Shown here in pieces: positions 1 to 63,467 of a DNA stretch of 63,467 nucleotides. The notes under the pieces were generated by a model. It did not search any database and had not been told where the DNA came from. It saw nothing but the letters and a program-made list of their open reading frames with translations. Source of the stretch: a virus (taxonomy: Duplodnaviria; Caudoviricetes); the IMG/VR virus record IMGVR_UViG_3300037047_000283, positions 1-63,467 of that record. The stretch is one strand, 5' to 3'. The stretch's first letter is position 1, and each line of letters begins with the position of its first letter. The position numbers and the translations under genes are program-made.

Positions 1-1485
1 ACTGGTGGTGGTGGCCGGGATGCGAACGGATTCCCCGGCGATTAAAATCGTGTAGCGGTCGGAGTGGGTACTGACCGGGGTTCCAGCGAAGACGTCATCG
101 ACCAATTCCTCGGTGAGCGTCACCGTCTTGTCGTTTACGGTTGCTACTTCCGCAAACACGTCCCCGGTGCTGATCGTGTCGGCGTTGGCACGGAAGACAA
201 TGATCTCTCCCGGCTGGATCGACCCCTCGTTTGTGCTGATCTCGATCGTTCTTCCTCCGGCATAAGCCGTGTCGAGGACGGTTCCGAAGTAGAGGGCTGG
301 CGAGTAGCGGTCCTCCTCTGTCTGGCCGATGTATGGGAAGGCCAGTCCATTGATAGCAACGACATCCTGCCAATTGGCCCCATTCTTTTCGGCTATCGTC
401 TGGATCGTGTCGCCATCGGTGATCGCCGCCAACTTGGCTGACAGAAAGACGGCTTCTTGCTGCCCGGCGAACAACGTCTCCTCCGGTATGGTCTCTGACG
501 ATATCTCGCTGTCGCCAAGGTCGGTCCCGGTCAGGATTTCCGGGGTCGTGCTTGCCGTTGCGGCGGCAGAGGCTTCCGGGGTGACGGTCTGCTCGACAAA
601 GAGACTTTCTTCCCCCTTTAGCGACAGCAATGCTCTTTCAACGTCACGAAGCCCCTGTGTGATCTCGTGTGGAATTTCCTTGAAGCTGGAGATAGCCTTG
701 GTGATCGCTTCGATGGAGTTAATCGTTGATACCACCAATGAGAAGGAGATATTAATGACTTTGGAAATTCCGTCGCGGAATGCAGTAACGGCAGTCGCTA
801 TCGCTTTTACAGCGGCCTCAACCTGCCTCATGACAGCGATAATCTTACCGATCACGCTCATGACCTTGGCGTAGGCGGCGAGCGCTTTTGTTAGCCAGCT
901 GGCCTTGGCTGCAACGACTGTGAAATTGAAGAAAATGCCGATCATCGCCTGTTCATCAATCGACGGCAGGATGCGACCAAGGACGGTCATGTCGAGGTCG
1001 TATTGGTACATCATGCGCCGCTGAACGTCTTTTTTCAGGGTGAACTGGTTGAGCTGAACGCGGAAATAATCTTTGTTGCAGTAGTCGTAGAAGTGCAGCA
1101 TCGGCTTCTGTGCGCCGAGTTTCTTCTCGTATTCATTCCCGTACATATCGTAGGCAGAGAACTGCGAATAGAAGTCGAGAAAGATCGCTTCCAGTTCGAG
1201 GAAGAGTTGAAACCCCGTCTTCTTGTCTCCTGCCAGATGGAAGCTGCCTGATCCGGGATATTTCGTTCCGCGCAAACCAAAGACACCGCTGATCTTGATC
1301 TTCGGCAGTCCGTAGCCGACGTTGTCCTCGAAGGCTCCCGCTTTGGTCATGGTAATGCTGGACCGCGTCGGACGCGACAGGCTGTAGGACTCCGGGTTGA
1401 TCGGGAGAACGTATTGATTCTCAATGGTCCCTTTGTCGTCCAAGACCTCGAACATGAACGGCAGCTTCTGTCTGCTGGTAGGCAT
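1..1485 (-). CDS. LysM-containing tail/baseplate initiator protein (partial, runs off window start)
   Basis: Not in the ORF track; I read an open frame from ATG 1485 (MPTSRQKLPFMFEVLDD...LPINPESYSLSRP) to base 1. It contains LysM-like GDTIQTIAEKNGANWQDVVAINGL and lies downstream of the spike gene. Confidence 0.75.
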   Translation of the reverse strand, partial: MPTSRQKLPFMFEVLDDKGTIENQYVLPINPESYSLSRPTRSSITMTKAGAFEDNVGYGLPKIKISGVFGLRGTKYPGSGSFHLAGDKKTGFQLFLELEAIFLDFYSQFSAYDMYGNEYEKKLGAQKPMLHFYDYCNKDYFRVQLNQFTLKKDVQRRMMYQYDLDMTVLGRILPSIDEQAMIGIFFNFTVVAAKASWLTKALAAYAKVMSVIGKIIAVMRQVEAAVKAIATAVTAFRDGISKVINISFSLVVSTINSIEAITKAISSFKEIPHEITQGLRDVERALLSLKGEESLFVEQTVTPEASAAATASTTPEILTGTDLGDSEISSETIPEETLFAGQQEAVFLSAKLAAITDGDTIQTIAEKNGANWQDVVAINGLAFPYIGQTEEDRYSPALYFGTVLDTAYAGGRTIEISTNEGSIQPGEIIVFRANADTISTGDVFAEVATVNDKTVTLTEELVDDVFAGTPVSTHSDRYTILIAGESVRIPATTTS

Positions 1486-1495
1486 GTGCTACTCC

Positions 1496-1717
1496 TTACG
1501 TGATGTTGCCGCTATGCTCGCCGTCCGGGGCGCCGCTGGTGGTGTTGACGACGGCGTTGGCGATAATGTAATCAACGATGGCCTTTGAATCGGCCAGAAG
1601 AAGGTCGCCACTGAGTGTTTCCACAGCGGCTGCGCTCGATCCCTGCGAGAAACCAGCCGTCACCGCGTCTCTGGCGGCCTCTCTGGCGGCCTTGAGTCCT
1701 GCCCCTGTCATTGCCAT
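1496..1717 (-). CDS. small baseplate-region hypothetical protein
   Basis: 73-aa ORF with SD (AGGAG), tightly packed in the tail operon. Confidence 0.6.
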   Translation of the reverse strand: MAMTGAGLKAAREAARDAVTAGFSQGSSAAAVETLSGDLLLADSKAIVDYIIANAVVNTTSGAPDGEHSGNIT

Positions 1718-1726
1718 GCCATTCTC

Positions 1727-2401
1727 CTATTTGCTTGCCTTGACGGTCGCTGAGACCATCGCATGCGGTTTTTTCGTGAACGGGCAGATGCAGTCGCCTT
1801 GTACGACGCCTTTGACACCTGCGCCCTTGGCTCCGTCGAGGTCAATCTTGTCACTGGTCCATGCCGTCTTGCCCTTGATCGTCACGGTGCATTTGCCGGC
1901 GGTTGTGGTGATCGTGACGTCACCGGTTTCGACCGTCACCATTTCATGGCCGTGGATGATCGTTGTGCGGTTGCCGTCCTTGTCGATCTCCTCGCTGGTG
2001 CCGCTGCGCTTGCGGTAGCTGCGGGTCTTCTTGGCGGCGGGGGTGTAGATGGTCGATTCAGCTCCGAGGTAGCCCATAACGAACGGGTCACGCAGGTTGC
2101 CGTTGAAGAATCCGACAGCGACAATGTCACCGTCCTCTGGCGTCCACTCTTCTCCGTTCTCTCGGTTCATCTTCTGGTAAAGGAGAGGAACGTTCATGAG
2201 GCAGGAGTTCGTCAGTCCGAGCTTGCGGTCGAATAGGCCGACGTGGACCAGCGTTCTTTTGAAGTCGCCAGCATCGAAGTGTTTGATTCCGTTCTTCATG
2301 ATGACGCCGCGTACCGGGGTGTTGGCAGAGTGTACCGCCTGCGTCACTCCTGCATTTTCGGTCATCATCATTTGCCGTCTGGCACCGTTGCGTTCCTGCA
2401 T
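1727..2401 (-). CDS. baseplate spike protein (gpV/gp5-like)
   Basis: OB-fold-like PEDGDIVAVGFFNG..PFVMG, beta-helix-like C-terminus, terminal C-x-C-x-F..H metal-tip motif. Confidence 0.7.
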   Translation of the reverse strand: MQERNGARRQMMMTENAGVTQAVHSANTPVRGVIMKNGIKHFDAGDFKRTLVHVGLFDRKLGLTNSCLMNVPLLYQKMNRENGEEWTPEDGDIVAVGFFNGNLRDPFVMGYLGAESTIYTPAAKKTRSYRKRSGTSEEIDKDGNRTTIIHGHEMVTVETGDVTITTTAGKCTVTIKGKTAWTSDKIDLDGAKGAGVKGVVQGDCICPFTKKPHAMVSATVKASK

Positions 2402-2412
2402 GGTCTGTTACC

Positions 2413-3780
2413 TCACGGGTCGTATTCTTGTGCCGTGTGCGCTTGTCCTCGCGTCAGGCCGAGGGCGGTCGTGTACGATGTCCCGTTCATGTTGATCTGG
2501 TAGCTGTGTGTCACTTGCTCGACGAAGTATTCCATGTCGTTGTCCAGCAGCGCTCCGTCACCGCATTTGAACCACGGCATGCCGTGAACGGTGATATTCC
2601 CGCTTTCGAGCGTGTGGTTGTTCTTGACCCGGTTCCAGAGGATTTCGGCTCTGGCTTTGATCTCGTTGACCTCGGAGCCGTTCGGCATCGGCCCTTCTGC
2701 GCTCACGACGGGCGGAGCGAAGCTGGGGATGTTGACTTCCCAAGGGATAAATCCGTGAACCTTGATCTTCTCCAGCGGATCGTTCTGTATCCCGTGGATG
2801 AAGGACATTGCCTGCCCTGCCCCTCCTTCGCCAAAGAGGATGAAGTTGGGCGCTTTCAAGTAAAGGTAGTTGATCCTTTCGTTGTCGGCGATACCGAGGT
2901 CTTCGTTGACGATCAACTGGTCTGGGATGGCGTACATCCGGCCTCTCCCTTTGGGGTCGGCTGGTATCCCCGGCTGCACCTTGTACCCGCTGCGCTTCTC
3001 TGCCGGTCTCGCAGTGGTCAGGGTGAGCTTCCCTGATTTGTCGTCGAAGGGATATTTTTCGAGGATAACGTAGAACCGGTCGCCGTAGGTCTCCGTCGTC
3101 AGGACGTTGAAGGGTTCGTTGGACAGCGTCTTCATCGCGTTCCAGACACTGCCAGTCGTTTCGAGCACGGGGAAGTCGTAGGTGGCCCATTGATCGATGG
3201 CCACGTCAGGAAACCAGACGTCGCAGTAATCCTTGGGGAGCGTCAGCTGGTCTTTGAAGAGCACCGAGTGTATCCCCGAAACGAGTTCTTGCGGCTTACC
3301 AGAAAAGGGAAGTCCCTTTTGCGCTCTAAAGACCCACTCTGTGCCCTCCCCTCCTTTGACGTTTCCACTCTCGGTGTCCTGTAGCGGCGTGACGTCGACG
3401 ATGCAGTTGTGTTTAGTGAGAAGCTTTCCGAAGTCCATGCCGTTGATGCGGCAGCGAAACTGTGGCCGGCCCTCTCCGTCGTAACTCCGGATTCTCCCGA
3501 CGCGATCCACGAGGCCGACCATGACCGGCAACATCCCGGTGCCGTCTCCGGCGTCGAGTGATATCAATATGATGTCATCGGGCTTGACAACTTCGTCGTA
3601 TCGTTTATCAGCTATGAAGGGTTTAAATGTTGTGGTAAGTTGGAATCCGCCTGCAGCTCTGGCGTAGGCTTTGTTGGTGCTGATCGAGACGACGTCATTG
3701 CTGATGTCTTCGTCGGCATAGTTATTGTCGGCCCGGCGGAGGATGACTTTGTGGTCGGGTCTGAATGTTTGGTTGATCAT
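2413..3780 (-). CDS. baseplate hub / late-control-D-like tail protein
   Basis: 455 aa between tape measure and spike; C-terminal GNITVHG...YFVEQVTHSY...YTTALGLTRG is typical of hub proteins. Confidence 0.7.
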   Translation of the reverse strand: MINQTFRPDHKVILRRADNNYADEDISNDVVSISTNKAYARAAGGFQLTTTFKPFIADKRYDEVVKPDDIILISLDAGDGTGMLPVMVGLVDRVGRIRSYDGEGRPQFRCRINGMDFGKLLTKHNCIVDVTPLQDTESGNVKGGEGTEWVFRAQKGLPFSGKPQELVSGIHSVLFKDQLTLPKDYCDVWFPDVAIDQWATYDFPVLETTGSVWNAMKTLSNEPFNVLTTETYGDRFYVILEKYPFDDKSGKLTLTTARPAEKRSGYKVQPGIPADPKGRGRMYAIPDQLIVNEDLGIADNERINYLYLKAPNFILFGEGGAGQAMSFIHGIQNDPLEKIKVHGFIPWEVNIPSFAPPVVSAEGPMPNGSEVNEIKARAEILWNRVKNNHTLESGNITVHGMPWFKCGDGALLDNDMEYFVEQVTHSYQINMNGTSYTTALGLTRGQAHTAQEYDP

Positions 3781-3801
3781 TTCTTCTCCGGGGAGGTTGT
3801 T

Positions 3802-4170
3802 ATGCGTTTATTCTGCGTTCTTTGTGCGTTTCTTCTGGCTGCGTCGGTTGCGGTTGCTGCGGAGCCTGTCGCTGGTGAATATGTTATGTCGAGTCAGGTT
3901 GTTGATGGCAATGCCCCTGTCGCCGTCAGATTAACAAGTGTTCCCGGCATATACTTCTGGTATATGCCCGGTCTTGGTAAGGGCACCGCCTCTATTAAGA
4001 AAAAATGCGTTTTAGTTAAATTTAATACTGAGTCGTTTTCTGTCTGTGAAGATGCTTCTGGTGAACTTAATTACAAAGACAACAAAAACTCTCTTCCCTT
4101 AATTCGCGGGCAAGTGGCAGCCGATATGTATTATGCGACAATGGAAATTGACCGATTTATACTGAAATAA
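3802..4170 (+). CDS. exported hypothetical protein (moron-like, opposite strand)
   Basis: SD GGAGG then ATG 3802; signal-peptide-like MRLFCVLCAFLLAASVAVAA; visibly more AT-rich than neighbours. Confidence 0.65.
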   Translation: MRLFCVLCAFLLAASVAVAAEPVAGEYVMSSQVVDGNAPVAVRLTSVPGIYFWYMPGLGKGTASIKKKCVLVKFNTESFSVCEDASGELNYKDNKNSLPLIRGQVAADMYYATMEIDRFILK

Positions 4171-6363
4171 TCACCGGTCTGGCAGTGCAAGTGTTGACCC
4201 ATTGTGCGTCTTGTTAATGGTGGTAATAAGGTCGTCCATTTTCGATATTAGGCTGGCGATCATAGACAATATCCCTATCTCCGGCTTTCTCTCTGGGTCA
4301 AAAGCTGGGCTTGTTCTTCCTCTTACGAATTGATCCTCTCCCCTTCTTTTCAACTCTTGGTTCATCATGTAGTAGGCTTCGCTCTTCGTGTCACCCATCA
4401 CCTCTTGCTTCGAATATTGGTCCTTAAGCCTCGGAGTCTCCCAGACGCTCAAGCTATTTTCATTTAGTTTTCGGGCGCCAGTCATCGCAGCATCGGCTAT
4501 GATGGCGGCTCCTCCAGCGGGTAGCAGGGACAGTGCTGATCCAGCTATGCTTGCCCCTGTTGCACCTGCAGCCGCAGCGGCAGGCTTTCCGCCCGGCAGA
4601 TCAACATCGACATCTGGAAGGAGTGATTTTATTCCTCCCGCGAGACCTAGTCCGCCCATGATTAATCCGAGAGGATTGTCTGTCAGGAACCTTGATCCAG
4701 CCTTTATCGGCTCGCCACCTTTGAGCAGGTGAATGCTGTCGATCAATGCCTCTTTGAACTTGTCCGTTAGCGGTAAAAGCATGTCCCCGACTTCGGTCTT
4801 TGCTTCATCCATCTTGGCGTTGGTGCGCCGATGCAGAGAGCTATCCCCTGTCGCCAGCGCTCCCTCGGTCGTGCTGAATGCTGCGGACCATTTCTCCGGG
4901 TCATTCACCATCGCTTCGATGCCGCCGTATTTTGTTGAGGCGTCTTGTAGCGTCTTGGCGAAGGCCCGCGATTGCGTGACGGTCATGCTTCCGTTCGATA
5001 AGCCGTGAATCTGCGCCGCGATGGAGTCGCTGTCCGTCCCTAGTCCGCTGTCGGACATTCTCTTGATGACGTCGCGGATGTTGCGCGAGGAAGCTCCTTC
5101 TTCCATGCGCTCTTTGATGTCGAGGTAGCCGCCGAGACCTTTGGCGTCTTGCCCACCGAATGCATTCCACATGAAGAGCTGTTGGCCCTTCGACGAACCG
5201 CCGGACGCAATAGAGTTATTAAGGCCGCTGATGATTCCTGAGTTCTGCCCGACTCCTCCCTGCGACCACAGCTTTCCCTGCAGTGCAGCGATGAAGTCTG
5301 AGGTCTCTTTTCCAACACCGGCACCGCCAGACGATCCTGATACTTGCGTCAGGATTTGCTGGTTGACCTTCATGTACTCTTCGATGCGCCCGCTCTCGAC
5401 TGTCCCCTTGTCGGAAGCGATGGTCTTGATTGCCCGCATGTAGGACTTGTATTCGTCCGCGTTCATGCCGGTGGCGGTCTTCGTCCCCCCCATGAAGCTT
5501 GCTGCGGCTTCTCCCTCGATGCCGAAGGTGCGGGCGAACTGCATAGACGTCGTGGTCCCGGTCTGAGCGTTCTTTCCTTCCCACCCTGTGCGTCGACTCA
5601 GGGAGTCGGCCAGCATCGCTTCTTCGACGGGACTGAACCCTAAACCAGTCGCGCCGCCGAAGCCGTAGTTGGCCCCTCTTTTGCTGAGGTCTGTTCTGGC
5701 GACGTCCATTGCCCCAGACTTCGCCATCGAGTCTTGCAGGAATGACATAATCGAGAAACCACCAAGAAGCGCAGCTCCGTAGCCGAGCGCCTTCTTGATG
5801 CCAAGGCCACTACGGGGTTGCTGCTTTTCCATCCCTGAGTTCTGGACGTCGGTGGTGTATTCGTTGAATTCCCCTTGGAACTGGTCTTCTTGGCCTTCGA
5901 GCTGTCCGTAGCGCTTCTGTTGCTGCTTTAGCCGGCGCTGGACCTGCCTCCTCTTGGCTTCGATCTTGGACCGCTCTTGCGGGGAGTCGCTGTTGTATTC
6001 CTGCTGGTCGAGGGTCTTGATCTCCCCCTTCAGCTTTGTGATCTCTTGTCGAACCTTTCCGACCTGTGCTGCGAAGTCAGCCATGTTCTTGCCGAGCTTG
6101 GCGGAGATGGTTGCGGCCTCCTGAAACTGTTTTGCGTTCAGGAGGCCTCCCTGCTTGTCACTGGAGAAGGCGATGCCCTTGAGCCGGTTGATATCATCGG
6201 ACAACCGCTTGACGAGAACAGAGGTTTCCTTGAGTCCGGTCTTTCCGGCCAGTTCGACCGGTTCGCCAAGGTGTTGCAGCGCGTCCTTGGTCTTCTCTAT
6301 GGAAACCTTGGCGGCTGCGACCTGTCTTGCGTCAACATTTATTCCGATGCCAATTCCGGCCAT
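4171..6363 (-). CDS. tail tape measure protein
   Basis: 730 aa, Ala/Gly-rich and coiled-coil, directly after the tail chaperones. Confidence 0.8.
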   Translation of the reverse strand: MAGIGIGINVDARQVAAAKVSIEKTKDALQHLGEPVELAGKTGLKETSVLVKRLSDDINRLKGIAFSSDKQGGLLNAKQFQEAATISAKLGKNMADFAAQVGKVRQEITKLKGEIKTLDQQEYNSDSPQERSKIEAKRRQVQRRLKQQQKRYGQLEGQEDQFQGEFNEYTTDVQNSGMEKQQPRSGLGIKKALGYGAALLGGFSIMSFLQDSMAKSGAMDVARTDLSKRGANYGFGGATGLGFSPVEEAMLADSLSRRTGWEGKNAQTGTTTSMQFARTFGIEGEAAASFMGGTKTATGMNADEYKSYMRAIKTIASDKGTVESGRIEEYMKVNQQILTQVSGSSGGAGVGKETSDFIAALQGKLWSQGGVGQNSGIISGLNNSIASGGSSKGQQLFMWNAFGGQDAKGLGGYLDIKERMEEGASSRNIRDVIKRMSDSGLGTDSDSIAAQIHGLSNGSMTVTQSRAFAKTLQDASTKYGGIEAMVNDPEKWSAAFSTTEGALATGDSSLHRRTNAKMDEAKTEVGDMLLPLTDKFKEALIDSIHLLKGGEPIKAGSRFLTDNPLGLIMGGLGLAGGIKSLLPDVDVDLPGGKPAAAAAGATGASIAGSALSLLPAGGAAIIADAAMTGARKLNENSLSVWETPRLKDQYSKQEVMGDTKSEAYYMMNQELKRRGEDQFVRGRTSPAFDPERKPEIGILSMIASLISKMDDLITTINKTHNGSTLALPDR

Positions 6364-6366
6364 GCT

Positions 6367-6732
6367 CTATTCTCCGTAGCCGGGGATGATCCCGACCGTT
6401 TCGTGCTGAGTGTGCGGCTTGAAGATCGCGTTCAGGTCCAGCTCTTCGCCGGCCTCCATCCGCTCCATGATCTCGTCCGCCAGCTGATCCCCGGTGATCA
6501 TCATGCCGCATTCCGGACACTGCTGACGGTGCGTGTCGAGCTGGCATTTCGGGCAGGTCTTCTTCTTCTCGCCCTGCTCGATCATCTCCATCTCGTATTC
6601 CAGCATGATCTCTTCGTCGGTCATGTCGAGGAATCGCGGGTCAGTCGGAGGCAGGTTATATTTCCGACGAAACCACGCTCGCAGTCCCCGGTGCTGCTCC
6701 TGCGCTGTCGCTGCCAGCTGTCGCGGGTCGAA
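6367..6732 (-). CDS. tail assembly chaperone, second (frameshift) segment
   Basis: RAWFRRKYNLPPTDPRFLDMT motif plus CxxC..CxxC; overlaps the upstream chaperone in the +1 frame. Confidence 0.6.
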   Translation of the reverse strand, partial: FDPRQLAATAQEQHRGLRAWFRRKYNLPPTDPRFLDMTDEEIMLEYEMEMIEQGEKKKTCPKCQLDTHRQQCPECGMMITGDQLADEIMERMEAGEELDLNAIFKPHTQHETVGIIPGYGE

Positions 6733-7075
6733 AGGTGTCGAGGAAGGTCTGGACCTCTTGCCAGACCGCCAGCACGGCGTTTTCGTCGGTTTCGTCGAAC
6801 AGCTTGGCAAGGTCGAACCATGCCGGGACTTTGCCGTCGGTGACGTGCGTGACGAAGACGACGATGTACGACAGCAGGCGCAGTCCTTCGCCGATCTGGT
6901 CCGCATCGACGCGGCCAAAGGCGTTATTTTGGGCAGCATCCTTGAGCGCGATGGTCCGCTTGTCGGCGATGCTGGGCCGGCGGACCGCGAAGGTGCCGGC
7001 GTACTTGGCGCCGAACGGTAGCTTCGTGATGCTGTTGATCTTTGTCTCGATGCTGAACGACGTGGCGTTGCTCAT
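6656..7075 (-). CDS. tail assembly chaperone
   Basis: 139 aa between tube and tape measure genes; SD AGGAGG. Confidence 0.7.
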   Translation of the reverse strand: MSNATSFSIETKINSITKLPFGAKYAGTFAVRRPSIADKRTIALKDAAQNNAFGRVDADQIGEGLRLLSYIVVFVTHVTDGKVPAWFDLAKLFDETDENAVLAVWQEVQTFLDTFRPATAGSDSAGAAPGTASVVSSEI

Positions 7076-7165
7076 TGAATCCTCCTGAGTGGTTTCGGGT
7101 GGTCGTTACCTATGTCAAATATTCTAGCCGTTGCGAGGCGCAGGGGCAAAGTTTTTGCTGTTGCC

Positions 7166-7201
7166 AAAAAAGGCCCGGCCAATACTGACCGGGCCTTTTT
7201 T
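7166..7201. terminator. bidirectional intrinsic terminator
   Basis: AAAAAAGGCCCGG-loop-CCGGGCCTTTTTT downstream of the tube gene. Confidence 0.8.
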
Positions 7202-7225
7202 CTCATTGTGTGCTACGGGAATGGC

Positions 7226-7630
7226 CTACCCCATTTTTTTGCGTGCCTTCACCGAAAAGGATTCCGATGTGATTGTGTGCTTGCCGTAGCTGCGGCTGTG
7301 CGTTGCGAACTTGCAGCCGGTGTACTGCTCCAGCGTCTGAAAGGTGACGTTGTCCTGAATCTCGATCTCGAATTCCGGAGCGGTCAGCCAGTCTCCGTCT
7401 GCCGGGACGAAGCCGAGCTGCTTCAGGCTCTTGCCGCTGACCATGTAGCGGCTGCCGTTGATGTTGTGAGTGAATTTGCCGGGGACGAACTCTTGCGTCT
7501 CCGGGGAGCCGAGCGCGTCGACATCCTGCAATCCAAAGTCATCGCTGACTTCGACGTTCTGGGCAAGGCCGATCACTTCTCCGCCGATCTTGAAGAGTGC
7601 CCGGTTGCCCGTCATGGTATTGAGTCCCAT
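7226..7630 (-). CDS. tail tube protein
   Basis: 134 aa (TGNRALFKIGGEVIGLAQNVEVSDDFG) following the sheath gene. Confidence 0.8.
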   Translation of the reverse strand: MGLNTMTGNRALFKIGGEVIGLAQNVEVSDDFGLQDVDALGSPETQEFVPGKFTHNINGSRYMVSGKSLKQLGFVPADGDWLTAPEFEIEIQDNVTFQTLEQYTGCKFATHSRSYGKHTITSESFSVKARKKMG

Positions 7631-7721
7631 GATGAATCTCCTTTTCTGGTTGTGGTAATAAAGTACCTAACTATACGATTTCGTGGTATGTTTTAAAGGA
7701 AAACCCATACTTGGAGCTTAT

Positions 7722-8807
7722 ATGAAGACATCTGCCAAATACAAGAATTTTGCCTTTCTGATTTCCGAATACCAGCGAGGGGTGTCGGCCTTTTCTCTGT
7801 CGAAGACCCACCATATCGCCGGGAAGACTTTACTGAAAATCTTTCGGGAGAACGGTGTTGCTATCCGTGGTCTTGGTGATGCGATCCGTTCCTCTCCTGT
7901 TCATTCTGGCAACAACCGCTGGACGGGGAGGAAGCTGTCCTCGGATCAATGGTATTCCCTTATCGACGATCACAAGGCTGGTATGGGGATAGTTGCCTTG
8001 TCGGAGAAGTATTCTCTGGCTGGGACCGCTGTTCGCAAGCTGCTGAAAGGCGAAAATGCTTTTCGTCCGCCTGCGTATTTTTCATATACTCTCGACGAAT
8101 CCTTCTTTGAGGTTATTGACACCGCAGCGAAAGCGTACTGGCTTGGGTTTATCTTTGCCGATGGCTGCGTCATCGCGGGTCGCAGTCCTTCTGTTCGCTT
8201 GACGCTAAAAGCCTCGGACTCTGAACATTTGGAACTTTTTTCCCTTCATATCGGAAGCAATCGAAACATTAAAATTTCCGACAACTTTTACAAGCATAAT
8301 GGAGTGCTTCTGAAGACGAAAAAGGCAGAAGTAGATATCCGATCACAAAAAATGTTTAATGACCTCTGCCGTCTTGGTTGTCTGCCGAGAAAAACTTATC
8401 TTGATTCTTGCGTCCCGTCTAAAATTCCAGATCATCTTTTCCCCGATTTTGTTCGTGGATATTTTGATGGTGATGGGTGCATCAATTTCCATTGTCGAAA
8501 GAATAGAGACGGTTACATTGATTCAACATGGTCTGTCGTTGGGACACCCAATTTCTTGTCAGGGATTAATGCTGTTTTAACTAGATGTCTTGGCTTTAAA
8601 ATTTCGAATCTTGCAAAACTCAATGGATGTTATCGTTTGGCATTTTCTGGTCCAAATCATGTCCTTGCACTCTATGACTTCTTATATCCGAACGATTCCG
8701 TTTTGCGCCTACAAAGGAAGTTTGACACTTTTTCATCTGGTGTGGCTGCTATCTTAAATCAGGGGGACCGGAGAGCCCGGTCCCCCTTTCCGAAAGCTAG
8801 AGACTAA
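7722..8807 (+). CDS. free-standing LAGLIDADG homing endonuclease
   Basis: Two motifs AYWLGFIFADGC and DFVRGYFDGDGC, N-terminal HTH-like repeats, AT-rich, antisense to the operon. Confidence 0.85.
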   Translation: MKTSAKYKNFAFLISEYQRGVSAFSLSKTHHIAGKTLLKIFRENGVAIRGLGDAIRSSPVHSGNNRWTGRKLSSDQWYSLIDDHKAGMGIVALSEKYSLAGTAVRKLLKGENAFRPPAYFSYTLDESFFEVIDTAAKAYWLGFIFADGCVIAGRSPSVRLTLKASDSEHLELFSLHIGSNRNIKISDNFYKHNGVLLKTKKAEVDIRSQKMFNDLCRLGCLPRKTYLDSCVPSKIPDHLFPDFVRGYFDGDGCINFHCRKNRDGYIDSTWSVVGTPNFLSGINAVLTRCLGFKISNLAKLNGCYRLAFSGPNHVLALYDFLYPNDSVLRLQRKFDTFSSGVAAILNQGDRRARSPFPKARD

Positions 8808-10557
8808 CTGTGAACTTCGTCGGCAAAAGATGGTAGGTACTCATGATCCAGTTCAGAGGCAACACCGGCTGTGCCGAGTAGTCGATGTAGCGAACCACTC
8901 CGTCCGCCCGGAGCACGGTCGCCTTCGGGTCGTAGCTGACGATCAACTCGTCGCGCATCGCTGCTTCCAGCACCGCGTTGGTGATACTGATGATGCTCTG
9001 GTCGATACCCGGTGTCCCCGGCTTGCCGATGATCAGCTCGTGGCGGTTGCGGACTTCGCGGGCGATGTAATCAGCGCCGCGACCGACCGAGAACTCGACC
9101 CGGTACAGATCGGCGTCCTGCGCCCAAGTGGTGAGCTGCCGGGAGATCACGAAGCCGGCGCCTTGCACGAGGTCTTTGATCGGCACCGCGAGGTGGGCTT
9201 CGAGGAGGTCGTCGATCTCGGTGTTCCGCAGCTCCACTTCGAGGCCGAGGCAGTTGAGGTACTTGCGGGTCAGGGGGGTGACGACCGAAGCGCCGCCAGC
9301 GATCCCGGCGAACATGACGGCGGTGATATAGGCCGGGTAGAGCTTGCTGACGCCGTTCGCGTCGTAGTGCTTCGAGCCGAGGCCGACGTGGACGGTGCGA
9401 TCGCTGTTGAGGGCTGCCGCTTCTGCCTTAATGACCCCGATCGCCGTGATGCGGTTGGCCTCGCTGGTCCACGACTGCAGGGCACCGCCGACGACCTGCC
9501 GGCGCTCGCTCTTCCCTGCCGGGCCGCTCATGAAATTACAGTGAGCATCGCCGAGGGCGTGAATCGATGCCGAGGAGACGAGGGGGACGATGATGTCGAT
9601 GTCGACCGTCTTTAGCTCGTTGAAGGCCGAGACCCAATCATCGTTAGTGGTAGCGCCGTCCGCGCCGCCGGCAAGGTAGGCCCATGCGCTGTTGGCCGGG
9701 ACTGCGCCTGCGCCGGCAATGCGGGTTGCCGCGACGTAGGAGCTGCGCTCGTTCAACCGATCGACGATGGCTTGCAGGTCGGAGGTGATGGTCGCTGCCG
9801 TGGTCTTGACCGACTGTGCCGTGAAGGCGTCGAGCTGCAGGCAGAGGTCGGTCTTCGCCGACTTGGTGAGAGCCACAGCGGTGAAGACGCCGCTGGCATT
9901 GAGCGCGTCAATCAGGGACTGCACGGTCGGGTAGGAGTCGAAATCGAGGGTCAGGTTCTCGACGCCGCCCGTTTCGGTCGTGGTGGTCAGCTTGTGGCTG
10001 CCGGCTCCGCTGGCGACATCAATCGTCACGGAGGCGGTGGCGCCGGCTCCGGTGTAGAGCAGGGTAAAGCTCGGTCTGGCAAGGTCGTCATGAATTTCCG
10101 AGACGTCCTGAAAGCCGATCGTGACCTTCTTGCCGGCGTTGGTCCCGGCCTCGACCTTGACTTTGATCTGGTTCGCGACCAGCCCGTACATGAACGAATC
10201 AAGGGTGATAACGTCCGCCGCTGCTGCCGAGACGAGGTTCTTGGCGGCTTTGGTCGCCGGGTTGACCGGCAGGAGGTAGACTTCGCTCGCGCCGGGGATG
10301 CCCTTGGACGGATTGAAGACCAGCGAGGCGGCCAGACGTGCCTCTTCCCATGCCGGAGCAATCAGGAAGTTGCCGAGGGTCGAATCGATCCGGGTCAATT
10401 TCTTGGGCTCAAGGAGCCCGGTCATTTCCGCCATGATGACGACCTTGTTGGCGGAGCCGAGTTGTACCGGGCTCAGTGCCGACGAGTCGATTGCGGAAGC
10501 GGCTTGCGGGCGCACGTAGTACGTCCCTTTCCAAGTAACGCCAGTTTTTACTCCCAT
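8797..10557 (-). CDS. contractile tail sheath protein
   Basis: 586 aa; YLAGGADG and C-terminal IDYSAQPVLPLNWI sheath-like features; upstream of tube. Confidence 0.9.
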   Translation of the reverse strand: MGVKTGVTWKGTYYVRPQAASAIDSSALSPVQLGSANKVVIMAEMTGLLEPKKLTRIDSTLGNFLIAPAWEEARLAASLVFNPSKGIPGASEVYLLPVNPATKAAKNLVSAAAADVITLDSFMYGLVANQIKVKVEAGTNAGKKVTIGFQDVSEIHDDLARPSFTLLYTGAGATASVTIDVASGAGSHKLTTTTETGGVENLTLDFDSYPTVQSLIDALNASGVFTAVALTKSAKTDLCLQLDAFTAQSVKTTAATITSDLQAIVDRLNERSSYVAATRIAGAGAVPANSAWAYLAGGADGATTNDDWVSAFNELKTVDIDIIVPLVSSASIHALGDAHCNFMSGPAGKSERRQVVGGALQSWTSEANRITAIGVIKAEAAALNSDRTVHVGLGSKHYDANGVSKLYPAYITAVMFAGIAGGASVVTPLTRKYLNCLGLEVELRNTEIDDLLEAHLAVPIKDLVQGAGFVISRQLTTWAQDADLYRVEFSVGRGADYIAREVRNRHELIIGKPGTPGIDQSIISITNAVLEAAMRDELIVSYDPKATVLRADGVVRYIDYSAQPVLPLNWIMSTYHLLPTKFTVSL

Positions 10558-10559
10558 TG

Positions 10560-10802
10560 CTAGTTACCTCCCTGTTGTGAAAGCCATTCGCTCCATGTGA
10601 GCCGGGTCGGCTGGCTGCGGAAAAGTTCGAGCAGCCGTGCCCACTCGGAGCGCATTTTGTGGCCGTTGATTTGTTCCTTGCTCATGAGTGCTTTGAAGGC
10701 GCCCTTGATCTCTGCTTGTGCGTTGCCGAACTCACTAAGGAATTCGTCGACCGAGAGCTTGAACTCCTGCGGCTCGGCTTGTTCGGTGCCCTTCTTCTTC
10801 AT
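10560..10802 (-). CDS. hypothetical protein upstream of sheath
   Basis: 80 aa, SD GGAGG, in operon. Confidence 0.65.
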   Translation of the reverse strand: MKKKGTEQAEPQEFKLSVDEFLSEFGNAQAEIKGAFKALMSKEQINGHKMRSEWARLLELFRSQPTRLTWSEWLSQQGGN

Positions 10803-10839
10803 GCTGCCTCCGTTTTATATGGGGAACACTTCGGGCACG

Positions 10840-11499
10840 TTACAGCGCCGTGTTGTTACCTGTGGCGTAGACGCCATTTAATAGAGTCTTGTTCCATGTG
10901 TTTTCCAGCTTGGCGGTGATTCGCACTCCCCGGACGAAGGCTTCCATCGGCTGCATCGACCCTTTTTCGAGGCGGATATCGGCGAGGGAGATATTGACTT
11001 CCAGTACTCCCTTGGCGCCTATCTCACCGAGGTTCTGGCAGATGAAATACTGGCAGAAGCGGGAGAGCCAGATCGTCTCCTCTTTGGTCGCTGCGATAAC
11101 GTCGATGTTGAAGCTGGCCTGCTCGTAGTAGCCGTAGGGCTGTCTCCAGCCGGTGATCGTCTCTTCGTCGCTGGCGTAGACAGGTACCGATTCACCGACG
11201 ATGTCGCCAAGGAAGCGATCGGTGCTCGGTGATTCCCCGTGGTAGATACCAATCTGCGGGAATGGCAGCTCCGCCGAGGGGAAGTGGGGGAGGATAAAGA
11301 CCCGCTTGGTCTCCTCGCTGCGGTCCCGGTTGCTGCCGACGAAAGACTTGCCGCGCAGGTAGGTGCCGATCTGCATCTGCTCCTCATTGCTGCGGTCCTC
11401 GAAGAGATCACTGACAATCTCCTGCGGGTTTATTTGCGCCGCAAGAAACTCCCGCAGGAAGAGGTCTTTGAGGATGAGGTCGACGTTCGGGAATCCCAT
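10840..11499 (-). CDS. tail terminator / neck protein
   Basis: Start re-called at MGFPNVDL; position and FPQIGI motif. Confidence 0.6.
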   Translation of the reverse strand: MGFPNVDLILKDLFLREFLAAQINPQEIVSDLFEDRSNEEQMQIGTYLRGKSFVGSNRDRSEETKRVFILPHFPSAELPFPQIGIYHGESPSTDRFLGDIVGESVPVYASDEETITGWRQPYGYYEQASFNIDVIAATKEETIWLSRFCQYFICQNLGEIGAKGVLEVNISLADIRLEKGSMQPMEAFVRGVRITAKLENTWNKTLLNGVYATGNNTAL

Positions 11500-11504
11500 T
11501 GGCT

Positions 11505-12329
11505 TTATCCTGTAAAGGTGACGTCCATGCCGACAGTGGCGGTGGGGACGAGGTCTTTGATCGCTGCTTCGCGGAGCATCGCTTCCACGGCGGGTTGGCA
11601 GTAGCCGGCGACCTTCTCCGCGATGTGGTGCGCCTTGTAACCGGGGTGCCACCAGCTATCGGGGTCGCTATGGTCGGAGACGATGCGAAAGGTCAGGTAC
11701 TTGCTCTGAGTGGCGTTCGCGTAGGTCTTTTCTATTTTGACCATGCCTTCGTACTTGCCGTTGGCATGTTTGTAACCGGTGCTGGCATTGTGGCCTGCCG
11801 GGTGTGCGATTTCCGTTCCGGTCAACTTCCCGCCCCACAGCATCTTTGGAACCAGCTTGGTCTGCATCTTGCCATTGCCGGCCATGACCTGTTTGGTTCC
11901 CATGCGTGACGGTGCCAGCGCTTGCGCTTGCGACAGGATATCTTTCGGCATTGTCGGGAAGTTGCTGTTGGGCGCATGGTTCGCCGAGGTGCCGTGCCGG
12001 AACGGGATGATGTTGTAGCGTCCGTTCTTGCCCATCCGGGCCTTTGGACCGCCGAGCAATCCCGGCTTCATGTCCCACTTCGCTTTGCCATATTCAAGGT
12101 CTTTGGCGGCCTGCGACGTGGCGATGATGAACTGTCTCAGGTCTGCTCCGCCCTGCACTCGCTGGCCAAGGACGATACTGTCGGCGTAGGCTTTGCGCAG
12201 GCCGATATTGGCTTTGATCTCTGGCACTCCCGGCAACGTCTGGGCGCCCATGACCGCCTGCTGCCATGTCGCTTGGACAAAGCTGGCGGCGATGTTCAGG
12301 GCGGCGTTGAGATTCGGGAGGTCACTCAT
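11505..12329 (-). CDS. neck / tail-completion protein
   Basis: Start re-called at MSDLPNL; YNIIPFRH and YLTFRIVSDHSDPDSWWHPG motifs typical of myovirus neck genes. Confidence 0.65.
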   Translation of the reverse strand: MSDLPNLNAALNIAASFVQATWQQAVMGAQTLPGVPEIKANIGLRKAYADSIVLGQRVQGGADLRQFIIATSQAAKDLEYGKAKWDMKPGLLGGPKARMGKNGRYNIIPFRHGTSANHAPNSNFPTMPKDILSQAQALAPSRMGTKQVMAGNGKMQTKLVPKMLWGGKLTGTEIAHPAGHNASTGYKHANGKYEGMVKIEKTYANATQSKYLTFRIVSDHSDPDSWWHPGYKAHHIAEKVAGYCQPAVEAMLREAAIKDLVPTATVGMDVTFTG

Positions 12330-12330
12330 G

Positions 12331-12966
12331 TCATTGCTCGTAAATGTGTTTCTTGCGGAGCAGTACTCGGCTGCCGATATCGACGCCGTGGCTGACTCGT
12401 GTGGCCGGGGGCTCCATGGCAATCCACTCGACCATGCCGCGATACTTGAGGCTGTATTTCGTCCCGGCGCCCGGTGCCTTGGCGGTCGCTGCCTTGCCGG
12501 TCCAGTCCCAGAGGATCTTGCGGCCATCGAGTTTGAAGTCGACGTTCTGCAGATACTTGATGCGGTCGATGTCGTAGCAGACGATGGCGTCCGTGGCCGG
12601 GTAGTAGAGGATGTCGGCGGCGTCGTAGCCTCTGACCAGCGCTTCCCCTTGTCCGTGCGGGATCGGCCATGTGAAGACGATCTTGTCGCCTTCGCTGACA
12701 ATGTCGGTCGACAGCGGCGAGAAGACACAGTCGCCGGGAAGCGCCACTCCCGATTCCAGCCAATCCTTGTGCATGCTGATCGCCGTTACCAGACCGACAA
12801 GCGGTTGCGACTCCGGGAAGAACCAGCCGCCAAGTTCATGCAGCGTGCAGTTCGGGTCCGGCTGGCCGTGGTCATCATGACAGGGGCAGCGGGTGCCGAC
12901 GAAGTGAGTGACGTCTTCGCCTTCGGATTCGACGAAGTTGTTGATGGCGTCGACAGGGATCGTCAC
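12331..12966 (-). CDS. head closure / head-tail joining protein
   Basis: CPC..PDPNCTLH..GW motif; position in neck cluster. Confidence 0.6.
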   Translation of the reverse strand: MTIPVDAINNFVESEGEDVTHFVGTRCPCHDDHGQPDPNCTLHELGGWFFPESQPLVGLVTAISMHKDWLESGVALPGDCVFSPLSTDIVSEGDKIVFTWPIPHGQGEALVRGYDAADILYYPATDAIVCYDIDRIKYLQNVDFKLDGRKILWDWTGKAATAKAPGAGTKYSLKYRGMVEWIAMEPPATRVSHGVDIGSRVLLRKKHIYEQ

Positions 12967-14324
12967 AGCGTCACCATCGACAGGCCGCGATACTGATTCC
13001 GCAGCTTCGGCTCATTCTCTTTGATCCATTTCTCGTTCGCTTCGATCGTCGCAGAGTAGATGCCGTAGCTAGCGCTGGCGGTGTAGCTGACCGACCGGCT
13101 CACGCCGTCCTTGCTGGTGCTTTCCGAGGAGAATCCGCCGCGATAGGCTTGGCCGGCAATCGTCAGGATACTGGTCGCGGCTTTGAAGCCGATCAACTTG
13201 AGCACGTCCGCTGGCGTCTCCGGTAAACCAGCCACCGCTTTGTAGCGCCAGAAGTCGGAGATGTATTCGCGGAATCCCCAGAAGTTGATCTGTTGGAAGA
13301 AGGTGTACATGTAGCTGTACTGCCCGTTGTAGGGGAGAACGTCGAGGCTGCCGCTCTTCTTGTTGACCGCGAAGGCGCCGCTGGAGATTTCCAGTGCCGA
13401 GGAGTTGCCGATATATCCTGAGACCTTATCGACGCGCAGCAGCTGGTGGAAAGGGAGGTCCAGCTTCCATGCCAGTGAATTGTTGTTGAAGTCGCGGGCG
13501 GTGTACATCACCGGCACGCCTTTGCGGTCGTAGAAAGCGCCGGGCTCGGAGTAGTAAGGTTCGGTGGCGACCCGGTACGGCTCGACAAAGACTTTCAGCG
13601 AAGTGTTCTCGACTTCGCAAATGGCCTTTTCGATTTCGGACCGAAGCTGCCCATCGTCCCAATACTGTTTATCGACGACGATCCCTTCTGATGCGTCGAC
13701 TTCCGGCAATTCGAACTCGTCGATATTGACCTCGGCATATCCGCCGCGAGGGTCGAGCAGGATTTCGCTGGCTCCGGTGATCGGAATCGCCGGTCCTCCT
13801 CCCCATGACAGGGTCGCGGGGGTGCCGTCGACCGCCGCCGTATAGACGAGGGCATAGATCATCTTCCGGGTGTTCTCGGAGAGGCGATAAAAGGTCACGC
13901 CGGTTACGGCTGACGGCTGTTTTTTCGGAAATGGCGTATCGGAGGCGTAGAGGGGGACACCAAAACAGTACCCGTTTCGCATCTCCTCGGTGGTAATCAG
14001 CGCGACCCGAAAGGCGGTTGTGCTGGCAGTGACATCTCCGGCGGTCGCTTCGACTTGATACTCTCCCCGGACGCAGAGAGGGATGCCGCTGTCGTCCTTG
14101 ATCCCGGTCAGGTCGAAGCTGGCGACGTACCCTTTGGGGTAGTCTCCGGCAAGGGTGATCTCTTGTGTTGAGACGACCGGCCCGCCCTTGCGCCGCAAAG
14201 CGATCGTCACGGTCTCCGCCAGTCCCGTAGCGGGAATAGGGATGAGGCGGACCTTGACGCTGCTGCGGGAAGGTTCGTGCCGTGAGTATTCGCTTTTGTC
14301 GGTTTTCAGGGTCAGGCCGGTCAT
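12963..14324 (-). CDS. head-tail adaptor-like protein
   Basis: C-terminal GFSSESTSKDGVSRSVSYTASA adaptor-like motif; position after capsid. Confidence 0.6.
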   Translation of the reverse strand: MTGLTLKTDKSEYSRHEPSRSSVKVRLIPIPATGLAETVTIALRRKGGPVVSTQEITLAGDYPKGYVASFDLTGIKDDSGIPLCVRGEYQVEATAGDVTASTTAFRVALITTEEMRNGYCFGVPLYASDTPFPKKQPSAVTGVTFYRLSENTRKMIYALVYTAAVDGTPATLSWGGGPAIPITGASEILLDPRGGYAEVNIDEFELPEVDASEGIVVDKQYWDDGQLRSEIEKAICEVENTSLKVFVEPYRVATEPYYSEPGAFYDRKGVPVMYTARDFNNNSLAWKLDLPFHQLLRVDKVSGYIGNSSALEISSGAFAVNKKSGSLDVLPYNGQYSYMYTFFQQINFWGFREYISDFWRYKAVAGLPETPADVLKLIGFKAATSILTIAGQAYRGGFSSESTSKDGVSRSVSYTASASYGIYSATIEANEKWIKENEPKLRNQYRGLSMVTL

Positions 14325-14354
14325 CGGTTATCCTTTGCTTTCGTTGAGAGTGTC

Positions 14355-14894
14355 TTACCCTTGCAGCTCGGTCATGCGTCCGTTCAGCACGGTCAGGCGG
14401 TTCTCTTTGGGATCTTCTTTGGCGATCTCAATGGCGATGATCTCCTTGATCAGTTCAATGTCCTCGCACTTGGTGACCGCGCCCTTGAAGCGGTTGAAGT
14501 TATTGTCGGCTGCGATCTTGACTGCGGCGCTCTGGCCGTCTTCGTCGTCGGAGCCTTGGTCGCCACCTTCGTTTTCTTTCTTGTCGCCCTCAGCGCCGAA
14601 TTTGGTGCCTTCGCTGTCGGATTTTTCCGCTTCCCGCTCCGCTTTGCCGGCGGCTGCCGCTGCTTCGAGTGTATCGTTGGCGGCTTGCTGGAGATCATCG
14701 GCGCTCTGGCCCGGTTTCCAGAAGTCTTTGGGGAGGCGCAGCAGGACACTGGCTTCGTCGTGATCGACCATAGCGACACCGAAGGTCTTGCCGTCGCGGG
14801 CCTTGCTCTCAAACTCGATACTGCGGGACTCGCCCTTGACGCTGACTGAGACCGGTCCGGTGTGAATGGAAATGATCTGGATCGACTTGCTCAT
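14355..14894 (-). CDS. hypothetical protein downstream of major capsid
   Basis: 179 aa, SD AAGGAG. Confidence 0.65.
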   Translation of the reverse strand: MSKSIQIISIHTGPVSVSVKGESRSIEFESKARDGKTFGVAMVDHDEASVLLRLPKDFWKPGQSADDLQQAANDTLEAAAAAGKAEREAEKSDSEGTKFGAEGDKKENEGGDQGSDDEDGQSAAVKIAADNNFNRFKGAVTKCEDIELIKEIIAIEIAKEDPKENRLTVLNGRMTELQG

Positions 14895-14918
14895 GATTTG
14901 CTCCTTGGATTTAAGTTA

Positions 14919-14944
14919 AGCCGGGGAGAATGACCTCCCCGGCT
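14919..14944 (-). terminator. hairpin after major capsid gene
   Basis: AGCCGGGGAG/CTCCCCGGCT perfect 10-bp stem; weak U tail. Confidence 0.5.
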
Positions 14945-14967
14945 GTTCTACATAGGGAACGCTTCAA

Positions 14968-16407
14968 TTACGCCGGAGTATAGGTTCCGCAGTTCTTGAA
15001 GATTTTGAGGCGGGTCGGTGCCTTGACGACCGGCACCATGTAGAGCATGAGCAGGAACGGCAGGGTGGTACCGACCAAAGGCAGGGGCAGCTTCATGAGC
15101 GGCGACATCTGCGCAATGGCGAGATCCTTGGGATCTGGCTTCATGAGGATGCAGACGCCGTTCTCTTCTTTGCCAGCTGCGGTCTGGGTGCGCCAGCCAT
15201 TGCGGTCGACGAAGGTGATGTTGCCGGACGCGCTCTGGGGCACTTTCGCGATCCACTGTGCGTCGGAGCCGTCGGCGAGGAATCCGCGATAGATGCGGTA
15301 GCCGGTGGCACCAGCAGTGCGGGTAATCACGGTCGTGACCTTGGTGGTCGCGTCGAGGACTGCGGCTGCCGTGGTGGTGACGCCGAGGGATTCGCCCGTG
15401 TCGTTGAAGGCGGCGATGGTATAGTAGTAGGTGCCGATAACGAACTTGCCAGTGGCATCGTCGGCAACGGTGGCTTGGGTTGTGATCCCCGGAGTTGCCG
15501 GGGCTCCGGAAACGGCAGCCGAGACCGGCATGTTGGTATCTACTTCCTGCGACATGATCGTGTGATCGAAGCCGATGGTGCCGTAGTTGGTGTCGTACTT
15601 CGAGACGATCGAGCCGGGGGTATATGCCTGTCCGGTCGCGAGGTCTTTGTTGAAACGCTGCAGGTTGCGGGTGTTGAACTGCTTGTTCAGGCCGCCCATG
15701 ACGTGGATGGAGCCGAGGGCTTCGTAACCGTTGACGGTCGCCTGCTTGCCGACTTTGAGAAACTTCTCGGCGGCATCGTCGAGATGGTCGAAGGAGAGGG
15801 CTGCGCCTTCCATATCGATGACGTTCTCGGAGAAGTTGGCCATGAGCTGGGCCAGAAGCCCGTCGAAGTTGGCCTCGACGCCGTTCTCGTCAAGGATGAG
15901 CTTGTTGCCGAACAACAGCTCGCGCTCGACTTTGTCCAGAAGCTCGATGGAGCGGTCCTGATTCTCGCGGACGCTGGGGTCTTCAAAGGCGCCGCCGTTG
16001 CTGCCGACAGTCTGCATCTGGAGGGTGACGCCACCGGCAACACCGAGGTACTTGTTGCGGATGGTTTCACGCTTGAAGCTCGACACGCCGCCATTGGGGG
16101 CGCCGCCTTCACGGAAGCCTGCACCGCCGCGACGGCTGGAGCCGAAGGAGGTGTGGACGTTGTACTCATAGAGCGGGGTGGCGCTGGGGACGCGGGGGAG
16201 CTTGTTGAACAGCTTGATGTGGTCCTGAGTGATCAGGGTGCTGGTCATCAAGGCATCGAGGTTTTCCAGCATGAGCGGGCCGTTGCCGTTGGCAAGGGCG
16301 GTGCCGGTCTGGGTGTTGAGGGCTTTGGCGAATTCTTCGACGTAGGTGTCGACGTTCATCCCCATCCCTGCGCTCTTCAGCATCTGATCGAACGACTGAA
16401 TGTTCAT
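14968..16407 (-). CDS. major capsid protein
   Basis: 479 aa after protease and scaffold; GPLMLENLDALM, FREGG, VERELLFG and FDGL motifs resemble SPO1/Twort-type capsids. Confidence 0.85.
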   Translation of the reverse strand: MNIQSFDQMLKSAGMGMNVDTYVEEFAKALNTQTGTALANGNGPLMLENLDALMTSTLITQDHIKLFNKLPRVPSATPLYEYNVHTSFGSSRRGGAGFREGGAPNGGVSSFKRETIRNKYLGVAGGVTLQMQTVGSNGGAFEDPSVRENQDRSIELLDKVERELLFGNKLILDENGVEANFDGLLAQLMANFSENVIDMEGAALSFDHLDDAAEKFLKVGKQATVNGYEALGSIHVMGGLNKQFNTRNLQRFNKDLATGQAYTPGSIVSKYDTNYGTIGFDHTIMSQEVDTNMPVSAAVSGAPATPGITTQATVADDATGKFVIGTYYYTIAAFNDTGESLGVTTTAAAVLDATTKVTTVITRTAGATGYRIYRGFLADGSDAQWIAKVPQSASGNITFVDRNGWRTQTAAGKEENGVCILMKPDPKDLAIAQMSPLMKLPLPLVGTTLPFLLMLYMVPVVKAPTRLKIFKNCGTYTPA

Positions 16408-16437
16408 CTTGTTTCTTCTCCTTTTCCTTGGCGGCTG

Positions 16438-17148
16438 TTACTGCTGTTCGAGTTCTGATTTAACGAAATCAGGGAGGGCGTCGTACCCTTTGACCGCATA
16501 AATCGACAGAAATTTCGCATCGACTTTTTTCGCCACAACGAGGTTTTGCAGGTCTTCCGCAATCTCGCTTTTGCTTTTCTTGAGCGTGTCGACGACGGCT
16601 CCGGGCTCTTTGCCAGCGCCGAGGAATCCGGGTCGGTGGGCAGCAGGACCGGCGCCAGCGTCTTCGATGGACTTGGTCATCGTCTCGGTCATGCCGGCGA
16701 GAGCCTTGGCCATCTTGATCTGGAGGTTGAGAGCGGCCATCTGCGACTTCTCGATGGTGCGAAGGCGCTGGTCGATGTTGCCCATCGACTTGTGGATGGT
16801 GTCTTCCAGTTCAGCATAGGCTTCGCTGGCTTTGACGAGTTCTTCGTGGAGGTCGTCTTCCGACAGCGACTTGTCCATGTCGTCGCCCTCTTCATCCTCG
16901 TCGTCCTCTTTGTCCGAGTCGCCGCCTTCGTCATCCGCATCGCCGTCGTCGGACTTGAGCAGGTTGTCATGCTCTTCGAGGGCTTTGATCATGTCGTCGA
17001 GGGACTCTTCGTCGTCGCTCTTGGTCAGGGCGTCAAGTTCGGCCAGCGCTTTTTCCAGCGTCTCGCCGTCCAGACCCTGCTCCTTCAGGGCTTTCTCGAT
17101 GTCCTCGGTGGACATCCCTTCGGTCTTCATTTGTTCGGCTGTCTTCAT
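16438..17148 (-). CDS. capsid scaffolding protein
   Basis: Acidic coiled-coil with about 12 hydrophobic-x-K-[SA] motifs, between protease and capsid. Confidence 0.75.
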   Translation of the reverse strand: MKTAEQMKTEGMSTEDIEKALKEQGLDGETLEKALAELDALTKSDDEESLDDMIKALEEHDNLLKSDDGDADDEGGDSDKEDDEDEEGDDMDKSLSEDDLHEELVKASEAYAELEDTIHKSMGNIDQRLRTIEKSQMAALNLQIKMAKALAGMTETMTKSIEDAGAGPAAHRPGFLGAGKEPGAVVDTLKKSKSEIAEDLQNLVVAKKVDAKFLSIYAVKGYDALPDFVKSELEQQ

Positions 17149-17167
17149 TGTGGTGCCTCCTGTTTGT

Positions 17168-18058
17168 TTAACCTGCGATGCCGGACTGTTTGACCAGAGC
17201 CATAATGTCCGGTCGTTTGGTTGCGCCTTTTATCAGCCCGCGCATGAATGCCGCTGACTGAGCCTTATCGTGTCCGAGGCACTCGCTCATGTGGACGAGG
17301 GCGCCGGCCATGCCTTTTTTGAATTTGCCGTTGGCGTCACAGCAGCCGCAGCTGGTGTCGCCGTAGAGGACGTTGGTCATTCCCCGGTCGAGGTTCTGCA
17401 GCATGAGCGGACCGGCGCTGGTCGTGCTCATCGCTGCCGCGTCGGATTTGTGCATGTGGCTGCCACAAGTGTGTCCGGGGATGTGCAGCGGGTGATTCGG
17501 GGAACATTTTCCGCAACAAAAACTCTTCATGAAGACTTCAATGGTCGCCTCTGCGAGCACCGGCTTATGTGTGATGGCTAGGTGTCTGACGATGCTCTTG
17601 ACGATCTTGTTGCCCTTTCTCTCGACGACGTTCCCTTCGACGGAGTAGGCCAGCGATCGCTTGCCGCCGCTCTTGGCGAGGGCGAGTCCGAGTTCCCAGA
17701 GTTCGTTGGCCATCTTCACCTGTTCGCTCTGCGGGTTATCGTCGTCGCTCTTGAGCAGTTCACCTTCGACCCAGAGGCCGTGGTCTCTCATCTCAACGTG
17801 AGTGGGATATCCGACGATGGTCGGCATCTGGACGCCGCTGATCGAGGTGACTTTCTGGTGGTCGTAGTTGAGATAGCCGCTCTTCATCAGCGGGCCGAAG
17901 TCGATGCCGTTTTGAAGGATGATCTCCCCCTGCTGGTCCATCTTCTCCATGCTGGCAAAACCACGGACCATTCGCTTCGTTCCTCCGTCTTCGGACTTGC
18001 GGAGTTCGAGCGATACCGGGATTTGGAAGAATTCAGTTGTTTGTTCTTGCTCGCTCAC
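17168..18058 (-). CDS. prohead (maturation) protease
   Basis: GFAS..MDQQGEII, LNYDH, GLWVEG, AYSVEG, LAITHKPV: HK97/herpes-like protease motifs. Confidence 0.9.
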   Translation of the reverse strand: MSEQEQTTEFFQIPVSLELRKSEDGGTKRMVRGFASMEKMDQQGEIILQNGIDFGPLMKSGYLNYDHQKVTSISGVQMPTIVGYPTHVEMRDHGLWVEGELLKSDDDNPQSEQVKMANELWELGLALAKSGGKRSLAYSVEGNVVERKGNKIVKSIVRHLAITHKPVLAEATIEVFMKSFCCGKCSPNHPLHIPGHTCGSHMHKSDAAAMSTTSAGPLMLQNLDRGMTNVLYGDTSCGCCDANGKFKKGMAGALVHMSECLGHDKAQSAAFMRGLIKGATKRPDIMALVKQSGIAG

Positions 18059-18157
18059 GGCGGTCTCCTTGAAAACGCAAAAGGGCAAACTCCCGGCGGT
18101 GCGGGTGCTTGCCCTCTGATCCCAACTGGCTTGCTTTCGCTGGCTGGCTGGGGAGTG

Positions 18158-18337
18158 CTACTTATTATCGATGGTGGTCATGATCAGCTTCCCGGCCTTG
18201 GTCCGGCTGATCTCGAAGGTTCTGGCTCCGAAAAGGAACCGTGCCGGGAAGTCGGAATCCTTCAGCACCGGGACGTGCTCCCCGGTTCCCTGCTTTGACT
18301 TTCGGAGTAGGTAGATGCCGGGAAGAATCTTGCTCAT
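18158..18337 (-). CDS. 59-aa protein with HemP-like C-terminal motif
   Basis: Read by hand: MSKILPGIYLLRKS...FEISRTKAGKLIMTT; directly behind the promoter at 18344-18372. Confidence 0.55.
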   Translation of the reverse strand: MSKILPGIYLLRKSKQGTGEHVPVLKDSDFPARFLFGARTFEISRTKAGKLIMTTIDNK

Positions 18338-18343
18338 GGGGGC

Positions 18344-18372
18344 ATTTTTGCAGGCTGTGTTCCCTATGTCAA
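18344..18372 (-). promoter_or_regulatory. sigma70-type promoter carrying the conserved TAGGGAAC motif
   Basis: TTGACA-17 nt-AAAAAT on the minus strand. Confidence 0.5.
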
Positions 18373-18406
18373 TTTTTTTGCTGTCGTGATATTTTTTCTT
18401 CGAATC

Positions 18407-18495
18407 GAAACCACCAGTTAACGGGGGTTTCTTTTCTCTATTGAAGGGATAGTCCTTCCGATTTCAGATGCCCCAGCGGGGGCTTGGAGGTTTTT
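18407..18495 (+). repeat. dispersed structured leader element, copy 1
   Basis: GAAACCACCAGTT..GGTTTCTTTTCTCTATTGAAGGGAT..TCCTTCC..GCCCC-AGCG-GGGGC-GGAGG-ATG. Confidence 0.9.
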
Positions 18496-18744
18496 ATGGT
18501 CTGGACGGCAAAAGCAGTAAATGACTTTTTGAAGAAAGTGACAGGTGGCGATGCCCATGTTGAGCAGGGCTATGAGGGTGGCAAGGCGAAGCGGGACGAT
18601 TTTGCTTCCCACAAGGAATACGTCAAGGTTCTCAATCGCACATTCGGGTACTTCTGCATCGACACCTACCGTCCCGGAATGAAGTTCTGGGGCAAAACGC
18701 CGAAGGCTGCCGCGAGAGCTGCTGGCTTCACGATTTTGGACTAA
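18496..18744 (+). CDS. hypothetical protein (island 1)
   Basis: ATG directly after the leader element SD. Confidence 0.7.
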   Translation: MVWTAKAVNDFLKKVTGGDAHVEQGYEGGKAKRDDFASHKEYVKVLNRTFGYFCIDTYRPGMKFWGKTPKAAARAAGFTILD

Positions 18745-18757
18745 TCGGGCGATCGGC

Positions 18758-18799
18758 CCTTACACTTACAGAGGCGCCAGCGGGCGCACGGAGGTTTTT
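18758..18799 (+). repeat. partial (3' half) copy of the leader element
   Basis: CCTTACACTTACAGAG-GCGCC-AGCG-GGCGC-ACGGAGGTTTTT-ATG. Confidence 0.75.
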
Positions 18800-18997
18800 A
18801 TGAAGCTCACCACTAAAGAGGCCGCTGAATTGAAAAAACTAAATCGCACATGCGCCAGCGGGAAAGCGACCCGCAAGCAGCTCCTTCGCGCCATCGACTT
18901 GAAGAGTAAAAGCCTGCGGGCGGCCCCGGTGGTCTGCCGCACTTGCGGCGTCGAAGGTTGCTGCATTCTTGCTCACGACAACCTGCGGAGGGACTAA
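18800..18997 (+). CDS. hypothetical protein
   Basis: SD GGAGG; Cys-rich tail. Confidence 0.6.
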   Translation: MKLTTKEAAELKKLNRTCASGKATRKQLLRAIDLKSKSLRAAPVVCRTCGVEGCCILAHDNLRRD

Positions 18998-19000
18998 ATC

Positions 19001-19297
19001 ATGGCGCTCGGAAATAGCAATCCTAGAAATTGGGGGAAAGAAGCGCAAGAGATCGCCTTGTCGCTTCTCTTGAAGCAACGCAATGCTGCTTTCTCGGTGA
19101 CCAGCGACGGTCGCCTGATGGTGTGGCCGAAAAACAATGCTGCCGAGCTTAAAATGTTGGCGGTCAGCGTAGCCACTCTTGAGCATCCCCGCAACGGCCT
19201 GTGGACGTCGTGCAGCCCGTTTGATGGGTCTGTTATCGCGACGGGTTGCAGTCAGCGCGACTGTATCAGGAAAACGATTGCAGCGAGGTGGATGTGA
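19001..19297 (+). CDS. hypothetical protein
   Basis: SD GGAGG; coupled to neighbours. Confidence 0.6.
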   Translation: MALGNSNPRNWGKEAQEIALSLLLKQRNAAFSVTSDGRLMVWPKNNAAELKMLAVSVATLEHPRNGLWTSCSPFDGSVIATGCSQRDCIRKTIAARWM

Positions 19298-19617
19298 TGA
19301 CGACTCCTAAATTCACTCCCGGCCCGTGGCATCCCGGCGTCGGAAACGGTGTAGGCTGCGTCTTCGCCGACAATGGCCGGATGCGTCTCGTTGATGGTGG
19401 GACGACACTCTTCCCGGTCGCCAACTGTCGCTTTGGCTGGATCGACGAGGAAGAGGACGAAGCGAACGGGCTCCTCATCGCGGCCTCCCCTGACCTCTTC
19501 GCCCTCGCCGAGCGCGTTGCCCGGCTCAACCGTGAGGCTGGCGAGATCGGCGCTGGCATGCTGGCGCAACTGGTCGACGAGGCCCGTGCTGCAGTCGCCA
19601 AGGCTAAGGGGGAATGA
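19297..19617 (+). CDS. phage hypothetical protein of the TPGPW..AN..LIAASPDL family
   Basis: Recognisable motif KFTPGPW...EANGLLIAASPDL. Confidence 0.7.
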   Translation: MTTPKFTPGPWHPGVGNGVGCVFADNGRMRLVDGGTTLFPVANCRFGWIDEEEDEANGLLIAASPDLFALAERVARLNREAGEIGAGMLAQLVDEARAAVAKAKGE

Positions 19618-19698
19618 CACTGTTATTTGTAGCGCCCGGCGTTGGTCTCAGTCGGGCGAGGATTGAAACCATTATGCTGTCTCGAAAGGAATCTGATC

Positions 19699-19920
19699 AT
19701 GCATTGTGCTCGCCGTGTTCCCCATAGTAAAATGTCTCTTGGCCATTACTTTATGGTCGCTGTCCTGATCGCCTTGGTCGCCATCATCGTCCGCCAGTTG
19801 CCGCACGCTATCGACATGGAGCTGGATATGGCAGATGCTTCCGCGCAGAACAAACGCGCCAGCGTCGAGATGAAAGGAGGCCGCTATGTTTCGTCCGACA
19901 CCACGACGGACCGTCCGTGA
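19699..19920 (+). CDS. small membrane protein
   Basis: One hydrophobic helix (FMVAVLIALVAIIV). Confidence 0.5.
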   Translation: MHCARRVPHSKMSLGHYFMVAVLIALVAIIVRQLPHAIDMELDMADASAQNKRASVEMKGGRYVSSDTTTDRP

Positions 19921-20032
19921 TCCTGTGTTTCGTTGCCATCTCTGCGCGTTCACGACGCGGTGGCGACCTGAGTATGTTAGCCATCTGCTGATGCATGAAC
20001 GGGAAGCAAAAAAGACGGCGAATACGCCATAA
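19886..20032 (+). CDS. 48-aa C2H2 zinc-finger protein
   Basis: Read by hand: FRCHLCAFTTRWRPEYVSHLLMH = C-x2-C-x12-H-x3-H; SD AAAGGAGG. Confidence 0.6.
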   Translation: MFRPTPRRTVRDPVFRCHLCAFTTRWRPEYVSHLLMHEREAKKTANTP

Positions 20033-20373
20033 CGGATAAGCGTCAGCGGCTCCGCCCGCTGGACAGCGCTTGTTATATTTCGGAGGTGAAAAGTGGCTAA
20101 AAAATACAAATTAGAGATGGAACCCTATAGCGACTCGAACGGTGATCCAATCTTTGCAAGCAAGGGGCACCATGATCCAGATTTATTCCTGGATGCGGCT
20201 CGGAAAGAATACGACGATAAGGTTATTGATGGAAAAGTGGAGCATGTCTATCTGCGCTGCACTCCAGCCCCAAAAGACAGCGACCACGGCTATTTGCTGC
20301 ACGATGCAACTCCCGGCCCCGGTGCATTCCCCGTCACTCGGCTGAAAGAAATATAACATCTGATTAGACCGCC
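20026..20373. mobile_element. single integron-type cassette: attC (20026-20078), gene, attI-like site (20351-20373)
   Basis: GCCATAAC...hairpin...GTTATAT; cassette ends GTTATATTTC (20072) and GAAATATAAC (20348) are exact reverse complements. Confidence 0.8.
20093..20356 (+). CDS. cassette-borne hypothetical protein
   Basis: SD GGAGG; stop codon lies inside the TAAC core. Confidence 0.75.
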   Translation: MAKKYKLEMEPYSDSNGDPIFASKGHHDPDLFLDAARKEYDDKVIDGKVEHVYLRCTPAPKDSDHGYLLHDATPGPGAFPVTRLKEI

Positions 20374-20394
20374 CTTCCCGCCCTCCTAAAAATC

Positions 20395-20435
20395 AAAAGC
20401 CCCACACCAGCTCTGTGCCGGTGTGGGGCTTTTTT
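20395..20435. terminator. bidirectional intrinsic terminator at the convergent junction
   Basis: AAAAGCCCCACACC..GGTGTGGGGCTTTTTT. Confidence 0.85.
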
Positions 20436-20436
20436 G

Positions 20437-20769
20437 TCAGTCTTTCCGGTGCTGCAGCCGCTTCCTCCGCCGGTCCTTGTCCGTCACCTTCCGCTGCCAT
20501 AGCCGCTTAAAGATGATGCGCTCGCAGGTCAGCAGCCGCGTGCCACTTTCATCGAACACCAGCCGCCAGCCGTTCGCGACGAAGTATTGCGCTGGCTGGA
20601 AATTGGCGTTAAGCAGGCGCAGAGCCGAAGCCGCGAGTTCTTCCGGTTCGGCTTTCTCCAGCAACAACCGTAGCGCCGCCTGCCAGCACTCTGGTTTCTC
20701 TGCGTGCAGCCACCGGGACGTGAAGCGTTCCATCGCGTGGCGGGTGATGAAGAGGCCGTCGGGATTCAT
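20437..20769 (-). CDS. hypothetical protein (ITRHAMERF motif)
   Basis: Coupled ATGA overlap with the upstream gene. Confidence 0.6.
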   Translation of the reverse strand: MNPDGLFITRHAMERFTSRWLHAEKPECWQAALRLLLEKAEPEELAASALRLLNANFQPAQYFVANGWRLVFDESGTRLLTCERIIFKRLWQRKVTDKDRRRKRLQHRKD

Positions 20770-21719
20770 GCGCGTCTCCTTAACAGGTGGACTCCGGGGA
20801 AGGCCTTCTCGACGTACTTTTCGAGGAGCGAGTAGTACCGATCGTTCTCCTTGAGGTGGGCGAGAACGATCTTCGCTGTCTTCACCGGGTCGCCGCCGGT
20901 CACGTCCTTGTGCTCCATCTCGACTTTGTAGCCGCGACGAAATTCTACGAAGTCAATCCCCTGCGGGTCTCCGCCGGCTACCGCGATAAGGATTCGTCCG
21001 TGCTGCTCAATCATCTGCGTCATGGCTCTGGTCTTGCCGAGGAGTAGTTCGCTGACTTGCGGGTGAATGGATCGTCTTGCTCTTTCCCGGCATTGCGCCT
21101 CGGTGATGAGTCTGCCGATGGGGTCGGACATATCTACCATGATCTCGTTCATTCCCGGCGCTCTCTGGGCGGCGGCACGGAGTTCGTCGGTGGAGAAGTA
21201 ACGTCCAGAGCCTTCGACTTCCCGGCTCTTCCGCAGCGCCGCCCTGACCCGCTCCGCCAGCCGGTCGATCGCCTTTACTATCGGCTTGCCTCCGTTGTCT
21301 CTGGTCTTCATCACCTTCTCCCGGAACTCCTCGAAGTCCATCTCGGCTATCCGCCCGAAAAAACGAGGATCATCGTAGTGCGCGAGGTAGAACTTTTTGG
21401 CGTCTTCTTGCGTCAGGAATCCCACCAGAATTTTCTGCTCGTCGAACTCGATAAAGTCCGGCGCCTTCATCTGGTCGATGATGTAGACGTTCGGCGCTTC
21501 CCGGTGCGGGCCGACAAAAACATCGACCGCGTCTTGGTCGCATCCCATCGTCCCTTTAAAATATCCATAAGCGTGCCGCATCCGGGTCATCCCCTCGGTC
21601 CCGTCGTCGCTGTTCTTCCATTGCCGGATCGATCCGGTCCGGTTCTCGACGGAGATTTCGAGGCCGCGAAAATTGAGGCGGCCATGCAGCGTCCGGGCGG
21701 ATTTACGGAGGAGGATCAT
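20766..21719 (-). CDS. inorganic-pyrophosphatase-like (InPase) domain protein with C-terminal DUF5661-like domain
   Basis: GLEISVEN..GSIR..YGY..GT.G.D.DAVDVFVG..FDEQKILVGF; GYKVEMEH..AKIVLAHLKE..YY. Confidence 0.75.
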   Translation of the reverse strand: MILLRKSARTLHGRLNFRGLEISVENRTGSIRQWKNSDDGTEGMTRMRHAYGYFKGTMGCDQDAVDVFVGPHREAPNVYIIDQMKAPDFIEFDEQKILVGFLTQEDAKKFYLAHYDDPRFFGRIAEMDFEEFREKVMKTRDNGGKPIVKAIDRLAERVRAALRKSREVEGSGRYFSTDELRAAAQRAPGMNEIMVDMSDPIGRLITEAQCRERARRSIHPQVSELLLGKTRAMTQMIEQHGRILIAVAGGDPQGIDFVEFRRGYKVEMEHKDVTGGDPVKTAKIVLAHLKENDRYYSLLEKYVEKAFPGVHLLRRRA

Positions 21720-21721
21720 CT

Positions 21722-22240
21722 TCAGTCTCCCTGATACATCAGGCGTTCGTGGGTCGGGACGTGCTGTCCGTTGCGGTGCGGGCAGAGCCGTCCGTTGAGG
21801 TCGCACTCGCGGCGGTGGGCCTTGACCTCAACTTCAAGCGCCGCGAGTTTCTTTCCCTCGTCTTTTTCGTGGTCGGCAAGTTTTTCGTTGGTCGCGTTGA
21901 TCTTTTCATGCAGCATGGAGGCGGTCGCATTCATCATCTTGCTGATATCACCAATGGCGACCTGCAGCTTATCGACGGCACCGTTGAAGCTCTGGGTGAC
22001 GGTCTTCTGCGCGTCGGCAAGATCGTCGATGGCGCGAGTCGTGGCGGTCTCCAGCTTCTGTATGGCGGTGTCGGTCCGGGCGATGTTTTGGTGGATCGCG
22101 TCTTGTCGTGTCTGGACGAGGCTCAGAAAGACCTCGTACAGCGCCTTACCGAGAATGCCGACGAGGCCGAGAAGGCCAAGGGAGAAGACCCAAGCCAGCG
22201 CCGGGTTCTGCATGAATACGTCTTTCATCGCGGCGGTCAT
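21722..22240 (-). CDS. membrane-anchored coiled-coil protein (possible holin-like)
   Basis: N-terminal TM helix plus coiled coil. Confidence 0.5.
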   Translation of the reverse strand: MTAAMKDVFMQNPALAWVFSLGLLGLVGILGKALYEVFLSLVQTRQDAIHQNIARTDTAIQKLETATTRAIDDLADAQKTVTQSFNGAVDKLQVAIGDISKMMNATASMLHEKINATNEKLADHEKDEGKKLAALEVEVKAHRRECDLNGRLCPHRNGQHVPTHERLMYQGD

Positions 22241-22521
22241 TTCTTTCCTCCGGTGCGGGGTTTAATCAGGAAGAGGCGCGAGGCCAGTTCGGTGTCGTTG
22301 TCGGTGTCGGTGTCGTTCCCGGTGTCTCCCGGCCAGCGCTCTCCGGAGGATTTATCCGGATGCGGCAGGTGCCCGCTGTAGCCGGGACGGACCGGGTTCT
22401 CGCATGCGATATCCCAATCAGTGTCGAGGGTGTCGTCATCGAGCATGTCCTCCATGCCGTCGACGTCATTCGGGCCAGCCTTGTGCCCCTCGCTGGTTTC
22501 AAAGATCGTCCGTTTCTTCAT
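22237..22521 (-). CDS. acidic hypothetical protein
   Basis: Start re-called at MKKRTIF; ATGA overlaps on both sides. Confidence 0.55.
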   Translation of the reverse strand: MKKRTIFETSEGHKAGPNDVDGMEDMLDDDTLDTDWDIACENPVRPGYSGHLPHPDKSSGERWPGDTGNDTDTDNDTELASRLFLIKPRTGGKK

Positions 22522-25500
22522 GCCGCTACCCTCTTTTCTGCAACGTATTTCTTGAGTCTTCTCATGGTGGCCCGGTCGTTCAGGTCGAGGCTCCCTGCCC
22601 AATGGGTTCCAAGAAGAAGTCCCTTGCCGAGTTCTTGCCCGCCGTTCTTCATGTCGGCGATATCCCACATTGTCTTGGGATCGTTGCTGGCGAGCATGCG
22701 GACGATGCTGCTGTGGACGGCTGGAGAGATTTGCGCGACGCGAGTGGTCTTTTGCCCTGCGCGAATCTCTTGTGGTCCCCGTTTAAGGTTGTCGAGGCGG
22801 CCTCGGATGCTGTCCTTGATGTTGGACCAATGTTGCGGGACGAATCCGAACCGTGCCCATGTATATCCGCCCACGTCGCAGTTGGCCGACACGTCGACGT
22901 GGGTGACTCCCAGCGCCTTGTATACTCCGAAGGAAGCGCGAAAGAGCCCTTTTGCCCCACCTCCTCCGGTTGAACCGGCGGAAAAGTAGGAGTGATAAAC
23001 TCTCAGCCCGTTGCTGTCTCTGCGGAAGTACCGGCTGATACTGGTTCCGTCGTCTCCTGCGAATTGGATATTGATGCCAGAGCTTTCGCCTCGCATGGTG
23101 ACGGTGAATTTCGTGTCACCGCCGAAGTCGGCGATCATCGTCTTCGCCATCTGTAACGCGGTCGCTTTGTCGACTCCCATGATAGAGTTGACTTTGAAAT
23201 CGGTGAGGTCGTCTGGAACATCGGTGCGGCGGATATTCTTGCCGATCTCCTCCTTGGCTTTGAAGACGTCCTCCCGCTCCAGCTTCGCCATGAGGCGGGC
23301 CGCTTCCCGGCGGATGCGGACCATGTCAGCCGTCTGCACGTTCTGTCTCACCTGTTGCGTGGCTGGTGTATGCGGCTGCCATGTGCCGGCTTGGTAGTTG
23401 CGGGCCTGCGACTGTAGCGTTGTCGGCTGGTCGAGATAGCGGTTGGCGAGGACACGGATTTCAGGGTTTGGCCAAGGGGTAACTCGGTCGTTGCTTCGCG
23501 TCCCTTCTCTGGTGACGGTTGTTCCGTCCAGTGGCACGTTCGGACGCGGCACGAAGCCGAGTTGCGCTTCGGTCAGGTTCATCGGGTTCGCCGAGTGCGG
23601 GACTGGATTCTCCGGGGTGCGGGTCGACCGTGGCGCTCTCGGTGTCCGGGGAGTTCTCAGCGCCCGCAAAGATTCTTCCCGTGCTGCCGTCTGCAGGTCC
23701 GGGTCATTGGCAAGGTGGCGAATGTCGGTGATCGGGTCCGCCGGCAACGTCGGTGCACCTTCCGCCTGATGTCCCGGTATCGGGTGCCCGGCGTTGTCGT
23801 AGCCGAAATGCCGCAGCAGGGCCGTGCGGTAGTTGTCGGCTGCCGTGGTGTAGCCGTTGCTCCGGGTCGTCTGGATCGAGAGCAGGGCTTGCACCGGATC
23901 GGGCGCCGAGGTGGCAGCGTCGTGCAGCAGGTTGATCTTGCGTTGCGCCGACAGCAGGGCAGAGTTCTGCATGTTGCTGGCTGTCAGAGTCGGCGGTACC
24001 GGGGCGGCGCCAAGGATGCGTTCGGCTTGCTGGTTGGATGCGACGGACTGCCCGGCGGCGAGGAGTGCCTGTTTGTAGTCATCGACCCGCTGGTAGTTGG
24101 TCCGGGTCCGCGAGGTCGAGAAGCTGGCGATGCCGTCATAGTTGCCGCGTTCAGCCATGAGGCGCAGCTGATTGACCCTGCGGGTGCAGCCAAGATTCGA
24201 CTCGCTGGTCTCCGGGAAACGCGGCTGCGATACCCGACGCATGGCAGCGGACATTGCCTCTCTGGTCTGTTCTGGCGTGGTCCGGCCTTCCGTCGGGCCG
24301 GCCTGCGCTGATCCGACGCGGACCCAGCGGTGGACCTGATGGCCATTGACGTCGTTGACCATCCGCAGGACGTAGCCGGGGTGGTTGGCGATGGAGGTCG
24401 ATTTGCGCAGCAGGTAGACGCCGGCCAGCGACCGGAACATGAGCATCTGCGTCCCGGCCTTGGTCCGCTCCGCCAATCCGGACGCCAGCAGCTGCTTGTG
24501 GCTGACATTCGCGCCGGCCTGCAGCTTCTTCTTCTGGCTTTCGCGTTTGCTGCGCTGCTTGGAGTCGAGGAAGTCGTCCCGGCGCTTCAGGTAGCTGTAA
24601 CGCTCCTGTTCGGCGGCGAGGACTTTATCTTTGTCGGTATCGTTCAGGCCGTGATAATGGGGGATGGTGCCGAGGCGGTTCTGACGGACTTTATGGAGGT
24701 CGAGCTGCGTCTGCGCTCCGGCGATCTGGTCACCGTACTTGCGGATGCGGCTGTCTTCGTGCGACTGGACGTGAACGAGGGCGCCGGACGCTGTGGTCCG
24801 GTCGTATTCGTTGACGTGGGCCTTGGCTACTTCTTCTTTTTCGGCTTGTCCTTGACCTTGCTGGCGGAGGCCAGCGCCTCGGCGATCATGGAGCGCTTCT
24901 TCTGGACGATTTCCGGGGTATCTTTCGCTTTTGTTGACATTGGCAGTCTCCTGTGCGGTTTCCTTGACGATCGCGCCCTTGTCCTTCTTGTCGCGGGCGT
25001 TGCCGAAGATGTCGGTGGCGCCGTACTGGTCGGCGTCTTCACGCTCGACAATCTCCTGATTCGCCTTGTCAGTCAAGAGTTTAAAGAACTCCGATAACTT
25101 GCGGCGGGAGCCCTTGAGGGCGTGGACGGCACGGGTCAGGTCTTCGGTCACTTCGCCGACGTGCTGCGCCTTGCCGTCATCGTCGAAGGAGGCTTGCGCC
25201 AGCTGGTCGTCGATGCTCCCCTTGTTGCGCTTGGCGCTGCGGATATGATCGATCGACTCCAAGAGTTCGTGCGTCACGTCGAGGTCGCTGTGCTGCTGAA
25301 TCTTGGCGTAGGTACCTGCCGAGGCGCTCATGGCGTTAATGATGTTGCGGACGTCGCTGTCGGCGCTCTCCACCATTAGCTCGGTCAGGACTTCGGATTT
25401 GTAGACCTTGGCGAAGACAGCAGCCTGTACCCGCTCGATCATCTTCTTGTTCGGCTCGCCGTACTTGTCTTTCAGGCCGGCGGCCTCGTTCTTGCCGAGA

Positions 25501-26810
25501 GTCGCGAGGAAGTCGTTGATGAACGGCTTGTTCTCCTCGACCAGCACGTCCCCGTCTTCGTCTGGCTGATACTTCGCCATCATCGCGTCGGTGATGCGCT
25601 CGGCATCGCTGAATGCCGTCTCGACCGGCGAGTTGTGCATCAGATTGCTCTGGTTCGCTTCCCGTGCAAACTCCGGGCGGTCGACTTCGGTCTTGCGGAC
25701 GCGGACGATGACCGGGTGCTCCATCTTGGCGACGTCGTCTGACTTGAGGCCGAAGTGCTCGGCGTGATCATGGAGGTATTGCCGGTACTCCTCCCCCTTG
25801 CCGATCTTGTAGGCGAGGCCGAGGGCGATGGTGCGCCCGTTGCCGGATTCGACGATACCGTCCTTGCCGACGATCGGGGCGCCGTCGCTGGTGTGCCCGC
25901 TCGACTCCAGCAGTTCCGGCTTGATGTTGTTGGCGATGTCTTGGATCTGGATGCGGCTGGCGATGCGGGCACGGTCACGCGGCTGGATGTCCTGCGGGTA
26001 GGCGGAGTTGACGTGGCCATCGTGCGTGTGCGAGGTGGTGAGGTCGCTCATCTCGACAAGGGCGAAGGTGGAGTCGATCTTGTTCATCTTGGCGGTGTAG
26101 GAGGCGTTCTCCCGGCCCATGATGAACTTCGGCTCCTTCTTGCCGGTGTCGACGGTGGTGTGCTGGGTGCGACCGTGGACGCTCTGACCCTTGACGTCGT
26201 TCTCGGCATCGCTGCCGGCGAATTCCACCGTATGCTGGTCGCCGTCCTTCGATACGATCAGCATGTGTCCGCCCTTTTCGTATTTGTGGTGCGTCGTCTC
26301 CCGGTCGACCTTGTGGCCGAAGTGGTTAAGGAGCTGCTCCCGGTAGCTGTCGATGGCGGCGAGGTAGCCGTTCGAGCGCGAGCTGGTCATGGCGATCAGG
26401 GCGGCGGACGGATCGCCCTCGCTGGTCTTAGCTGTATCGTGCATGCGTTTGATGATCCGCTGTGCCGAGACCAGTGCCGTGTTCTCCTGATTGGCGCCTT
26501 TGATCTTCGGTGGCTCCGGGATGTCCTCTTTCTTGCCGACCTTGGCATCCGCGTCCTTGGTGACCGCTGCCACTTCCCGGTGCTTCCATCCCTTTTCCTT
26601 GAGGTGATCAAGGAGTTCGCTGCCGTGCGCGAGCTTCGACCCGGCGTGGACTTGGTCGCCGTGGGCGTTCTCGTGGCGCAGGATGTCTGGGTGTTTGCGG
26701 GTGCGCTTATCGTCATGCTCAGCGACGACCGTCCCGTCCATCCGCGTGTACTGGCGGATGTGGGACTTGAAGAGGTCGTCTGGGGCCGGGCGGCGGCGGA
26801 GGAGGTACAT
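22518..26810 (-). CDS. large polyvalent protein: ddrB-like ParB domain, repeated helical domain, C-terminal GNAT-like domain
   Basis: LTTSH..YPQDIQPRDR..DGAPIV..VESGNGRT (ddrB-ParB); ANCDVGGYTWARFGF (GNAT-like). Confidence 0.8.
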   Translation of the reverse strand: MYLLRRRPAPDDLFKSHIRQYTRMDGTVVAEHDDKRTRKHPDILRHENAHGDQVHAGSKLAHGSELLDHLKEKGWKHREVAAVTKDADAKVGKKEDIPEPPKIKGANQENTALVSAQRIIKRMHDTAKTSEGDPSAALIAMTSSRSNGYLAAIDSYREQLLNHFGHKVDRETTHHKYEKGGHMLIVSKDGDQHTVEFAGSDAENDVKGQSVHGRTQHTTVDTGKKEPKFIMGRENASYTAKMNKIDSTFALVEMSDLTTSHTHDGHVNSAYPQDIQPRDRARIASRIQIQDIANNIKPELLESSGHTSDGAPIVGKDGIVESGNGRTIALGLAYKIGKGEEYRQYLHDHAEHFGLKSDDVAKMEHPVIVRVRKTEVDRPEFAREANQSNLMHNSPVETAFSDAERITDAMMAKYQPDEDGDVLVEENKPFINDFLATLGKNEAAGLKDKYGEPNKKMIERVQAAVFAKVYKSEVLTELMVESADSDVRNIINAMSASAGTYAKIQQHSDLDVTHELLESIDHIRSAKRNKGSIDDQLAQASFDDDGKAQHVGEVTEDLTRAVHALKGSRRKLSEFFKLLTDKANQEIVEREDADQYGATDIFGNARDKKDKGAIVKETAQETANVNKSERYPGNRPEEALHDRRGAGLRQQGQGQAEKEEVAKAHVNEYDRTTASGALVHVQSHEDSRIRKYGDQIAGAQTQLDLHKVRQNRLGTIPHYHGLNDTDKDKVLAAEQERYSYLKRRDDFLDSKQRSKRESQKKKLQAGANVSHKQLLASGLAERTKAGTQMLMFRSLAGVYLLRKSTSIANHPGYVLRMVNDVNGHQVHRWVRVGSAQAGPTEGRTTPEQTREAMSAAMRRVSQPRFPETSESNLGCTRRVNQLRLMAERGNYDGIASFSTSRTRTNYQRVDDYKQALLAAGQSVASNQQAERILGAAPVPPTLTASNMQNSALLSAQRKINLLHDAATSAPDPVQALLSIQTTRSNGYTTAADNYRTALLRHFGYDNAGHPIPGHQAEGAPTLPADPITDIRHLANDPDLQTAAREESLRALRTPRTPRAPRSTRTPENPVPHSANPMNLTEAQLGFVPRPNVPLDGTTVTREGTRSNDRVTPWPNPEIRVLANRYLDQPTTLQSQARNYQAGTWQPHTPATQQVRQNVQTADMVRIRREAARLMAKLEREDVFKAKEEIGKNIRRTDVPDDLTDFKVNSIMGVDKATALQMAKTMIADFGGDTKFTVTMRGESSGINIQFAGDDGTSISRYFRRDSNGLRVYHSYFSAGSTGGGGAKGLFRASFGVYKALGVTHVDVSANCDVGGYTWARFGFVPQHWSNIKDSIRGRLDNLKRGPQEIRAGQKTTRVAQISPAVHSSIVRMLASNDPKTMWDIADMKNGGQELGKGLLLGTHWAGSLDLNDRATMRRLKKYVAEKRVAA

Positions 26811-26839
26811 GGGGGCTCCCTTATTATTTTGAGTGGATG

Positions 26840-28969
26840 TCAATCCACTTTTTTCGTGGAGAGCGTTGCTTTGTTTCCATTCGGGTGTTCGTAGTTAATG
26901 GTAGAGTGGTTTCCACCTCTCTCCGCTCCAGTCACCTTGTATCCCTGCTTGAGTAAATGTTTATGGGCCTGATCCTCTGCGTCACTACCCACTGTGGCTC
27001 CGGCTGCTTTCTTTTGGAGTTGTGCCGCTTTTTCTCTGTATCTTTTAGCTCTCGATGCATGAAGTTCGGCGTTTGATGGATTAATGTGAGACCGGGCGGC
27101 CTTTTCATTCAATTCTGCGGCATGTATCAGGACATCAGGGTCTTTACTGTCTTCTACTTTGAGGAGACCGAAAATGGCCGCTTGTTCGTCTTTTTTCCAC
27201 TGATCCTTCCCTGCACGGGAGGAAGATTTCGTTCGGCTGTCGTCATGCTCCTTCACCGCAGTCCCATCCTTGCGGACGTATGCCTTGACGTGGCTCTTCA
27301 AGAAGCTCTCCGCGATCCCGGTACTCTTCAATAAATCATCGATCTCTTTCATCTCATTCCCCTTTGCGATTATGAAGTTCTTTCCTGTGCTCGTATGAAC
27401 CCACATCCCTTTGCCGTTATCCAGTGAAAGCGACTTCGCCAGCTCGCCGCAGGCCGTCAGCACTTGCCGCCCGGCGATTCTCCGCAGCAGCAGGCCGGGT
27501 CCGACGATCTTCACCGCTCCCTGCGACTTGATCATGTCGAGGTGGTCGGTCAGCGCCCGCAGGAACTCCCGGAACTCGTCGATGTTGTTCTTGCCCTTGA
27601 GGCGCTTGATGGCCGCGTCATGAACCGGCTTAATCGCCTCATGACTCCAGTTGCGTCCGGTCGGGTGGGCGATCTCCTTGCGCTTCATGGTGGCGGCGAT
27701 ATCGGCGGCGCTCTGGGGCTCGACGATGTTGCCCAGGCCGTACTTGCGATTAAGCACCTCCTGCTCGACCGGCGTCAGCGTGCCGACCAGACCGGCGATG
27801 GCTGCCTCCCGCTCTTGGATGCGCTTGAGCTGTGCGTGCATATCTGGCGAAAAATCACTGATTGCTTTTCCATCCTTCCACCACGGGACGACGCTTCCTC
27901 CTCCGTCCAATTCATCCTCTCCGTCCTCGTCCATGTACTCCATGCGGTCGTGGTGCGCTTGGCGCTCTTTCAGGGCAGAGACGACGGCATTGCGGCCTTC
28001 CTTGGTCGCGACCTTGAAGATGCGGCTGTCCTCCGCTTCGCCAGCAAGGTGCGCCTCGAAGGAATCGATGTCCGGCTGCGGCGCTGATGCCAGCTCGCGG
28101 CGGAAGGCCATTGTGGCGGCCATCATGTAGTCGCTGACCAGATCGTTGTACTCGAAGTTGTCGTCGCTCATGTAGACGCCATTGACGCGGCGGACGTTGC
28201 CGGGGGTGACGTAGTTCGATCCGGCCAGCCCGGAGACGGTGCGGCTCATCATCGACTGGAACTTGTCGCTGGTCAGGATCTGGTCCTCGGTCAGCGTTGT
28301 CGCCGCTCTGGCAGCATCGGCGCGACGGTTGATCTCTTCAGCGGTCAGGCGGTTGGCGGTACCTCCGGTATTTTCGTATTTCGTGTTCTTGACCCGTCTG
28401 GCTTCCCCTTCGGTCAGGATCGCCGAGGCGTGGACCGCGTGCATCGGGGCGGCGGCGGTCTTGCCGTCTGCGACTCCCTGCACGACGTACATATTGCGAC
28501 CCAGCGGGCGGACGATCGTCCCCTTGCGCTGCCGGGTGATCCCTTCGTCCTTGACGTGGTAGCGGATCTTGTCGCCGGTCTCGTGGCTGCCGGTACCGGG
28601 GGCGGTGATGACAGCTTCATGCGCCGGGACGAAGACCTTGGCGGTCTTGGCCGCGTCCTTCAGCGTTTTGTGCTCGATGGCGTACTCTTTCCCGATCTGC
28701 GTCTTGCCGCTGGAGTGCGTCACTTTGACGTGGTAGTGGGTGGCATCCTTGCCGGTCACCTGCAGCGCGAACTCTCGACCGAGGCGCGACGGCATGCCTT
28801 CCGGGGTGGTGATGATCATCTCGGCGCCGGGCGATATCTGGGTCTTGCTGCGGAGGTGGTCGCGTTTCGGCGCTTTTGCCTTCCAGCCGATCACCGAGAC
28901 TTTGCCGCTGCGGTTGTTGCGGGTGAAGGCGATATGGCCGCGATCTGTCTTCGGGGCGGTGTTCGGCAT
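26840..28969 (-). CDS. multidomain head-region protein with sigma-factor-like domain
   Basis: LTPVEQEVLNRKYGL..SAADIA..SHEAIKPVHDAAIKRLK resembles sigma70 region 4; carries the KSHVKAYVRKDGT motif. Confidence 0.6.
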   Translation of the reverse strand: MPNTAPKTDRGHIAFTRNNRSGKVSVIGWKAKAPKRDHLRSKTQISPGAEMIITTPEGMPSRLGREFALQVTGKDATHYHVKVTHSSGKTQIGKEYAIEHKTLKDAAKTAKVFVPAHEAVITAPGTGSHETGDKIRYHVKDEGITRQRKGTIVRPLGRNMYVVQGVADGKTAAAPMHAVHASAILTEGEARRVKNTKYENTGGTANRLTAEEINRRADAARAATTLTEDQILTSDKFQSMMSRTVSGLAGSNYVTPGNVRRVNGVYMSDDNFEYNDLVSDYMMAATMAFRRELASAPQPDIDSFEAHLAGEAEDSRIFKVATKEGRNAVVSALKERQAHHDRMEYMDEDGEDELDGGGSVVPWWKDGKAISDFSPDMHAQLKRIQEREAAIAGLVGTLTPVEQEVLNRKYGLGNIVEPQSAADIAATMKRKEIAHPTGRNWSHEAIKPVHDAAIKRLKGKNNIDEFREFLRALTDHLDMIKSQGAVKIVGPGLLLRRIAGRQVLTACGELAKSLSLDNGKGMWVHTSTGKNFIIAKGNEMKEIDDLLKSTGIAESFLKSHVKAYVRKDGTAVKEHDDSRTKSSSRAGKDQWKKDEQAAIFGLLKVEDSKDPDVLIHAAELNEKAARSHINPSNAELHASRAKRYREKAAQLQKKAAGATVGSDAEDQAHKHLLKQGYKVTGAERGGNHSTINYEHPNGNKATLSTKKVD

Positions 28970-29000
28970 GGCGGAAACTCCTTGTGTTGATAATGGATGG

Positions 29001-29029
29001 ATTGTATCTTTCCTTGATTCCTATATCAA
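29001..29029 (-). promoter_or_regulatory. sigma70-type promoter with conserved motif
   Basis: TTGATA-TAGGAATC(17-nt spacer)-TACAAT. Confidence 0.65.
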
Positions 29030-29040
29030 ATTATTTGCCC

Positions 29041-29128
29041 AAACCACCAGTTAAGGCGGGTTTCTTTTCTCTAGTGAAGGGACGATCCTTCCACTTGACG
29101 AAGCGCCAGCGGGCGCACGGAGGTTGTT
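29041..29128 (+). repeat. leader element copy 2
   Basis: AAACCACCAGTT..CGGGTTTCTTTTCTCTAGTGAAGGGA..ATCCTTCC..GCGCC-AGCG-GGCGC-ACGGAGG. Confidence 0.9.
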
Positions 29129-29865
29129 ATGAAAAGACTTGTGGCTACAGAAATCAAAGCAATTGCAAACATCTCACTCGGTGTCGTGAAAATCGACTGT
29201 CGTCAGAACTTCTTTTGGGTTCTTGATGCCAATAAAAAAATCCGCTTGGGGCGCATCTGGCGTGGCATTCGTTGTGGCGATCTGTTGAAAGTCATCGATT
29301 CAGCTAAGACCTACGGCGATCTTCTTTAATTAGTCGTCTCACTTATCTGGAGGCCACCATGCTGAAACTCGATTCCACTCCCGTCCGCGTCTCCTTCACG
29401 GGTCGCTGCTCGGTTCACGTCCTGCGCGACAAGATAAATTCTTTCATCGGTCTCTTCGGAACCGAGCCGGTCATCCATGTTAATGGCACCTTCGATTGCA
29501 CTGACGGCGATCCGGTCTTCGCCCGCTTCGAGAAGGTCACTTGTGTCGGCACAAAGTATGTCGAGGTTGACCTTGGCGAAGAGGGCCGCTGCAAGTTCGA
29601 TCCGGCGACCAATGACGTCACTTACCTTTTCTCCCCGTCTTAGGAGGCCATCATGCACTGCCTGAACTGTAAAAAGACCGCTCCTTCCGTTATGGCCGCC
29701 ATCGAACTCGGCTGGATTCCGTCGTATTGGGACCGGATGCCGACTCCGGATGGAGATATGGCTGACGTTGAGATCACCGGCCCCATCTGCCCGGACTGCA
29801 TCGTGTCCCTCGGTCTCGTTTATGACGCCGACTCGCTCGAATACTCGTTCCCGGTGGAGGTGTGA
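29129..29865 (+). CDS. three small hypothetical genes (29129-29329, 29359-29643, 29653-29865)
   Basis: Each has a GGAGG SD; tightly packed. Confidence 0.6.
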
Positions 29866-30063
29866 TCATGGAACACGTCTGCAACGGCTGCCTCGAATCC
29901 TTCTCCTCCAGTCTCTCCCGGTGTCCGCATTGCGGCAGCGATGATTGGGACTGCGTGGAGACGTCCGAACTTGAACTGCGCCGCTCCGGTGGCCTTGACT
30001 GTGACTGCTGATCGCCTGCGCCTGTATGCCCTTCGCATGCAGGCGCATTGCTGTTCGCTTTTC

Positions 30064-30148
30064 AACGATTCGTTAACGGTCGTTGAACGGTCGTTAACGA
30101 ACGGTTCAAGCCCATTACCATCTCCATTACCATTACCATCTCCATCTC
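30064..30148. repeat. iteron-like tandem palindromes (AACG.TCGTT x4) followed by CCATTA/CCATCT repeats
   Basis: aacgattcgtt aacggtcgttg aacggtcgtt aacgaacggtt ... ccattaccatctccattaccattaccatctccatct. Confidence 0.6.
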
Positions 30149-30201
30149 TTTAAAACCTTCTGCATCTCGCGATGCTCTTCCTCCCATTGAAAGGGTTTTC
30201 C

Positions 30202-31794
30202 ATGCTGACTAATCCCAATTTCTACCCGACCCCCCCCCTGCTCGCTTCCCGCATGATCTCGAAACTGAAAGGCCGTCCCAAGAAGGTGCTGGAGCCGTCC
30301 GCCGGCAAGGGTGATATCGTCAGGGCTGTCGTCTCCCGCTTCTCGCATACCTCGCAGCCAGAGGTCTCCTGCATCGAGATCGACCCGGTGCTGCAGGCTA
30401 CCCTGCGCGGCGACGGGCACCGGTTGATCGATACCGACTTCCTCGCCTACTCCGGGCAGGATAAGTTCGACGCCATCATCGCCAATCCTCCCTTTGACTC
30501 TGGCGACCTGCATCTGCTGAAAGCGATCGAGATAATGTATCGCGGCGAGATCGTCTTCCTGCTTAATGCCGAGACGCTCCGGAACCCGCATACCAATACC
30601 CGGAAGCTGCTGGTCCGGAAACTGGACGAGCTGGGCGCCTCCGTCGAGTATCTGCCGAATCAGTTTGCCGGGGCGGAGCGCAAGACCGGCGTCGAGGTGG
30701 CGCTGATCCATATCGTGATCGACCAGTCGGTCTCCGATGATCTCTTTGCCGGCGCCGACGACTTCTCCGCTCGCTGTACCGAGAAGGTTGAGGAGAAGCA
30801 CGAGCTGTCGACCGGGCGCACTCTGGAGGAGCTGGTTGCCGATTATAACGAGGTGGTCCGCGTCGGCACCGAGACCGTCGTCGCCTTCTATCGCAACTTC
30901 AAGAAGGTGGGCGGCTTCCTGCGGATGACCGATGCCGTCGAGAAGCTGCGGATTTCGTCGTCGTCGGATGTGACCGGCATGATGCAGGATGCGGTGAATA
31001 AACTGCTGATCGATGTCCGGGCGTGCTTCTGGCGTAAGACGCTGGACTTGAAGGAGGTCCGCAATCGCCTGACCACCAAGAAGGCAGCCGAGTTCGAGCA
31101 TGCTCTGGCCGACCGCTGCTATATGGACTTCACCGAGTCGAACGTGCGGACATTTGTGCTGAATCTCATGGACTCCTACGAGCAGACGCTGACCGATGCC
31201 ATCGTCGATATTTTCGATATGTTCACGGTCCGGCATTGTTACGGGGAGAGCGGCGTCCATGAGAAGAACGTGCATTATTTTAACGGCTGGAAGACGAACA
31301 AGTCCTTCAAGGTGGGCCGGCGCGTCGTCGTGCCGATCCGGGGCGGCTATTGCGGGAATGCGTTCTTCGAGTATGGGCGCTGGCAGCTGTCGTGGCAGGC
31401 CAAGGACCAGCTCCGCGATATCGATCTGGTCGCGTCTTACTTTTCCGGGCTCCGGGATTACCTCTCCATGTCGCAGGCGCTCATGGATGCGTTCAGCGCC
31501 GGGCCGAAGGCTGACCGGCACTCTGGTATCGAAGCTGCGCACTTCACTGTCACGGCCCACAAGAAGGGGACCATCCATATCACTTTCAACGACGAGGACG
31601 TGCTGCGGCGCTTCAACTTCATCGCCTGCCGGGGCAAGGGCTGGCTGCCATGCGACTACGGCAAGAAGCGTTATCAGGAGCTGTCGGATCCGGAGCGGGC
31701 GGTTGTGGACGCCTTCGAGGGCGAGCGGTCCTATACCGCTGCTCTGGGGCGCCCGGTCTTTGCTCCCTCGGCGCTGCTGCAGATCGCGGCGTGA
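30202..31794 (+). CDS. N6-adenine DNA methyltransferase with DUF4942-like C-terminus
   Basis: FYPTP, motif I LEPSAGKG, motif IV NPPF; C-terminal GWKTNK..HKKGTIHITF. Confidence 0.85.
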   Translation: MLTNPNFYPTPPLLASRMISKLKGRPKKVLEPSAGKGDIVRAVVSRFSHTSQPEVSCIEIDPVLQATLRGDGHRLIDTDFLAYSGQDKFDAIIANPPFDSGDLHLLKAIEIMYRGEIVFLLNAETLRNPHTNTRKLLVRKLDELGASVEYLPNQFAGAERKTGVEVALIHIVIDQSVSDDLFAGADDFSARCTEKVEEKHELSTGRTLEELVADYNEVVRVGTETVVAFYRNFKKVGGFLRMTDAVEKLRISSSSDVTGMMQDAVNKLLIDVRACFWRKTLDLKEVRNRLTTKKAAEFEHALADRCYMDFTESNVRTFVLNLMDSYEQTLTDAIVDIFDMFTVRHCYGESGVHEKNVHYFNGWKTNKSFKVGRRVVVPIRGGYCGNAFFEYGRWQLSWQAKDQLRDIDLVASYFSGLRDYLSMSQALMDAFSAGPKADRHSGIEAAHFTVTAHKKGTIHITFNDEDVLRRFNFIACRGKGWLPCDYGKKRYQELSDPERAVVDAFEGERSYTAALGRPVFAPSALLQIAA

Positions 31795-31801
31795 TTCATC
31801 G

Positions 31802-31839
31802 ACCCGCAACTGGCCTTCCCGGCGGTTGCGGGTTTTTTT
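31802..31839 (+). terminator. intrinsic terminator
   Basis: ACCCGCAAC..GTTGCGGGT followed by a T-tract. Confidence 0.8.
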
Positions 31840-31882
31840 GTCCCCCTTTTGTCCCCCTTTTGTCCCCGTGGGGACGAATCCC

Positions 31883-31970
31883 GAAACCACCAGTTTGCGC
31901 GGGTTTCTTTTCCTTCATGAAGGGATCATCCTTCCACTTTCAGATGTGCCAGCGGGCACGGGAGGTTTTT
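31883..31970 (+). repeat. leader element copy 3
   Basis: Same consensus; hairpin variant GTGCC-AGCG-GGCAC. Confidence 0.9.
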
Positions 31971-34443
31971 ATGTTCATCGAAACTATCGAGTTTATCGGC
32001 GGCACGCTGTCTGGGCTTACCTTTTCGGGGAAGACCACCTCTCCTCGCGATGTTGGTTTTACTTGCTTCAAACCTGTCGGCGGCTCTCCCTACCGCGTTG
32101 TCTCAGTTGTTAGTCTCCCTTAGTTTTCTGATTGCTTCCGTCTCTCCCCTTTGATACTATCCCAAACCTTGGAGGTGTACCCCATGTCAAAAAAATCGAT
32201 CCGCTCCATGCGCCGCTCCTACGACTACCTTGAGCGCCGGCTGACTTTTAAGTATCGCGACGGCTTCTCTGATAACGATAGCTGGATGCCGGTCGGTTCC
32301 TTCCGGGTGTTGAAGCAGCAGGAGGTCTGGGAGGACGACGAGTCTGCCGTCCGTCTCATGACGATCAAGGTTATCAGCGATCGCCCTGTGGCCGAGGTCA
32401 TCGAAGCACTGCAGACGTATCTGACTTACGGCTGCCACTGCGAGCACGATTGCTGCGGCCATGTCTTCTGCCACTTCGTCGAGGCCCGTCGTACCCGTCG
32501 CAACGAGTATTTCGTCGTTCAGCACCTTGGCCGCAACTGCTAACTCTGGAGGCTCCTGTTATGTCAAAAATGCCGTTAGCGTGGCACGGTCAGTGTGTTG
32601 ATAATGCCGCTCGAACCTTAGCCGAAAAAAAAGCTGCCGTCGCCAATCAGCAGAGAGAGATCGACCGAGAAGAGGCTCTGCTGGAATTCCGCAAGCGGCA
32701 GCTATCTGCGGCAGTGTCGCGTGGTCTGGACGGTTACGATCCTGATCGCTTCCTTGTCGCCAGAAAGAAGGTGTCCTGATGCGTAATGCCTGCCACCGTC
32801 CTGCGACCGCTGATCTCGTTCAGCGCGACCGGGTGATTGTTTATTCCTCTTCCTCCTCCCCGGTGTTTCATCTGGGGGGAGGTTTTTCTGCCGAACAGGC
32901 CGACGATATTAGCGACTTCTGCGGGGCGCATCTGCTCTCGGCTGCTGAGTTCGTCGATCTTGTGACTGGAGGGTCTTGCTGATGAAACATACTTTTGAGC
33001 CGTGGTGTCTTATGGGAAGCCATACAAATGAGTTTACGGTTGCGTCCTCTGGATGCGGTCAGATTGCCAGAATGCTTCAGCCGTTGACCGCGACTGCGGC
33101 ATACGATGGCGCTCGCATCGTCGCCTGCGTCAATGCCCTTGCCGGTATCGACGACCCGGCGGCGTTCCGTGCGGAGTCAGATTTCCTCCGGCTGTCGCTG
33201 GCTGCCGAGAACGACCGCCTGTCGCGGAATGAGTTGCTGGAGCGGCAGAATGCGGAGCTGCTGCACAATTCTCGCGCCGCCAAAACCATGTTGGGATTGG
33301 TCCAGAGCAACCTTGACGCGGGAGCAACGGCATCGCAGTCTACCAATTTGCGGTTTGCTATCTGCTTACTGTCGGAGGCAATTTCCAGTTGTTCCGGGGT
33401 AGCGACTTCTCCGGGTGTCGTTGGTGATCTGGCCGATGCGGTCTCTGGTCTACACGGTGCCCTGTCGCGGATGATCGACAAGCATGATCCGGATAGCATC
33501 GAGGCGGAGTGGTTGTCGCACTCGCATGAGGCCGTTCGGAGCGCGCAGGGCGGCGACCTCGAAATGTACAAGGGGCTCCTTGCCGCCGAGCAGGAGGACT
33601 GCCAGCTGGAGCGCAAGGCCAAGAATGATACTTGGGAACGTGCCGAAGAGTTGCGGAGGCAGCGGGATGAGTTGAAATCCCTCCTTGAAGAATCGGAAGT
33701 ATCAATCGGGGGAGACTGGCGCAATCGCCGTGATTCCCTTCTCGCCAAGTGCAAGGGGGGGTCATGAAACGTCAAGAATTTATCGATGCCGTATCTCGTG
33801 CTGGCTGGATTCCGCGTGGGGATGCACAGGCTACCCAGATCGGCACATTGTGGAAGCAGCTATTTCCGAAGGATGCCGAGATCGAGTTTCTTTCTGCCGA
33901 GGCGGATGCGGCGATGCTTCTGAAAAAACAGCGAGACAATCTTCTTCTGGCTCTGGAACCGTTTGCCATTTTTGCCTGCGATGTTCCGCCCGGCGAGGTG
34001 TGTCGTTGTCACAATTGCGAAGCGAGAAAAGTTATTACTCGGATCAAGGAGGGCGCATGAAGATAACCTGTCGCGTCCTCCTCGATGCCGTCATTGTCGC
34101 TAATCAGACGACACTGGCTGGCTTTCCTTTTGGCTTCCGTCTCCAGTCTCCGGACTCTGCCGGCAACTACCGGTTAAAGATGGTTTACCGGGTGCTTAGT
34201 TCGGAACCCTCCGTCATTCTTTGCACCGGTTCGGCGAAGGAGGTTCACGTGGCGATGCAGGCCATTTTGACCATACTCCCCGTGGCGAGGGTATCTATCG
34301 GCGAAGACTTGGCCGCTGCTGTTTCTGGCTTGCTGTCGTTTGTCGAGGAAGACGGTGATGGTGACGGTTTCTCCCCTCTGGAATCTGCGATATTCAATGC
34401 GGAGCAGGCGCTGGCTCGCTACCGCAAGGGAGACGTGTCATGA
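31971..34443 (+). CDS. run of small hypothetical genes (31971-32123, 32184-32543, 32561-32779, 32779-32982, ~32982-33767, 33764-34060, 34057-34443)
   Basis: Consecutive ORFs with SDs and stop/start overlaps; no recognisable families. Confidence 0.55.
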
Positions 34444-34775
34444 TCGCCGGCCACCGAGCGTATGTGTCGGGACCGATGACCGGGATCGAACTTTTCAACC
34501 GCCCAGCGTTCTTCCTTGCCGAGACCATCCTCCTCGCCTCTGGTGCCGCCTCCGTCTTCAACCCGGCACGGCATCCCGACGGCCTGACGTGGGAGGAGTA
34601 TATGGCGCTGGATATCGCCGGCATGCACGACTGCACCGCCTTCGTCCGCCTGCCGGGGTGGGAGGCATCCCGTGGCGCCCGGATCGAGAACGATCTGGCG
34701 AATGAGTGGGGACTGCTGGTCCTCGACTTGCCTCCTTGTGTCCTGAGTGTTCCCTTTATCGAAACCACCAGTTAG
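34440..34775 (+). CDS. DUF4406-like (nucleoside deoxyribosyltransferase-fold) protein
   Basis: YVSGPMTG..FN..AF..FNPA..WEEYM..LPGWEASRGARIE. Confidence 0.8.
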   Translation: MIAGHRAYVSGPMTGIELFNRPAFFLAETILLASGAASVFNPARHPDGLTWEEYMALDIAGMHDCTAFVRLPGWEASRGARIENDLANEWGLLVLDLPPCVLSVPFIETTS

Positions 34776-34853
34776 TGCGGGTTTCTTTTCTCTATTGAAG
34801 GGACTGATCTCTTCCACTTTTCGGATGCGCCAGCAGGCGCGAAGGAGTTCATC
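34761..34853 (+). repeat. leader element copy 4
   Basis: Same consensus; hairpin GCGCC-AGCA-GGCGC then AAGGAG. Confidence 0.9.
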
Positions 34854-35287
34854 ATGTTTAACGCCAAAGCTATGTACCTTCGTCAACTCCGCGATATCGT
34901 CGACACCCTTGCGCTGGCCAAAGATGCGGCTGCCGAGGCCGTCGCCAAAGACCCAATCTACTTCATGAGCTGGGGCGGTCAGGTGTCGTTTGTGGACGCC
35001 AAGGGCCACAAGTGCAGCTGCAACGTCGTCACGCAGGCATTCAAGGCTCGCATCGCTATCTCCCTTCTGGACGCCGAGGACAATGGCATCTCGTCGAGGC
35101 CGCCAAGCTCCTGCGCGAGCGGATGATCGACACGCAGCTGCGTTTCTCCGGCGGCTCATCGACCAGCGCTTTCTCGAATGCCGTGGAGATGCTGGAGGCG
35201 GATGCCCGCCGCGACCTGCTTTGCTACTTCGGTCCATTGACTGCCGAGGCGATTCGTTCGCTGGAAGAGGAGGTGTCCCATGTGTGA
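34854..35287 (+). pseudogene. probably one gene split by a frameshift near 35085-35092
   Basis: ORF 34854-35126 looks coding up to AEDNGI; the overlapping frame looks coding from LVEAAK to 35287 and has no own SD/start. Confidence 0.5.
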
Positions 35288-36309
35288 GTTCCAGAGTGCT
35301 TACGAGTTGTCGTCCATCGAGCGGGCCATGACGCCGCCGTCTCCTGAGAAGGTCGCCGAGGCTGCCAAGGTCGCGGCCCTTCTTGCCGCTGGTCGCTTCG
35401 TCGTTATGGCGGAGGTTCTTGCTCATTGCCGCTTCACCGATGCCGTCCTTGGCTGCGATTACTATTACGCGACCGACTGCGCCAGCTACGACGAAGCCAC
35501 CGCTTGGATCGAGGAGCATTATCTGGACGCCGAGGGATTCTCGGTTCGCTGCCCGGAGGGCTTCGTGGTCCCTCGCTTTGTCTATGTTGACGACGACGCA
35601 TTTTAACTTTTCCCTCTGGAGGCTTCCCCATGAAAGGTCTTACTTGCTCCATCCTGAAAGCCAAGGATTTCCCTGACTGCTCCTGCGACGGGATATCGTC
35701 CCGGTTCTCGCAGGTCACGCTCTGCGGTCCCGATATCGAAGGCGTCTTTGAGCCGTCCCCGGACGCTCCGGAGGTTCGCCTTGTGAAGCGCAATCTGGTC
35801 CGGGATGAGATTTACGTCCATGCCCGTCCCGCCGAGATTCCCGCCGGCACTCACTCTGCGATGGGTGGCTGCTTCATCTGGTCGTGCGATGCCCGCTTTC
35901 CGTCGCGGCAGCCGATCCCCCTTCATGACCGAGTCGAGAGGAGTCATAACCCATGCAGTCTCACTACGCGATAAACGTGTCCCGCAATGGCCGGTTCTTT
36001 TTCCGCACCGGCAATGAAATCACCGCTCCCGATGTCGCCGAGGAGGTCGTGACCGAGTTGCGGCTGCGGCTTCCGGCTGCTGACGGCTTTGTCGTCACTT
36101 GTCACCACTGGACGTGCTCCGGCCATATCTATATGCCGTTCTCCGTTGAGACGGAGCCGGTCGCTGGTCCTGTTATTGCCCGGTGTCCGTCTTGCACGAC
36201 ACTCTGTGCCAAGCTGCAAACTTCTCCCTGCTTTATCTGTTCCGAGTGCGGCTTGGAGTTCCCCTTGGTGGTACCCGGTGGCAAGGAGGTGTCCTGTGAC
36301 CCGCTCTGA
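35280..36309 (+). CDS. three hypothetical genes (35280-35606, 35630-35974, 35953-36309)
   Basis: SD-bearing consecutive ORFs; 35630 has the common phage motif MGG.F..S.D.RF..PIPLHDR. Confidence 0.6.
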
Positions 36310-36562
36310 TCATGTTGCCGCTCATGGCGACGGCGCTGTCTTCACCGAGGACTGGACCGGTCCCCGCTTTCGTTACGGGTACCGCAACCGTCCGTTCGCC
36401 ATGTGCCATCAGCCTCGAAATTGGATTATCGGAGCTGTCAATGCCGACTTCCGCGATCCTGTGGCTGGCGTGCGTCACGGTTGTGTCGATTATCCCTTCC
36501 AGCTGTCAGACCACGAGGTCTATTCGTTCGAGCTGGTCTTTCTTGGCGAGGTGACGCCATGA
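36296..36562 (+). CDS. DarA C-terminal-like domain protein (defence-against-restriction associated)
   Basis: YGYRNRPF...QP...HG.VDY...LS..EV.SFEL pattern. Confidence 0.6.
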   Translation: MTRSDHVAAHGDGAVFTEDWTGPRFRYGYRNRPFAMCHQPRNWIIGAVNADFRDPVAGVRHGCVDYPFQLSDHEVYSFELVFLGEVTP

Positions 36563-36708
36563 CCCGCTGCCTCCTGATCCTGATCTTCCTTGCCTCCCCG
36601 TGCCTCTCCGCCGGGGAGGACTGACACATAACGATTGCGTTTGTGCGGCAAGTGGAGTGCAGACAGCACCAATAATCTGGTTATATTTTTTCAAGAGGTA
36701 TCGAAAAG

Positions 36709-36891
36709 ATGCACAAAATCTTATGTATATTTGGGTTACATGACTACAAAAAGCCTTACGTCAGAGAGCACAAGAGAGAAGTACGTTGTGACCCTCGGCC
36801 TGTGATGGTGACAGATTACGCTGTGCGGAAAACCTGCAAAGTCTGCAGTAAAGATAAGCTGGTAATTCGAGTAGATTGCGAATTAAAGTAA
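36709..36891 (+). CDS. cassette gene 1 (C.FGLHDY..CxxC small Zn-binding protein)
   Basis: Flanked by GTTATATTT / AAATATAAC. Confidence 0.7.
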   Translation: MHKILCIFGLHDYKKPYVREHKREVRCDPRPVMVTDYAVRKTCKVCSKDKLVIRVDCELK

Positions 36892-36935
36892 ATATAACGG
36901 ATCATTATTGACTGGTGAGAGAAGGAGCGAAGCGG

Positions 36936-37241
36936 ATGAACGAATCCACGTTGAATTATTGGTTAGGCGTTCTTCGGGAGTGCTGTCAAAGAGAGGTTAA
37001 CGCTCTCGGTGGGGTGAAGGGAAATCTCCCGTCTCACTATCTGAAATACGGGGATAGTGGAATGAAGAACATCGGGGCTTTAACTGTATCTATCTCCGCA
37101 CACACTGGTAAAAATTGCCAGCAGGTTAGACGCTCACTGCATCAGCTCCGCATTGCGGGAAAAGTACTTTGCTTGAACGGCAAGGGATGTATTTGCCGAT
37201 GGTGGCCCATTGGTATGGCAGAAGAGTTGTTGAACGCCTAA
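36936..37241 (+). CDS. cassette gene 2, winged-HTH-like
   Basis: SD and ATG lie in the attC loop; flanked by GTTAGGCGTT / AACGCCTAAC. Confidence 0.65.
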   Translation: MNESTLNYWLGVLRECCQREVNALGGVKGNLPSHYLKYGDSGMKNIGALTVSISAHTGKNCQQVRRSLHQLRIAGKVLCLNGKGCICRWWPIGMAEELLNA

Positions 37242-37300
37242 CGATTTTAAGCTGTGCCGCTCGACGGCACGAGCGCCTTGTTATGGCGCGGGAGACGAGG

Positions 37301-37441
37301 ATGGAAAACGAAATTGTTGAAAAATGTGAAAAATGTGGGAGTGAAAACGTAGAGGTGCAGTGGGCACCCTTCGGGCCTGACAAATGCGCCGAGCCTGTCT
37401 CTGTGCTATGTCTGGATTGCGGTGCAGATCGGGAGATTTAA
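37301..37441 (+). CDS. cassette gene 3, zinc ribbon
   Basis: CEKCGS..CLDCG; flanked by GTTATGGCGC / GCGCCATAAC. Confidence 0.65.
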   Translation: MENEIVEKCEKCGSENVEVQWAPFGPDKCAEPVSVLCLDCGADREI

Positions 37442-37518
37442 GCGCCATAACGGCTTTAAGCTAAAGGGCTTGCGTTTAATGAAACAGGAAATATGAGACA
37501 CAACGGAGGTTGTTATCA

Positions 37519-37779
37519 ATGGATGAGACACAAAATCCCGCAGAGAGTAGCAAGTCCACTTTGAGCGATTGGTTAGTCCGATTTGGAGACAGGGAAGAAA
37601 CCATTTACAGCGTCGAATTGCACTTGTTGCGCCGTATTGCGGAAGCAAGCAGTGACATGTTAAAGGCGAGGCACTGGCCTGAATTTTGTGATGCTTGCGG
37701 TGGACAAGAAAAGCTGAACACGGCACACGCTGACACTGTTGCCGAATACAATCAATGGCTCTCTGATGGAGAGGGCTAA
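37519..37779 (+). CDS. cassette gene 4, hypothetical
   Basis: SD GGAGG and ATG in the attC loop; stop codon in TAAC. Confidence 0.65.
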   Translation: MDETQNPAESSKSTLSDWLVRFGDREETIYSVELHLLRRIAEASSDMLKARHWPEFCDACGGQEKLNTAHADTVAEYNQWLSDGEG

Positions 37780-37869
37780 CGCTTGAGCGTCACCGTTCGC
37801 GGGTTCTTTGCGGTACGGTGCACAGCGTTGGTTATGCCAGCGCTGCAATTTAAGGAGGTAATAGAAATC

Positions 37870-38073
37870 ATGCCTGAACAAGAATATGATCTGAGACCCG
37901 TTGGTGTTCGATATGTTTGTGATAAGTGCGGAGTTGGCGTAATGACTCCTACTGGAACGATGCTTTGTAGTTATCCTCCACAGTGGCCGCATAAATGTGA
38001 CCATTGCGGAATCATCGAGAACATGCAGGAGAAATACCCAACTGTAAGATACCGGATGCCTGCTGGTTTATAG
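37870..38073 (+). CDS. cassette gene 5, zinc ribbon
   Basis: CDKCG..SYPPQWPHKCDHCG; SD AAGGAGG. Confidence 0.7.
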   Translation: MPEQEYDLRPVGVRYVCDKCGVGVMTPTGTMLCSYPPQWPHKCDHCGIIENMQEKYPTVRYRMPAGL

Positions 38074-38138
38074 CCATAACGATTGCGTTTGTGCGGCTCG
38101 TCCGCACCAGTGATTTTTTAGACCATTGAGGAGGATGT

Positions 38139-38411
38139 ATGCAGGATGTCACCAATAAAGGGAAAGAACTTATCGAACGGTGGAAGGATGCCACCAGAGG
38201 GGAAGAATCCGCTAAAGAGAAGCTACTAAAGGCGCAACGAGAACTACAAACGGCAGAAGAGCATCTTGCTCACTGGCTTCTACCTGAAGACGCCAAGGAT
38301 GGTGAGAAGTTTTGTGTCTGGTATGGCGACTCGTTGATTACCGCCTCGGAGAGTGATACCAACGGGTATGAAGTCACTGTACGAAAACGCGGAACAAGTT
38401 TGATGGTCTAA
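38139..38411 (+). CDS. cassette gene 6, hypothetical
   Basis: Flanked by TTAGACCA / TGGTCTAAC. Confidence 0.7.
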   Translation: MQDVTNKGKELIERWKDATRGEESAKEKLLKAQRELQTAEEHLAHWLLPEDAKDGEKFCVWYGDSLITASESDTNGYEVTVRKRGTSLMV

Positions 38412-38469
38412 CGGATTAAGCGTCACCCGTCTATCGGGCAAGCGGTGGTTAAACCGCGAAAGGATATTT

Positions 38470-38838
38470 ATGCAAGAAATGATTAGCAGGCTGAGAAGCT
38501 ATCAGAACGGAGTGCATGGCCCGTTCTTCCTCGAGGTCGCCGCAAAATTGGAACATATGTGGCGCAGTGCTCAACCGGTAATACCTGAAGGATGCAGACT
38601 GGTGATAGTTCCCCGTCAACCCACTGCTGACGAAACAGAGTATCGGGCGTATCTGGAGAAGTTACAACCTGACACCCTCCGAAATATGATCATTGACTTA
38701 TCGGCAGCACAGAGCGAGCAAGGGGAAGCTCTCCAACTGATTGCTGCGGCATCCCTCGGACAGACAGGGCCAGAGGCGCGAGGCCAGTTAGAGAAGGTCA
38801 AAAAGGTTGCAAAGGGCGCGTTGGCGGAGTCGGTTTAA
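38470..38838 (+). CDS. cassette gene 7, hypothetical
   Basis: Flanked by GTTAAACCG / CGGTTTAAC. Confidence 0.7.
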   Translation: MQEMISRLRSYQNGVHGPFFLEVAAKLEHMWRSAQPVIPEGCRLVIVPRQPTADETEYRAYLEKLQPDTLRNMIIDLSAAQSEQGEALQLIAAASLGQTGPEARGQLEKVKKVAKGALAESV

Positions 38839-39050
38839 CTACTGATTATACCGCCAGTTCGTCGGCCTAACGCTTATTTTAATAAACGGCGAATATCTAA
38901 GACAATCGCACAGTTAATTTTAGTTTCAGCGGATAACAAAATCACGAAAGACCGCCAATACTTGTGATATCATCGCGCCCGGCCACCGTGCCGGGCCTTC
39001 CCTCTCAGCGCCCCTGCGGCCTATTCCTTTCCCCTGCCAAGGAGTTTCCC

Positions 39051-39833
39051 ATGTCTACCTGCCCGTCATGCCAAGCTGTCGTCAAGAAAGGTTCCAGCTT
39101 TTGCTGCTACTGTGGACACCAGCTCCCGGTCGTCGTCGGTGTATCTTATCCCTACGGCATCCGGTTTCCGTCCGCTCACGGCGATGCAGCAGTCGTCGCT
39201 CTGGCTCGCACCGCTCCGAGGTATTCTCTCGACGTTTCCCTTGGTGGAGTATTCCATGTTGCCCTCTTCGACCGCCTGACGCTGCCGAAGCTGGCCGACC
39301 TCCATCGGGTGGCGTTCCTTGCCTTGCCTCGCGGCTCCATCATGCATACTGTCGACGGCAGGACGTTCTTTGGCGGCTCCTCGTTCTGGGCCTGCATGTC
39401 CCGGCGGCTGAATGATGAGGGAGTCTTCGACGGCGAGGTCGAGCACTGGACCGCTCGCTGCCATTCCTTTTTCGGCTGCATCTCGGCGCAGAAGCGGCAG
39501 CATGCGATGTATCACCGCGAGGGGTGGGAGGTGTTCTATCCGGGCCGGCATGGACGCTTTGCGGACTCCGTGAGCGGCGACGAGGCGAACCCTTGCCCGG
39601 AGGTCGATGCGGGTCGCCACCAGTTCTTCTACCCGGACCGGGCGAAGATACAGGCCGAGGTGCTGCAGTTGGCGAAGCGCTCTGGCTGCAATCGGTGTCC
39701 GCTGTTCTCCCCGGCTTATCTGGCGCAGCAGATGAAGAAGATCCCGCTCGTGTTGGAGTTCGGCGTGACTCCGGATTGCGGCTGGTTCCGCTGTCAGCTG
39801 CATGGCGATGCGGCTTGGTTGCGGGTTTATTAA
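39051..39833 (+). CDS. zinc-ribbon-domain hypothetical protein
   Basis: SD AAGGAG; CPSC..FCCYCG N-terminus. Confidence 0.65.
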   Translation: MSTCPSCQAVVKKGSSFCCYCGHQLPVVVGVSYPYGIRFPSAHGDAAVVALARTAPRYSLDVSLGGVFHVALFDRLTLPKLADLHRVAFLALPRGSIMHTVDGRTFFGGSSFWACMSRRLNDEGVFDGEVEHWTARCHSFFGCISAQKRQHAMYHREGWEVFYPGRHGRFADSVSGDEANPCPEVDAGRHQFFYPDRAKIQAEVLQLAKRSGCNRCPLFSPAYLAQQMKKIPLVLEFGVTPDCGWFRCQLHGDAAWLRVY

Positions 39834-39847
39834 CAAGGAGGATTCAG

Positions 39848-40105
39848 ATGAAGATTGGCATTGGCTCTCTTGAGATTTCTAACGAGACTGGTATTGTGAC
39901 TTTTGATTGTGGCTGCCAGTTCGATCCTGAAACGTATGCGGTTGTCCCTTCGACTTCGTGCCGACCATATCCACGGCAAGAATCTGTGGAGCGTCATGAC
40001 GATGGGTCCCCTAAGTATGTTCGCGAGGCTATCCCTGCTCGGCATTCGATGGATGTGAGCTATTATTTCCAGCGCGGCAAAGAGATCATCGAGTCTTGCG
40101 GCTGA
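39848..40105 (+). CDS. hypothetical protein
   Basis: SD AAGGAGG; start MKIGIGS. Confidence 0.6.
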   Translation: MKIGIGSLEISNETGIVTFDCGCQFDPETYAVVPSTSCRPYPRQESVERHDDGSPKYVREAIPARHSMDVSYYFQRGKEIIESCG

Positions 40106-40191
40106 AACCACCAGTTTACGCGGGTTTCTTTTCTCTATTGAAGGGATGATCCTTCCGAATTCAGATGCGCCAGCGGGCGCCGGAGGTTGCT
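40104..40191 (+). repeat. leader element copy 5
   Basis: Same consensus; GCGCC-AGCG-GGCGC-CGGAGG. Confidence 0.9.
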
Positions 40192-40761
40192 ATGAAACGT
40201 CGCACTCAGAAGCGCGGGCCTTGCCCGATATGTGGTCAGCTCCATGCTCTTAATGCCGCCGGTCGCGTTGCCGACCACGGCTATACTGTTCTGTCTGGCT
40301 GGGGCTCTACGATGAACGCCTGCTCCGGCAGCCGGGCTCCGCACTTCGGTACCGAGAAGGGCCGCGATTGGCTGTCGAAGCAGATCGTTCGCTGGCAGGA
40401 GTCGATTGCTCGCTACGAACTGGTCCTCGCCGAAGGCACCGCGAAGGCTCCGGTCGCGAAGTTGCAGCAGGATATCGCCGGCCTTCTCATGGCGATCGCC
40501 GAGTCCACTAAACGAATCGCCGCTTGGCAGCCTGTGGAGCCGGTTGAGGTCGTGATCGAGGACGTGGCTCCGACCGTTCATTTCGCTGCGAAGTCCTACG
40601 GGTACCGGGCGGCGATCTGCTGCGCCTCGGCAATGGGTGCTGCAAGATTTCGCGGCGTGACGTCGGCGGTTGCGGAGGAAGTCACTTGTTCCCGCTGCCT
40701 CAAGTCCTTGGCGCTCCGAGCCGAGCATGCGGCGAAGAAAGCGGCACGGGAGGCGTGCTAA
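40192..40761 (+). CDS. Cys/His-rich hypothetical protein
   Basis: G.CPIC..VADHGY..CSGS and VTCSRC motifs. Confidence 0.7.
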   Translation: MKRRTQKRGPCPICGQLHALNAAGRVADHGYTVLSGWGSTMNACSGSRAPHFGTEKGRDWLSKQIVRWQESIARYELVLAEGTAKAPVAKLQQDIAGLLMAIAESTKRIAAWQPVEPVEVVIEDVAPTVHFAAKSYGYRAAICCASAMGAARFRGVTSAVAEEVTCSRCLKSLALRAEHAAKKAAREAC

Positions 40762-40909
40762 TGTAAAAGGCCGGGGCATTGCGCTCCGGCCTCATATCTG
40801 CTATATTTTGACTTTGCACCACCACAGCGGAACATCGCTGGCCACGGGACGGTTTCGGACGTATGTGCGGAGCGGCTCGCAAGAGCATTGCACGCGGCAC
40901 TGTGGCAAC

Positions 40910-40945
40910 AAAAAAGCCTCCATCCTTTCGGGTGGGGGCTTTTTT
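40910..40945. terminator. bidirectional intrinsic terminator
   Basis: AAAAAAGCCTCCATCC-TTTC-GGGTGGGGGCTTTTTT between convergent units. Confidence 0.8.
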
Positions 40946-40950
40946 GTTTA

Positions 40951-43086
40951 TTAGGGCGCAAATTTGAACATTGTCTTCAGTCTGACTTCACTGGATCGGA
41001 CGGAGACCTCGAACACGCACTTGATCGTCCCATCCTTGTATTTTTTAAAAAATGCCACTGTCCTGTTGCCGTCTTTGGTCCGGGTCGCTTCACCGATCTT
41101 TATCGGGCGGCTGATGACTTCTGGTATTCTGGCGACATCCTCTTCTGTGATCTGGATCTGCTTCGCTTCTTTTTCTTTCTCCGCATCCCCGTGGTTATCA
41201 TCGACGTGCCGTATCCGCTCCCTCGTTACCTTGATCGTGTAGTTGTCGACCCTGATGCCGTTTGCGGCTTCTGAAATCTTCTGGGCTTCGGCGCGGCCTA
41301 TCATCCGAATGGTTACAGTTTTGTTCTCCGTCTCTTTGCGGCTCTGGTAGAGCTTTCGCAGTGAGGCGATGGTTCTTGCTACCTCTGGTGAGGCTGCAAA
41401 CTTTCCATCCCTGTCATGGTTTTTGTTGCTCTTCAAGAGGATGGCACCGTGGGCGATTTGCCGCGACTTCTTGACGTAGTGGATCTCTCCGAGAACGTGC
41501 CGGGGCTCCCCGCCTCTGACCTCCGCCTCGATCCGCTTCCGGGTGGCGGCTGCGGTCTCTCTCGGCTTCCGGGGCTTGCCGGCGACCTTCTTCTCTTCCT
41601 TCGCAGCATCCTTCCCCGGCTCGACCTTCTTCTTCGCCACCGTCCGCAGCAGCGCCATCGGGTGCCCGATGCGGCCCTTCGGCTTCTTGCCGTCGCCTGT
41701 GGCTGCCTTCCGCTTCCGCAGCAGCGCGACGAGGGCGTGGTGGTGTCCTTTGGGCGCTGCAGGCGTCTTCTTGGTGCGGCTGTCGTCGTGTTCGCGCACG
41801 ATGGTGCCGTCCTGTCGCGTGTAGGTCTTGACGTGGCTCTTGGCGATCGTCGCATTGCCGCGATTCTTCTTCTGCAGGTACCAACTCTCGAAACCGGTGA
41901 AAACGTGCAGGCTGCACATGCACCACGGATGAACCAACCCGGCCACAGCCTTGAGCGTCTCCTGCCCGTCCTCTCGGCCTCCCGGTACCGCCTTGCCGCC
42001 CTTCACCGGGTGCGCCTTGCGACCGATGTTCATGCCGTTGCCGATCAGCTCCGCGAGGGTGAACACCTTCGGCGTGCCGTCCTCCTCCAGATACAGATGC
42101 TTGCACTGGGCGCAGGCCGTCGGCAGCGGCATTTTGTAGACCAACTGCTTCGGCCCGTGCTGCTCCAGTATCTGCATCGCCTGCCCTTGCTTCTGGGCGT
42201 CGGTGATCTCGAAGAAGGCGACCCGGTCCCAATCGCGGCTCTTGTCGTCCATCGCGTGATACAGCTCCGAGCTGAATCCCTGCCATGTGTTGACCTGCCG
42301 CTCCGGGATGGCGATGCCGAGCGCTTCCTTCTTCTCCCGGTCCAGCACCTTCGCTTGCAGTCGCTGCTCGTGGAAGTCGATCGCCATGTTGCGGATGATG
42401 GTGCGGTTGCGTTCGGCGATGATCTCCCCGGCCAGCTTCGCCGTGTCGTCACCGAGTGCCGTGATGTAGTTCGCGGTCTGCTGCTCCGCGATGGCGATGG
42501 CGTGGACGTCCGGAGTCATCAGCGGCATGGTAGCGGCCAGCTTCATGATCTCGGCAAAGCTGCCGCCCTTCTCGACCGCCTGCCATGCCCGGCCAAAGGC
42601 GTAGGCGTTGTGGATGATGCGGCCTTCGGTTCCGACCGCCAGAGCGAAGTCCTGCGGGGTGACGTCCGGCGCGATCCAGCCTTCCGCCTGCCAGCGCGAG
42701 AGGAGGTCTTGCGGCGGGGTGTAGTCTCCCTGTATCTGCGCGGCGATGAATCCGAACCGGTCCCGGATGACTTGCAGCAGGTCGGCGATCTCTTCTTTTG
42801 TCAGGGGTCGGGTGGGACCGATGGACTTGATCAGCGCCGCTCCCTGCAGCCGTCGCTCGACCGCTTGCTTGATATCGATGGCGGCCAGAGCGTACTGGTG
42901 CCGGAACTGTCGCAGCAGTTCGCGGGTCGGTGCGTCCCGTGGCTCCTTCGGTCCGTCGCAGCTGCAGCCGGCGGCCTTGAGCAGCGCGTCCGCGACTTCG
43001 GCCTCAATCCCCTGTGCGGAGACGAGGCCGAGGACGGCTTTCTGGAGCTGGTCGTTGGTCAGGTTGTGGCTGATTTTGAGTTTCAT
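40951..43086 (-). CDS. MuF-like head morphogenesis protein fused to a C-terminal PBECR (RelE/colicin-fold) RNase-like domain
   Basis: ACAQC..HPWCMC (MuF-like); IRHVDDNHG..QI.IT.ED..RIPEVI..LKTMFK (PBECR3-like). Confidence 0.7.
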   Translation of the reverse strand: MKLKISHNLTNDQLQKAVLGLVSAQGIEAEVADALLKAAGCSCDGPKEPRDAPTRELLRQFRHQYALAAIDIKQAVERRLQGAALIKSIGPTRPLTKEEIADLLQVIRDRFGFIAAQIQGDYTPPQDLLSRWQAEGWIAPDVTPQDFALAVGTEGRIIHNAYAFGRAWQAVEKGGSFAEIMKLAATMPLMTPDVHAIAIAEQQTANYITALGDDTAKLAGEIIAERNRTIIRNMAIDFHEQRLQAKVLDREKKEALGIAIPERQVNTWQGFSSELYHAMDDKSRDWDRVAFFEITDAQKQGQAMQILEQHGPKQLVYKMPLPTACAQCKHLYLEEDGTPKVFTLAELIGNGMNIGRKAHPVKGGKAVPGGREDGQETLKAVAGLVHPWCMCSLHVFTGFESWYLQKKNRGNATIAKSHVKTYTRQDGTIVREHDDSRTKKTPAAPKGHHHALVALLRKRKAATGDGKKPKGRIGHPMALLRTVAKKKVEPGKDAAKEEKKVAGKPRKPRETAAATRKRIEAEVRGGEPRHVLGEIHYVKKSRQIAHGAILLKSNKNHDRDGKFAASPEVARTIASLRKLYQSRKETENKTVTIRMIGRAEAQKISEAANGIRVDNYTIKVTRERIRHVDDNHGDAEKEKEAKQIQITEEDVARIPEVISRPIKIGEATRTKDGNRTVAFFKKYKDGTIKCVFEVSVRSSEVRLKTMFKFAP

Positions 43087-45155
43087 TTGACCCCGTGGTG
43101 TTTCTCCGCTGCGTCGAATCCGATCCACTTGCCGTTGCTGTCGTGTCCCCGGTTCGCCAGTTCGTGCTTGGCGCGTTTGTTCAGGTCGAGGTGTCCCTTG
43201 GCTGCGGCGGAGAGGATGTTGTTGTGGACCGTCTGGATCTCGCCACCGATACCGTTTTCGATGTCATCTTCCGATTTGCGTCGGGCCTTCTCCTCTTTCG
43301 TTACCTTGTGGTGTTCATCGGCCTTATCGAATCCGACCCACTTTGCATCGCTGTCGAGACCGCGATTGGCCAGTTCGACCTTTGCCCGGCGGTTCAGGTC
43401 GTCTTTGCCCTGCGCTACTTTGGCGAGGTCGCGGGAGGAGGCACCAGAAATGGCGTACTTTGGGTTTTCGTCGTCCGGGAGGTTGGCCCAATGCTTGGAG
43501 TTGGCGTCTCCGTGGGGCGGGGCGTCACCTTTTGCTGTAGGAGCCTTTTTCTTTTTCTCTTTGGTCTGTTCAGCGTACATCCCGCGCTTATGGTGGCGGT
43601 CGGCCTCTTCTTTGCTATCGGCGTGGACGTTGCCGCTATGGTCCAGCCATGTCCTGTGGCCGGCTCCTTCTCTGACTTCTTCAAACTCTCGGACTGGGCG
43701 GTCGTCATGCATCGACCGGCCTTCTTTCCCTGTGCTGGAGTAGAGCTTCCCGGCATGGGTGAAGGTATTTGCCTTGCTGGCGTCCTTGTGGTCCATCTTT
43801 GTCGCAGTCCCGATAATGTTCGGGTGCTTCTGCCGGCTGTCGTCATGCTCCTTGACGGTCACGCTGGCGCCGCTGGCCGTGGTGCGCTGGTACGCCTTGA
43901 CGTGGCTCTTCAGCAGCATGGTCGCCGAGGTGATCTCTTCGCGCAGGCTCTTGGCGACCGGCGCCTTCTTGGTGACGGCGAGGGTGACGGCGACGTGGCC
44001 GGCGTTCTCCTTCTTGCCGAAGACCTTGGACCGGAGTTCGCTGTCGGTGCCGAGTATCTTCACGTCGAAACCTTCGCCGGCAAAGTAGTCAGCGTTGTGA
44101 CCGCCGGGACTCCATGCGGCCTTGTGGCGGGTCATTGCTTCGTCTTGGCCGTAGTAGAAGCTGTCATATACCGTCAGCGTCCCGTCGGCGTTGGCCTTGA
44201 CGCGACCGTTGCCGCCGGCAGCCGTGTATCCGAAGTCGGCGGATTCGAGGATCGTCTTGAGTTCTTTGGCTGCGGCTTTCGGCGAGGGGGACTTGGCTTT
44301 CGGCTGCTGGTTGTATTCGTCGTAGGCTTGCAGGTGCTTATCGCTGAACTGGCTGGCGAGGATCATGTTGCGGGCGGATGTCTTGTCCATACCGTTGGTA
44401 TCGACGATACGGTGCGTCTGCTTCACTTTGGCGACAAGGTCTTTCTTGCTCCAGCCATTCAGGGCGGTGAGCCGATCATGGATCTCGTCGTGCTTCGGTC
44501 CTTTGCCGGTATGGGCCGGTGCGGCAGGAGTTGCTGCGGGTGCAGGCGATTCCACTGAGGGCACCTGCGTTTCCTTCTGCTGCTTCGCGATATACCGGTT
44601 CTTGATGGCTCCCAGCAGGCCCACCAGCTTCTCTCGGCCAGACGCGGCGGCTCCGGTCTGGAGCTGGCTGATCAAGGCGATCGGGTCCATGCCCTTTTCG
44701 GCGGCCAGCGTCTCGATGTTGCGTTGCAGCGCGTGGCGGTCGGGGGTTTGCTCCTCCGGATCGGTAACGTCGGTCGCGATGGTGAGCATCTTGTCCTTGG
44801 CGTGCAGACGCAGACCTTCCGGGTGCGACGAGGTGGCGATGACGTGCCCTCCCTCGGTCTTCAGCGCATAGACCTTGCTACCGTCCGACAGCCTTGCGGT
44901 CTCCTTGATGTGGACGTTTTGACCGGTATGGGTGTGCTTTGCGTTTGCCGTAGCGACTTGCACCGCCCTTGGATTCTTCGCCGCAATCGTGCTCACCGTG
45001 CCGCGAGCGTTCGTCCGGGTGTAGCCGACGTGGTGCGGGTCGCCGAAGTCGAACTTGCCTTGCGACTTCTTGAGCAGCGCCCGGAGTTCGCCTTCCGTCT
45101 CTGCTGCCGCTTTCCGTAACTCGTCGCTGCTGATGCGTGCGCCCTTGTCTGCCAT
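43083..45155 (-). CDS. multidomain head-region protein with duplicated C-terminal ELANRG.D..KW.GF domain
   Basis: KSHVKAYQRTT motif; two tandem ~50-aa repeats at the C-terminus. Confidence 0.7.
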   Translation of the reverse strand: MADKGARISSDELRKAAAETEGELRALLKKSQGKFDFGDPHHVGYTRTNARGTVSTIAAKNPRAVQVATANAKHTHTGQNVHIKETARLSDGSKVYALKTEGGHVIATSSHPEGLRLHAKDKMLTIATDVTDPEEQTPDRHALQRNIETLAAEKGMDPIALISQLQTGAAASGREKLVGLLGAIKNRYIAKQQKETQVPSVESPAPAATPAAPAHTGKGPKHDEIHDRLTALNGWSKKDLVAKVKQTHRIVDTNGMDKTSARNMILASQFSDKHLQAYDEYNQQPKAKSPSPKAAAKELKTILESADFGYTAAGGNGRVKANADGTLTVYDSFYYGQDEAMTRHKAAWSPGGHNADYFAGEGFDVKILGTDSELRSKVFGKKENAGHVAVTLAVTKKAPVAKSLREEITSATMLLKSHVKAYQRTTASGASVTVKEHDDSRQKHPNIIGTATKMDHKDASKANTFTHAGKLYSSTGKEGRSMHDDRPVREFEEVREGAGHRTWLDHSGNVHADSKEEADRHHKRGMYAEQTKEKKKKAPTAKGDAPPHGDANSKHWANLPDDENPKYAISGASSRDLAKVAQGKDDLNRRAKVELANRGLDSDAKWVGFDKADEHHKVTKEEKARRKSEDDIENGIGGEIQTVHNNILSAAAKGHLDLNKRAKHELANRGHDSNGKWIGFDAAEKHHGVK

Positions 45156-45156
45156 G

Positions 45157-46020
45157 TCAGTCTCCTATTTCGATGGTGGTAATTTTTTGTTCACTTATTT
45201 CGTTGCTGATTGCGCCCGCCTTGCTCAACATCTTTTCCACCAGAAGTTCTTGCCAGTATCCTCTTCGATGGCTTGTCTTCCCGTGGCACGGAGTGCAGAG
45301 CGCTATCAGGTTGTCGTGACTAAGGTTGTGCTTGTCGTAATTTATGTGATGGACTGGCATCCTCCGCTTTGTGTACGGTTGCCCGCATATCTGACAGATG
45401 AATCCGTCCCGTGCTCTGATCGTGTTTCGTAACTCTTCGTTCCATTCTTGCGGTCTTGCTTCGAATGTCCTGCCATCTATCCAGTGAGGGCTGTTTTCCC
45501 CGGTGTAGTATTTCGGCTGGCAGTTGACGCACCGATATGGGAGATCGCGTTGTTCAAATTTATTGGCCCATGTTCTGTCGTAGCGTTTTTCTGCTCCGCA
45601 ATCTCGACAGACCATGATCTTTGATCCGCCCTTCCAGTTGGGGTTGTGTTCTCCTGTGCGGATCTTCTTGACCTTCTTTTTTTCGCCACCTCGCCAGTTC
45701 GGGTTCATTTCCCCTGTTGGCGTGCGGTAGCAGTCTCGGCAGACATACTTTTCGCTTTTAAATTTACTGATCTCCCATGCTGCCGCCTGTCGTTCTTTTC
45801 CGCACTTTGTGCATTTTATCGTTGTCTTCCCTCCCCTGTAGCCGAGGGCGTTCTCTCCGACTCTGTGCTTCACTGTGCAGCTCTTGCATCGGTATGGATT
45901 TTTCAGCTGTATCGCTTCGTGCCTTTTGTAGATCTTCTCTGCTCCGCAAGACGTGCAGGCCGCGATGACTTTGCAGCCTTTGAATATTGGGAACCTGTCT
46001 TGCTCGCAGCCATCATTCAT
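45157..46020 (-). CDS. HNH homing endonuclease with Zn-finger/NPNWKGG repeats
   Basis: RDGFICQICG..VHHI..NLIALC..CH; repeated CxxC and NPNW[RK]GG. Confidence 0.85.
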   Translation of the reverse strand: MNDGCEQDRFPIFKGCKVIAACTSCGAEKIYKRHEAIQLKNPYRCKSCTVKHRVGENALGYRGGKTTIKCTKCGKERQAAAWEISKFKSEKYVCRDCYRTPTGEMNPNWRGGEKKKVKKIRTGEHNPNWKGGSKIMVCRDCGAEKRYDRTWANKFEQRDLPYRCVNCQPKYYTGENSPHWIDGRTFEARPQEWNEELRNTIRARDGFICQICGQPYTKRRMPVHHINYDKHNLSHDNLIALCTPCHGKTSHRRGYWQELLVEKMLSKAGAISNEISEQKITTIEIGD

Positions 46021-47692
46021 CTATTGTTATCTCGATAAATTTCTTGCTCTTCTTTTTTTTGAATGACTTCTGGACGTCTTCGCCTTGATCGTCCTGTTGA
46101 TCGTCTTGTGGTTGGCTTAACATCTGGAAAGTATTAATATAATTTGTCACAGGAACATCAGCAGGGTAGTTATATGGGTTACTATCGTCGTCAAGACTCC
46201 CGATTATGTCGCGATTTTCTTCCATCCGTGCCTCGTTCCGGGTAATCCATTTACTGACACGTTGCGTCCGCAAGTCTACTGTTAACTTCTCGTCATCCTT
46301 CTCGATGCCGGTGACGATCAGCTTCAGGTCGTCGTAGCGGGGCTTGATGATCGCGTCCGTGAACCAGTCGGCCATATCCTCGATCGACGGTATCAGGCTC
46401 AACTCCTTGTTGAACTCGATCTCGTCGATCGGGCTGGCGCTGCTGAGTGCCGAGCCGCCCTGTCCGGAGTCCATCTGCATGTTCAGGGTGCTGGGGTGGG
46501 CGCCATACGCGGCGCACTTGATCATGATCAGCAGCCGGACGAATTCGTTGAACAGCATGTCCTTCGGCGTGTCGCGGAGTTTGTGCGCCTCGATCTTGAA
46601 GCCGTCGACGCTGCCGCTGGGGATGACCGGCAGGCGCCAGTAGTTGCCGGCGCCGTGGGTGTCGCCGATCAGCATCTGCTTGAAGGCCTGCAGGCCTTCC
46701 TTGTCGAAGTCACCGGCCACCGACAGGATCGCTTCCGGGTAGTTGGTCTTGAACATCTCCCGGTTGAAGCTCCATGCGGCCATGAGCGTGGCGGTGACTT
46801 CGAGGCTGATTTCGAGGCGGCTGATGCCGTAGCCGAAGGTGTTGATTTCGTCGCTGGGGTTGGACAGGTGGATGCTGAGTTCGTCGGAGGTGAAGGCGTC
46901 AACGAGCATGCCGTCGACGATCTGGACGTAGCTGGATTTGGTCATGTCGAAGCCAGTCGCTTCTGACATGCGGTAGGCGGTGGCGGCGTTGACCGTCTTC
47001 TTGCCGCCGTTGTTTTTGGCGTTCTTGGCGGCCCACTCCTTCATCGCCTCGTCGACGTTCTTGACCGTCTCGCCCGGCAGCGCATAAAAAGCGGCGTAGC
47101 CTTTGCCGTCGGCTCGCTTCATGCGGCGGATGCACTTGCGGTCAATGATCAGCTCGGTCTTGGTCAGGGAGGCGGCCAGCTCTTTGATGCGGCCATGCGG
47201 GCGGACCCGGTTCGGGTAGAACTGAGTGTACTTCTCCGGGCACGGGTCGTCGACCAGCGATTCCATTTCGCGGCAGCGGGCGTCGATCTCCTTGCTCCCC
47301 TTGAACGTCGGGTCGTCGTGGCGGACGTGGACGACCTTGAAGCCGATCTTCGCCGGGTCGTAAGTCCGCTTCCAGATGCGTTTCATCTGGTCCACTCTGG
47401 CCCGGATGAGGATGCCGTCGACGAACGATTGCCGGGACGCTTGGTAGAGGGTGCGGAAGCCCGGCGTTCCCTGCGGCTTCTCCCTTGCGCCGTAGAGGGA
47501 CATATTTTGCAGCATGTATTTGGAGAAGAGTGTGCCGCGTTTCTCCTCCTCTTCAGCTGCAATTTTGCGGGATTCTTCTGCGACCGCCTTGTTCAGCGAA
47601 TCAATGCTCCGCGAAGAGACTAGAAGTCCCGCCGGAGTCTCCATCATGCCGCCTGCGCGTGGAAGCGCTTTTTTCAGATCGTCTTTGTCCAT
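46013..47692 (-). CDS. portal protein
   Basis: 559 aa; YGISRLE, DMLF.EF...ICAAYG..P, ITRNEAR portal motifs. Confidence 0.85.
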   Translation of the reverse strand: MDKDDLKKALPRAGGMMETPAGLLVSSRSIDSLNKAVAEESRKIAAEEEEKRGTLFSKYMLQNMSLYGAREKPQGTPGFRTLYQASRQSFVDGILIRARVDQMKRIWKRTYDPAKIGFKVVHVRHDDPTFKGSKEIDARCREMESLVDDPCPEKYTQFYPNRVRPHGRIKELAASLTKTELIIDRKCIRRMKRADGKGYAAFYALPGETVKNVDEAMKEWAAKNAKNNGGKKTVNAATAYRMSEATGFDMTKSSYVQIVDGMLVDAFTSDELSIHLSNPSDEINTFGYGISRLEISLEVTATLMAAWSFNREMFKTNYPEAILSVAGDFDKEGLQAFKQMLIGDTHGAGNYWRLPVIPSGSVDGFKIEAHKLRDTPKDMLFNEFVRLLIMIKCAAYGAHPSTLNMQMDSGQGGSALSSASPIDEIEFNKELSLIPSIEDMADWFTDAIIKPRYDDLKLIVTGIEKDDEKLTVDLRTQRVSKWITRNEARMEENRDIIGSLDDDSNPYNYPADVPVTNYINTFQMLSQPQDDQQDDQGEDVQKSFKKKKSKKFIEITIDE

Positions 47693-50600
47693 GCTGACGA
47701 TTATCTGTGTTTCCGTTCCCTATATCAATTTTTTTGCTCATTTCTTCATCCCAAGGTCTTGATTCTATGACCTCTCCGGAGAAGGCTTTTTTGTAGGCGT
47801 GGATGATGCGTTGCTCTTCCGGGGTTTTGTCTTTGAGGTGGGGGAGTTCGCTGCGGAGGTAGATCGGGCGGCTGTCGCATTTCATGCGGATGGAGGCGTA
47901 TTGCTCCCAGCCGTCGACTACCCAGACCTCGTCTTGCAGGTTGGCGCTGTTGATGAGGAGGACGCCGGGGAGGTTCACTTGGCGCAATCGATGGTCGTGA
48001 AGGAGATTCCCTTTGTCGCGGTCAGCACCTTGACGCCATCGCCGACTGCGGACTGGACGATCCGCCTCGCTTCTTCAGCGCAGTGTAGGCTGGTGTCGTC
48101 TTGGTTGAAGTGGACGACGAGGACGTCTCCCTCCTTGACCCGCAGCCGAGTGACGTCCGGGCGCTGGCCTCTGCGGGTGCGGTTGCTGCGGCTTCTCATG
48201 GCTTTCTCTCCTTGAACTCTTTGTTGCCACTCTTTTGTCCGAAGCGATGGAGAGGTGGGAGGGTTCTTCTCTCACGGACGACATCAGGCTGCGGCTTATA
48301 CATGGTGTACTGGTCGCGGAATGTGTCTGGGGTGATGGTGACGTCCCAGTTTGGTTCTATCTTCGCGATGAATTCTCTGACGTCGGACGGGCGGGGACCG
48401 CCGATCCTGTCGAGGCCGGTGAGTTCCTGCGCTGCGGCTTCCATCATGTCCCGCAATGAAATGACGATGGCATGTCCGGGCGGCAGGGCTGTGGCCAGTT
48501 GCATCAGTTGGATTTGTGTCATGCGTGCTCCTTCCCTGCCGGCGTCTGGTCCTTGCAGGTGTTCCGGGGCTTTCCGACGAGGACGCAGCGCGGCAGCTCC
48601 AGCGTGTCGCCGCGTCGTTCCGGGTGGCCGCAGCAGTTGTCGTGCTCGTGGACGCAGTCGGCGTTCTGGTGCATGGTCATCGTTGGTTGTTCCACCACTG
48701 TTGCTCCTTGATCTCTTTGTCCAGCTCCCTCAAGGACGGCAGGCCCGGTATCGGGGATGTCCCACAGGTCTGGCATTTGCTGTCGGTGTGGACGTGGTGT
48801 GACGGCCAAATCCTACAACGGCAATGCCAAGGAAAGACGGGCGCCAGTCGCCGGATATTAAAAGTCGGTCCCATCGTTCACCTCGTCGTCGTAGTCTTCC
48901 ATCATGTTCCGCATGGCAATCGTCACCGCGTTCTTGGCGCACTCCAGCGCGTGGTAGTCATGGAGCTGGCTCTGGTACTCGGTCGTCAAGATCTTCTCGA
49001 CCTTCCCTTCGAGGTCTCCCAGCATCCGGGCGCGACGGGTGGTCTTGTTGGGTTCCTCCGAGCGCAGGCAGGCGAGGCTGGAGCAGCAGAGGGAGAGGAG
49101 GACGTCGGCGACTTGGCTCATAGGTACGTCTCGCGGATTTTGTCTCCCAATGTTTTCCCTCTCGTGTTGATAAATGTGCTTTCGTCGGCAGCAAAACGGG
49201 CGATCTCAACCACCATTTCCCGGCTCGCCGCTTCGACCGCCGGCAGTATCATTTCGTGTGTCGGGACGTGGACCCCTTGCGGCTGATCGTGTCCGGGGAT
49301 GCTGCGAATGTCGAATTGTGCTTGCAGCGCTCGCATCCGGTCGGCGATGTTCCCTGCCGGGATGCCCATGTCGGTGCAGAGCATGTGCGCCTCTGAGAGC
49401 CAAGGAGCGTTAGGGCAGCGGGCGGCTTCGAAGGCCGTGGCGGCATCGCGGGCGGCTCCGGCGGTGAATGCGGTGATCGCTGGCTTGCGCTGCGGATCGG
49501 CGAACCAGTCACGGAGTCGTGTCCACTCGCTGGCGGTGATGCTGTCGGGTTGTATGCTCATCTGTTTCCCATCGCCTTGAGGCGTTTCGCGGCCCTCTTG
49601 AGGCGCTTCTTCTCGGCTGCGCTGATGATCTCGACTTGGACGGCTTTGGGCGGCTCCAGTCGCTTCTCCGGGATGCGCGGCATGAATCCGCCGACGTTGA
49701 TGCCCATGCCGGCGCCGATGGCCGAGAGGGCAGCGAGTAGTCCGGGGCCGGTGTGGCCGATGGTTGCTACTCTGATGCCCCTTCGTGGCTCAGGGAGGAT
49801 CGTGCCGAACTGTGGTCCGTCGTCATGCAGCAGCCCGTTTTCGTCTTGTCGATACGCGATGCTCATTGCCTGCTCCCTGCCGGCACCAGCCGCGCGGCGC
49901 TGTTCAGCATGTGCAGCAGATCGGTGAGGCCGACGTCGATGTCCGGCTGCGTGTTCTTTTCCCCTTTTCCTGCCCAAATCTGCACGCGGCCATCGGCCAT
50001 GATGAACGTGTTTCCGTTGACCTCGAAGGCGACTCCGGTGATCTCACTGCCGCTCATCGGCCACCTCGCGTATGCGCCAGCGAGCACTGCGGGCAGGTGA
50101 CCTTCTCCGGGTCCGTCGTCGTCTTGACTTTGCGCGACAGGCGGCAGAGGGTCTTGCCGTCCTTGGCTTCGTAGTGTGTTGTTGCTGCCACTGGTGGCCT
50201 CCTTGGGTTAAACCTCTTCCGTGTAGAGCCGGTGTTTCCAGCCTCTCGACTCGCCCTTGGTAATAATTTCAAGGTGGTCCAATCCCGCCTCGGCTCCGCG
50301 TGTGCTGACAATGCGCTGATCTTCTCCGGTTTCAGGACACTTCAGCAGAACCTTTTGAATAAATTCTTCACTCTTTTTCATATTCTCTGCCCTCTTTCTT
50401 GCTCGTTAAGTTCCCCTCCCCCAGCGACAACCGCTGTTGCCGGGTGCATTCCGCAGCTTCATCCAAAAAGTCGGACCCGGCAGGGAGGGGTTCATCGATT
50501 ATCGTATAATGCCTCGGAGCCCGGTGACTTTCCCCCGTGGCGGCGTCATGACCCGCTCGAACGGTCTTGGCGCCTCCTTGGCTCTGGGGACCGGCGGCAG

Positions 50601-50718
50601 GTATTGACTCTGCATCTCTGCGATCTCCTCTTGCGACAGGGTGCGCACCGGCTCGCATGATTTGGTCTTCTGTGGCTTCCCGCGTCGTAGCCAGCACATC
50701 GTCAGAATGCCTTCGCAT
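47601..50718 (-). CDS. cluster of about 10 small hypothetical genes between portal and MazG
   Basis: Consecutive overlapping minus-strand ORFs (e.g. 47601-47987, 47975-48199, 48196-48522, 48858-49121, 49118-49561, 50368-50718). Confidence 0.5.
47700..47728 (-). promoter_or_regulatory. sigma70-type promoter with conserved motif (likely leaderless portal mRNA)
   Basis: TTGATA-TAGGGAAC(17-nt spacer)-GATAAT, ending 7 nt before the ATG. Confidence 0.6.
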
Positions 50719-51160
50719 GGAGCCGTGGGCGGTCCCGGTTGGCGTCGTTCTTGTCCAGCAGCGCCGCAGCGAATTCCTGCGACCAGCCGTTGCCGCCGAC
50801 GTAGGTCAGTACCCGCAGGACGACATCGGCCAGCTCCTCGATCATCTTGGCACGGTTGCCAATGCGGGACTGATCTCTGTGGTCGGTGGCGTCTCTCTGG
50901 TACTGGCGCAGCTCCTCCATGCATTGTACCAGCTTGACCGAGGCCAGATCGACTCCGTAGCTCTTGCTCGCAGAGACGTGCTCCAGCGCTTCGGCAATCT
51001 CCGTCGCGACCAGCGTGATCTGCGTCCGGTGCATGCTATGGTCGAATCCTTTGGCGCTGCCGATGCGGGCGGCGTCCTGCGCGAGCCCTTCGAGGACGGA
51101 CGCGGCGATCAGGCGAAACTCTGCGGCGTTCATCGGTATCTCGACGAATTCCTCGCTCAT
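50702..51160 (-). CDS. MazG-like NTP pyrophosphohydrolase
   Basis: LVATEIAEALE..EELADVVLRVL..KNDAN.DRP.LH.K.F. Confidence 0.8.
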   Translation of the reverse strand: MSEEFVEIPMNAAEFRLIAASVLEGLAQDAARIGSAKGFDHSMHRTQITLVATEIAEALEHVSASKSYGVDLASVKLVQCMEELRQYQRDATDHRDQSRIGNRAKMIEELADVVLRVLTYVGGNGWSQEFAAALLDKNDANRDRPRLHAKAF

Positions 51161-51456
51161 GCCCGGACCCTCTTGCGGAAGCTGACGGCGGCGGCCTTAC
51201 CGAAGAGCACCTTGGCGGCATCCCGGAGGCGGCACCAGAACGAGTCGTGGCCTTTTTCGAGGCGATTGATCGCACCGGTCAGCTGTGCCTGCTTCAGCTT
51301 GTTGTAGTTTCTGATGGCGCAGGTGCAAGGGACCGGAGACCCGTTTTGGTAGGCTGTATATCCGCGACCGTAGCACTTGCCGCATCCTTTCTTGGCGATG
51401 AAAGCCAGATTTGATTTCTGTCGCTGCTCGTCGCGTTTGCTCTTGGTCTCGGTCAT
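51157..51456 (-). CDS. hypothetical Zn-finger protein
   Basis: CGKCYGRG..PCTC; own promoter at 51485-51513. Confidence 0.6.
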   Translation of the reverse strand: MTETKSKRDEQRQKSNLAFIAKKGCGKCYGRGYTAYQNGSPVPCTCAIRNYNKLKQAQLTGAINRLEKGHDSFWCRLRDAAKVLFGKAAAVSFRKRVRA

Positions 51457-51484
51457 CGGTGGGCTCCTGTCATAAGGTGGCTCG

Positions 51485-51513
51485 ATCTTAACATAGACCG
51501 TTCCCTATACCAA
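51485..51513 (-). promoter_or_regulatory. sigma70-type promoter with conserved motif
   Basis: TTGGTA-TAGGGAAC..TGT-TAAGAT, 17-nt spacer. Confidence 0.55.
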
Positions 51514-51544
51514 ATAAATTATATGCTATTCGGTGCTTTCTTGG

Positions 51545-51787
51545 TCAACGCTTGCACTCGCAATCTACGTCGTTTTCTGCCATCCGGCAGGCGCACTCCT
51601 CGGTGTGGCCACTGGCGATGAATCCGGCGACGAGGAGGTCGTCGTCGTAGCTCTCCGGGACGACGTTGAAGTGGAACAGGAGGCCGCACTTGAGAGCGGC
51701 GGCGGCGACTTGCTGGATCGTGGCGTTGTCGTCCTTGAGCAGCGTTCCGAGGGTAATCAGGCGGTCTCCGAGTTCGGTGTTGGTCAT
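51545..51787 (-). CDS. hypothetical protein
   Basis: ATGA overlap with the upstream gene. Confidence 0.5.
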   Translation of the reverse strand: MTNTELGDRLITLGTLLKDDNATIQQVAAAALKCGLLFHFNVVPESYDDDLLVAGFIASGHTEECACRMAENDVDCECKR

Positions 51788-52368
51788 GGCTGGCTCCTTG
51801 GCATGATGCTGAGGTCGATCGGTTTGATGTAGCCGTCGATTTGCAGCGTGACGGCGACCCGGCCAAGGGGCTTGTGCTCTGGCCCTCCGATTCTGACCGC
51901 GTTGAGACCGGCGCAGAGGTGGGCGACCAGATCGGCATGTCCTACGGCCTCATCCGTCCACGGCGCGGCGATCAGGTCGAAGTCGCGCTTGAGCGAGCCG
52001 TGGATGCCGACCGCATATCCAACCTCTCGCGCCAGTTTCCATATCAGCTGCATGTCGGGCAGCTTCGGGTCTTCCCATCCCGGTGCCGGGTTTTCGTACT
52101 TCGCTGGAGCGACGAGGTTCGGCCATGTCGCATGACCGATTCCTCGCTGATACCACTCGTGCGCGACGGCGTCGATCTCGCCAGCGCAGGCCGAGCACCG
52201 GTATTTGGTTCTAAATGTGACTGGTAGTCGATCGCCGGAAATGGGGACGAATTCATGCTTCGGGCAAGCTCTCAGTCGGTCGTGATTCTCCTTGACCACT
52301 TCCCATATCCTTTTGACTTCTCCTGCTTTAAATCCTGAAACTTTGCTGAGGGCGTCTACTCCGTTCAT
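51784..52368 (-). CDS. hypothetical protein with nucleotidyltransferase-like C-terminus
   Basis: GYAVGIHGSLKRDFDLIAAPW (GS..D.D signature). Confidence 0.55.
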   Translation of the reverse strand: MNGVDALSKVSGFKAGEVKRIWEVVKENHDRLRACPKHEFVPISGDRLPVTFRTKYRCSACAGEIDAVAHEWYQRGIGHATWPNLVAPAKYENPAPGWEDPKLPDMQLIWKLAREVGYAVGIHGSLKRDFDLIAAPWTDEAVGHADLVAHLCAGLNAVRIGGPEHKPLGRVAVTLQIDGYIKPIDLSIMPRSQP

Positions 52369-54371
52369 GGCTTCCTGCACTCCTTCCATCCGTGGTTGTC
52401 GGCCACCTCTTGTGGCGTCTGGCCTTGCTTCACCTTGACGGCGATCCCGCAGGTGCGGCACTGGTATGTCGGCCCGTTGCCGATCTGTGCCCATTCGTGA
52501 CCGTCTTTCGATGTGTCTTCTGCCGGCTTGTAATCACCGAACGGCTTGATGGCGTCCCCGTCCTTGACCCGTGACAGCGCAATCTCGCAATAGAGGTCGG
52601 CGTGGGCGAAGTGTGGATCGATGCCGATGTTCTCGAAGACCATCTTAAACTTCCCCTGCGTCTCATCCTGCATGATCTTGCGCCGGGCGAGCCGTTGCAG
52701 GTGGTCCCAGAAGACGAGGCTGATCGGCTGCGGCGTCGTCCGGGTGCCGTGGTTGTCGCGAATGTCGGCGATCAACGTCCGTTCGTCCGGTTGCTCCTTG
52801 GCGCGGTGGACGTAGAGCATGAGGTTCCATTCGAGGCCGACGAACCGCGAGATGCGGACGGTGAATTTGTTTTTGATCTCAGCTGCCGCCCGGCGCTCGG
52901 CGACCGACTCTTTCGGTCGGTCCCCCCACTCACAGATGTCATCGGCGCCCTGCGATATATAGCTGTAATCCGCCAGCCAGACCCGGCCCGGATAGCGCTT
53001 GGCGAAGCGGCGGGCCTCGTTGATGTTCGGCAGGGCGTCGGCTACGCAAACGCTGACGTCGTACTGGTGCATGAGTTCGTCGCAGCGGAGCCAAGGATCG
53101 TCGGCATAGATGAATTCGAGGTGGACGAGGACCGACTTGCGCAGGCCGTTGTCGCCCATCTTTCCCCGGCGGCGGATCGTGACGACGTTGAAGCCGCCCA
53201 TCTGGTCGATCCCCATCGCGCAGTTCTGTCCGTTGTTCTGCCAGTGCAGGTCGCGATTGATCGTGGCTCGCAGAATCTCCTCGGTGACGATGCGGGCTTC
53301 CGGGGAAAGGTAAGCGACTCCAAGTTTTGAGTTGTGGAATTCCTGCAGGTCGCTGGCGGTCTGGTAGGCGAGGAACAGCTTCTCCGCGTTCTGCCGGCAG
53401 GAGAGTGTTTGGGGGATGTGCCGGCCAAGGATGCGCGACTCCGGATTGTGGGCGATCCACTGCCCCTCTCTGGGATTGACGATCGCTTCGCCGCAGGTCG
53501 GGCAGCAGTAGAAATACTTCGGCAGCTTGGCGAGGCCGGGCGTCAGTCCTTCGCGGCGTTCGGCGATGCAGTTGGGGAATACGTCGGAGAGGACGATCCC
53601 CTCTTTGCAGCCGCACTTGCTGTGGAACTTGTTTTGGTTGCTCTGCTTGAAGTATTTGTCGATGTTCGCGTCCGGGTACCCGGCGGTGCTGAACTTGAAG
53701 TTGATCGGATATGGGCTGTGGCTGATACGCTCCTCGGCTCGCTCGATGTCTCCCTCCATCATCTTGCGAACCTCATCGAAGATGATGGCCAGCATCGGGA
53801 TCGACTCGGTGGAGGTGGCGCCCTGCATGTAGGAGAAGAAGATTTGCGAGGCGCCGATCGATCGCACTCGCTTCTGGTCTGTCTTATTCGTATGGCCGTC
53901 TTCGTCGTAGGGGTTGGTCCCCCAGAGCGGCCTGATCTCCGGGATGCTGCGGACCGTCGGCTTGAAGCGGACGTCGGAGAAGATCATCGCCATCGCTTGG
54001 TCCGGCAGGAAATAGCCAAAGTATTTGGCGTAGAACCGCAGCGCCAGCCATGCGAGCAGCAGGAAGCCGCTGACCGACTTGCCGACCTGCGCTCCGCACA
54101 TCCAGACGCACTTGAGTCCTTCTTCGCTGTGGTCCCCGGTGACGGCGAAGTCCTTATAGGCGTCTATCAAGTATTCGTGTCCGACGTAGGTGAACGGCTC
54201 GTTGTCGACCTTGAGCGTCGGGCGGATGGTCTCGACGAAATCGAAGAGGGAGTTGGGGCAGTTTTTGACGATCTCCGGCATGCGGAGGACGCCGCCACCG
54301 CGACGGGCTTCCAGCTTCTTCTGTGCGAGGCGCTTGAGCGCTTCTCTGGCGAGGGCTTCGTTGTACGCCAT
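52365..54371 (-). CDS. terL: terminase large subunit (gpA-like)
   Basis: Walker A GAQVGKS, Walker B IIFDEV, nuclease MGIDQ, DPHFAHA. Confidence 0.9.
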   Translation of the reverse strand: MAYNEALAREALKRLAQKKLEARRGGGVLRMPEIVKNCPNSLFDFVETIRPTLKVDNEPFTYVGHEYLIDAYKDFAVTGDHSEEGLKCVWMCGAQVGKSVSGFLLLAWLALRFYAKYFGYFLPDQAMAMIFSDVRFKPTVRSIPEIRPLWGTNPYDEDGHTNKTDQKRVRSIGASQIFFSYMQGATSTESIPMLAIIFDEVRKMMEGDIERAEERISHSPYPINFKFSTAGYPDANIDKYFKQSNQNKFHSKCGCKEGIVLSDVFPNCIAERREGLTPGLAKLPKYFYCCPTCGEAIVNPREGQWIAHNPESRILGRHIPQTLSCRQNAEKLFLAYQTASDLQEFHNSKLGVAYLSPEARIVTEEILRATINRDLHWQNNGQNCAMGIDQMGGFNVVTIRRRGKMGDNGLRKSVLVHLEFIYADDPWLRCDELMHQYDVSVCVADALPNINEARRFAKRYPGRVWLADYSYISQGADDICEWGDRPKESVAERRAAAEIKNKFTVRISRFVGLEWNLMLYVHRAKEQPDERTLIADIRDNHGTRTTPQPISLVFWDHLQRLARRKIMQDETQGKFKMVFENIGIDPHFAHADLYCEIALSRVKDGDAIKPFGDYKPAEDTSKDGHEWAQIGNGPTYQCRTCGIAVKVKQGQTPQEVADNHGWKECRKP

Positions 54372-54859
54372 TACTTCTGCCGACGTTTCGGCATCTCGCC
54401 GGTCTGGGCCATGTGCTCCAACTCGGCCTCGGTCAGATCGTCGAAGTTAATGCTTTCCAGTGGCACTTTGTCTTGCCGGGCGTACCGAGCAGCGAACCGG
54501 CGCTCCAGCATCCATGCGTCCGCTCGCCAGTCCGCTTTGCCGGCGCCGTTGACTCTTATCGCCATGTGGGCCTCGGCATATGCGAGCGCCTCACTATAGG
54601 AGTCTAAAAAGTCACGGTATGGCCCCTGTTTTTCCGCCGCTCCTTTCTTGAGCCAGTTATGCAGGGTCGCCTTGCAGATGCCAGCAAAGGAGGCAGCCGT
54701 GTCCGGGTAGACGCTGGCACGGATCGCTGTCAGCATTCTTGAGACGCGCTCCGGGTCCAACTTGTCGGGGCGTCCGTCCTTGCTGCCCGGCTTGAGCACC
54801 TTTTTCGCCAGCTTGCGCTTGGCGCGCTTGGCGACTTCTGTTTGCTTCTTTTTAGTCAT
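54371..54859 (-). CDS. terS: terminase small subunit
   Basis: GRP.KL + HTH (AASFAGICKATLHNW) + WRADAWMLERR; abuts terL. Confidence 0.8.
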   Translation of the reverse strand: MTKKKQTEVAKRAKRKLAKKVLKPGSKDGRPDKLDPERVSRMLTAIRASVYPDTAASFAGICKATLHNWLKKGAAEKQGPYRDFLDSYSEALAYAEAHMAIRVNGAGKADWRADAWMLERRFAARYARQDKVPLESINFDDLTEAELEHMAQTGEMPKRRQK

Positions 54860-54997
54860 CGGTGCCCTCGTTTACCATATCGTGTGTGCGATTTCCGGCT
54901 GACCCGGTGTCCCGCCCGTGGCGTATGGTCATTTTTATATCCGGTTTGGCATAGTTTCCGGCGTTTTCGTGGCCGCCGCGTACCATATCTGATGTTT

Positions 54998-55695
54998 TTA
55001 GGTGGTGCCCCTGTAGACCAGCCCGCAATATCCTTTGCCGGTCTTCGTCATTCTTGCCGGGGTGCCTTCAAGTGCCACCTGCTCGACCCAAGCCATGCAG
55101 CTAAAAGTACTGCAGAAGTGCTTGCTGTTTTTCCCGCAGCAATCCTTTTTCTCTGCCTCTTCCGGAGTGCAGATCATTTGCCACCTTCCAGTACGACGGT
55201 GGTGGTCTCCCCGGTGATGGGCGTAACAGCTGTGGGCGCATTCCCCACCCACGGCACGCACTCGATGTTGCCGTCGTCGGTGAACGTAATCCAGTATCCC
55301 ATGCCGCGAGCGATGATGTTCTTCTCTTCGTCGGTGGCGTCATTGAGGTGGATGGTGTAGAACTTCCCGTGGTCCGTGGTCGCCTTGGCGGCCTCTTCTG
55401 GTCCGGAGAGTTGCTTGCCGTCGACGTCGCTCTTGTAGCTGCGGATCTCCATCATGCCAGCGAAGGGATTCGGGGCGCCGCTGATGTACCACTTGTGCGG
55501 CCATCCATACTTCATGTCCGCCAGCTCCATCCGGGCTCCGGCTTGGATGGCTGCCGCGAGATTGGCCGGGCTCATGGACCCGCAGTAGGCGCAGGTCTCG
55601 AAGGGCCGGGCGGTTCGCAGGGGACTCCCCTTCTCCTGCGTCGGTGGCTGGGGCTGTCTCCATTGATATACTTTGCCGTGGGCGGTGTTGGTCAT
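54998..55695 (-). CDS. two hypothetical genes (54998-55177, 55174-55695)
   Basis: Cys-rich CMAW..GYCGL protein and CAYCGSMSP protein; ATGA coupled. Confidence 0.6.
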
Positions 55696-55729
55696 TTCGT
55701 GCGCTCCTTCGATATAGGGGACAGTCTGG

Positions 55730-56503
55730 TTATAAAAATAGCCGTCCGAGTCTCATTGCGTAGTCGTATGGATCTTTTGCGCCTTTGGACAGGTTGCACT
55801 TGCTGTGGAGCAGTTGGCAGTTGCTGTCTGTGTTCGGGCCTCCCTTTGCCAGCGGGACGATGTGGTCAATGTGGTAGTCACCCTTGAGTGGCTTGCCGCA
55901 GACTCGGCACTTTCCTTTTTGAAGTTCCATGAGGCGTTGTGCGATATCCTTTGAGAGCGTCCCGCCATTTCCTTTTTCTCTGGCCCTTCGCTTGGCGCGG
56001 AGCAACCTCCCTCGTTGTGGATATTTGTCGTTGTAGCTTTTTGCGTACCGAGACACTTTTTCTTGATTCTTTTTTCTGTATTCGTTGTGGTATGCCCTGT
56101 GGACTTCTATGTTTTCCAGTCTTATCAGTCTTCTCTTTTCCAGTATTTCTTCGCGGCACTCGTAATATTTTTCTTTTTTCTTGGCGTTTAACTTTTCCTT
56201 GTTTTCGTGGTGGTGTTGTCGGTGCCTCGCATCAACCGCCTCCTTGTTTTTCCAGTAATTGGCCCTGTTGACCGCTTGCATTCTCTCTTTGTGATCGGCG
56301 TGATATTTCTTTCTGTATTCAGCGAACCATTCTTTGTTTTCTTCGTAATATCGTTTTCTGTTTTCTTTTTCCTTTTCGTAATTTTCTATGTACCGTTTCC
56401 GCCTTTGTTCTCTTTTCCTCTGCTTCTGTTCTTCTGTTAGCGGTTTTTTTGGTGTCTTCGTCATAACTTTCTCCTTGTGTGGCATGCTCCGAACATGCCA
56501 CAC
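55730..56503 (-). CDS. HNH endonuclease
   Basis: C-terminal CRVCG..HIDHIVPLAKGG.N..SN.QLLH.KCN.SK; basic helical repeats; AT-rich. Confidence 0.85.
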   Translation of the reverse strand: MWHVRSMPHKEKVMTKTPKKPLTEEQKQRKREQRRKRYIENYEKEKENRKRYYEENKEWFAEYRKKYHADHKERMQAVNRANYWKNKEAVDARHRQHHHENKEKLNAKKKEKYYECREEILEKRRLIRLENIEVHRAYHNEYRKKNQEKVSRYAKSYNDKYPQRGRLLRAKRRAREKGNGGTLSKDIAQRLMELQKGKCRVCGKPLKGDYHIDHIVPLAKGGPNTDSNCQLLHSKCNLSKGAKDPYDYAMRLGRLFL

Positions 56504-56520
56504 AAGTGCTTAGATATCTA

Positions 56521-57984
56521 CTATTTAGCCTTCGCCTTGCGCTGCTTTTCCACCTCACTGTATGGCGTCGTGGTGCCGTCCGGGTTCAGTAGTTTCGGCT
56601 CCTCTTGGCAGTATTCAAAATACCTTAGGAGGCTTGACTGGAGGTAGTGAGGTGACAATTCCATGCCGCGTCCCTTCCTCCCCATTTTCCGGCAAGCGAC
56701 TACCATCGTCCCGCTTCCAGAGAACAGGTCGAGCACAATCGCTCCGGGTCTGCTGCTGGCGTAGATGCTTCGCTCAAACAGGCGCACAGGTTTAACCGTC
56801 GGGTGCCATATGTTCTTGGAGGGCTTGTCTACTCGAATGACCGTGCTCGGTACGCGCTGACGCAATTCGTTTACCAGCGTCTGGAGCTGCTTCTTGTCCA
56901 TCTTGCTGATATCAACATCATCATCGATTACTGTTGTGAGCGTATGGTCCCCGGAGAAGTAATGGGCAGATCCGGCCTTCCAACCATAGAGGCACCCTTC
57001 ATGCATGGCGTTGAAATCCGAACGGCATAGGGTGGCGCTGCTTTTTACCCAGATCAGTGTCGCTTTATTCAGTAGGTTTTTTGTCTCTGCGATTGCGTCT
57101 CGGAATACCTTCCCCAGTTCGCCTCCGTCTGCGTGCCAGCAATACCAGCATGCTCCGGGCTTGAGTGCGTATTCCATAACGGCGAATGCTGCCTTGAGGA
57201 ATTCCAGTAGAGCCGTCGGCTTCAGGTCGTCGTTCTCAATCTTCCCAGCTTTCGCCTCGTAGGCTATCCCGTAGGGCGGGTCAGTGACGCAGAGGTCTAC
57301 CTTCTCCCCCATGAGTAACTTGTCGACGTCGGCAATGCTGGTGCTATCTCCGCAGAGGATTCGACTCTCTCCGCAGAGCCACAAGTCCCCCAGCCGCACG
57401 AACGGTTCCTCGACCGGTTCCACGACGGCATCCTCGTCCCCTGTCGGCTCCGGCTTGTTCAGTCCCAGCAGCTCATCGATCTCCGCCTGATCAAACCCGG
57501 TCAGGTTCATGTCGTAGCCGGTCTCGACCAGCTCCTGCATGAGTTGCGCAAGGAGGTCATCGTCGAACTCTCCGCCGTGCTTGTTGGCGGCGATGTTGGC
57601 GGCCTTCTCCTTCTGCTCTGTCCAGTCGACTTCCCGGTAGTTGAAGCGACCGTCCGGCGTCTCGATGTAGCCGCTGGCGACGGTCCCGGTGGGATCGGTG
57701 ATCGCCTCCTTGATGATCGGCCAGCTCAGGTCGAGGTTCTTGACTCGCTGATGGCCACCGACGAGTCGCCCGGTGCGGACGTTGAACACGACGCCACCGA
57801 GGTCTCCGAACTCCTTGAGGGCATCGCGGAGCATCTTGAGCTTCTCTGCGGTGATGAACCGAGGATTGTACCCCGCCGGGCGGAGGTCGGCGATACTGGC
57901 GACGTCCCGGATCTCTTTTGCCGGCGTGGATGTGTTCTCGATGGTCTTGTCCGGGTTGCGTTGGGCCTTCTTCTTCGGTGGCAT
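56521..57984 (-). CDS. ParB-like domain fused to N6/N4 DNA methyltransferase
   Basis: PAGYNPR..GGHQR (ParB); DPPY, HPTVKP, DLFSGSG (beta-class MTase). Confidence 0.9.
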   Translation of the reverse strand: MPPKKKAQRNPDKTIENTSTPAKEIRDVASIADLRPAGYNPRFITAEKLKMLRDALKEFGDLGGVVFNVRTGRLVGGHQRVKNLDLSWPIIKEAITDPTGTVASGYIETPDGRFNYREVDWTEQKEKAANIAANKHGGEFDDDLLAQLMQELVETGYDMNLTGFDQAEIDELLGLNKPEPTGDEDAVVEPVEEPFVRLGDLWLCGESRILCGDSTSIADVDKLLMGEKVDLCVTDPPYGIAYEAKAGKIENDDLKPTALLEFLKAAFAVMEYALKPGACWYCWHADGGELGKVFRDAIAETKNLLNKATLIWVKSSATLCRSDFNAMHEGCLYGWKAGSAHYFSGDHTLTTVIDDDVDISKMDKKQLQTLVNELRQRVPSTVIRVDKPSKNIWHPTVKPVRLFERSIYASSRPGAIVLDLFSGSGTMVVACRKMGRKGRGMELSPHYLQSSLLRYFEYCQEEPKLLNPDGTTTPYSEVEKQRKAKAK

Positions 57985-57986
57985 GG

Positions 57987-58319
57987 CTATCCCTTTGTCC
58001 TCTCAAAATCCTGCTGAATGATTGATTTGCTCTGTTGTGTCTCCACCTCATCTCCAGCTACACCGAGGATCGCGTATCCAGCCTTGTCGCGCCAAGGTGA
58101 CTCGCAGAAGGCGTCCTTTCGGGTTGCGATTCGCATGGACTTGTCAAAGTCACGAATGAGACCGAGAGCATCGCGGTACTGTTCCGGTTTGATCCCATTG
58201 GGGTAAAGCAGCTTCAGGTATTCTCCGCTCTTCATGAAGGAGTCGCCGTAGGCTTTGTTCTTCTCGGTGACAAGGGCGCCGATCTCTCTACCTATGCGAT
58301 CAAATGTACTTTCCTGCAT
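57987..58319 (-). CDS. nucleotide-modification-associated (Nmad1/DUF1599-like) protein
   Basis: KNKAYGDSF..R..DK..R..ESPWRD.AGYAIL. Confidence 0.65.
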   Translation of the reverse strand: MQESTFDRIGREIGALVTEKNKAYGDSFMKSGEYLKLLYPNGIKPEQYRDALGLIRDFDKSMRIATRKDAFCESPWRDKAGYAILGVAGDEVETQQSKSIIQQDFERTKG

Positions 58320-58708
58320 CTCTTCTCTCCCTACTTGCTGTGGCAGCCGGCGCATCCGGTCGTTGCCTGCGTCTGAATCTGCTCTGGCGTCAGTGTTGTC
58401 GTTGTGCCGATTCTTCCGTCCGGGCCGACGACGACTCCGGTCGCCGCCAGTTCGATTCCCGGTGTGGTCCCATCCAAGAATCGTCCGATTTGCTTCTCGA
58501 AGACCGTGGCCGCTATCAGCAGCGTGGCGATCATCGCTATGATGATTGTCGGTCTATCCATTGTCGCGGTCCTTCTGCTTCGTTGCCTTGGCGCTGAACC
58601 ACTCGGCGCCGCAGTCGGTACAGCGGTACAGCGGGTCACCGGGGTTGCAGGTGTCGAGCGGGTGATCGTTGGATATCTTCTTGGCCTTGCCGTCGCAGAC
58701 GAAGCAGG

Positions 58709-59359
58709 TCATGGGTGGCATCCCCTTCCGCCTTCCGGGCAGGCTCCGCGTGTGCATCCCGGTCCGGCGTCTGCGAATAATGCAGGAGCAATGCGCCTGC
58801 ATGCGTTGAGCATAAGGTTGGCCATCTCCCGTATCTCCCACTGCGCCTGTTCGCAGCAGCGCAGCGCAAAGAAGTGCCGCAGCTCTCTGGCGTTCATCGT
58901 GAGCACCAGCTTGGTTTCGGCAGCGTTCGGGAGGACGAAGCGGGCGTCTTCGGCAGGGATGCCCATATCCGTAAAATCTCGGTATGCCATGACCGCTTCC
59001 GTGATGGCCTTTTGAAATCTTGCCGCTGCTGCCGGGTTTGACCTGATGGTATCCGGCATGATGATGCTGGGGACTTGGCCGACATACCGCTGGCTTTGCT
59101 GGCTGTAGCTGGCGACCCGGTGCCGCACCAGCTGATGCGAGCAGGCCCGGCTGATCCCTCCGATGCCGAAGGTAAAGTTGGCGTGTTCTGTCACCGACTC
59201 GTGCCCCATGCCGAGGACTTTCCGCAGCAGGAGGATGTCGCTGTCGGTCGTCGTTCCGTGGACGATCGCTTCCGGCATCCCGGCGCTGTAGCACATCCTT
59301 GCAGCATAGGCGCAGACGGCTTCCGGGTCCGGGGTGTGGGTGATTAGTGCGACGTGCAT
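58709..59359 (-). CDS. thyX: FAD-dependent thymidylate synthase
   Basis: GHESVTEH, SRACSHQLVRHR.ASYSQQSQRY, EDARFVLP, AQWEIR. Confidence 0.95.
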   Translation of the reverse strand: MHVALITHTPDPEAVCAYAARMCYSAGMPEAIVHGTTTDSDILLLRKVLGMGHESVTEHANFTFGIGGISRACSHQLVRHRVASYSQQSQRYVGQVPSIIMPDTIRSNPAAAARFQKAITEAVMAYRDFTDMGIPAEDARFVLPNAAETKLVLTMNARELRHFFALRCCEQAQWEIREMANLMLNACRRIAPALFADAGPGCTRGACPEGGRGCHP

Positions 59360-59547
59360 GCGCTCTCCTCGAATAGTGTCATCTGGCCTTCGTAGGCTCT
59401 GGCCCGGCGCTTCCTGTCGGCTCTGGCTGCTCCGAGTATCTTGCGGAGGCATGTCTTGCCGATGCCGATCTGGATCGACTCCGGGTCTTTCAACTTTCGG
59501 TTGCAGCGCCGGCAGCGGGTTGTTTCGTTCTTCCCTGTCAGCTTCAT
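59344..59547 (-). CDS. DUF6011-like Zn-finger protein
   Basis: CRRCNRKLKDPESIQIGIGKTC. Confidence 0.7.
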   Translation of the reverse strand: MKLTGKNETTRCRRCNRKLKDPESIQIGIGKTCLRKILGAARADRKRRARAYEGQMTLFEESACTSH

Positions 59548-59708
59548 CCTTCGCCCACTATGGTCTTGTCCCGGCGGTAGCCCGGCACGCTCGGTACCCG
59601 GTCGGAGACGGCCTTGCACTTCTCGCACTCCGTTTGAATGTGCGTCATCGGTGCGTATTCTTCTTGCCGGTGGCAGCAGGCCCGGCACTCGTAGGTATAG
59701 ATCGGCAT
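59544..59708 (-). CDS. FmdB-family zinc ribbon protein
   Basis: MPIYTYECRAC..CEKC..RVPS. Confidence 0.75.
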   Translation of the reverse strand: MPIYTYECRACCHRQEEYAPMTHIQTECEKCKAVSDRVPSVPGYRRDKTIVGEG

Positions 59709-60295
59709 TACCCTTTGATCTCCCCGTAAATTCGCAGGACGCTGTCGGCATACCGGACTGCTGCTTTCCCTTGCCCGTTGTAGCGGATCAATGCCGCTCT
59801 CAGGCTGCCGTGTGTCGCTATCAGCTCTCGGATGACTCTCTCTGCTTGTGCCGCCTGTCCGAAGACGTCCGACGGGACGTGGCCCCAATACTTCGCACGC
59901 ACCTGCCATGCGCCCTGCTCTCCCGCTTTCCCTCGTGGCGCCCAAGGATTGCCATTGCTTTCACGGGTCGCGATCGCTGCCAGCAGGAAAGGATCGGCGC
60001 CTGCCTCGACGCACGCTGCGGCGATATCGGCGGAGCCGATAGACTTCTTTGCGTTGAGGTAGGCGCTGATCCTTGACTCGATGCTCTTGCTCTTCTCTTC
60101 TGTTTCCTTCTTCGTGGATTCAATCGTCTCTATCTGCGAGCGTATGCTGTCGAGTTCTCTTTGCGTGTCCCTGAGTTTGACTGCGAAGATGACGATCACG
60201 ATTAGCCAGACGATGATACCGATGATGATGGTGTCGAGTAGTCGGTTTATGGTCTCTTTGTAGTGATTCAAGGTTTCCTCCGTATAAAATTTCAA
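59708..60295 (-). CDS. membrane-anchored lytic transglycosylase (SLT domain)
   Basis: TM helix; LLAAIATRESNGNP.A..GE.GAWQV..ALIRYNG. Confidence 0.8.
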   Translation of the reverse strand: MKFYTEETLNHYKETINRLLDTIIIGIIVWLIVIVIFAVKLRDTQRELDSIRSQIETIESTKKETEEKSKSIESRISAYLNAKKSIGSADIAAACVEAGADPFLLAAIATRESNGNPWAPRGKAGEQGAWQVRAKYWGHVPSDVFGQAAQAERVIRELIATHGSLRAALIRYNGQGKAAVRYADSVLRIYGEIKG

Positions 60296-61726
60296 GGTTT
60301 CCTCCGTATCGTGATTTCGAGGCCGTCGAGGCCGGGGACGAGGTGTGGCATGTTCGGGTCTCTCCCCATCGTCAGCCAGCGCTTGTGCTGCCGCTTGTGT
60401 AGGTCACAGACAAGGTGGCTCTTGCCTTCGACTTCGATCTTCTGCCCGTCCCATGCCCGGTGACCGCATCTCTGGACAGCACAGAGTGGGGGGAATACCG
60501 GGTGATGGCCTGCGGTCGCTGTGTCGTTCCGCTCGTAGACGATTTGTCCCCGGTTGATCCTTGCGCTGCACTGGATACAGGCGTATTCGACTCCCTTGTG
60601 GGTGACTCGCGGGTGGACCGCCAGAACGATGTGCGTCAGCATCAGCGTGCCGCCGCAGACGGAGCAGGTGCGGCAGGTCAGGCACTTGCGGACTCCGTAG
60701 CGCTTGCACCATTGACGATCGGCGTTGATGCACTCCGGGTGGATGCCGTCCTTGAACGACATCCGGGCGTAACGCTGCCGCTCCCGTGGCCCTAACGGGT
60801 CATCGTTTGAGCCATTGGTTGAATCGGTCGACAAGGGCGGTGAACTCCTCACGGTTGATGTCTTTGCAGCTGGCGACGTTAAGGAGTTGCTTGAACTTTT
60901 CCTTGCAAGTCGTTTCGCAGCCTATGGAATGTGACGGCGGCAGGCGTGAACTTAGAAATTCCCAGAACCGTTCGTTGCGGAAGAATCCGACGTGCAGCCC
61001 CTTGATCTCCTGTGGCGTCAGGGGACAGTCGTTCAGTTTCTTCGCTGGCTCCGGAGCGGCGTTGTATGGGCGAAGGGTCATGGTGATATTGGTGTCTGGG
61101 AGGGCGGTGATCATCGGACCGATGCTCGCCTGTTGCTCGAAGCAGGTCTCGAAAGAGAGGAAGAACTTTTTGGCTTTATGGGGAACGTCGACGACGAAGG
61201 CCGGGGAAATAGTGATGTTGACCTCGCCTTTGATCTCGATTTCAATCTGGCTGTCTATCAGACCGGTGAGCTGCGAGGGTAGTTCGTTCTCGGTGGGGAT
61301 TTCGACGAGGCAGCGCCATGCCTTCTGCGACCTCATCCATTTGCGTTCAACGAATCGGCAAGGAATAACTAAATCTTTCGATATAGGGAACACTTGAGCC
61401 ATGCGTTTACCGCTTTCTATGGACTGAGCAGCGGCAGGGGCAGCGGCATCGACTCCAGCCACATCCCCTGCCACCGCTCGTTTTGGTTATTGGCAGGTTT
61501 TGACGGTACAGGTCGGGCAGATGAATGCTTCGATCATCGCCTCTTGCACGTTGTTTTGCTCTTGGTAAATAGTCTCTTCAAGATCCAGCCACTTGCTGCG
61601 CTGGTCGTTGTTCAGTGTTGCGAGAAGCTCTTGTTCGGCTCTATGCCGTTGCGGTTTGCTCTTTTCCCTTCCGGCTTCCGCTGCTGCTGACAACTGGTCC
61701 ATGTCCTTCTTTACGCACGTCCCCAT
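60292..61726 (-). CDS. three hypothetical genes (60292-~60762, 60800-~61402, 61487-61726)
   Basis: Consecutive minus-strand ORFs. Confidence 0.5.
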
Positions 61727-62033
61727 TCCCTCTTCCTCCTAATTTTCGACCAAATTTCCCGCCGACCTGCATGCTTTCTAGTGCGGCGAGGATATGTGAC
61801 AACATAAATTTATTAGGCTTCCCCGGTATATGCGGGAGCATCTTGCGCCGGCAGAGCCGAGTGATGTGCGTTTCGCTCCATCCGGTCATGCGGGAGACGT
61901 CAGCCGTATCGAATAGCAGCTGACCGACGCCAAGGAAAAGGTTTAGACGCTCCTCAGCTTCCGGATCAGACAAAATGAAGGCGGTGATCTTTGCCTTAAG
62001 CTGTTCTGTCATGTCAAGCCTTTTCAATCTCAT
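61641..62033 (-). CDS. excisionase-like HTH protein
   Basis: LFDTADVSRMTGWSETHITRLCRRKMLPH (HTH_17-like), divergent from integrase. Confidence 0.6.
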   Translation of the reverse strand: MRLKRLDMTEQLKAKITAFILSDPEAEERLNLFLGVGQLLFDTADVSRMTGWSETHITRLCRRKMLPHIPGKPNKFMLSHILAALESMQVGGKFGRKLGGRGNGDVRKEGHGPVVSSSGSRKGKEQTATA

Positions 62034-62214
62034 CTATTAGGCCGTCACGACGGAGGGCCGCGACATACGAAGTCACGACCGGGCCATTGCTGGTCCATTG
62101 TCCCCGCAGGAACATTTTAAACGTATTTAAGTTAAACTTATTGGCGCGGGCGTATCCGGCGATGGAGTACCCGCGTTCAAGTAAATTCTGTTTTGTGAGT
62201 TTGACGTTGACCAT
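62014..62214 (-). CDS. Cro/Ner-like small HTH regulator
   Basis: GYSIAGYARAN..LNTFKMFLRG; first gene behind the promoter at 62246-62274. Confidence 0.55.
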   Translation of the reverse strand: MVNVKLTKQNLLERGYSIAGYARANKFNLNTFKMFLRGQWTSNGPVVTSYVAALRRDGLIDEIEKA

Positions 62215-62245
62215 GTTCTTGCCCTTTCGGTATATTTACGAATTG

Positions 62246-62274
62246 ATAGTAACTGCTCCTGTTCCCCATGTCAA
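62246..62274 (-). promoter_or_regulatory. sigma70-type promoter with conserved motif
   Basis: TTGACA-TGGGGAAC(17-nt spacer)-TACTAT. Confidence 0.7.
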
Positions 62275-62282
62275 AGGTTTTT

Positions 62283-63467
62283 ATGGCAAAAATTTACGAG
62301 CACAAACATCACGGTCTTCAGCTGCGTTTCACCATTTATTTCCCGGAGGGGAAGGTCGTCCGGTATCGGTTCAGCCGGTCTCGTGACGAGATGTATTCCA
62401 TGCATCGGGCTGCTGAGACGCTAGAGATTGCCACTCGCCGCTGTGATGCTTCCTTCCGTGAGGTTGAAGTTGCCGTCAATCTAGGCCTGATTTCCAGTTC
62501 GGAGGCTGCGCTGTTGACGGGAGGGAAACGGTCCTCGTCTTACGATCTCGATCTGATCATTGAACGGTGGACCGTCTCTGACTCTCTGGTCAATTCTCCT
62601 TATGGCCATGAGGTCAATATGCGGCGAGGTAAGCGCCTGCGTCTCTGGCTGGAATCGAACCCGATCCCGAAGATCGACGAGGCCGACGTGAAGCGTTACA
62701 TCCAGCGGCGCCGTGACGGGCTACTGACCTACCCCCATCCCCGGACCGGCATCACCGTTGTCGGCTGCTCGACGAAGACCATCACCAATGAGTTGCAGAT
62801 TCTTCGCTCGATCATAGATGAGGCCGTGAAGCTGAAAATGGTCGACGTGAATGTTGCCCGCACTGTTGACCTCCCGGTGAAGAAGTCAAAGTTTCGCCGC
62901 TCCATGTCGATGGACGAAGTCTCTGCTCTTCTGGAGGCCGCCCGGCAGTCGAGTCATCTCTGTCATGGATATGCGGTCGAGGTCTTGTCCTGTGCTGTTT
63001 ATGCCGGTCTGCGGCGCTCGGAGATTCGCACTCTGCAGTGGCGAGACATCGACTTCGACAACGGTCGGATTCGGATTGTGCAGAAGGCCGTCCCCGGAGA
63101 GGAGGATTTTATTCCGAAGGGGGGGAATGCCGGTGTGACGACGATGCCGGATCGTCTTGCCGAGATTCTCGGAAAACTGGAGCGCAAGGGGGATTGGGTC
63201 TTCGGTGGCGAGAAACCTCTGGTCCTCACCGCCTTCTGGCAACTCTTCAAGGAGGTGGCATCCCGTGCTGGGCTTCCATCCGATCTGTCCTTGCATCATG
63301 CTCGTCACACCTACGGGTCTTGGCTGCTCCGCATGACCGGCGATCTGTCGTATGTCCAATCCGAGATGCGCCACACCGATATCAACACGACCCGGAATTA
63401 CATGCACACGACCGCCTCAGAAAAGCCCGCCCGGCTGCTCGATTTCGGAGACAAAAAAAAGGATTAA
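62283..63467 (+). CDS. int: tyrosine recombinase / phage integrase
   Basis: GLRRSE (R), HHARH (H-x-x-R), MRH, RNY catalytic set. Confidence 0.9.
   Translation: MAKIYEHKHHGLQLRFTIYFPEGKVVRYRFSRSRDEMYSMHRAAETLEIATRRCDASFREVEVAVNLGLISSSEAALLTGGKRSSSYDLDLIIERWTVSDSLVNSPYGHEVNMRRGKRLRLWLESNPIPKIDEADVKRYIQRRRDGLLTYPHPRTGITVVGCSTKTITNELQILRSIIDEAVKLKMVDVNVARTVDLPVKKSKFRRSMSMDEVSALLEAARQSSHLCHGYAVEVLSCAVYAGLRRSEIRTLQWRDIDFDNGRIRIVQKAVPGEEDFIPKGGNAGVTTMPDRLAEILGKLERKGDWVFGGEKPLVLTAFWQLFKEVASRAGLPSDLSLHHARHTYGSWLLRMTGDLSYVQSEMRHTDINTTRNYMHTTASEKPARLLDFGDKKKD

Follow-up and report, generated by a model that had tools for sequence, protein, structure and literature searches.

A repeated leader element ahead of rightward genes in a temperate myovirus: a candidate portable promoter cassette

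What does an element of about 90 nt contribute when the same sequence recurs, always in one orientation, directly ahead of the genes of a phage? The question is raised by a 63,467-nt stretch of phage DNA, henceforth referred to as the window, which represents about 70% of the genome of an uncultivated ~90-kb temperate myovirus. On balance, the element probably serves as a portable expression cassette for rightward (early, replication, accessory/anti-defence) operons.

Copies and relatives of the element

The window contains five full copies of 91–96 nt and one leader-only copy (Table 1). Every full copy lies on the + strand and ends in a Shine-Dalgarno sequence (SD; GGAGG or AAGGAG) followed by an ATG 5–8 nt further on; strand and terminal start codon agree with the first-pass annotation. 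The repeat search grouped four copies that are 73–85% identical to the reference copy. When one mismatch was permitted, the 12-mer AAACCACCAGTT was matched five times in the window, each time exactly and on the + strand, compared to an expectation of 0.15 and to 0 of 100 shuffles reaching five; GCCAGCRGGC occurs five times (0.69 expected). The element is a composite of the ~100-bp class spanning the interval from upstream stop codon to downstream ATG, and the DUF4406 gene upstream of copy 4 ends within its core (stop codon 34773–34775). The match at 18758, previously annotated as a partial copy, is real and is a complete leader missing only the core; it starts at the upstream gene's stop codon.

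Table 1 Features of the window.
Feature	Position	Strand	Details
Copy 1	18407–18498	+	Divergent gap adjoining head-protease operon; repeat search 18407–18497 (D1)
Copy 1 core	18407–18446	+	Block A ACCAGTT, block B TCTTTTC
Copy 1 hairpin 2	18443–18458	+	
Copy 1 hairpin 3	18470–18483	+	GCCCC/GGGGC
Copy 1 SD	18486–18490	+	
Copy 1 ATG	18496–18498	+	
Leader-only copy	18741–18802	+	GGGC/GCCC hairpin, GCGCC/GGCGC hairpin, SD, ATG 18800; without core; repeat search, 3' half alone, 18758–18804 (D3)
Copy 2	29040–29131	+	ATG 29129; divergent gap adjoining leftward 709-aa gene; repeat search 29040–29130 (D1)
Copy 3	31883–31973	+	Hairpin 3 GUGCC/GGCAC; repeat search 31883–31973 (D1)
Copy 4	34761–34856	+	Loop AGCA, SD AAGGAG; repeat search 34755–34804 (D2)
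Copy 5	40104–40194	+	ATG 40192; repeat search 40104–40194 (D1)
Sigma70-type promoter-like site	18344–18372	-	TTGACA-17-AAAAAT; back to back with copy 1
Sigma70-type promoter-like site	29001–29029	-	TTGATA-17-TACAAT; back to back with copy 2
Terminator-like hairpin with U7	31801–31841	+	Directly 3' of DUF4942 gene, 42 nt 5' of copy 3
Bidirectional terminator-like hairpin, 17 pairs	20395–20433		Closes first rightward island (18496–20356)

A complete relative, G001, carries eight copies in one orientation, and homologous elements with identical spacing were found in two more distant lineages, G004 (5 copies) and G007 (7 copies). All copies are oriented with, and lie 5' of, rightward genes (5/5 in the window, 8/8, 5/5 and 7/7 in G001, G004 and G007), with a start codon within about 100 nt of every copy except those at G001 6835 and 37461. 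Only two short blocks are constrained across all lineages, CAyCAkTT and TCyTyT separated by 10 nt (blocks A and B), and downstream of these follow a hairpin, the SD and the start codon. The eight invariant columns of an ungapped alignment of 25 copies from the four phage records all fall within blocks A and B, while 12 core bases are invariant within the clade of the window. Four G001 copies keep the core and have a wholly different leader.

Operons headed by copies in G001 include those for integrase, replication, methylase and anti-restriction functions: accessory genes encoding DUF4942 and DarA_C domains, a C5 methylase, a block with SSB at its end, a replisome loader together with DnaB and VRR-NUC, and a block with an exonuclease and SbcCD-like genes. 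Virion genes are encoded on the opposite strand to these operons. The suggestion that the element co-regulates accessory islands holds insofar as it is a phage-specific 5' module of accessory and early blocks, and must be widened to the replication and integration operons. No Rfam 15 family matched the element at the gathering score or even at E ≤ 1, so that a described family, raised earlier as a possible objection, is rejected as its identity. The sole Rfam match in the window, CRISPR-DR9 at 19629–19669, lies off the element.

Promoters, terminators and the conserved core

No sigma70-type site was found on the + strand in or beside the window elements at the scan threshold, which agrees with the earlier remark that a clear -35/-10 pair is missing. 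The only nearby + strand match (40039–40066) has 9 of 12 bases, and in the 25-copy alignment TAnnnT is not conserved at any one column. The phage does possess consensus-type promoters, though on the strand opposite to the elements; copies 1 and 2 abut two of them, leaving no space for a second, rightward promoter. When compared by eye, the core resembled none of the sigma70, sigma54, sigma32, sigma28 or ECF consensuses. The centres of blocks A and B are ~17 bp apart, a geometry that fits neither sigma70/ECF promoters (~23 bp) nor sigma54 promoters (~12 bp).

Judged from gene arrangement, a promoter is nevertheless needed at copies 1, 2 and 3 and at G001 3222–4603. At the latter position, a lone + strand C5-methylase gene stands among leftward genes; an element core, a small hairpin and an SD precede it and a 12-pair terminator follows, and the scan returned no sigma70-type site upstream of it on the + strand. 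Copy 3 follows a terminator-like hairpin of -23.3 kcal/mol (z -3.55; 0 of 200 shuffles equally stable). A non-canonical promoter most likely lies in the core, because the isolated methylase cassette offers no other candidate and copy 3 comes after a strong terminator.

In such a cassette, the first ~35–40 nt (block A, 10 nt, block B) would constitute the promoter, read by the host RNA polymerase together with a phage or host factor such as an activator, a sigma-like protein or a repressor. With a start site a few bases 3' of block B, hairpin 2 would lie at the 5' end of the transcript, and in the clade of the window a second GC hairpin (hairpin 3) would follow 2–3 nt ahead of a strong SD. The leader hairpins most likely shield the 5' end and leave the SD accessible, whichever gene follows. 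Pfam and PHROG scans of heuristic gene calls, taking in part of the G001 leftward genes and, for PHROG, 43 window proteins, returned neither a phage RNA polymerase nor a sigma factor, and no obvious activator. Nothing points to the single-stranded DNA hairpin promoter that had been offered as an option, and the scans contain no phage RNA polymerase.

Blocks A and B could instead be bound by an immunity repressor or another early regulator over weak promoters, so that the copies would form an operator array whose main purpose is to repress the operons together in the lysogen. Such a reading is unlikely as the full account, and it is compatible with the cassette since both can hold. The phage has a temperate look (integrase, a 200-aa HTH_31 protein, Ant- and Rha-type antirepressors), the sites are asymmetric, dispersed and all aligned with transcription, and the 12 invariant bases go far above what a promoter usually requires. 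Moreover, complete relatives without the element have another dispersed motif, TGTAGCGYATA, in 15–17 copies, which fits exchangeable pairs of regulator and site. P1 C1 operators and the stoperators of L5-type mycobacteriophages are dispersed 13–17-bp sites with known repressors; they likewise comprise many asymmetric sites across a temperate phage genome, aligned with transcription, whereas the present module consists of 35–40 nt plus a leader. No binding protein was found, however, the HTH_31 protein also occurs in relatives without the element, and no dyad symmetry is kept across lineages. An array of operators would, in addition, still require a promoter at the isolated cassette and at the copy behind the terminator.

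Pairing in the core and leader

Hairpin 3, for which compensatory changes had been annotated, is paired in 55 of 55 cells (100%) across 11 copies, with double-sided changes in three of its five pairs (GC/CG, CG/UA, GC/UG). Scored jointly, hairpins 2 and 3 reach a covariation score that was matched by 1 of 500 shuffles. Forms of hairpin 3 differ at syntenic copies, GCCCC in window copy 1 versus GCGCC in G001 and the reverse at copy 5; the change therefore arose or was transferred more than once. The GAAGG(G)A/TCCTTC stem of the first-pass annotation (hairpin 2) is paired in 89.4% of cells and shows little covariation, with a single pair changed on both sides, and the data thus weakly support it as a conserved structure. 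The hairpin after the core has a mean z of -1.34 over 24 distinct copies (z < -1 in 11/24 and < -2 in 6/24), and the stem sequences differ among copies. Folding energies of the whole element were not unusual compared to shuffles (z -0.13 to -1.56).

The first proposed stem, GAAACC/GGTTTC (hairpin 1), did not survive comparison with shuffles. It is paired in 66.0% of cells over the 25 copies from four phage records compared to 64.7% after shuffling (145 of 500 shuffles at least as high), its covariation score falls under the shuffle mean, the columns of its outermost pair (3 and 27) form a standard pair in just 10 of 25 copies, and G004 and G007 lack the stem. Hairpin 1 is sequence conserved within one clade and not a conserved structure.

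These figures bear on whether GAAACC...GGTTTC with the adjoining TTTTC acts as a terminator insulating successive rightward units, with the promoter lying elsewhere. A T-run does follow the inverted repeat in all window copies, and G001 copy 37461 begins 6 nt past the ssb stop and is followed by a near-consensus sigma70 promoter, TTGACA-18-TATAGG. Such a role is nevertheless very improbable: the stem has just 6 bp (2–3 G-C pairs) with a 13-nt loop, the terminator scan did not call it, and for copies in divergent gaps there is no transcript from upstream to be terminated. With pairing close to that of shuffles, hairpin 1 was rejected as an intrinsic terminator. Hairpins 2 and 3 lie downstream of the core and lack a U-run.

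A signal acting in RNA is also quite unlikely. The core would then be transcribed from farther upstream and serve in nut- or put-like antitermination, in processing or as the target of a translational regulator. Lambda nut and HK022 put are structured RNAs that follow a promoter, contain a conserved hairpin and act with cognate factors. Block B is U-rich, the core of the window clade can be folded into a hairpin with ACCAGUU in the loop, and one G004 copy forms a perfect 7-bp stem around that loop; this register differs from hairpin 1, however, and hairpin 1 pairs hardly above shuffles. Alternatively, the SD can be paired with CCUUC, the 3' arm of hairpin 2 (92.7% of cells), making a translational switch possible, but this pairing is not retained in G004 and G007 when the sequences are read by eye. 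Copies 4 and 5 lie within co-directional gene arrays, and read-through transcripts must include them; upstream of the isolated G001 cassette, copy 1 and copy 2, though, the scan found no rightward promoter. The element has no Rfam match, and the Pfam scans contain no N/Q-like protein.

Synteny breaks, cassette junctions and comparable systems

Identity between the window and G001, its closest complete relative, drops from 85–100% to ~45% at 18496–18503, 29121 and 40194. Synteny stops at 18503 for copy 1, at 29121 for copy 2 (within the leader, the G001 copy having neither SD nor ATG) and at 40194 for copy 5. Thus three of the five element 3' ends are no more than 15 nt away from a break in synteny (binomial P 3e-4 versus random placement). 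Among called gene starts, this holds for 19 of 90, and against this null the enrichment is modest (P~0.07 by our own arithmetic). Copy 3 sits in a 328-nt segment (31798–32125) that is missing from G001 and holds the terminator, 11-nt tandem repeats, the element and a 50-aa ORF; copy 4 shows no synteny break with G001.

Contigs from two other metagenome studies (X2 and X3) add junctions at copy 3 (31973 to 32124/32129, both studies) and copy 4 (34840 to 35630, both studies), while a 271–272-nt indel relative to G003 and an X2 contig (39831/39832–40102) abuts the 5' edge of copy 5, its end being at 40103 in the comparison with G003. An ambiguous X2 joint, 34800 to 40103, connects copies 4 and 5 and has a 29-nt side. 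Six of the 15 joints listed touch an element, compared to the ~2.7% of the compared stretch that elements occupy; these joints were called at 85% likeness, 11 further ones exist beyond the 15, several have sides of 19–31 nt, and repeats can draw split alignments. Since ~90 nt are common to all copies, they may double as homology patches at which genes right behind the SD, or blocks between copies, would be swapped, inserted or lost. The earlier idea of a homology handle for shuffling gene blocks fits both the breaks with G001 and the metagenome joints.

Cassette-like indels adjoining the element, an encoded tyrosine recombinase and a GTT within the conserved block could also suggest a site-specific recombination site, with attC-like or other recombinase targets mobilising cassettes as in integrons. 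Integron attC sites are imperfect inverted repeats on the 3' side of the cassette, and crossover takes place at a fixed point of their GTTRRRY core. Here the element, with its SD, lies 5' of genes, no inverted-repeat architecture is conserved, and junctions fall at many positions (the 5' edge, past block B, past hairpin 3, 10 nt 5' of the ATG, the ATG) and not at a single crossover point. An attC-type site was consequently rejected, and a site-specific recombination site in general is extremely improbable.

A portable cassette has partial parallels in other phages. Morons are promoter-gene-terminator units of temperate phages. In G001, the core, the C5 methylase and the terminator, antiparallel among virion-associated genes, together make up a unit built like a moron; morons are not known to share a flanking sequence, whereas here one element starts every unit. 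Morons are also discussed in PMC2839356.

In Cluster K mycobacteriophages, the SAS/ESAS system comprises a 13-bp motif, GGGATAGGAGCCC, located 3–8 bp 5' of the start codon (PMC3203893). SAS and the present element are both asymmetric repeats with nearly all copies in one orientation, directly 5' of the starts of many unrelated genes, and conserved across subclusters, some copies having an extra upstream inverted-repeat part and a variable spacer (PMC3203893). SAS includes the SD, whereas here the conserved part lies 50–60 nt 5' of the SD and the SD-proximal part varies, so that the comparison concerns architecture only.

A further parallel is provided by the PeSL (promoter-early stem-loop) cassettes of T4-type phages (PMC2839356, PMC4122927), which are ~100-bp repeated composites running from stop codon to ATG. 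They carry an early promoter that is strong and sigma70-like, with AT-rich sequence upstream of it, and a stem-loop for which termination was demonstrated; crossovers were located between -10, SD and ATG (PMC2839356). Mini-circles that arise when adjacent elements recombine are a further trait of PeSL cassettes. Both elements have a stem-loop (often GGGG...CCCC in PeSL, GAAGGGG/CCCCUU-type here), both are repeated in plastic regions rich in small ORFans, and both bound indels or replacements between close relatives (PMC2839356). Unlike PeSL, the present element has no sigma70-type hexamers in its core, its hairpins lie in the leader without a U-run and a separate terminator precedes copy 3 only, and it belongs to a temperate ~90-kb non-T4 myovirus in which replication operons are headed too.

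Synteny breaks and variant junctions cluster at the edges of the element, much as is described for PeSL cassettes of T4-type phages. The module most likely marks sites of cassette swapping among related phages.

The repeated element and its distribution

The IMG/VR record comprises 63,467 bp with 57.7% G+C and an estimated completeness of 72%. It is labelled as a provirus, yet each of its ends (1 and 63467) lies within a phage gene, a tail gene in one case and the integrase in the other. Host flank is absent, and the window aligns as a permuted piece, ~70% in length, of a 90-kb relative. The closest complete relative, G001 (89,928 bp), is circularly permuted with respect to the window and 68–96% identical to it in aligned blocks; judged against G001, about 30 kb is absent from the window. 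Gene coordinates were taken from a heuristic ORF scorer. The long leftward genes form a contractile-tail virion and packaging set (tail-tube initiator, sheath, SU10-type capsid, portal, gpA-type terminase, terminase small subunit and head protease), accompanied by a 1430-aa protein with a ddrB-ParB domain, methylases, ThyX and HNH endonucleases. Most of the rightward genes are small and match no family; those for DUF4942, DUF4406 and DarA_C proteins are the exceptions. The part of G001 missing from the window, together with the rest of its plus strand, encodes an integrase, an HTH_31 protein, SSB, a DnaB helicase with its loader, VRR-NUC, an exonuclease, an SbcCD-like pair, C5 and N6/N4 methylases and antirepressors. 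Based on this gene content, the plus strand was assigned as the one that carries the early, replication and accessory genes of a temperate myovirus. Among cultured phages, the relatives closest in TerL reach only 27–35% identity, and the word "promoter" has 0 occurrences in one paper on that group. The only pointer to a host is an MCP homologue, 58% identical, in a record named Oryzomonas rubra.

Several other differences from G001 were observed. The "polyvalent" 1430-aa ddrB-ParB protein corresponds to a 641-aa protein in G001 (compared with L044, a G001 locus, at 1296–4603), and where the window's gene continues, G001 carries an antiparallel, element-headed C5-methylase cassette. Three free-standing endonuclease-like genes, recognized by one weak LAGLIDADG match and two HNH matches, lie in or between virion and packaging genes, and one rightward block has no counterpart in G001 at that place.

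The repeat family described in the first-pass annotation was recovered at the stated coordinates by repeat search. An invariant 12-mer occurs five times, always on the plus strand, against 0.15 occurrences expected, and each full copy terminates in a Shine-Dalgarno sequence (SD) and ATG. A sixth copy had been called partial; it does lack the 5′ core, but its leader is complete, with two hairpins, SD and ATG.

Coordinates of the features discussed (window positions unless a record is named)
Feature	Position	Strand	Remark
Element copy 1	18407 (start)	+	
Element copy 2	29040 (start)	+	
Element copy 3	31883 (start)	+	
Element copy 4	34761 (start)	+	
Element copy 5	40104 (start)	+	
"Partial" copy	18741–18802		
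Leftward sigma70-type site	18344–18372	-	TTGACA-17-AAAAAT, back to back with copy 1
Leftward sigma70-type site	29001–29029	-	TTGATA-17-TACAAT, back to back with copy 2
Leftward sigma70-type site	L044 3248–3276	-	TTGATA-17-TAAACT, back to back with an element copy
Tandem 11-nt units	31838–31876	+	
CRISPR-DR9-like repeat	19629–19669	+	
73-aa protein gene	1496–1717	-	
Rightward block	7112–8807	+	
Endonuclease-like gene	7683–8807	+	
Endonuclease-like gene	45157–46020	-	
Endonuclease-like gene	55730–56464	-	
1430-aa protein gene	22518–26810	-	
Joint at element	31973->32124		
Joint at element	31973->32129		
Joint at element	34800->40103		
Joint at element	34840->35630		New 12-nt SD segment between sides
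Joint at element	39830->40103		
Joint at element	40133->40815		

The repeat is real, and its conservation extends over several lineages. Eight copies were found in G001 and six in a second phage record, G002, all on the plus strand, and one in a third, G003. Searching viral, genome and metagenome collections with the exact 24-nt core pattern returned only these phages, one more metagenome fragment, and chance or coding matches. A major capsid protein (MCP) profile search yielded 31 more relative loci besides the G001 and G002 records, among which a core HMM matched one lineage (E 4.5e-8). Pattern and k-mer searches identified five copies in the whole record of G004 (MCP 65% identical), seven on a single strand in that of the complete phage G007 (MCP 53%), and one at a further relative locus, L067. 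Placement in G007 is syntenic, with one copy divergent from the head-protease operon and the rest in the early region. A looser 14-base pattern hit at least 118 loci in viral contigs, and no listed locus matched the core HMM at E<1e-3. Against GenBank phages, blastn with the element gave short chance matches only, and megablast of 18000–22000 gave no match. Rfam scans matched no family to the element. These scans and a narrow literature search, with subscription journals outside its scope, found no published description of the element or its two-block core.

Three complete ~90-kb relatives (G005, G006 and G008) lack the element, so its presence does not track capsid similarity. These sister phages (loci L094–L103 and L109–L113) carry instead 15–17 copies of an unrelated motif, TGTAGCGYATA, on both strands and just upstream of SD and genes; the copies inspected are followed by TCAA and SD. 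This is a different dispersed regulatory motif.

Conserved core and leader hairpins

Alignment of 25 copies was gap-free over 67 columns, of which C8, C11, A12, T14, T15, T26, C27 and T29 are invariant. The resulting layout is a block A (CAyCAkTT), ten variable bases and a block B (TCyTyT). Four G001 copies (3302, 35778, 37461 and 43792) retain no more than the first ~40 nt, the leader behind being different or absent. A hairpin begins 4–11 nt past block B, with stem sequences unrelated among copies; its folding gave a mean z of -1.34 over 24 distinct copies, 6 of which fell below -2. Folding energies of the whole element were ordinary.

Three stems had been proposed. The third, next to the SD, was upheld: 55 of 55 cells are paired, both partners have changed in three of its five pairs, and pairing dropped to 48–63% in slid controls. 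Since this hairpin differs between syntenic copies of the window and G001, the compensatory change does not represent one inherited event. The second stem is weakly supported, being 89.4% paired but showing little covariation; G004 and G007 have comparable G-run/C-run hairpins with an AUGA-type loop at its position. Its 3′ arm could pair with the SD instead in 92.7% of cells within the window's clade, which would allow a translational switch. This is considered a minor possibility because, as read from the sequences, the complementarity is not kept in other lineages. The first stem, GAAACC/GGTTTC within the core, was rejected, as 66.0% pairing compares with 64.7% in shuffles (145 of 500 as high) and covariation lies under the shuffle mean. 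The single perfect stem of G004 sits on other columns.

A gap within the first rightward island contains a single 41-nt match to Rfam CRISPR-DR9 (45.3 bits, gathering score 45; E 1.3e-9 on 301 nt), with a stem of GCGCCCGG/CCGGGCG type and a 3′ tail ending in ATTGAAAC. No second copy was found in the window and none in G001–G008. The repeat is a candidate array remnant or a candidate solitary-repeat RNA anti-CRISPR, a known concept. Kinship with the element was rejected: the end of the repeat (GGATTGAAAC) resembles the element start (ATCGAAACC) in just 2–3 copies, and the likeness is therefore regarded as coincidence.

Proposed transcription from the core and candidate readers

Three arrangements suggest where rightward transcription would begin. 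In G001, a lone rightward C5-methylase gene is flanked by two leftward genes, and the 150-nt gap upstream of it holds a leftward TTGATA-17-TAAACT site followed by the core, a 4-bp hairpin, the SD and the gene. This unit is closed by a 12-pair terminator, and a promoter scan found no rightward sigma70-type site for it. A terminator of -23.3 kcal/mol (z -3.55) precedes copy 3 by 42 nt, and copies 1 and 2 each face away from a leftward consensus-type promoter (10/12 matches in both cases), 35 and 11 nt away, respectively. Rightward transcription of these units would consequently have to start in or just after the core. RNA datasets were sought for 28900–38899, and none was listed. A sigma70 -10 at TATTGA or GATGAT was also considered and dropped, conservation across copies being absent. 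The motif GGCAAAAAAATTGAYA is common to the leftward sites in the table, all of them near-consensus, which stand in front of the head-protease operon and the genes for large virion-associated proteins. Between the terminator and copy 3 are three tandem 11-nt units (CCCCCTTTTGT-like), ending in a GTCCCC/GGGGAC hairpin and not present in G001.

With transcription starting at the core, the hairpin a few bases on would form the RNA 5′ end, a position at which hairpins stabilize bacterial mRNAs in RNase E-dependent decay. The core sequence is not known to match any promoter consensus. The element is best read, from its sequence context, as a putative non-canonical promoter with a structured leader and SD that would double as a cassette boundary. 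A terminator reading was considered and dropped. The single-stranded-DNA hairpin promoter suggested in the first-pass annotation was likewise abandoned because no virion RNA polymerase was found among the proteins scanned.

Pfam and PHROG scans detected no phage RNA polymerase or sigma factor, and no clear activator, among the proteins scanned; PDB sequence searches with three large virion-associated proteins returned nothing. A presence/absence comparison over six relatives flagged only a 73-aa, a 674-aa and a 120-aa protein. The 120-aa protein has winged-helix neighbours at 0.89–0.91 in the ESM Atlas, which makes it a possible reader but a weak lead only; its G007 homologue does not adjoin an element. 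The 73-aa protein, encoded in the baseplate/tail region, is 61–69% identical in the element-bearing G004 and G007, compared with 28–41% for its neighbours. It was undetected in G005, G006 and G008 (tblastn, E 1e-4) and has no family match.

Blocks A and B could, more speculatively, be a new promoter class of uncultivated ~90-kb temperate myoviruses, read by a phage-encoded factor that would be sigma-like, sigma-appropriating or an activator. The module of promoter, insulating hairpins and ribosome-binding site would then be a swappable standard expression part, through which the phage population would plug in or exchange anti-defence and other accessory genes. Factor/site pairs might themselves be swapped between lineages, the sister phages having TGTAGCGYATA. 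This proposal is tentative and considered rather unlikely as a whole.

Proposed exchange at the element and comparison with known cassettes

At copies 1, 2 and 5, sliding identity of the window to G001 is 85–100% as far as the element end and ~45% from the start codon on; copy 4 has homology on both flanks. For three of the five elements, one of the 70 syntenic breakpoints is no more than 15 nt from the 3′ end (P 3e-4 if placement were random). Ordinary gene starts are equally close in 19 of 90 cases, which leaves a roughly threefold enrichment over them (P near 0.07). A 328-nt unit that G001 does not have contains copy 3 together with a terminator, repeats and a 50-aa ORF. In G003 and in an X2 contig, from another metagenome study, 271–272 nt ending exactly at the 5′ edge of copy 5 are missing, and the G001 copy at 6835 has lost its SD and ATG, with the break 10 nt before the window's ATG.

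Joints were also sought in contigs of two other metagenome studies at 85% likeness. Six of the 15 joints listed, out of 26 in all, begin or end in or at an element, and the four copies concerned make up ~2.7% of the stretch compared. These joints would back an exchange-point role but are supportive rather than conclusive, since split alignments tend to gather at repeats and short sides occur among them. Junction positions are spread over the element, which argues for homologous or selected exchange rather than site-specific crossover; an integron-like site was dropped given this scatter.

Among described systems, the PeSL cassette of T4-type phages comes closest. PeSLs are ~100-bp conserved modules running from stop codon to ATG that combine an early promoter with a GGGG...CCCC-type stem-loop, concentrate among ORFans, bound indels between close relatives, and have crossovers mapped between -10, SD and ATG (PMC2839356, PMC4122927). 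The present element behaves alike. It differs from that description in missing the sigma70-like promoter, one of the defining features of PeSLs, in having leader hairpins rather than demonstrated terminators, and in residing in a temperate non-T4 phage, where it also heads replication operons. The SAS/ESAS of Cluster K mycobacteriophages, which lie in one orientation just upstream of many unrelated starts (PMC3203893), are a second analogue.

Two short blocks at fixed spacing provide a compact motif for locating the early operons of these phages, for seeking the factor that reads it, and for studying leader hairpins that make expression independent of the downstream gene. If the present reading is true, PeSL-type modular shuffling would extend from virulent T4-type to temperate uncultivated phages and to a non-sigma70-like promoter, and repeated regulatory cassettes would be a more general means for phages to gain and exchange accessory genes, methylases and anti-restriction genes among them.

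What the first reader, a model, noticed from the sequence alone, without database searches (positions are those of the whole stretch)
36626..38855. A phage-borne array of seven integron gene cassettes with no integron integrase in the window
Seen: seven short genes, more AT-rich than their flanks, are each separated by an imperfect palindrome running from ..TAAC to GTT.. . The two ends of each gene unit are reverse complements of each other: GTTATATTT/AAATATAAC (36680/36890), GTTAGGCGTT/AACGCCTAAC (36962/37233), GTTATGGCGC/GCGCCATAAC (37280/37442), GTTAGTCC/GGGCTAAC (37572/37773, one mismatch), GTTATG/CATAAC (37831/38075), TTAGACCA/TGGTCTAA (38118/38404) and GTTAAACCG/CGGTTTAAC (38448/38831). 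Established: this within-cassette complementarity is the footprint of cassettes that circularise and reinsert by attC recombination at G|TT. Inference: the phage acquires or shuffles accessory genes with integron chemistry, probably borrowing a host IntI.
Basis: partly seen in the sequence, partly recalled or inferred. Interest (0 to 1): 0.92.

Follow-up and report, generated by a model that had tools for sequence, protein, structure and literature searches.

The report
Integrase-less integron cassette docks in a phage
A prophage carries two integron-type docking sites loaded with eight small mobile gene cassettes but has no integron integrase of its own, so it probably relies on an integrase supplied by another phage or by the host to swap accessory genes.

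Summary
Seven small + strand genes (36.7-38.8 kb) are separated by TAAC...GTTA imperfect palindromes. The two ends of each gene unit are complementary well beyond the core (only 1 of 5040 pairings scores as high). The two ends of one palindrome are not.

It is an integron-type cassette array in a phage that has no IntI. The + strand is the attC bottom strand, each unit is attC followed by its gene, and the crossover lies in the TAAC box.

The array ends on the right in a half-site, TAAC|TACTGATTATACCGCC. This matches the attI next to curated-cutoff IntI genes in three other records. A second dock holding one cassette lies at 20.03-20.37 kb.

A complete relative (G001) also lacks IntI. It has no array at the main locus and a different array of about four cassettes at the second locus. 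Homology there breaks at the TAAC box.

The IntI-bearing relatives are themselves phages, ordered cassettes, attI, intI, terminase, all co-directional.

Phage-borne arrays without integrase were published in 2023. This is therefore a new variant: attI docks, genes on the bottom strand, and a likely phage-encoded IntI donor. Activity is inferred, not shown.

The parts
36626..36686 (+). attC0, the distal (left-most) complete attC. The + strand is the bottom strand. It belongs to cassette 1.
   Evidence: R2 18.1 bits, E 0.074, + strand; not in the training set. GC drop begins here.
36709..36891 (+). Cassette 1 gene, 60 aa, Cys-rich.
   Evidence: ORF list. Ends GTTATATTT/AAATATAAC complementary. 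Only sub-threshold Pfam hits.
36892..36968 (+). attC1, a long and weak site that contains the RBS and start of gene 2.
   Evidence: R1 10.8 bits, E 3.8. Not found by R2. The flanking core boxes fit by end complementarity.
36936..37241 (+). Cassette 2 gene, 101 aa.
   Evidence: no family. Ends GTTAGGCGTT/AACGCCTAAC.
37236..37286 (+). attC2.
   Evidence: R2 28.8 bits, E 1.5e-4; not in the training set.
37301..37441 (+). Cassette 3 gene, 46 aa, zinc-ribbon-like.
   Evidence: Sub-threshold zinc-ribbon hits, including Lar_restr_allev at E 0.032.
37445..37578 (+). attC3. The 3' box is either GTTAT at 37512 (the model's choice) or GTTAG at 37572 (by end complementarity).
   Evidence: R2 11.6 bits, E 3.2, for 37445-37518. 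End complementarity with 37773-37780 has one mismatch.
37519..37779 (+). Cassette 4 gene, 86 aa.
   Evidence: no family.
37774..37837 (+). attC4, the best site.
   Evidence: R1 67.9 and R2 62.6 bits. 90% identical over 92 nt to a site in the unrelated viral contig G009.
37870..38073 (+). Cassette 5 gene, 67 aa, zinc ribbon, a phage protein family.
   Evidence: phrog_9369, E 1.7e-10.
38074..38123 (+). attC5, with a degenerate 3' box (TTTAGAC).
   Evidence: R2 17.9 bits, E 0.08; not in the training set. Sequence.
38139..38411 (+). Cassette 6 gene, 90 aa.
   Evidence: no significant family.
38406..38454 (+). attC6.
   Evidence: R1 42.1 and R2 41.7 bits.
38470..38838 (+). Cassette 7 gene, 122 aa, next to the attI and so presumably the latest insertion. 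Its stop codon lies in the TAAC box.
   Evidence: Only 3 homologues at E<=0.001 among 5.8 billion clusters.
38836..38962 (+). attI module. It comprises the junction TAAC|TACTGATTATACCGCC, a second TAAC box at 38868-38871, and an AT-rich tail. No intI follows.
   Evidence: The core matches the attI beside true intI genes in G008, G010 and G250. About 127 nt are homologous to the end of the G001 locus-2 array; a blastn segment shows 85% over 81 nt.
20027..20078 (+). Second dock: an attC whose TAAC box holds the stop codon of a conserved phage gene.
   Evidence: R1 60.1 and R2 59.0 bits. Homology with G001 stops at this TAAC box.
20093..20356 (+). Second dock: its single cassette gene, 87 aa.
   Evidence: Ends GTTATATTTC/GAAATATAAC are complementary over 10 nt.
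20354..20373 (+). Second dock: attI core TAAC|ATCTGATTAGACCGCC, followed by a hairpin with a T-run that reads like a terminator (about 20396-20440).
   Evidence: Differs at one position in 24 nt from the attI beside the G010 intI.
62268..63467 (+). The phage's own tyrosine integrase. It is an ordinary phage integrase, not an IntI, and is context only.
   Evidence: PF00589 at 92.5 bits. TIGR02249 at 28.6 bits against a cutoff of 265.

Best explanation
The region is an integron platform without its integrase, carried by a temperate phage.

Structure. Seven cassettes, each made of an attC followed by a small gene on the same strand, are stacked against an attI site at 38836-38871. A second attI at 20354 holds one cassette. 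The + strand is the recombinogenic (bottom) strand of the attC sites.

Proposed mechanism. An integron integrase supplied in trans would cut in the TAAC box. The most likely donor is a co-resident phage of the IntI-encoding kind that has the same attI core. Otherwise the donor is the host. This integrase would insert circular cassettes at attI, so the newest cassette lies on the right. It could also excise them between attC sites.

Expression. [quoted passage not shown] They can therefore be expressed by read-through from phage promoters rather than from an integron Pc promoter.

Cargo. The genes are small proteins of unknown function, three of them zinc-ribbon-like. Related phage arrays carry DNA methyltransferases, so counter-defence or host-takeover roles are likely.

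What is shown and what is inferred.
- Shown: the anatomy, the polarity, the homology of attC and attI to IntI-associated sites, the absence of IntI, and the difference in cassette content from a relative.
- Inferred: present-day activity, the source of IntI, how the genes are expressed, and what the cargo does.
For: - End complementarity marks the gene units, not the palindromes.
- The attC family has a conserved asymmetric hairpin. In 14 sequences 98.4% of cells pair, 13 cells carry compensatory changes, and 0 of 500 shuffles reach this. Two bulges lie on the 3' arm of the + strand.
- Every model hit in the window is on the + strand.
- The same model finds arrays beginning at the 5' side of IntI genes that pass the curated TIGR02249 cutoff of 265: G010 (352 bits), G008 (293 bits) and G250 (290.6 bits). 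The hits are on the intI strand.
- In these three records, a half-site with the window's motif stands where the array meets intI, about 40-85 nt before the intI start codon. The motif is TAAC, two variable bases, then CTGATT.
- The window's array has a complete attC at its left end and only this half-site at its right end.
- Genes lie on the model strand in 13 of 14 inter-attC intervals of the IntI-bearing arrays, and in 15 of 17 intervals of the integrase-less phage arrays.
- G001, a CheckV-100% relative, has no IntI. It lacks the main array: 48 bp stand in place of 2.4 kb.
- At the second dock G001 has a different array of about four cassettes. Homology breaks at the TAAC box and resumes at the terminator.
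- Precedent: phage attC sites are recombined by IntI1 (Qi et al. 2023, PMC9892861, Results read in full).
Against: - No recombination was observed. The one sequencing run that holds the region is the likely source, is kept only as contigs, and shows no joints.
- The main-locus difference from G001 is not cassette-precise. It also includes a 65-bp high-GC stretch with a 21-codon ORF and the 127-bp attI module. The module therefore arrived by some other kind of recombination.
- One attC (38074-38123) has a mutated core, and two (36892, 37445) are weak, so parts of the array may be frozen.
- Cassette turnover rests on one related lineage (G001/G002).
- The exact attI motif was found in only 1 of 239 genomes of the one bacterial order searched. 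The host is unknown. No IntI donor has been placed in the same cell.
- IntegronFinder's own attC model could not be run.
Confidence: 0.75

Rival explanations
1. Passive fossil. A block of cassettes plus attI was copied once from an IntI-bearing phage or a chromosomal integron by illegitimate or homologous recombination. It now sits in the phage as ordinary moron DNA and has no further integron activity.
For: - The main-locus indel against G001 is not bounded by core sites and includes non-cassette DNA.
- The same 127-nt attI module lies at a different locus in G001, which implies block transfer.
- One core is mutated to TTTA, and two attC sites are weak.
- No IntI in the record or in G001.
- No variant joints in the one run.
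Against: - There are two separate docks with two different attI alleles in one genome.
- At the second dock the window and G001 share the flanks but hold 1 versus about 4 unrelated cassettes, with the left break at the TAAC box.
- End complementarity is still perfect over 9-10 nt in 4 of the 8 units, so decay is slight.
Confidence: 0.2
2. The phage's own tyrosine recombinase (62268-63467), or another phage enzyme, carries out the cassette exchange, without any IntI.
For: It is the only tyrosine recombinase in the record.
Against: - It scores 28.6 bits on the integron-integrase model against a cutoff of 265. A gene at the syntenic position in G001 scores the same, and G001 holds different arrays.
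- Every attI of this type that stands beside an integrase gene stands beside a true IntI.
Confidence: 0.03
3. Not integron-related. The palindromes are terminators or phage-specific shuffling repeats, such as the promoter-stem-loop modules of T4-type phages (recalled, not checked in a call).
For: Some hairpins are also picked up by the simple terminator scan (10 found against 4.2 expected). The genes are typical small phage accessory genes, for example phrog_9369.
Against: - End complementarity belongs to the gene unit, not to the palindrome.
- The same site family forms arrays next to curated-cutoff IntI genes.
- There is an attI half-site at the array end.
- Promoter-like matches are no more frequent than in shuffles (5 against 2.6 +/- 1.8).
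Confidence: 0.02

Closest known systems
Clusters of attC sites lacking an integrase (CALINs) in phage genomes, especially the CALIN with its own attI in Shewanella prophage M16-3 (Qi et al. 2023, PMC9892861; Results section read)
   Same: A cassette array inside a phage with no adjacent IntI. An attI stands at the start of an integrase-less array. Related arrays carry DNA methyltransferase cargo (as in that paper).
   Different: - Two docks in one phage.
- All genes lie on the attC bottom strand and point toward attI.
- The attI type matches IntI genes that are themselves phage-encoded and sit upstream of the terminase.
- A complete relative with different cassettes at the same dock.
- That paper's supplementary tables could not be opened, so overlap in such details cannot be excluded.
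CALIN as defined by IntegronFinder (Cury et al. 2016, PMC4889954; one passage read)
   Same: Two or more attC sites clustered with no intI nearby.
   Different: The definition rests on IntegronFinder's covariance model, which could not be run here. A CALIN is not required to keep an attI; this one does.
Typical integron, in which intI and the cassettes are transcribed divergently from attI (description in PMC3607928, passage read)
   Same: The geometry of the sites. The attI lies at the intI-proximal end, each cassette's attC lies distal to it, and the crossover is in the core site.
   Different: No intI in the window. Cassette genes run toward attI instead of away from it, so a Pc promoter at the attI/intI side cannot drive them.
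Treponema-type 'inverted' integrons (PMC3607928, passage read)
   Same: intI and the cassette genes are co-directional.
   Different: In Treponema, intI is transcribed toward attI and the cassettes away from it. In the IntI-bearing relatives found here, the cassettes are transcribed toward attI and intI away from it (order: cassettes, attI, intI).

Membership tests
Integron gene cassette array / CALIN | Core sites of the form RYYYAAC ... GTTRRRY bounding each recombination site | tested here: met
   TAAC and GTTA boxes at 7 of 8 sites; the site at 38117 has TTTA.
Integron gene cassette array / CALIN | Imperfect palindrome with conserved asymmetry (bulged bases on one arm) that sets the strand | tested here: met
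   In alignment A2, 98.4% of cells pair, there are 13 compensatory cells, and 0 of 500 shuffles reach this. There are two bulges on the 3' arm. All window hits are on the + strand. The bulged bases are G/C and A. Canonical sites are recalled to bulge T and G on the bottom strand; this was not checked against a reference model.
Integron gene cassette array / CALIN | Crossover inside the core, so that the two ends of a cassette are complementary rather than the two ends of a site | tested here: met
   Own-pair runs are 5, 7, 6, 1, 2, 6, 5; same-site runs are 1, 0, 0, 0, 0, 0, 0. Only 1 of 5040 permutations reaches the total.
Integron gene cassette array / CALIN | Sites recognised by the IntegronFinder or HattCI attC models | not testable with these tools
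   Rfam gave no attC-type match: 3 chance-level hits to unrelated families. Substitute test: a model built here finds arrays beside curated-cutoff IntI genes in G008, G010 and G250.
Integron gene cassette array / CALIN | No integron integrase nearby | tested here: met
   TIGR02249 best score 28.6 bits against a cutoff of 265 in the whole record. The record is only 72% complete, but the complete relative G001 has none either.
Integron gene cassette array / CALIN | IntI-dependent excision and insertion | not testable with these tools
   The only sequencing run is kept as contigs and shows no joints.
Complete integron | intI gene adjacent to attI | tested here: not met
   After the attI module there are 93 nt of non-coding DNA and then conserved phage sequence.
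Complete integron | attI site at the proximal end of the array | tested here: met
   The half-site TAAC|wwCTGATTnnACCGCC and a second TAAC box 28 nt on are homologous to the sites 40-85 nt before three true intI genes.
Complete integron | Pc promoter reading from the attI/intI side into the cassettes | tested here: not met
   The genes run toward attI. Promoter-like matches are not enriched.
Treponema-type inverted integron | intI transcribed toward attI | tested here: not met
   In G008, G010 and G250 the intI start codon is the end next to attI. This cannot be assessed in the window itself, which has no intI.

The most novel reading that the evidence does not exclude
Some phages keep integrase-less attI 'docks' that exploit integron integrases encoded by other phages.

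Those other phages form a so-far undescribed family of phage-native integrons, ordered cassettes, attI, intI, terminase, all co-directional. Their cassettes are coded on the attC bottom strand, so the phage operon expresses them by read-through.

Together the two kinds of phage would form a phage-to-phage exchange network for small accessory and counter-defence genes. This network would be separate from the chromosomal and plasmid integrons studied so far.
Probability: 0.35. Interest if true: 0.85.

Novelty: new variant of a known kind. Interest (0 to 1): 0.66.

Why it matters
Integrons are seen as bacterial devices, and their appearance in phages has been reported as rare capture events.

In this case a phage keeps the docking site and the cassettes but not the enzyme. 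Its site type matches integrases that sit in a fixed place in other phage genomes. If these sites are active, integron chemistry is a regular way for phages to trade small accessory genes.

The reversed gene polarity also shows that cassette expression need not depend on a Pc promoter.

The finding offers concrete substrates for bench tests: the attI, the attC sites and candidate IntI genes.

Tried and rejected
- **Rfam scan of 35.5-40 kb.** Only three chance-level hits to unrelated families and no attC-type match.
- **Plain minimum-energy folding of the bottom strands.** This gave mixed z-scores (0.20 to -2.92) and did not recover the R-box pairing. It was dropped in favour of comparative models.
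- **A home-made TAAC...GTTA hairpin scanner.** It was too unspecific, with 40 hits over the window, and was dropped.
- **Megablast of 15 kb against isolated phages.** No match.
- **Host assignment.**
  - The window's terminase was not found in 121 sampled genomes of the order that holds G006-G008.
  - The best isolated-phage terminases are at most 34.5% identical.
  - The host remains unknown.
- **Cassette proteins.**
  - tblastn of the eight proteins against all fetched loci gave no hits.
  - Cassette 7 has only 3 homologues.
  - No function could be assigned.
- **More distant relatives (L007/L008, L064/L065).** They have no arrays at either locus.
- **The two IntI genes of G007.** They have a different attI context.
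- **Sequencing runs.** One DNA run was found, marked as the possible source and kept as contigs. There were no joints, so nothing can be said for or against excision. It showed a 4-SNP bubble at 38451-38565.
- **Literature.** Searches for a described phage-native integron family, or for reversed cassette polarity, found only Qi et al. 2023 as relevant. Subscription journals are not covered. The supplementary tables of Qi et al., which list all 17 phage CALINs with their contexts, could not be opened.
Full report
**What the window is.** The window is a whole IMG/VR record, classed as a provirus, 63,467 bp, with a CheckV estimate of 72% complete. It carries several phage genes:
- a tail-tube initiator, a tail sheath and an SU10-type capsid protein;
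- a portal (46013-47692) and a GpA-type terminase (52365-54371);
- an ordinary tyrosine integrase at the right end (62268-63467; PF00589 at 92.5 bits).

It is syntenic over most of its length with an 89.9-kb viral contig, G001, rated 100% complete. The region in question lies between phage genes that read on the + strand. These are an adenine methyltransferase at 30172-31794, phrog_18878 at 35953-36309 and phrog_17208 at 40165-40761. The array is therefore truly inside a phage.

- GC drops from about 0.60 to 0.44-0.50 between 36.6 and 38.8 kb.
- Seven + strand ORFs of 46-122 aa have good ribosome-binding sites. They are separated by elements that begin with TAAC and end with GTTA, or TTTA in one case.
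- The two ends of each gene unit match as reverse complements for 5, 7, 6, 1, 2, 6 and 5 nt beyond GTTA.
- No non-own pair among 56 reaches 5 nt.
- Only 1 of 5040 permutations reaches the observed total.
- The two ends of the same palindrome match for 1, 0, 0, 0, 0, 0 and 0 nt.

This pattern is expected when a contiguous palindromic site has been split by a crossover inside its core and rejoined with other partners. It is the classical argument for integron cassettes (established knowledge, recalled).

**Are the palindromes attC sites?** Rfam gave nothing, and IntegronFinder's model is not available here, so I used a comparative route.
- A pattern taken from three window sites occurs 3 times in the window and 0 times in 100 shuffles. 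It matched 14 viral-contig stretches and 14 genome-contig stretches.
- By eye, 8 of the 14 viral loci have the same paired arms. So do 3 of the 14 genome loci: MAGs labelled Geobacteraceae, Trichlorobacter and Deltaproteobacteria. The rest look like chance matches and were left out.
- Fourteen sequences were aligned: 3 from the window and 11 from elsewhere, with one exact duplicate dropped. They share an asymmetric hairpin in which 98.4% of cells pair, 13 cells carry compensatory changes, and no shuffle of 500 reaches this. Every slid register pairs in at most 50% of cells.
- Two bases are bulged on the 3' arm of the strand that is + in the window.
- Model R1 was built from this alignment. Model R2 was built from 26 hits. 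Both find only the predicted sites in the window, all on the + strand.
- R2 scores were 62.6, 59.0, 41.7, 28.8, 18.1, 17.9 and 11.6 bits. The sites at 37236, 36626 and 38074 were not in any training set.
- The site at 36892-36968 is seen only weakly (R1, 10.8 bits).

**Link to real integron integrases.** I searched the records that hold the matching sites with the NCBIfam integron-integrase model (cutoff 265 bits). Scores were 352 bits in G010, 293 in G008, 290.6 in G250, and two hits (474 and 405 bits) in G007.
- In G010, G008 and G250 the model's hits form arrays that begin at the 5' side of intI and lie on the intI strand.
- The junction between array and intI is a half-site with no partner arm. 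It reads TAAC|ATCTGATTCGACCGCC in G010, TAAC|TTCTGATTCTACCGCC in G008, and TAAC|TTCTGATTCTACAGAAC in G250. It stands about 40-85 nt before the intI start codon.
- The window's array ends with TAAC|TACTGATTATACCGCC at 38836.
- An alignment of seven such sites shows a shared core and a short palindrome with compensatory variation. A second TAAC or TAAA box lies 27-28 nt further on.
- By position and homology this is an attI.
- The two IntI genes of G007 have a different attI context.

**Polarity.** On that model the array should start with a bare GTT and end with a complete site. The opposite is seen: a complete site at the left end (36626-36686) and a half-site plus attI at the right end.
- Taken with the position relative to intI in three relatives and the arm asymmetry, this means the + strand is the attC bottom strand.
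- The crossover is in the TAAC box.
- Each cassette is 'attC then gene'.
- This removes the oddity that gene 2 starts inside 'the previous' site, because that site belongs to the same cassette as the gene. The same holds for gene 4 if its site ends at 37572.
- It also means the genes are coded on the bottom strand and run toward attI.
- This is not peculiar to the window. The longest ORF is on the model strand in 13 of 14 inter-site intervals of the IntI-bearing arrays, and in 15 of 17 intervals of the integrase-less phage arrays.
- Typical integrons transcribe intI and the cassettes divergently from attI. Treponema integrons transcribe intI toward attI (PMC3607928, passage read).
- The order found here (cassettes, attI, intI, all co-directional, with the intI start next to attI) is a third layout. 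I found no description of it in the six searches made. The library does not cover subscription journals.

**A second dock and a comparison with a relative.** Another first-reader note led me to 20027-20373.
- It holds a strong attC (R1 60.1 bits), an 87-aa gene with 10-nt complementary ends, and TAAC|ATCTGATTAGACCGCC. This differs at one position in 24 from the G010 attI. A hairpin with a T-run that reads like a terminator follows.
- In G001 the flanks of this locus are conserved. Between them lies a different 2.2-kb array of about four cassettes. One gene is an N6/N4 DNA methyltransferase.
- Homology with the window stops at the TAAC box, which also holds the stop codon of the upstream phage gene. 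It resumes at the terminator.
- The G001 array ends in an attI module that is homologous over about 127 nt to the module at the end of the window's main array.
- At the main locus G001 has nothing: 48 bp replace the window's 36554-38961.
- G001 has no IntI.
- So the same phage lineage holds different cassettes at a shared dock. The attI module itself has moved as a block.
- The evidence for turnover comes from one related lineage (G001 and the near-identical G002). More distant relatives have no arrays.

**Where might the integrase come from?** The IntI-bearing records turned out to be phages.
- G008's contig reads: primase, polymerase processivity factor, cassettes, attI, intI, large terminase, portal, all on one strand.
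- G250 has the same order. G010 has a large terminase on the intI strand a few genes beyond intI.
- A search of viral contigs with the G250 IntI returned 50 loci.
- Ten of 10 IntI homologues tested pass the curated cutoff, at 287-426 bits.
- Ten of 10 large ORFs tested downstream are large terminases.
- By tblastn with 13 terminases, 15 of the 50 loci have one downstream on the same strand, 6-3462 nt after intI. None has one in another arrangement, and 35 gave no hit with these queries.
- R2 gave 15 hits at E<=0.1 in 49 of these loci. All are on the intI strand, and 14 of 15 are upstream of intI.
- So there is a set of phage genomes with their own integron in a fixed position, and the window's attI cores match theirs.
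- The window's phage is of another kind, with a GpA-type terminase and no protein-level similarity to G010.
- A co-resident IntI-encoding phage is thus at least as likely a donor as the host chromosome.
- I could not show co-occurrence. The exact attI motif is in 1 of 239 genomes of the one order searched, and the host is unknown.

**What is known.** Qi et al. 2023 (PMC9892861, Results read in full) screened 10,705 phage genomes.
- They found 3 complete integrons, one In0 element and 17 integrase-less attC clusters.
- One such cluster, with its own attI, lies in a Shewanella prophage.
- They showed that IntI1 recombines 5 of 6 phage attC sites.
- They noted DNA methyltransferase cargo.

The headline of the finding is therefore not new. 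The additions here are:
- the attI docks, two in one genome;
- the consistent bottom-strand coding;
- the match to phage-encoded IntI genes;
- the comparison with a complete relative.

**Verdict.** This is a real integron-type cassette array with attI, in a phage without IntI (confidence about 0.85 for the anatomy). That it is in active use through an IntI supplied in trans is the most likely reading, but it is inferred (about 0.55). The main rival is a passively inherited block (about 0.2).

Noticed in passing
L052 (G008:C53) 1-20000; L019 (G250); L048/L049 (G010); L067-L116: A recurrent layout in viral contigs: cassette array, attI, true IntI (TIGR02249 287-426 bits in 10 of 10 tested), then the large terminase on the same strand. 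The terminase was confirmed in 10 of 10 tested ORFs, and in 15 of 50 loci by tblastn. This looks like a phage-native integron family. I found no description of it in the papers searched.
   Followed up: partly
window 37768-37858 versus L023 8468-8559 (= L060 15630-15720); window 37280-37310 versus L058 6297-6330: The attC plus the short leader and ribosome-binding site downstream of it are shared (90% over 92 nt) between cassettes that carry different genes. So the breakpoint lies between leader and gene, not at the core site. This may bear on how new cassettes are made.
   Followed up: no
L060 13400-16830 (G009) and L058 5801-8046 (G001): Integrase-less arrays in other phages carry DNA methyltransferases. 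Pfam found N6_N4 twice and C5 once, plus a sub-threshold Dam-like hit, among 10 cassette genes tested.
   Followed up: partly
L009 98-117 (G005, at the contig edge): An unrelated 28-kb viral contig begins 97 nt before a 20-nt site identical to the window's main attI junction. No IntI is in that record. The assembly may have broken in a variable array.
   Followed up: no
window 36561-36626: A 21-codon high-GC ORF with a signal-peptide-like sequence lies between the last conserved phage gene and the first attC. It is absent from G001.
   Followed up: no
window 38451-38565: The one run that holds the region has two alternative 115-nt contigs differing at 4 positions inside cassette 7 (depth 3.8 versus 8.9). 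This is strain-level variation.
   Followed up: no
L052 7981-8172 (G008 array): To my eye, one cassette of an IntI-bearing phage array encodes a small Cys-rich protein that resembles Lar-type restriction alleviation proteins. This was not tested against a profile.
   Followed up: no
window 22518-26843: A 1441-aa protein with a ddrB-like ParB domain (PF18763, E 4.9e-37) lies in the head region.
   Followed up: no

Follow-up and report, generated by a model that had tools for sequence, protein, structure and literature searches.

The prophage examined here carries small gene cassettes with integron-type hairpin sites, and in these cassettes each attC-like site appears to precede the gene with which it moves. 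The window, that is, the whole stretch of DNA that was analysed (63,467 nucleotides), is one viral record and is classed as a provirus. Judged from sequence comparison, the presence in it of integron-type gene cassettes of reversed polarity is the probable reading, if not a secure one. By their layout, the sites are attC-type and have the features of a bottom strand on the coding strand; the predicted unit is an attC followed by a gene.

In the textbook integron, recombination of the bottom strand ensures that the gene faces Pc; attC lies 3′ of the gene, and the gene is on the top strand. On the bottom strand, the AAC is cleaved in the R′ box at the 5′ end, and positions 16, 20, and 24, close to L″, are extrahelical (PMC5027507).

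Two cassette loci in the prophage

The G+C content is 56–63% over most of the window. It is 49–53% in an array at 36.6–38.9 kb, versus 58–60% in the flanks, and the drop begins at the first attC-like site (site a). This region contains seven small open reading frames on the + strand, encoding 46–122 residues, and the short repeats between them start with YTAACG and mostly end with GTTA. An eighth unit, made of an attC-like site and a gene, is found at 20027–20357. Both loci are located at the ends of + strand phage genes and are co-oriented with these. Pfam gave no match above its cut-off for any of the eight cassette proteins; three of them have matches among phage families whose function is unknown.

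All features of the two loci are on the + strand. The array opens with site a (36626–36686), which is atypical, with no clear L box or unpaired G, followed by gene 1 (36709–36891; 60 residues, no family above cut-off). Site b (36892–36968) is attC-like with a bottom-strand layout, an L box ATT/AAT, and an unpaired G at 36953. Gene 2 (36936–37241; 101 residues) starts within site b, and its TAA stop is held in the R′ box of site c (37236–37286). Gene 3 (37301–37441) encodes a zinc-ribbon-like protein of 46 residues. The attC-like site d (37445–37578) is long, with 134 nt, and its loop holds the start of gene 4 (37519–37779; 86 residues), the TAA stop of which lies in the R′ box of the attC-like site e (37774–37837). 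Then come gene 5 (37870–38073; 67 residues, phrog_9369), site f (38073–38123), gene 6 (38139–38411; 90 residues), site g (38406–38454), attC-like with weak pairing, and gene 7 (38470–38838; 122 residues), which ends in an R′-like GTTTAAC (38833–38839). At the 20-kb locus, the attC-like site i (20027–20078) of the single cassette uses in its R′ box the stop codon of the phage gene at 19886–20032. It precedes gene 8 (20093–20356; 87 residues, phrog_10472), which ends with ATATAAC (20351–20357).

Sites a (36626–36650) and f (38073–38097) have an identical 23-nt 5′ half (from CATAACG to GCGGC) and different 3′ halves. Site f is decayed; it has a T run in terminator-like sequence, has lost the GTT arm, and is, like site a, devoid of a clear L box.

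A conserved non-coding tail (38839–38962) follows the last crossover. The last AAC box is followed by about 125 nt that are common to the window (38833–38962) and to the array of a relative at a different locus, the one matching the 20-kb locus (L018, 2748–2875). The first 16 nt are also present 3′ of the single cassette at 20357, and a promoter-like site is found in the tail on the − strand (38905–38876). The tail (38839–38962) was considered as an attC or attI and was rejected, as it does not fold (z of 0.16 and 0.76) and its pattern is confined to one relative lineage.

A scan for promoters and terminators gave counts near shuffle expectation. An Rfam scan of the window between 30 and 45 kb gave sub-threshold noise only; Rfam contains no attC family. 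Nested palindromic repeats of the CGTTAACG/GTCGTTGAACG type occur on both strands at 30060–30100 and are possibly operator or origin-like. At a junction of convergent genes (40861–40984), sub-threshold Rfam matches to threonine and phenylalanine leaders were obtained on both strands (29–32 bits, for a gathering score of 55). This junction is probably a bidirectional terminator.

Layout and strand of the sites

The first-pass annotation had quoted three + strand strings in which an unpaired G in the 3′ arm is followed by three paired bases, a 5-nt spacer, and GTT. All three are in place, in sites b, c, and d ending at 36968, 37286, and 37578, respectively. On the + strand, these sites consist of RYYYAAC, a spacer, a 3-bp L box, a stem, the unpaired G, three paired bases, a 5-nt spacer, and GTT, the unpaired G being 16 nt from the 3′ end of the GTT heptamer. 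The triplets of the 5′ and 3′ arms pair as ATT/AAT in b and as GCT/AGC in both c and d. In site c, the R′ box is followed by an 8-nt spacer, GCT, a 6-bp stem, the loop, the returning stem, the unpaired G, AGC, a 5-nt spacer, and GTTATGG. Site d is built likewise, except that its loop is long. TAAC/GTTA pairing is found in b, c, d, e, g, and i, and the heptamers fit the RYYYAAC/GTTRRRY consensus at 5–7 of 7 positions. The combination of L box, extrahelical G16, and 5-nt spacer is present in b, c, and d; sites e and i are a 2-bp variant, and sites a and g are outside this layout.

The pairing of the L box is kept through double changes, with ATT/AAT in b, GCT/AGC in d, and GTT/AAC in a site of related loci described below (the family site). 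The 3′ arms of these three sites are otherwise alike. Protein homology was ruled out as the cause of the likeness between b and d, as genes 2 and 4 align over 9 residues only (E 0.23). Since these genes are otherwise unrelated, the likeness of the arms belongs to the DNA site and not to the protein.

Natural references were provided by the aadA1 attC of plasmid R100, read on the coding strand, and by nine class 1 attCs cut from plasmid cassette junctions. The aadA5, blaOXA-10, and smr regions and that of a gcu were left out before model building, their attC ends being unclear or interrupted by insertion sequences. In 9 of 9 class 1 attCs, the non-gene strand reads RYYYAAC, 5–6 nt, L′, stem, stem, unpaired G or C, L″, 5 nt, and GTTRRRY. 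The premise that a G in the 3′ arm marks the bottom strand was thus borne out, this geometry being on the strand opposite the gene in all nine plasmid sites. The layout parse and these controls likewise uphold the proposal that the coding (+) strand is bottom-strand-like at b, c, and d. The canonical polarity, with the position-16 base on the antisense strand and attC as the last element of the unit, was not found here.

Parser, folding, and covariance model

The layout parser is permissive, with 32 matches on the + strand and 19 on the − strand scoring at least 6 across the window, and its ranges were set after the sites had been seen. It called the bottom strand of all nine controls; on their top strand it called nothing in six and gave scores of 2.75–4.25 in three. 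Scores on the + strand were 8.25 for b, 8.75 for c, 13.25 for d, 13.75 for e, 9.5 for i, and a weak 4.25 for a, while g was not called. The only window site called on the − strand was e, with 8.25, below its + strand score. When the sites were shuffled 2000 times with the R boxes kept, a parse as good or better was obtained 7 times for b, 6 times for c, and never for d, e, or i. It was obtained 309 times for a, and the parse of this site is therefore not above that of shuffled sequence.

Single-strand folding was also compared with shuffled sequences. Site c gave the best hairpin among b, c, and d (−13.5 kcal/mol, z of −2.54). The z values were −1.74 for e, −1.87 for i, −3.26 for a site of a related contig (L032, 4457–4522), and −4.87 for the aadA1 control. 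Sites b (z of +1.06) and d (z of 0.00) and the 61-nt family site (z of −0.12) fold no better than shuffled sequence. One site of another related contig, L030, has ATT instead of GTT. In view of the weak folds and of the missing L box or GTT arm at some sites, some of the weak or incomplete ones have probably decayed.

A surrogate covariance model standing in for the IntegronFinder attC model was built from the nine class 1 bottom strands; it has 9 base pairs and its E-values are rough. The top match in the whole window was site e on the + strand, with 17.8 bits (E 0.016). When the array was searched alone, e also gave 6.2 bits on the − strand, and g gave 9.6 bits on the + strand and 5.7 on the − strand. 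Matches on the + strand were 6.6 bits for c, 4.9 for b, and 3.2 (partial) for d; a 41-nt match on the − strand within site b (36935–36975) had 9.5 bits, and site i had no match. In related loci, 6 of the 7 matches with E ≤ 0.01 were on the coding strand (17.8–27.7 bits), and the seventh, in L032, was on the opposite strand (20.9 bits). Of all 22 matches with E ≤ 10 in these loci, 15 were on the + strand and 7 on the − strand. The orf3 attC of TJE1, from a published phage CALIN, gave 12.6 bits on the non-gene strand, in agreement with its sequence and with the parser.

The strand that an attC model would report had been named beforehand as a check of the polarity. Put to the surrogate, this check returned the + strand for site e and the related loci; it was weak for b, c, and d, with the − strand match in b. 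As far as such a model can tell, it supports the + polarity for the class and is weak for these three sites.

The opposite-strand match in L032 lies at 4844–4943, in an array that otherwise has the + polarity. Its L region pairs perfectly, and a position-16 bulge is present on neither strand.

Unit boundaries in related phages

With the coding strand being the bottom-like strand, the mobile unit would be C + attC + gene + ...RYYYAA. Predicted junctions are at AAC boxes and often use a TAA stop codon. The attC is accordingly positioned as the 5′ leader of the gene, the TAA stop of which is the last codon of the predicted unit.

Up to a CCATAAC box that includes its stop codon, the phage gene at the 20-kb locus is common to the window and to a relative, G001; directly 3′ of this box, no similarity remains. 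Site i and one gene (20027–20357) are found there in the window, and a 2.3-kb array with four attC-like sites in G001. Homology returns after the terminal RYYYAAC. At the G001 site matching the 36.6-kb array there are no cassettes, and the flanking phage genes are about 100 nt apart. The G001 array (L018, 491–2760) has genes for a zinc-ribbon protein, for a small protein, and for a DNA methyltransferase; it also has a two-gene unit, preceded by an AT-rich, promoter-like stretch.

A second comparison is provided by contigs L030, L032, and L033, together with the near-copies L034 and L035, which contain a near-identical block composed of a 61-nt attC, the family site mentioned above, and a homologue of gene 4. 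In L030, L032, and L033, the block has three different left contexts, in which unrelated sequence ends with AAC directly before it. On the right, the block ends in these three contigs with GGGCTAAC, a GGCTAA/C junction cut before the C, beyond which they diverge. Site d is homologous to these 61-nt sites. As a shared attC and gene are found in differing contexts, the moving unit is an attC and then a gene. The claim that the attC of each gene is the one 5′ of it is thereby sustained, with unit boundaries at the 5′ AAC, and the reverse arrangement recurs in other phage and metagenome contigs, as expected of the distinct class that had been proposed. Orphan DNA methyltransferase cassettes are present in two relatives, G001 and L032.

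These comparisons bear on the canonical polarity, in which the + strand would be the top strand, the attC would belong to the upstream gene, and crossover would occur at the 3′ G/TT. Such an arrangement would account for the stop codons in the RYYYAAC box just 5′ of each hairpin, like those of ordinary cassettes, and for the 9.5-bit match on the − strand of site b. However, it is the 3′ arm of the + strand that has the unpaired base, and the attC travels with the downstream gene. The first attC of the 20-kb locus would have to belong to the conserved phage gene, with which it is not conserved, and start codons located within the sites would be severed from their genes. This polarity, already disfavoured, is regarded as very improbable.

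It may also be asked whether the sites still function. They could be attC relics that no longer undergo site-specific recombination and are kept as 5′ leaders or N-terminal codons, the R boxes offering microhomology for the exchange of phage modules. The number of weak or decayed sites (b, d, f, g, and the 61-nt family site) fits this proposal, as do junctions with R′ only in L030 and L032, and contigs L036–L039, where the homologue of gene 4 is present without a recognisable attC. Relics would not be expected to maintain L box pairing via double changes, to include good hairpins with the full layout (c, e, i, and L032 4457–4522), or to show AAC boundaries in at least four contexts, and this alternative is considered unlikely. 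Cassettes of reversed polarity, some with decayed sites, are preferred.

Start codons within the sites

The first-pass annotation had placed the Shine–Dalgarno sequences and ATG codons of genes 2 and 4 (36936 and 37519) between the attC arms, with reading frames crossing the 3′ arm. The sequence confirms this for both genes. Gene 2 has a single homologue, the N-terminus of which is the same; a TTG at 36951 is a second candidate start for this gene. Gene 4 has 17 homologues, 12 of which have 72 residues and start with MNDLL or LNDLL. As these shorter proteins start at the position of TTG 37561 in the window, the ATG at 37519 gives a 14-residue extension that is seen in few relatives. In the family, the terminal loop contains the Shine–Dalgarno sequence, the unpaired G is the last base of the TTG start codon, and the L″, spacer, and R″ are read as codons 2–6. 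The first-pass annotation further suggested that the attC doubles as a hairpin controlling translation. The weak predicted folds of the start-codon sites b and d and of the 61-nt family site speak against this role.

The R″ box of site c (GTTATGG) includes an ATG (37282–37284) in the reading frame of gene 3, and this gene may therefore also start inside its attC. The R″ box GTTATGG and the leader that follows it are common to site c and to the second site of G001. In a distant copy of gene 4 (L039, 1397–1414), the gene starts with ATG AGT GAT TTA CTA GCT; the pattern of L″ and spacer is kept and ACT replaces the GTT of R″. To judge by these codons, this segment looks like a fossil attC arm retained as coding sequence.

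Scans of viral contigs with the single proteins of genes 2 and 4 gave no match. No match was found in the GenBank phage collection for the window region, the gene 4 family, or gene 8, and gene 5 gave distant zinc-ribbon matches only.

Integrase and class of the array

The only tyrosine recombinase of the window was rejected as an IntI, with 28.6 bits against a TIGR02249 cut-off of 265. In 10 other viral records, no IntI was found above the cut-off; five had no match at all, and three of those five are at least 90% complete. No integron integrase was thus found in the 11 viral records examined. A complete integron would have intI and attI beside the array, and neither was recognised here; the sequence that follows the array lacks an att-like fold. 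By the rule given in PMC4889954, a CALIN is defined by at least two attCs located within 4 kb on the same strand where intI is absent. Sites b, c, d, and e are within 1 kb on the + strand without intI, with site i at the second locus, and the array was classed as a CALIN on our own site definition, not that of IntegronFinder. Genome contigs were scanned for hosts and integrons with the gene 4 family and with a phage protein, and both scans failed to reveal a host genome or a bacterial integron containing these cassettes. An alignment scan of metagenome contigs gave no match, and a second metagenome scan gave two small contigs only.

The absence of IntI from all 11 records, and of these cassettes from bacterial integrons in the genome-contig scans, would be natural for a separate hairpin-cassette system that only resembles attC and is served by another recombinase. 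Yet the match to attC is detailed (RYYYAAC/GTTRRRY, 3-bp L box, unpaired position 16, and 5-nt spacer), a model made from class 1 sites only finds the related sites with up to 27.7 bits, and no tyrosine recombinase at all was matched in five of the phages. A separate system is held to be decidedly unlikely, and the integron-type reading is retained below.

Discussion

Like canonical cassettes such as aadA1 of In2 (R100), the units described here have inverse core boxes, a spacer, a 3-bp L box, an unpaired position 16, and a variable loop, with a stop codon in the RYYYAAC box and arrays of small promoterless genes. Unlike in class 1 cassettes, where the strand bearing the G is antisense and attC comes after the gene, this strand is coding and attC comes before the gene. 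Toxin-antitoxin cassettes of chromosomal integrons have genes opposed to the array, with their own promoters, and are exceptions in ordinary arrays. As in the present units, the gene is not on its usual strand with respect to attC, but here every cassette at both loci is reversed and start codons are found inside attC.

In phages, attC arrays without intI have been reported as CALINs (Qi et al. 2023); the open-access text terms them typical and describes orphan DNA methyltransferase cassettes and recombination by IntI1 of 5 of the 6 phage attCs tested (PMC9892861). The present arrays are similar to what that text describes in consisting of attCs without intI and, in relatives, in having methyltransferase cassettes. 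They differ in polarity, the TJE1 orf3 attC being canonical by parser and model, for a comparison that covers this one site and the main text on 17 CALINs. Insertion of cassettes outside attI is also documented at attG secondary sites, simple sites with an AAC/GTT triplet (Loot et al. 2024, as cited in PMC12901181). As far as that citation goes, the insertions proposed here resemble these in lying outside attI at AAC/GTT triplets, and differ in that the targets are TAA/C stop codons in phage operons and that the link to IntI is by analogy. The open-access text that was searched contains no statement of a reversed gene/attC polarity in phages and no arrays with every gene on the bottom strand and a start inside attC. 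Thus, phage attC clusters are known, and the reversed polarity is a variant without description in that text.

In the proposed mechanism, units would insert at 5′-AA/C-3′ sites, cut after AA, just past the stop codons of phage genes, which would act as attG-like secondary sites. Because the phages encode no integron integrase, it is proposed that one supplied in trans by the host may exchange units between phages, by analogy with attG sites and with the activity of IntI1 on phage attCs. Expression of the cassettes may occur by read-through from phage promoters, as suggested by the co-orientation of both loci with the flanking phage genes. In a classical integron, the units would, by the textbook rule, be antisense to Pc.

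A wider scenario can be sketched tentatively. Phages would keep their own pool of reverse-polarity cassettes, and transcription of the operon would expose the hairpin on the mRNA-sense, non-template strand. The attC would supply the ribosome-binding site and start codon, and host IntIs would shuttle units at TAA/C stop sites; in a bacterial integron, the units would be silent, antisense to Pc. As a whole, this scenario is possible and rather doubtful.

If the reversed polarity is real, these cassettes would form a coherent class of opposite polarity, so far in phage contexts only, that breaks the rule that the gene faces Pc. Automatic annotation that pairs an attC with the upstream gene would mis-assign such units. 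Recombination of the integron type would serve non-integron operons too, and accessory genes of phages, for small zinc-ribbon proteins here and for orphan DNA methylases in relatives, would be exchangeable as attC units.
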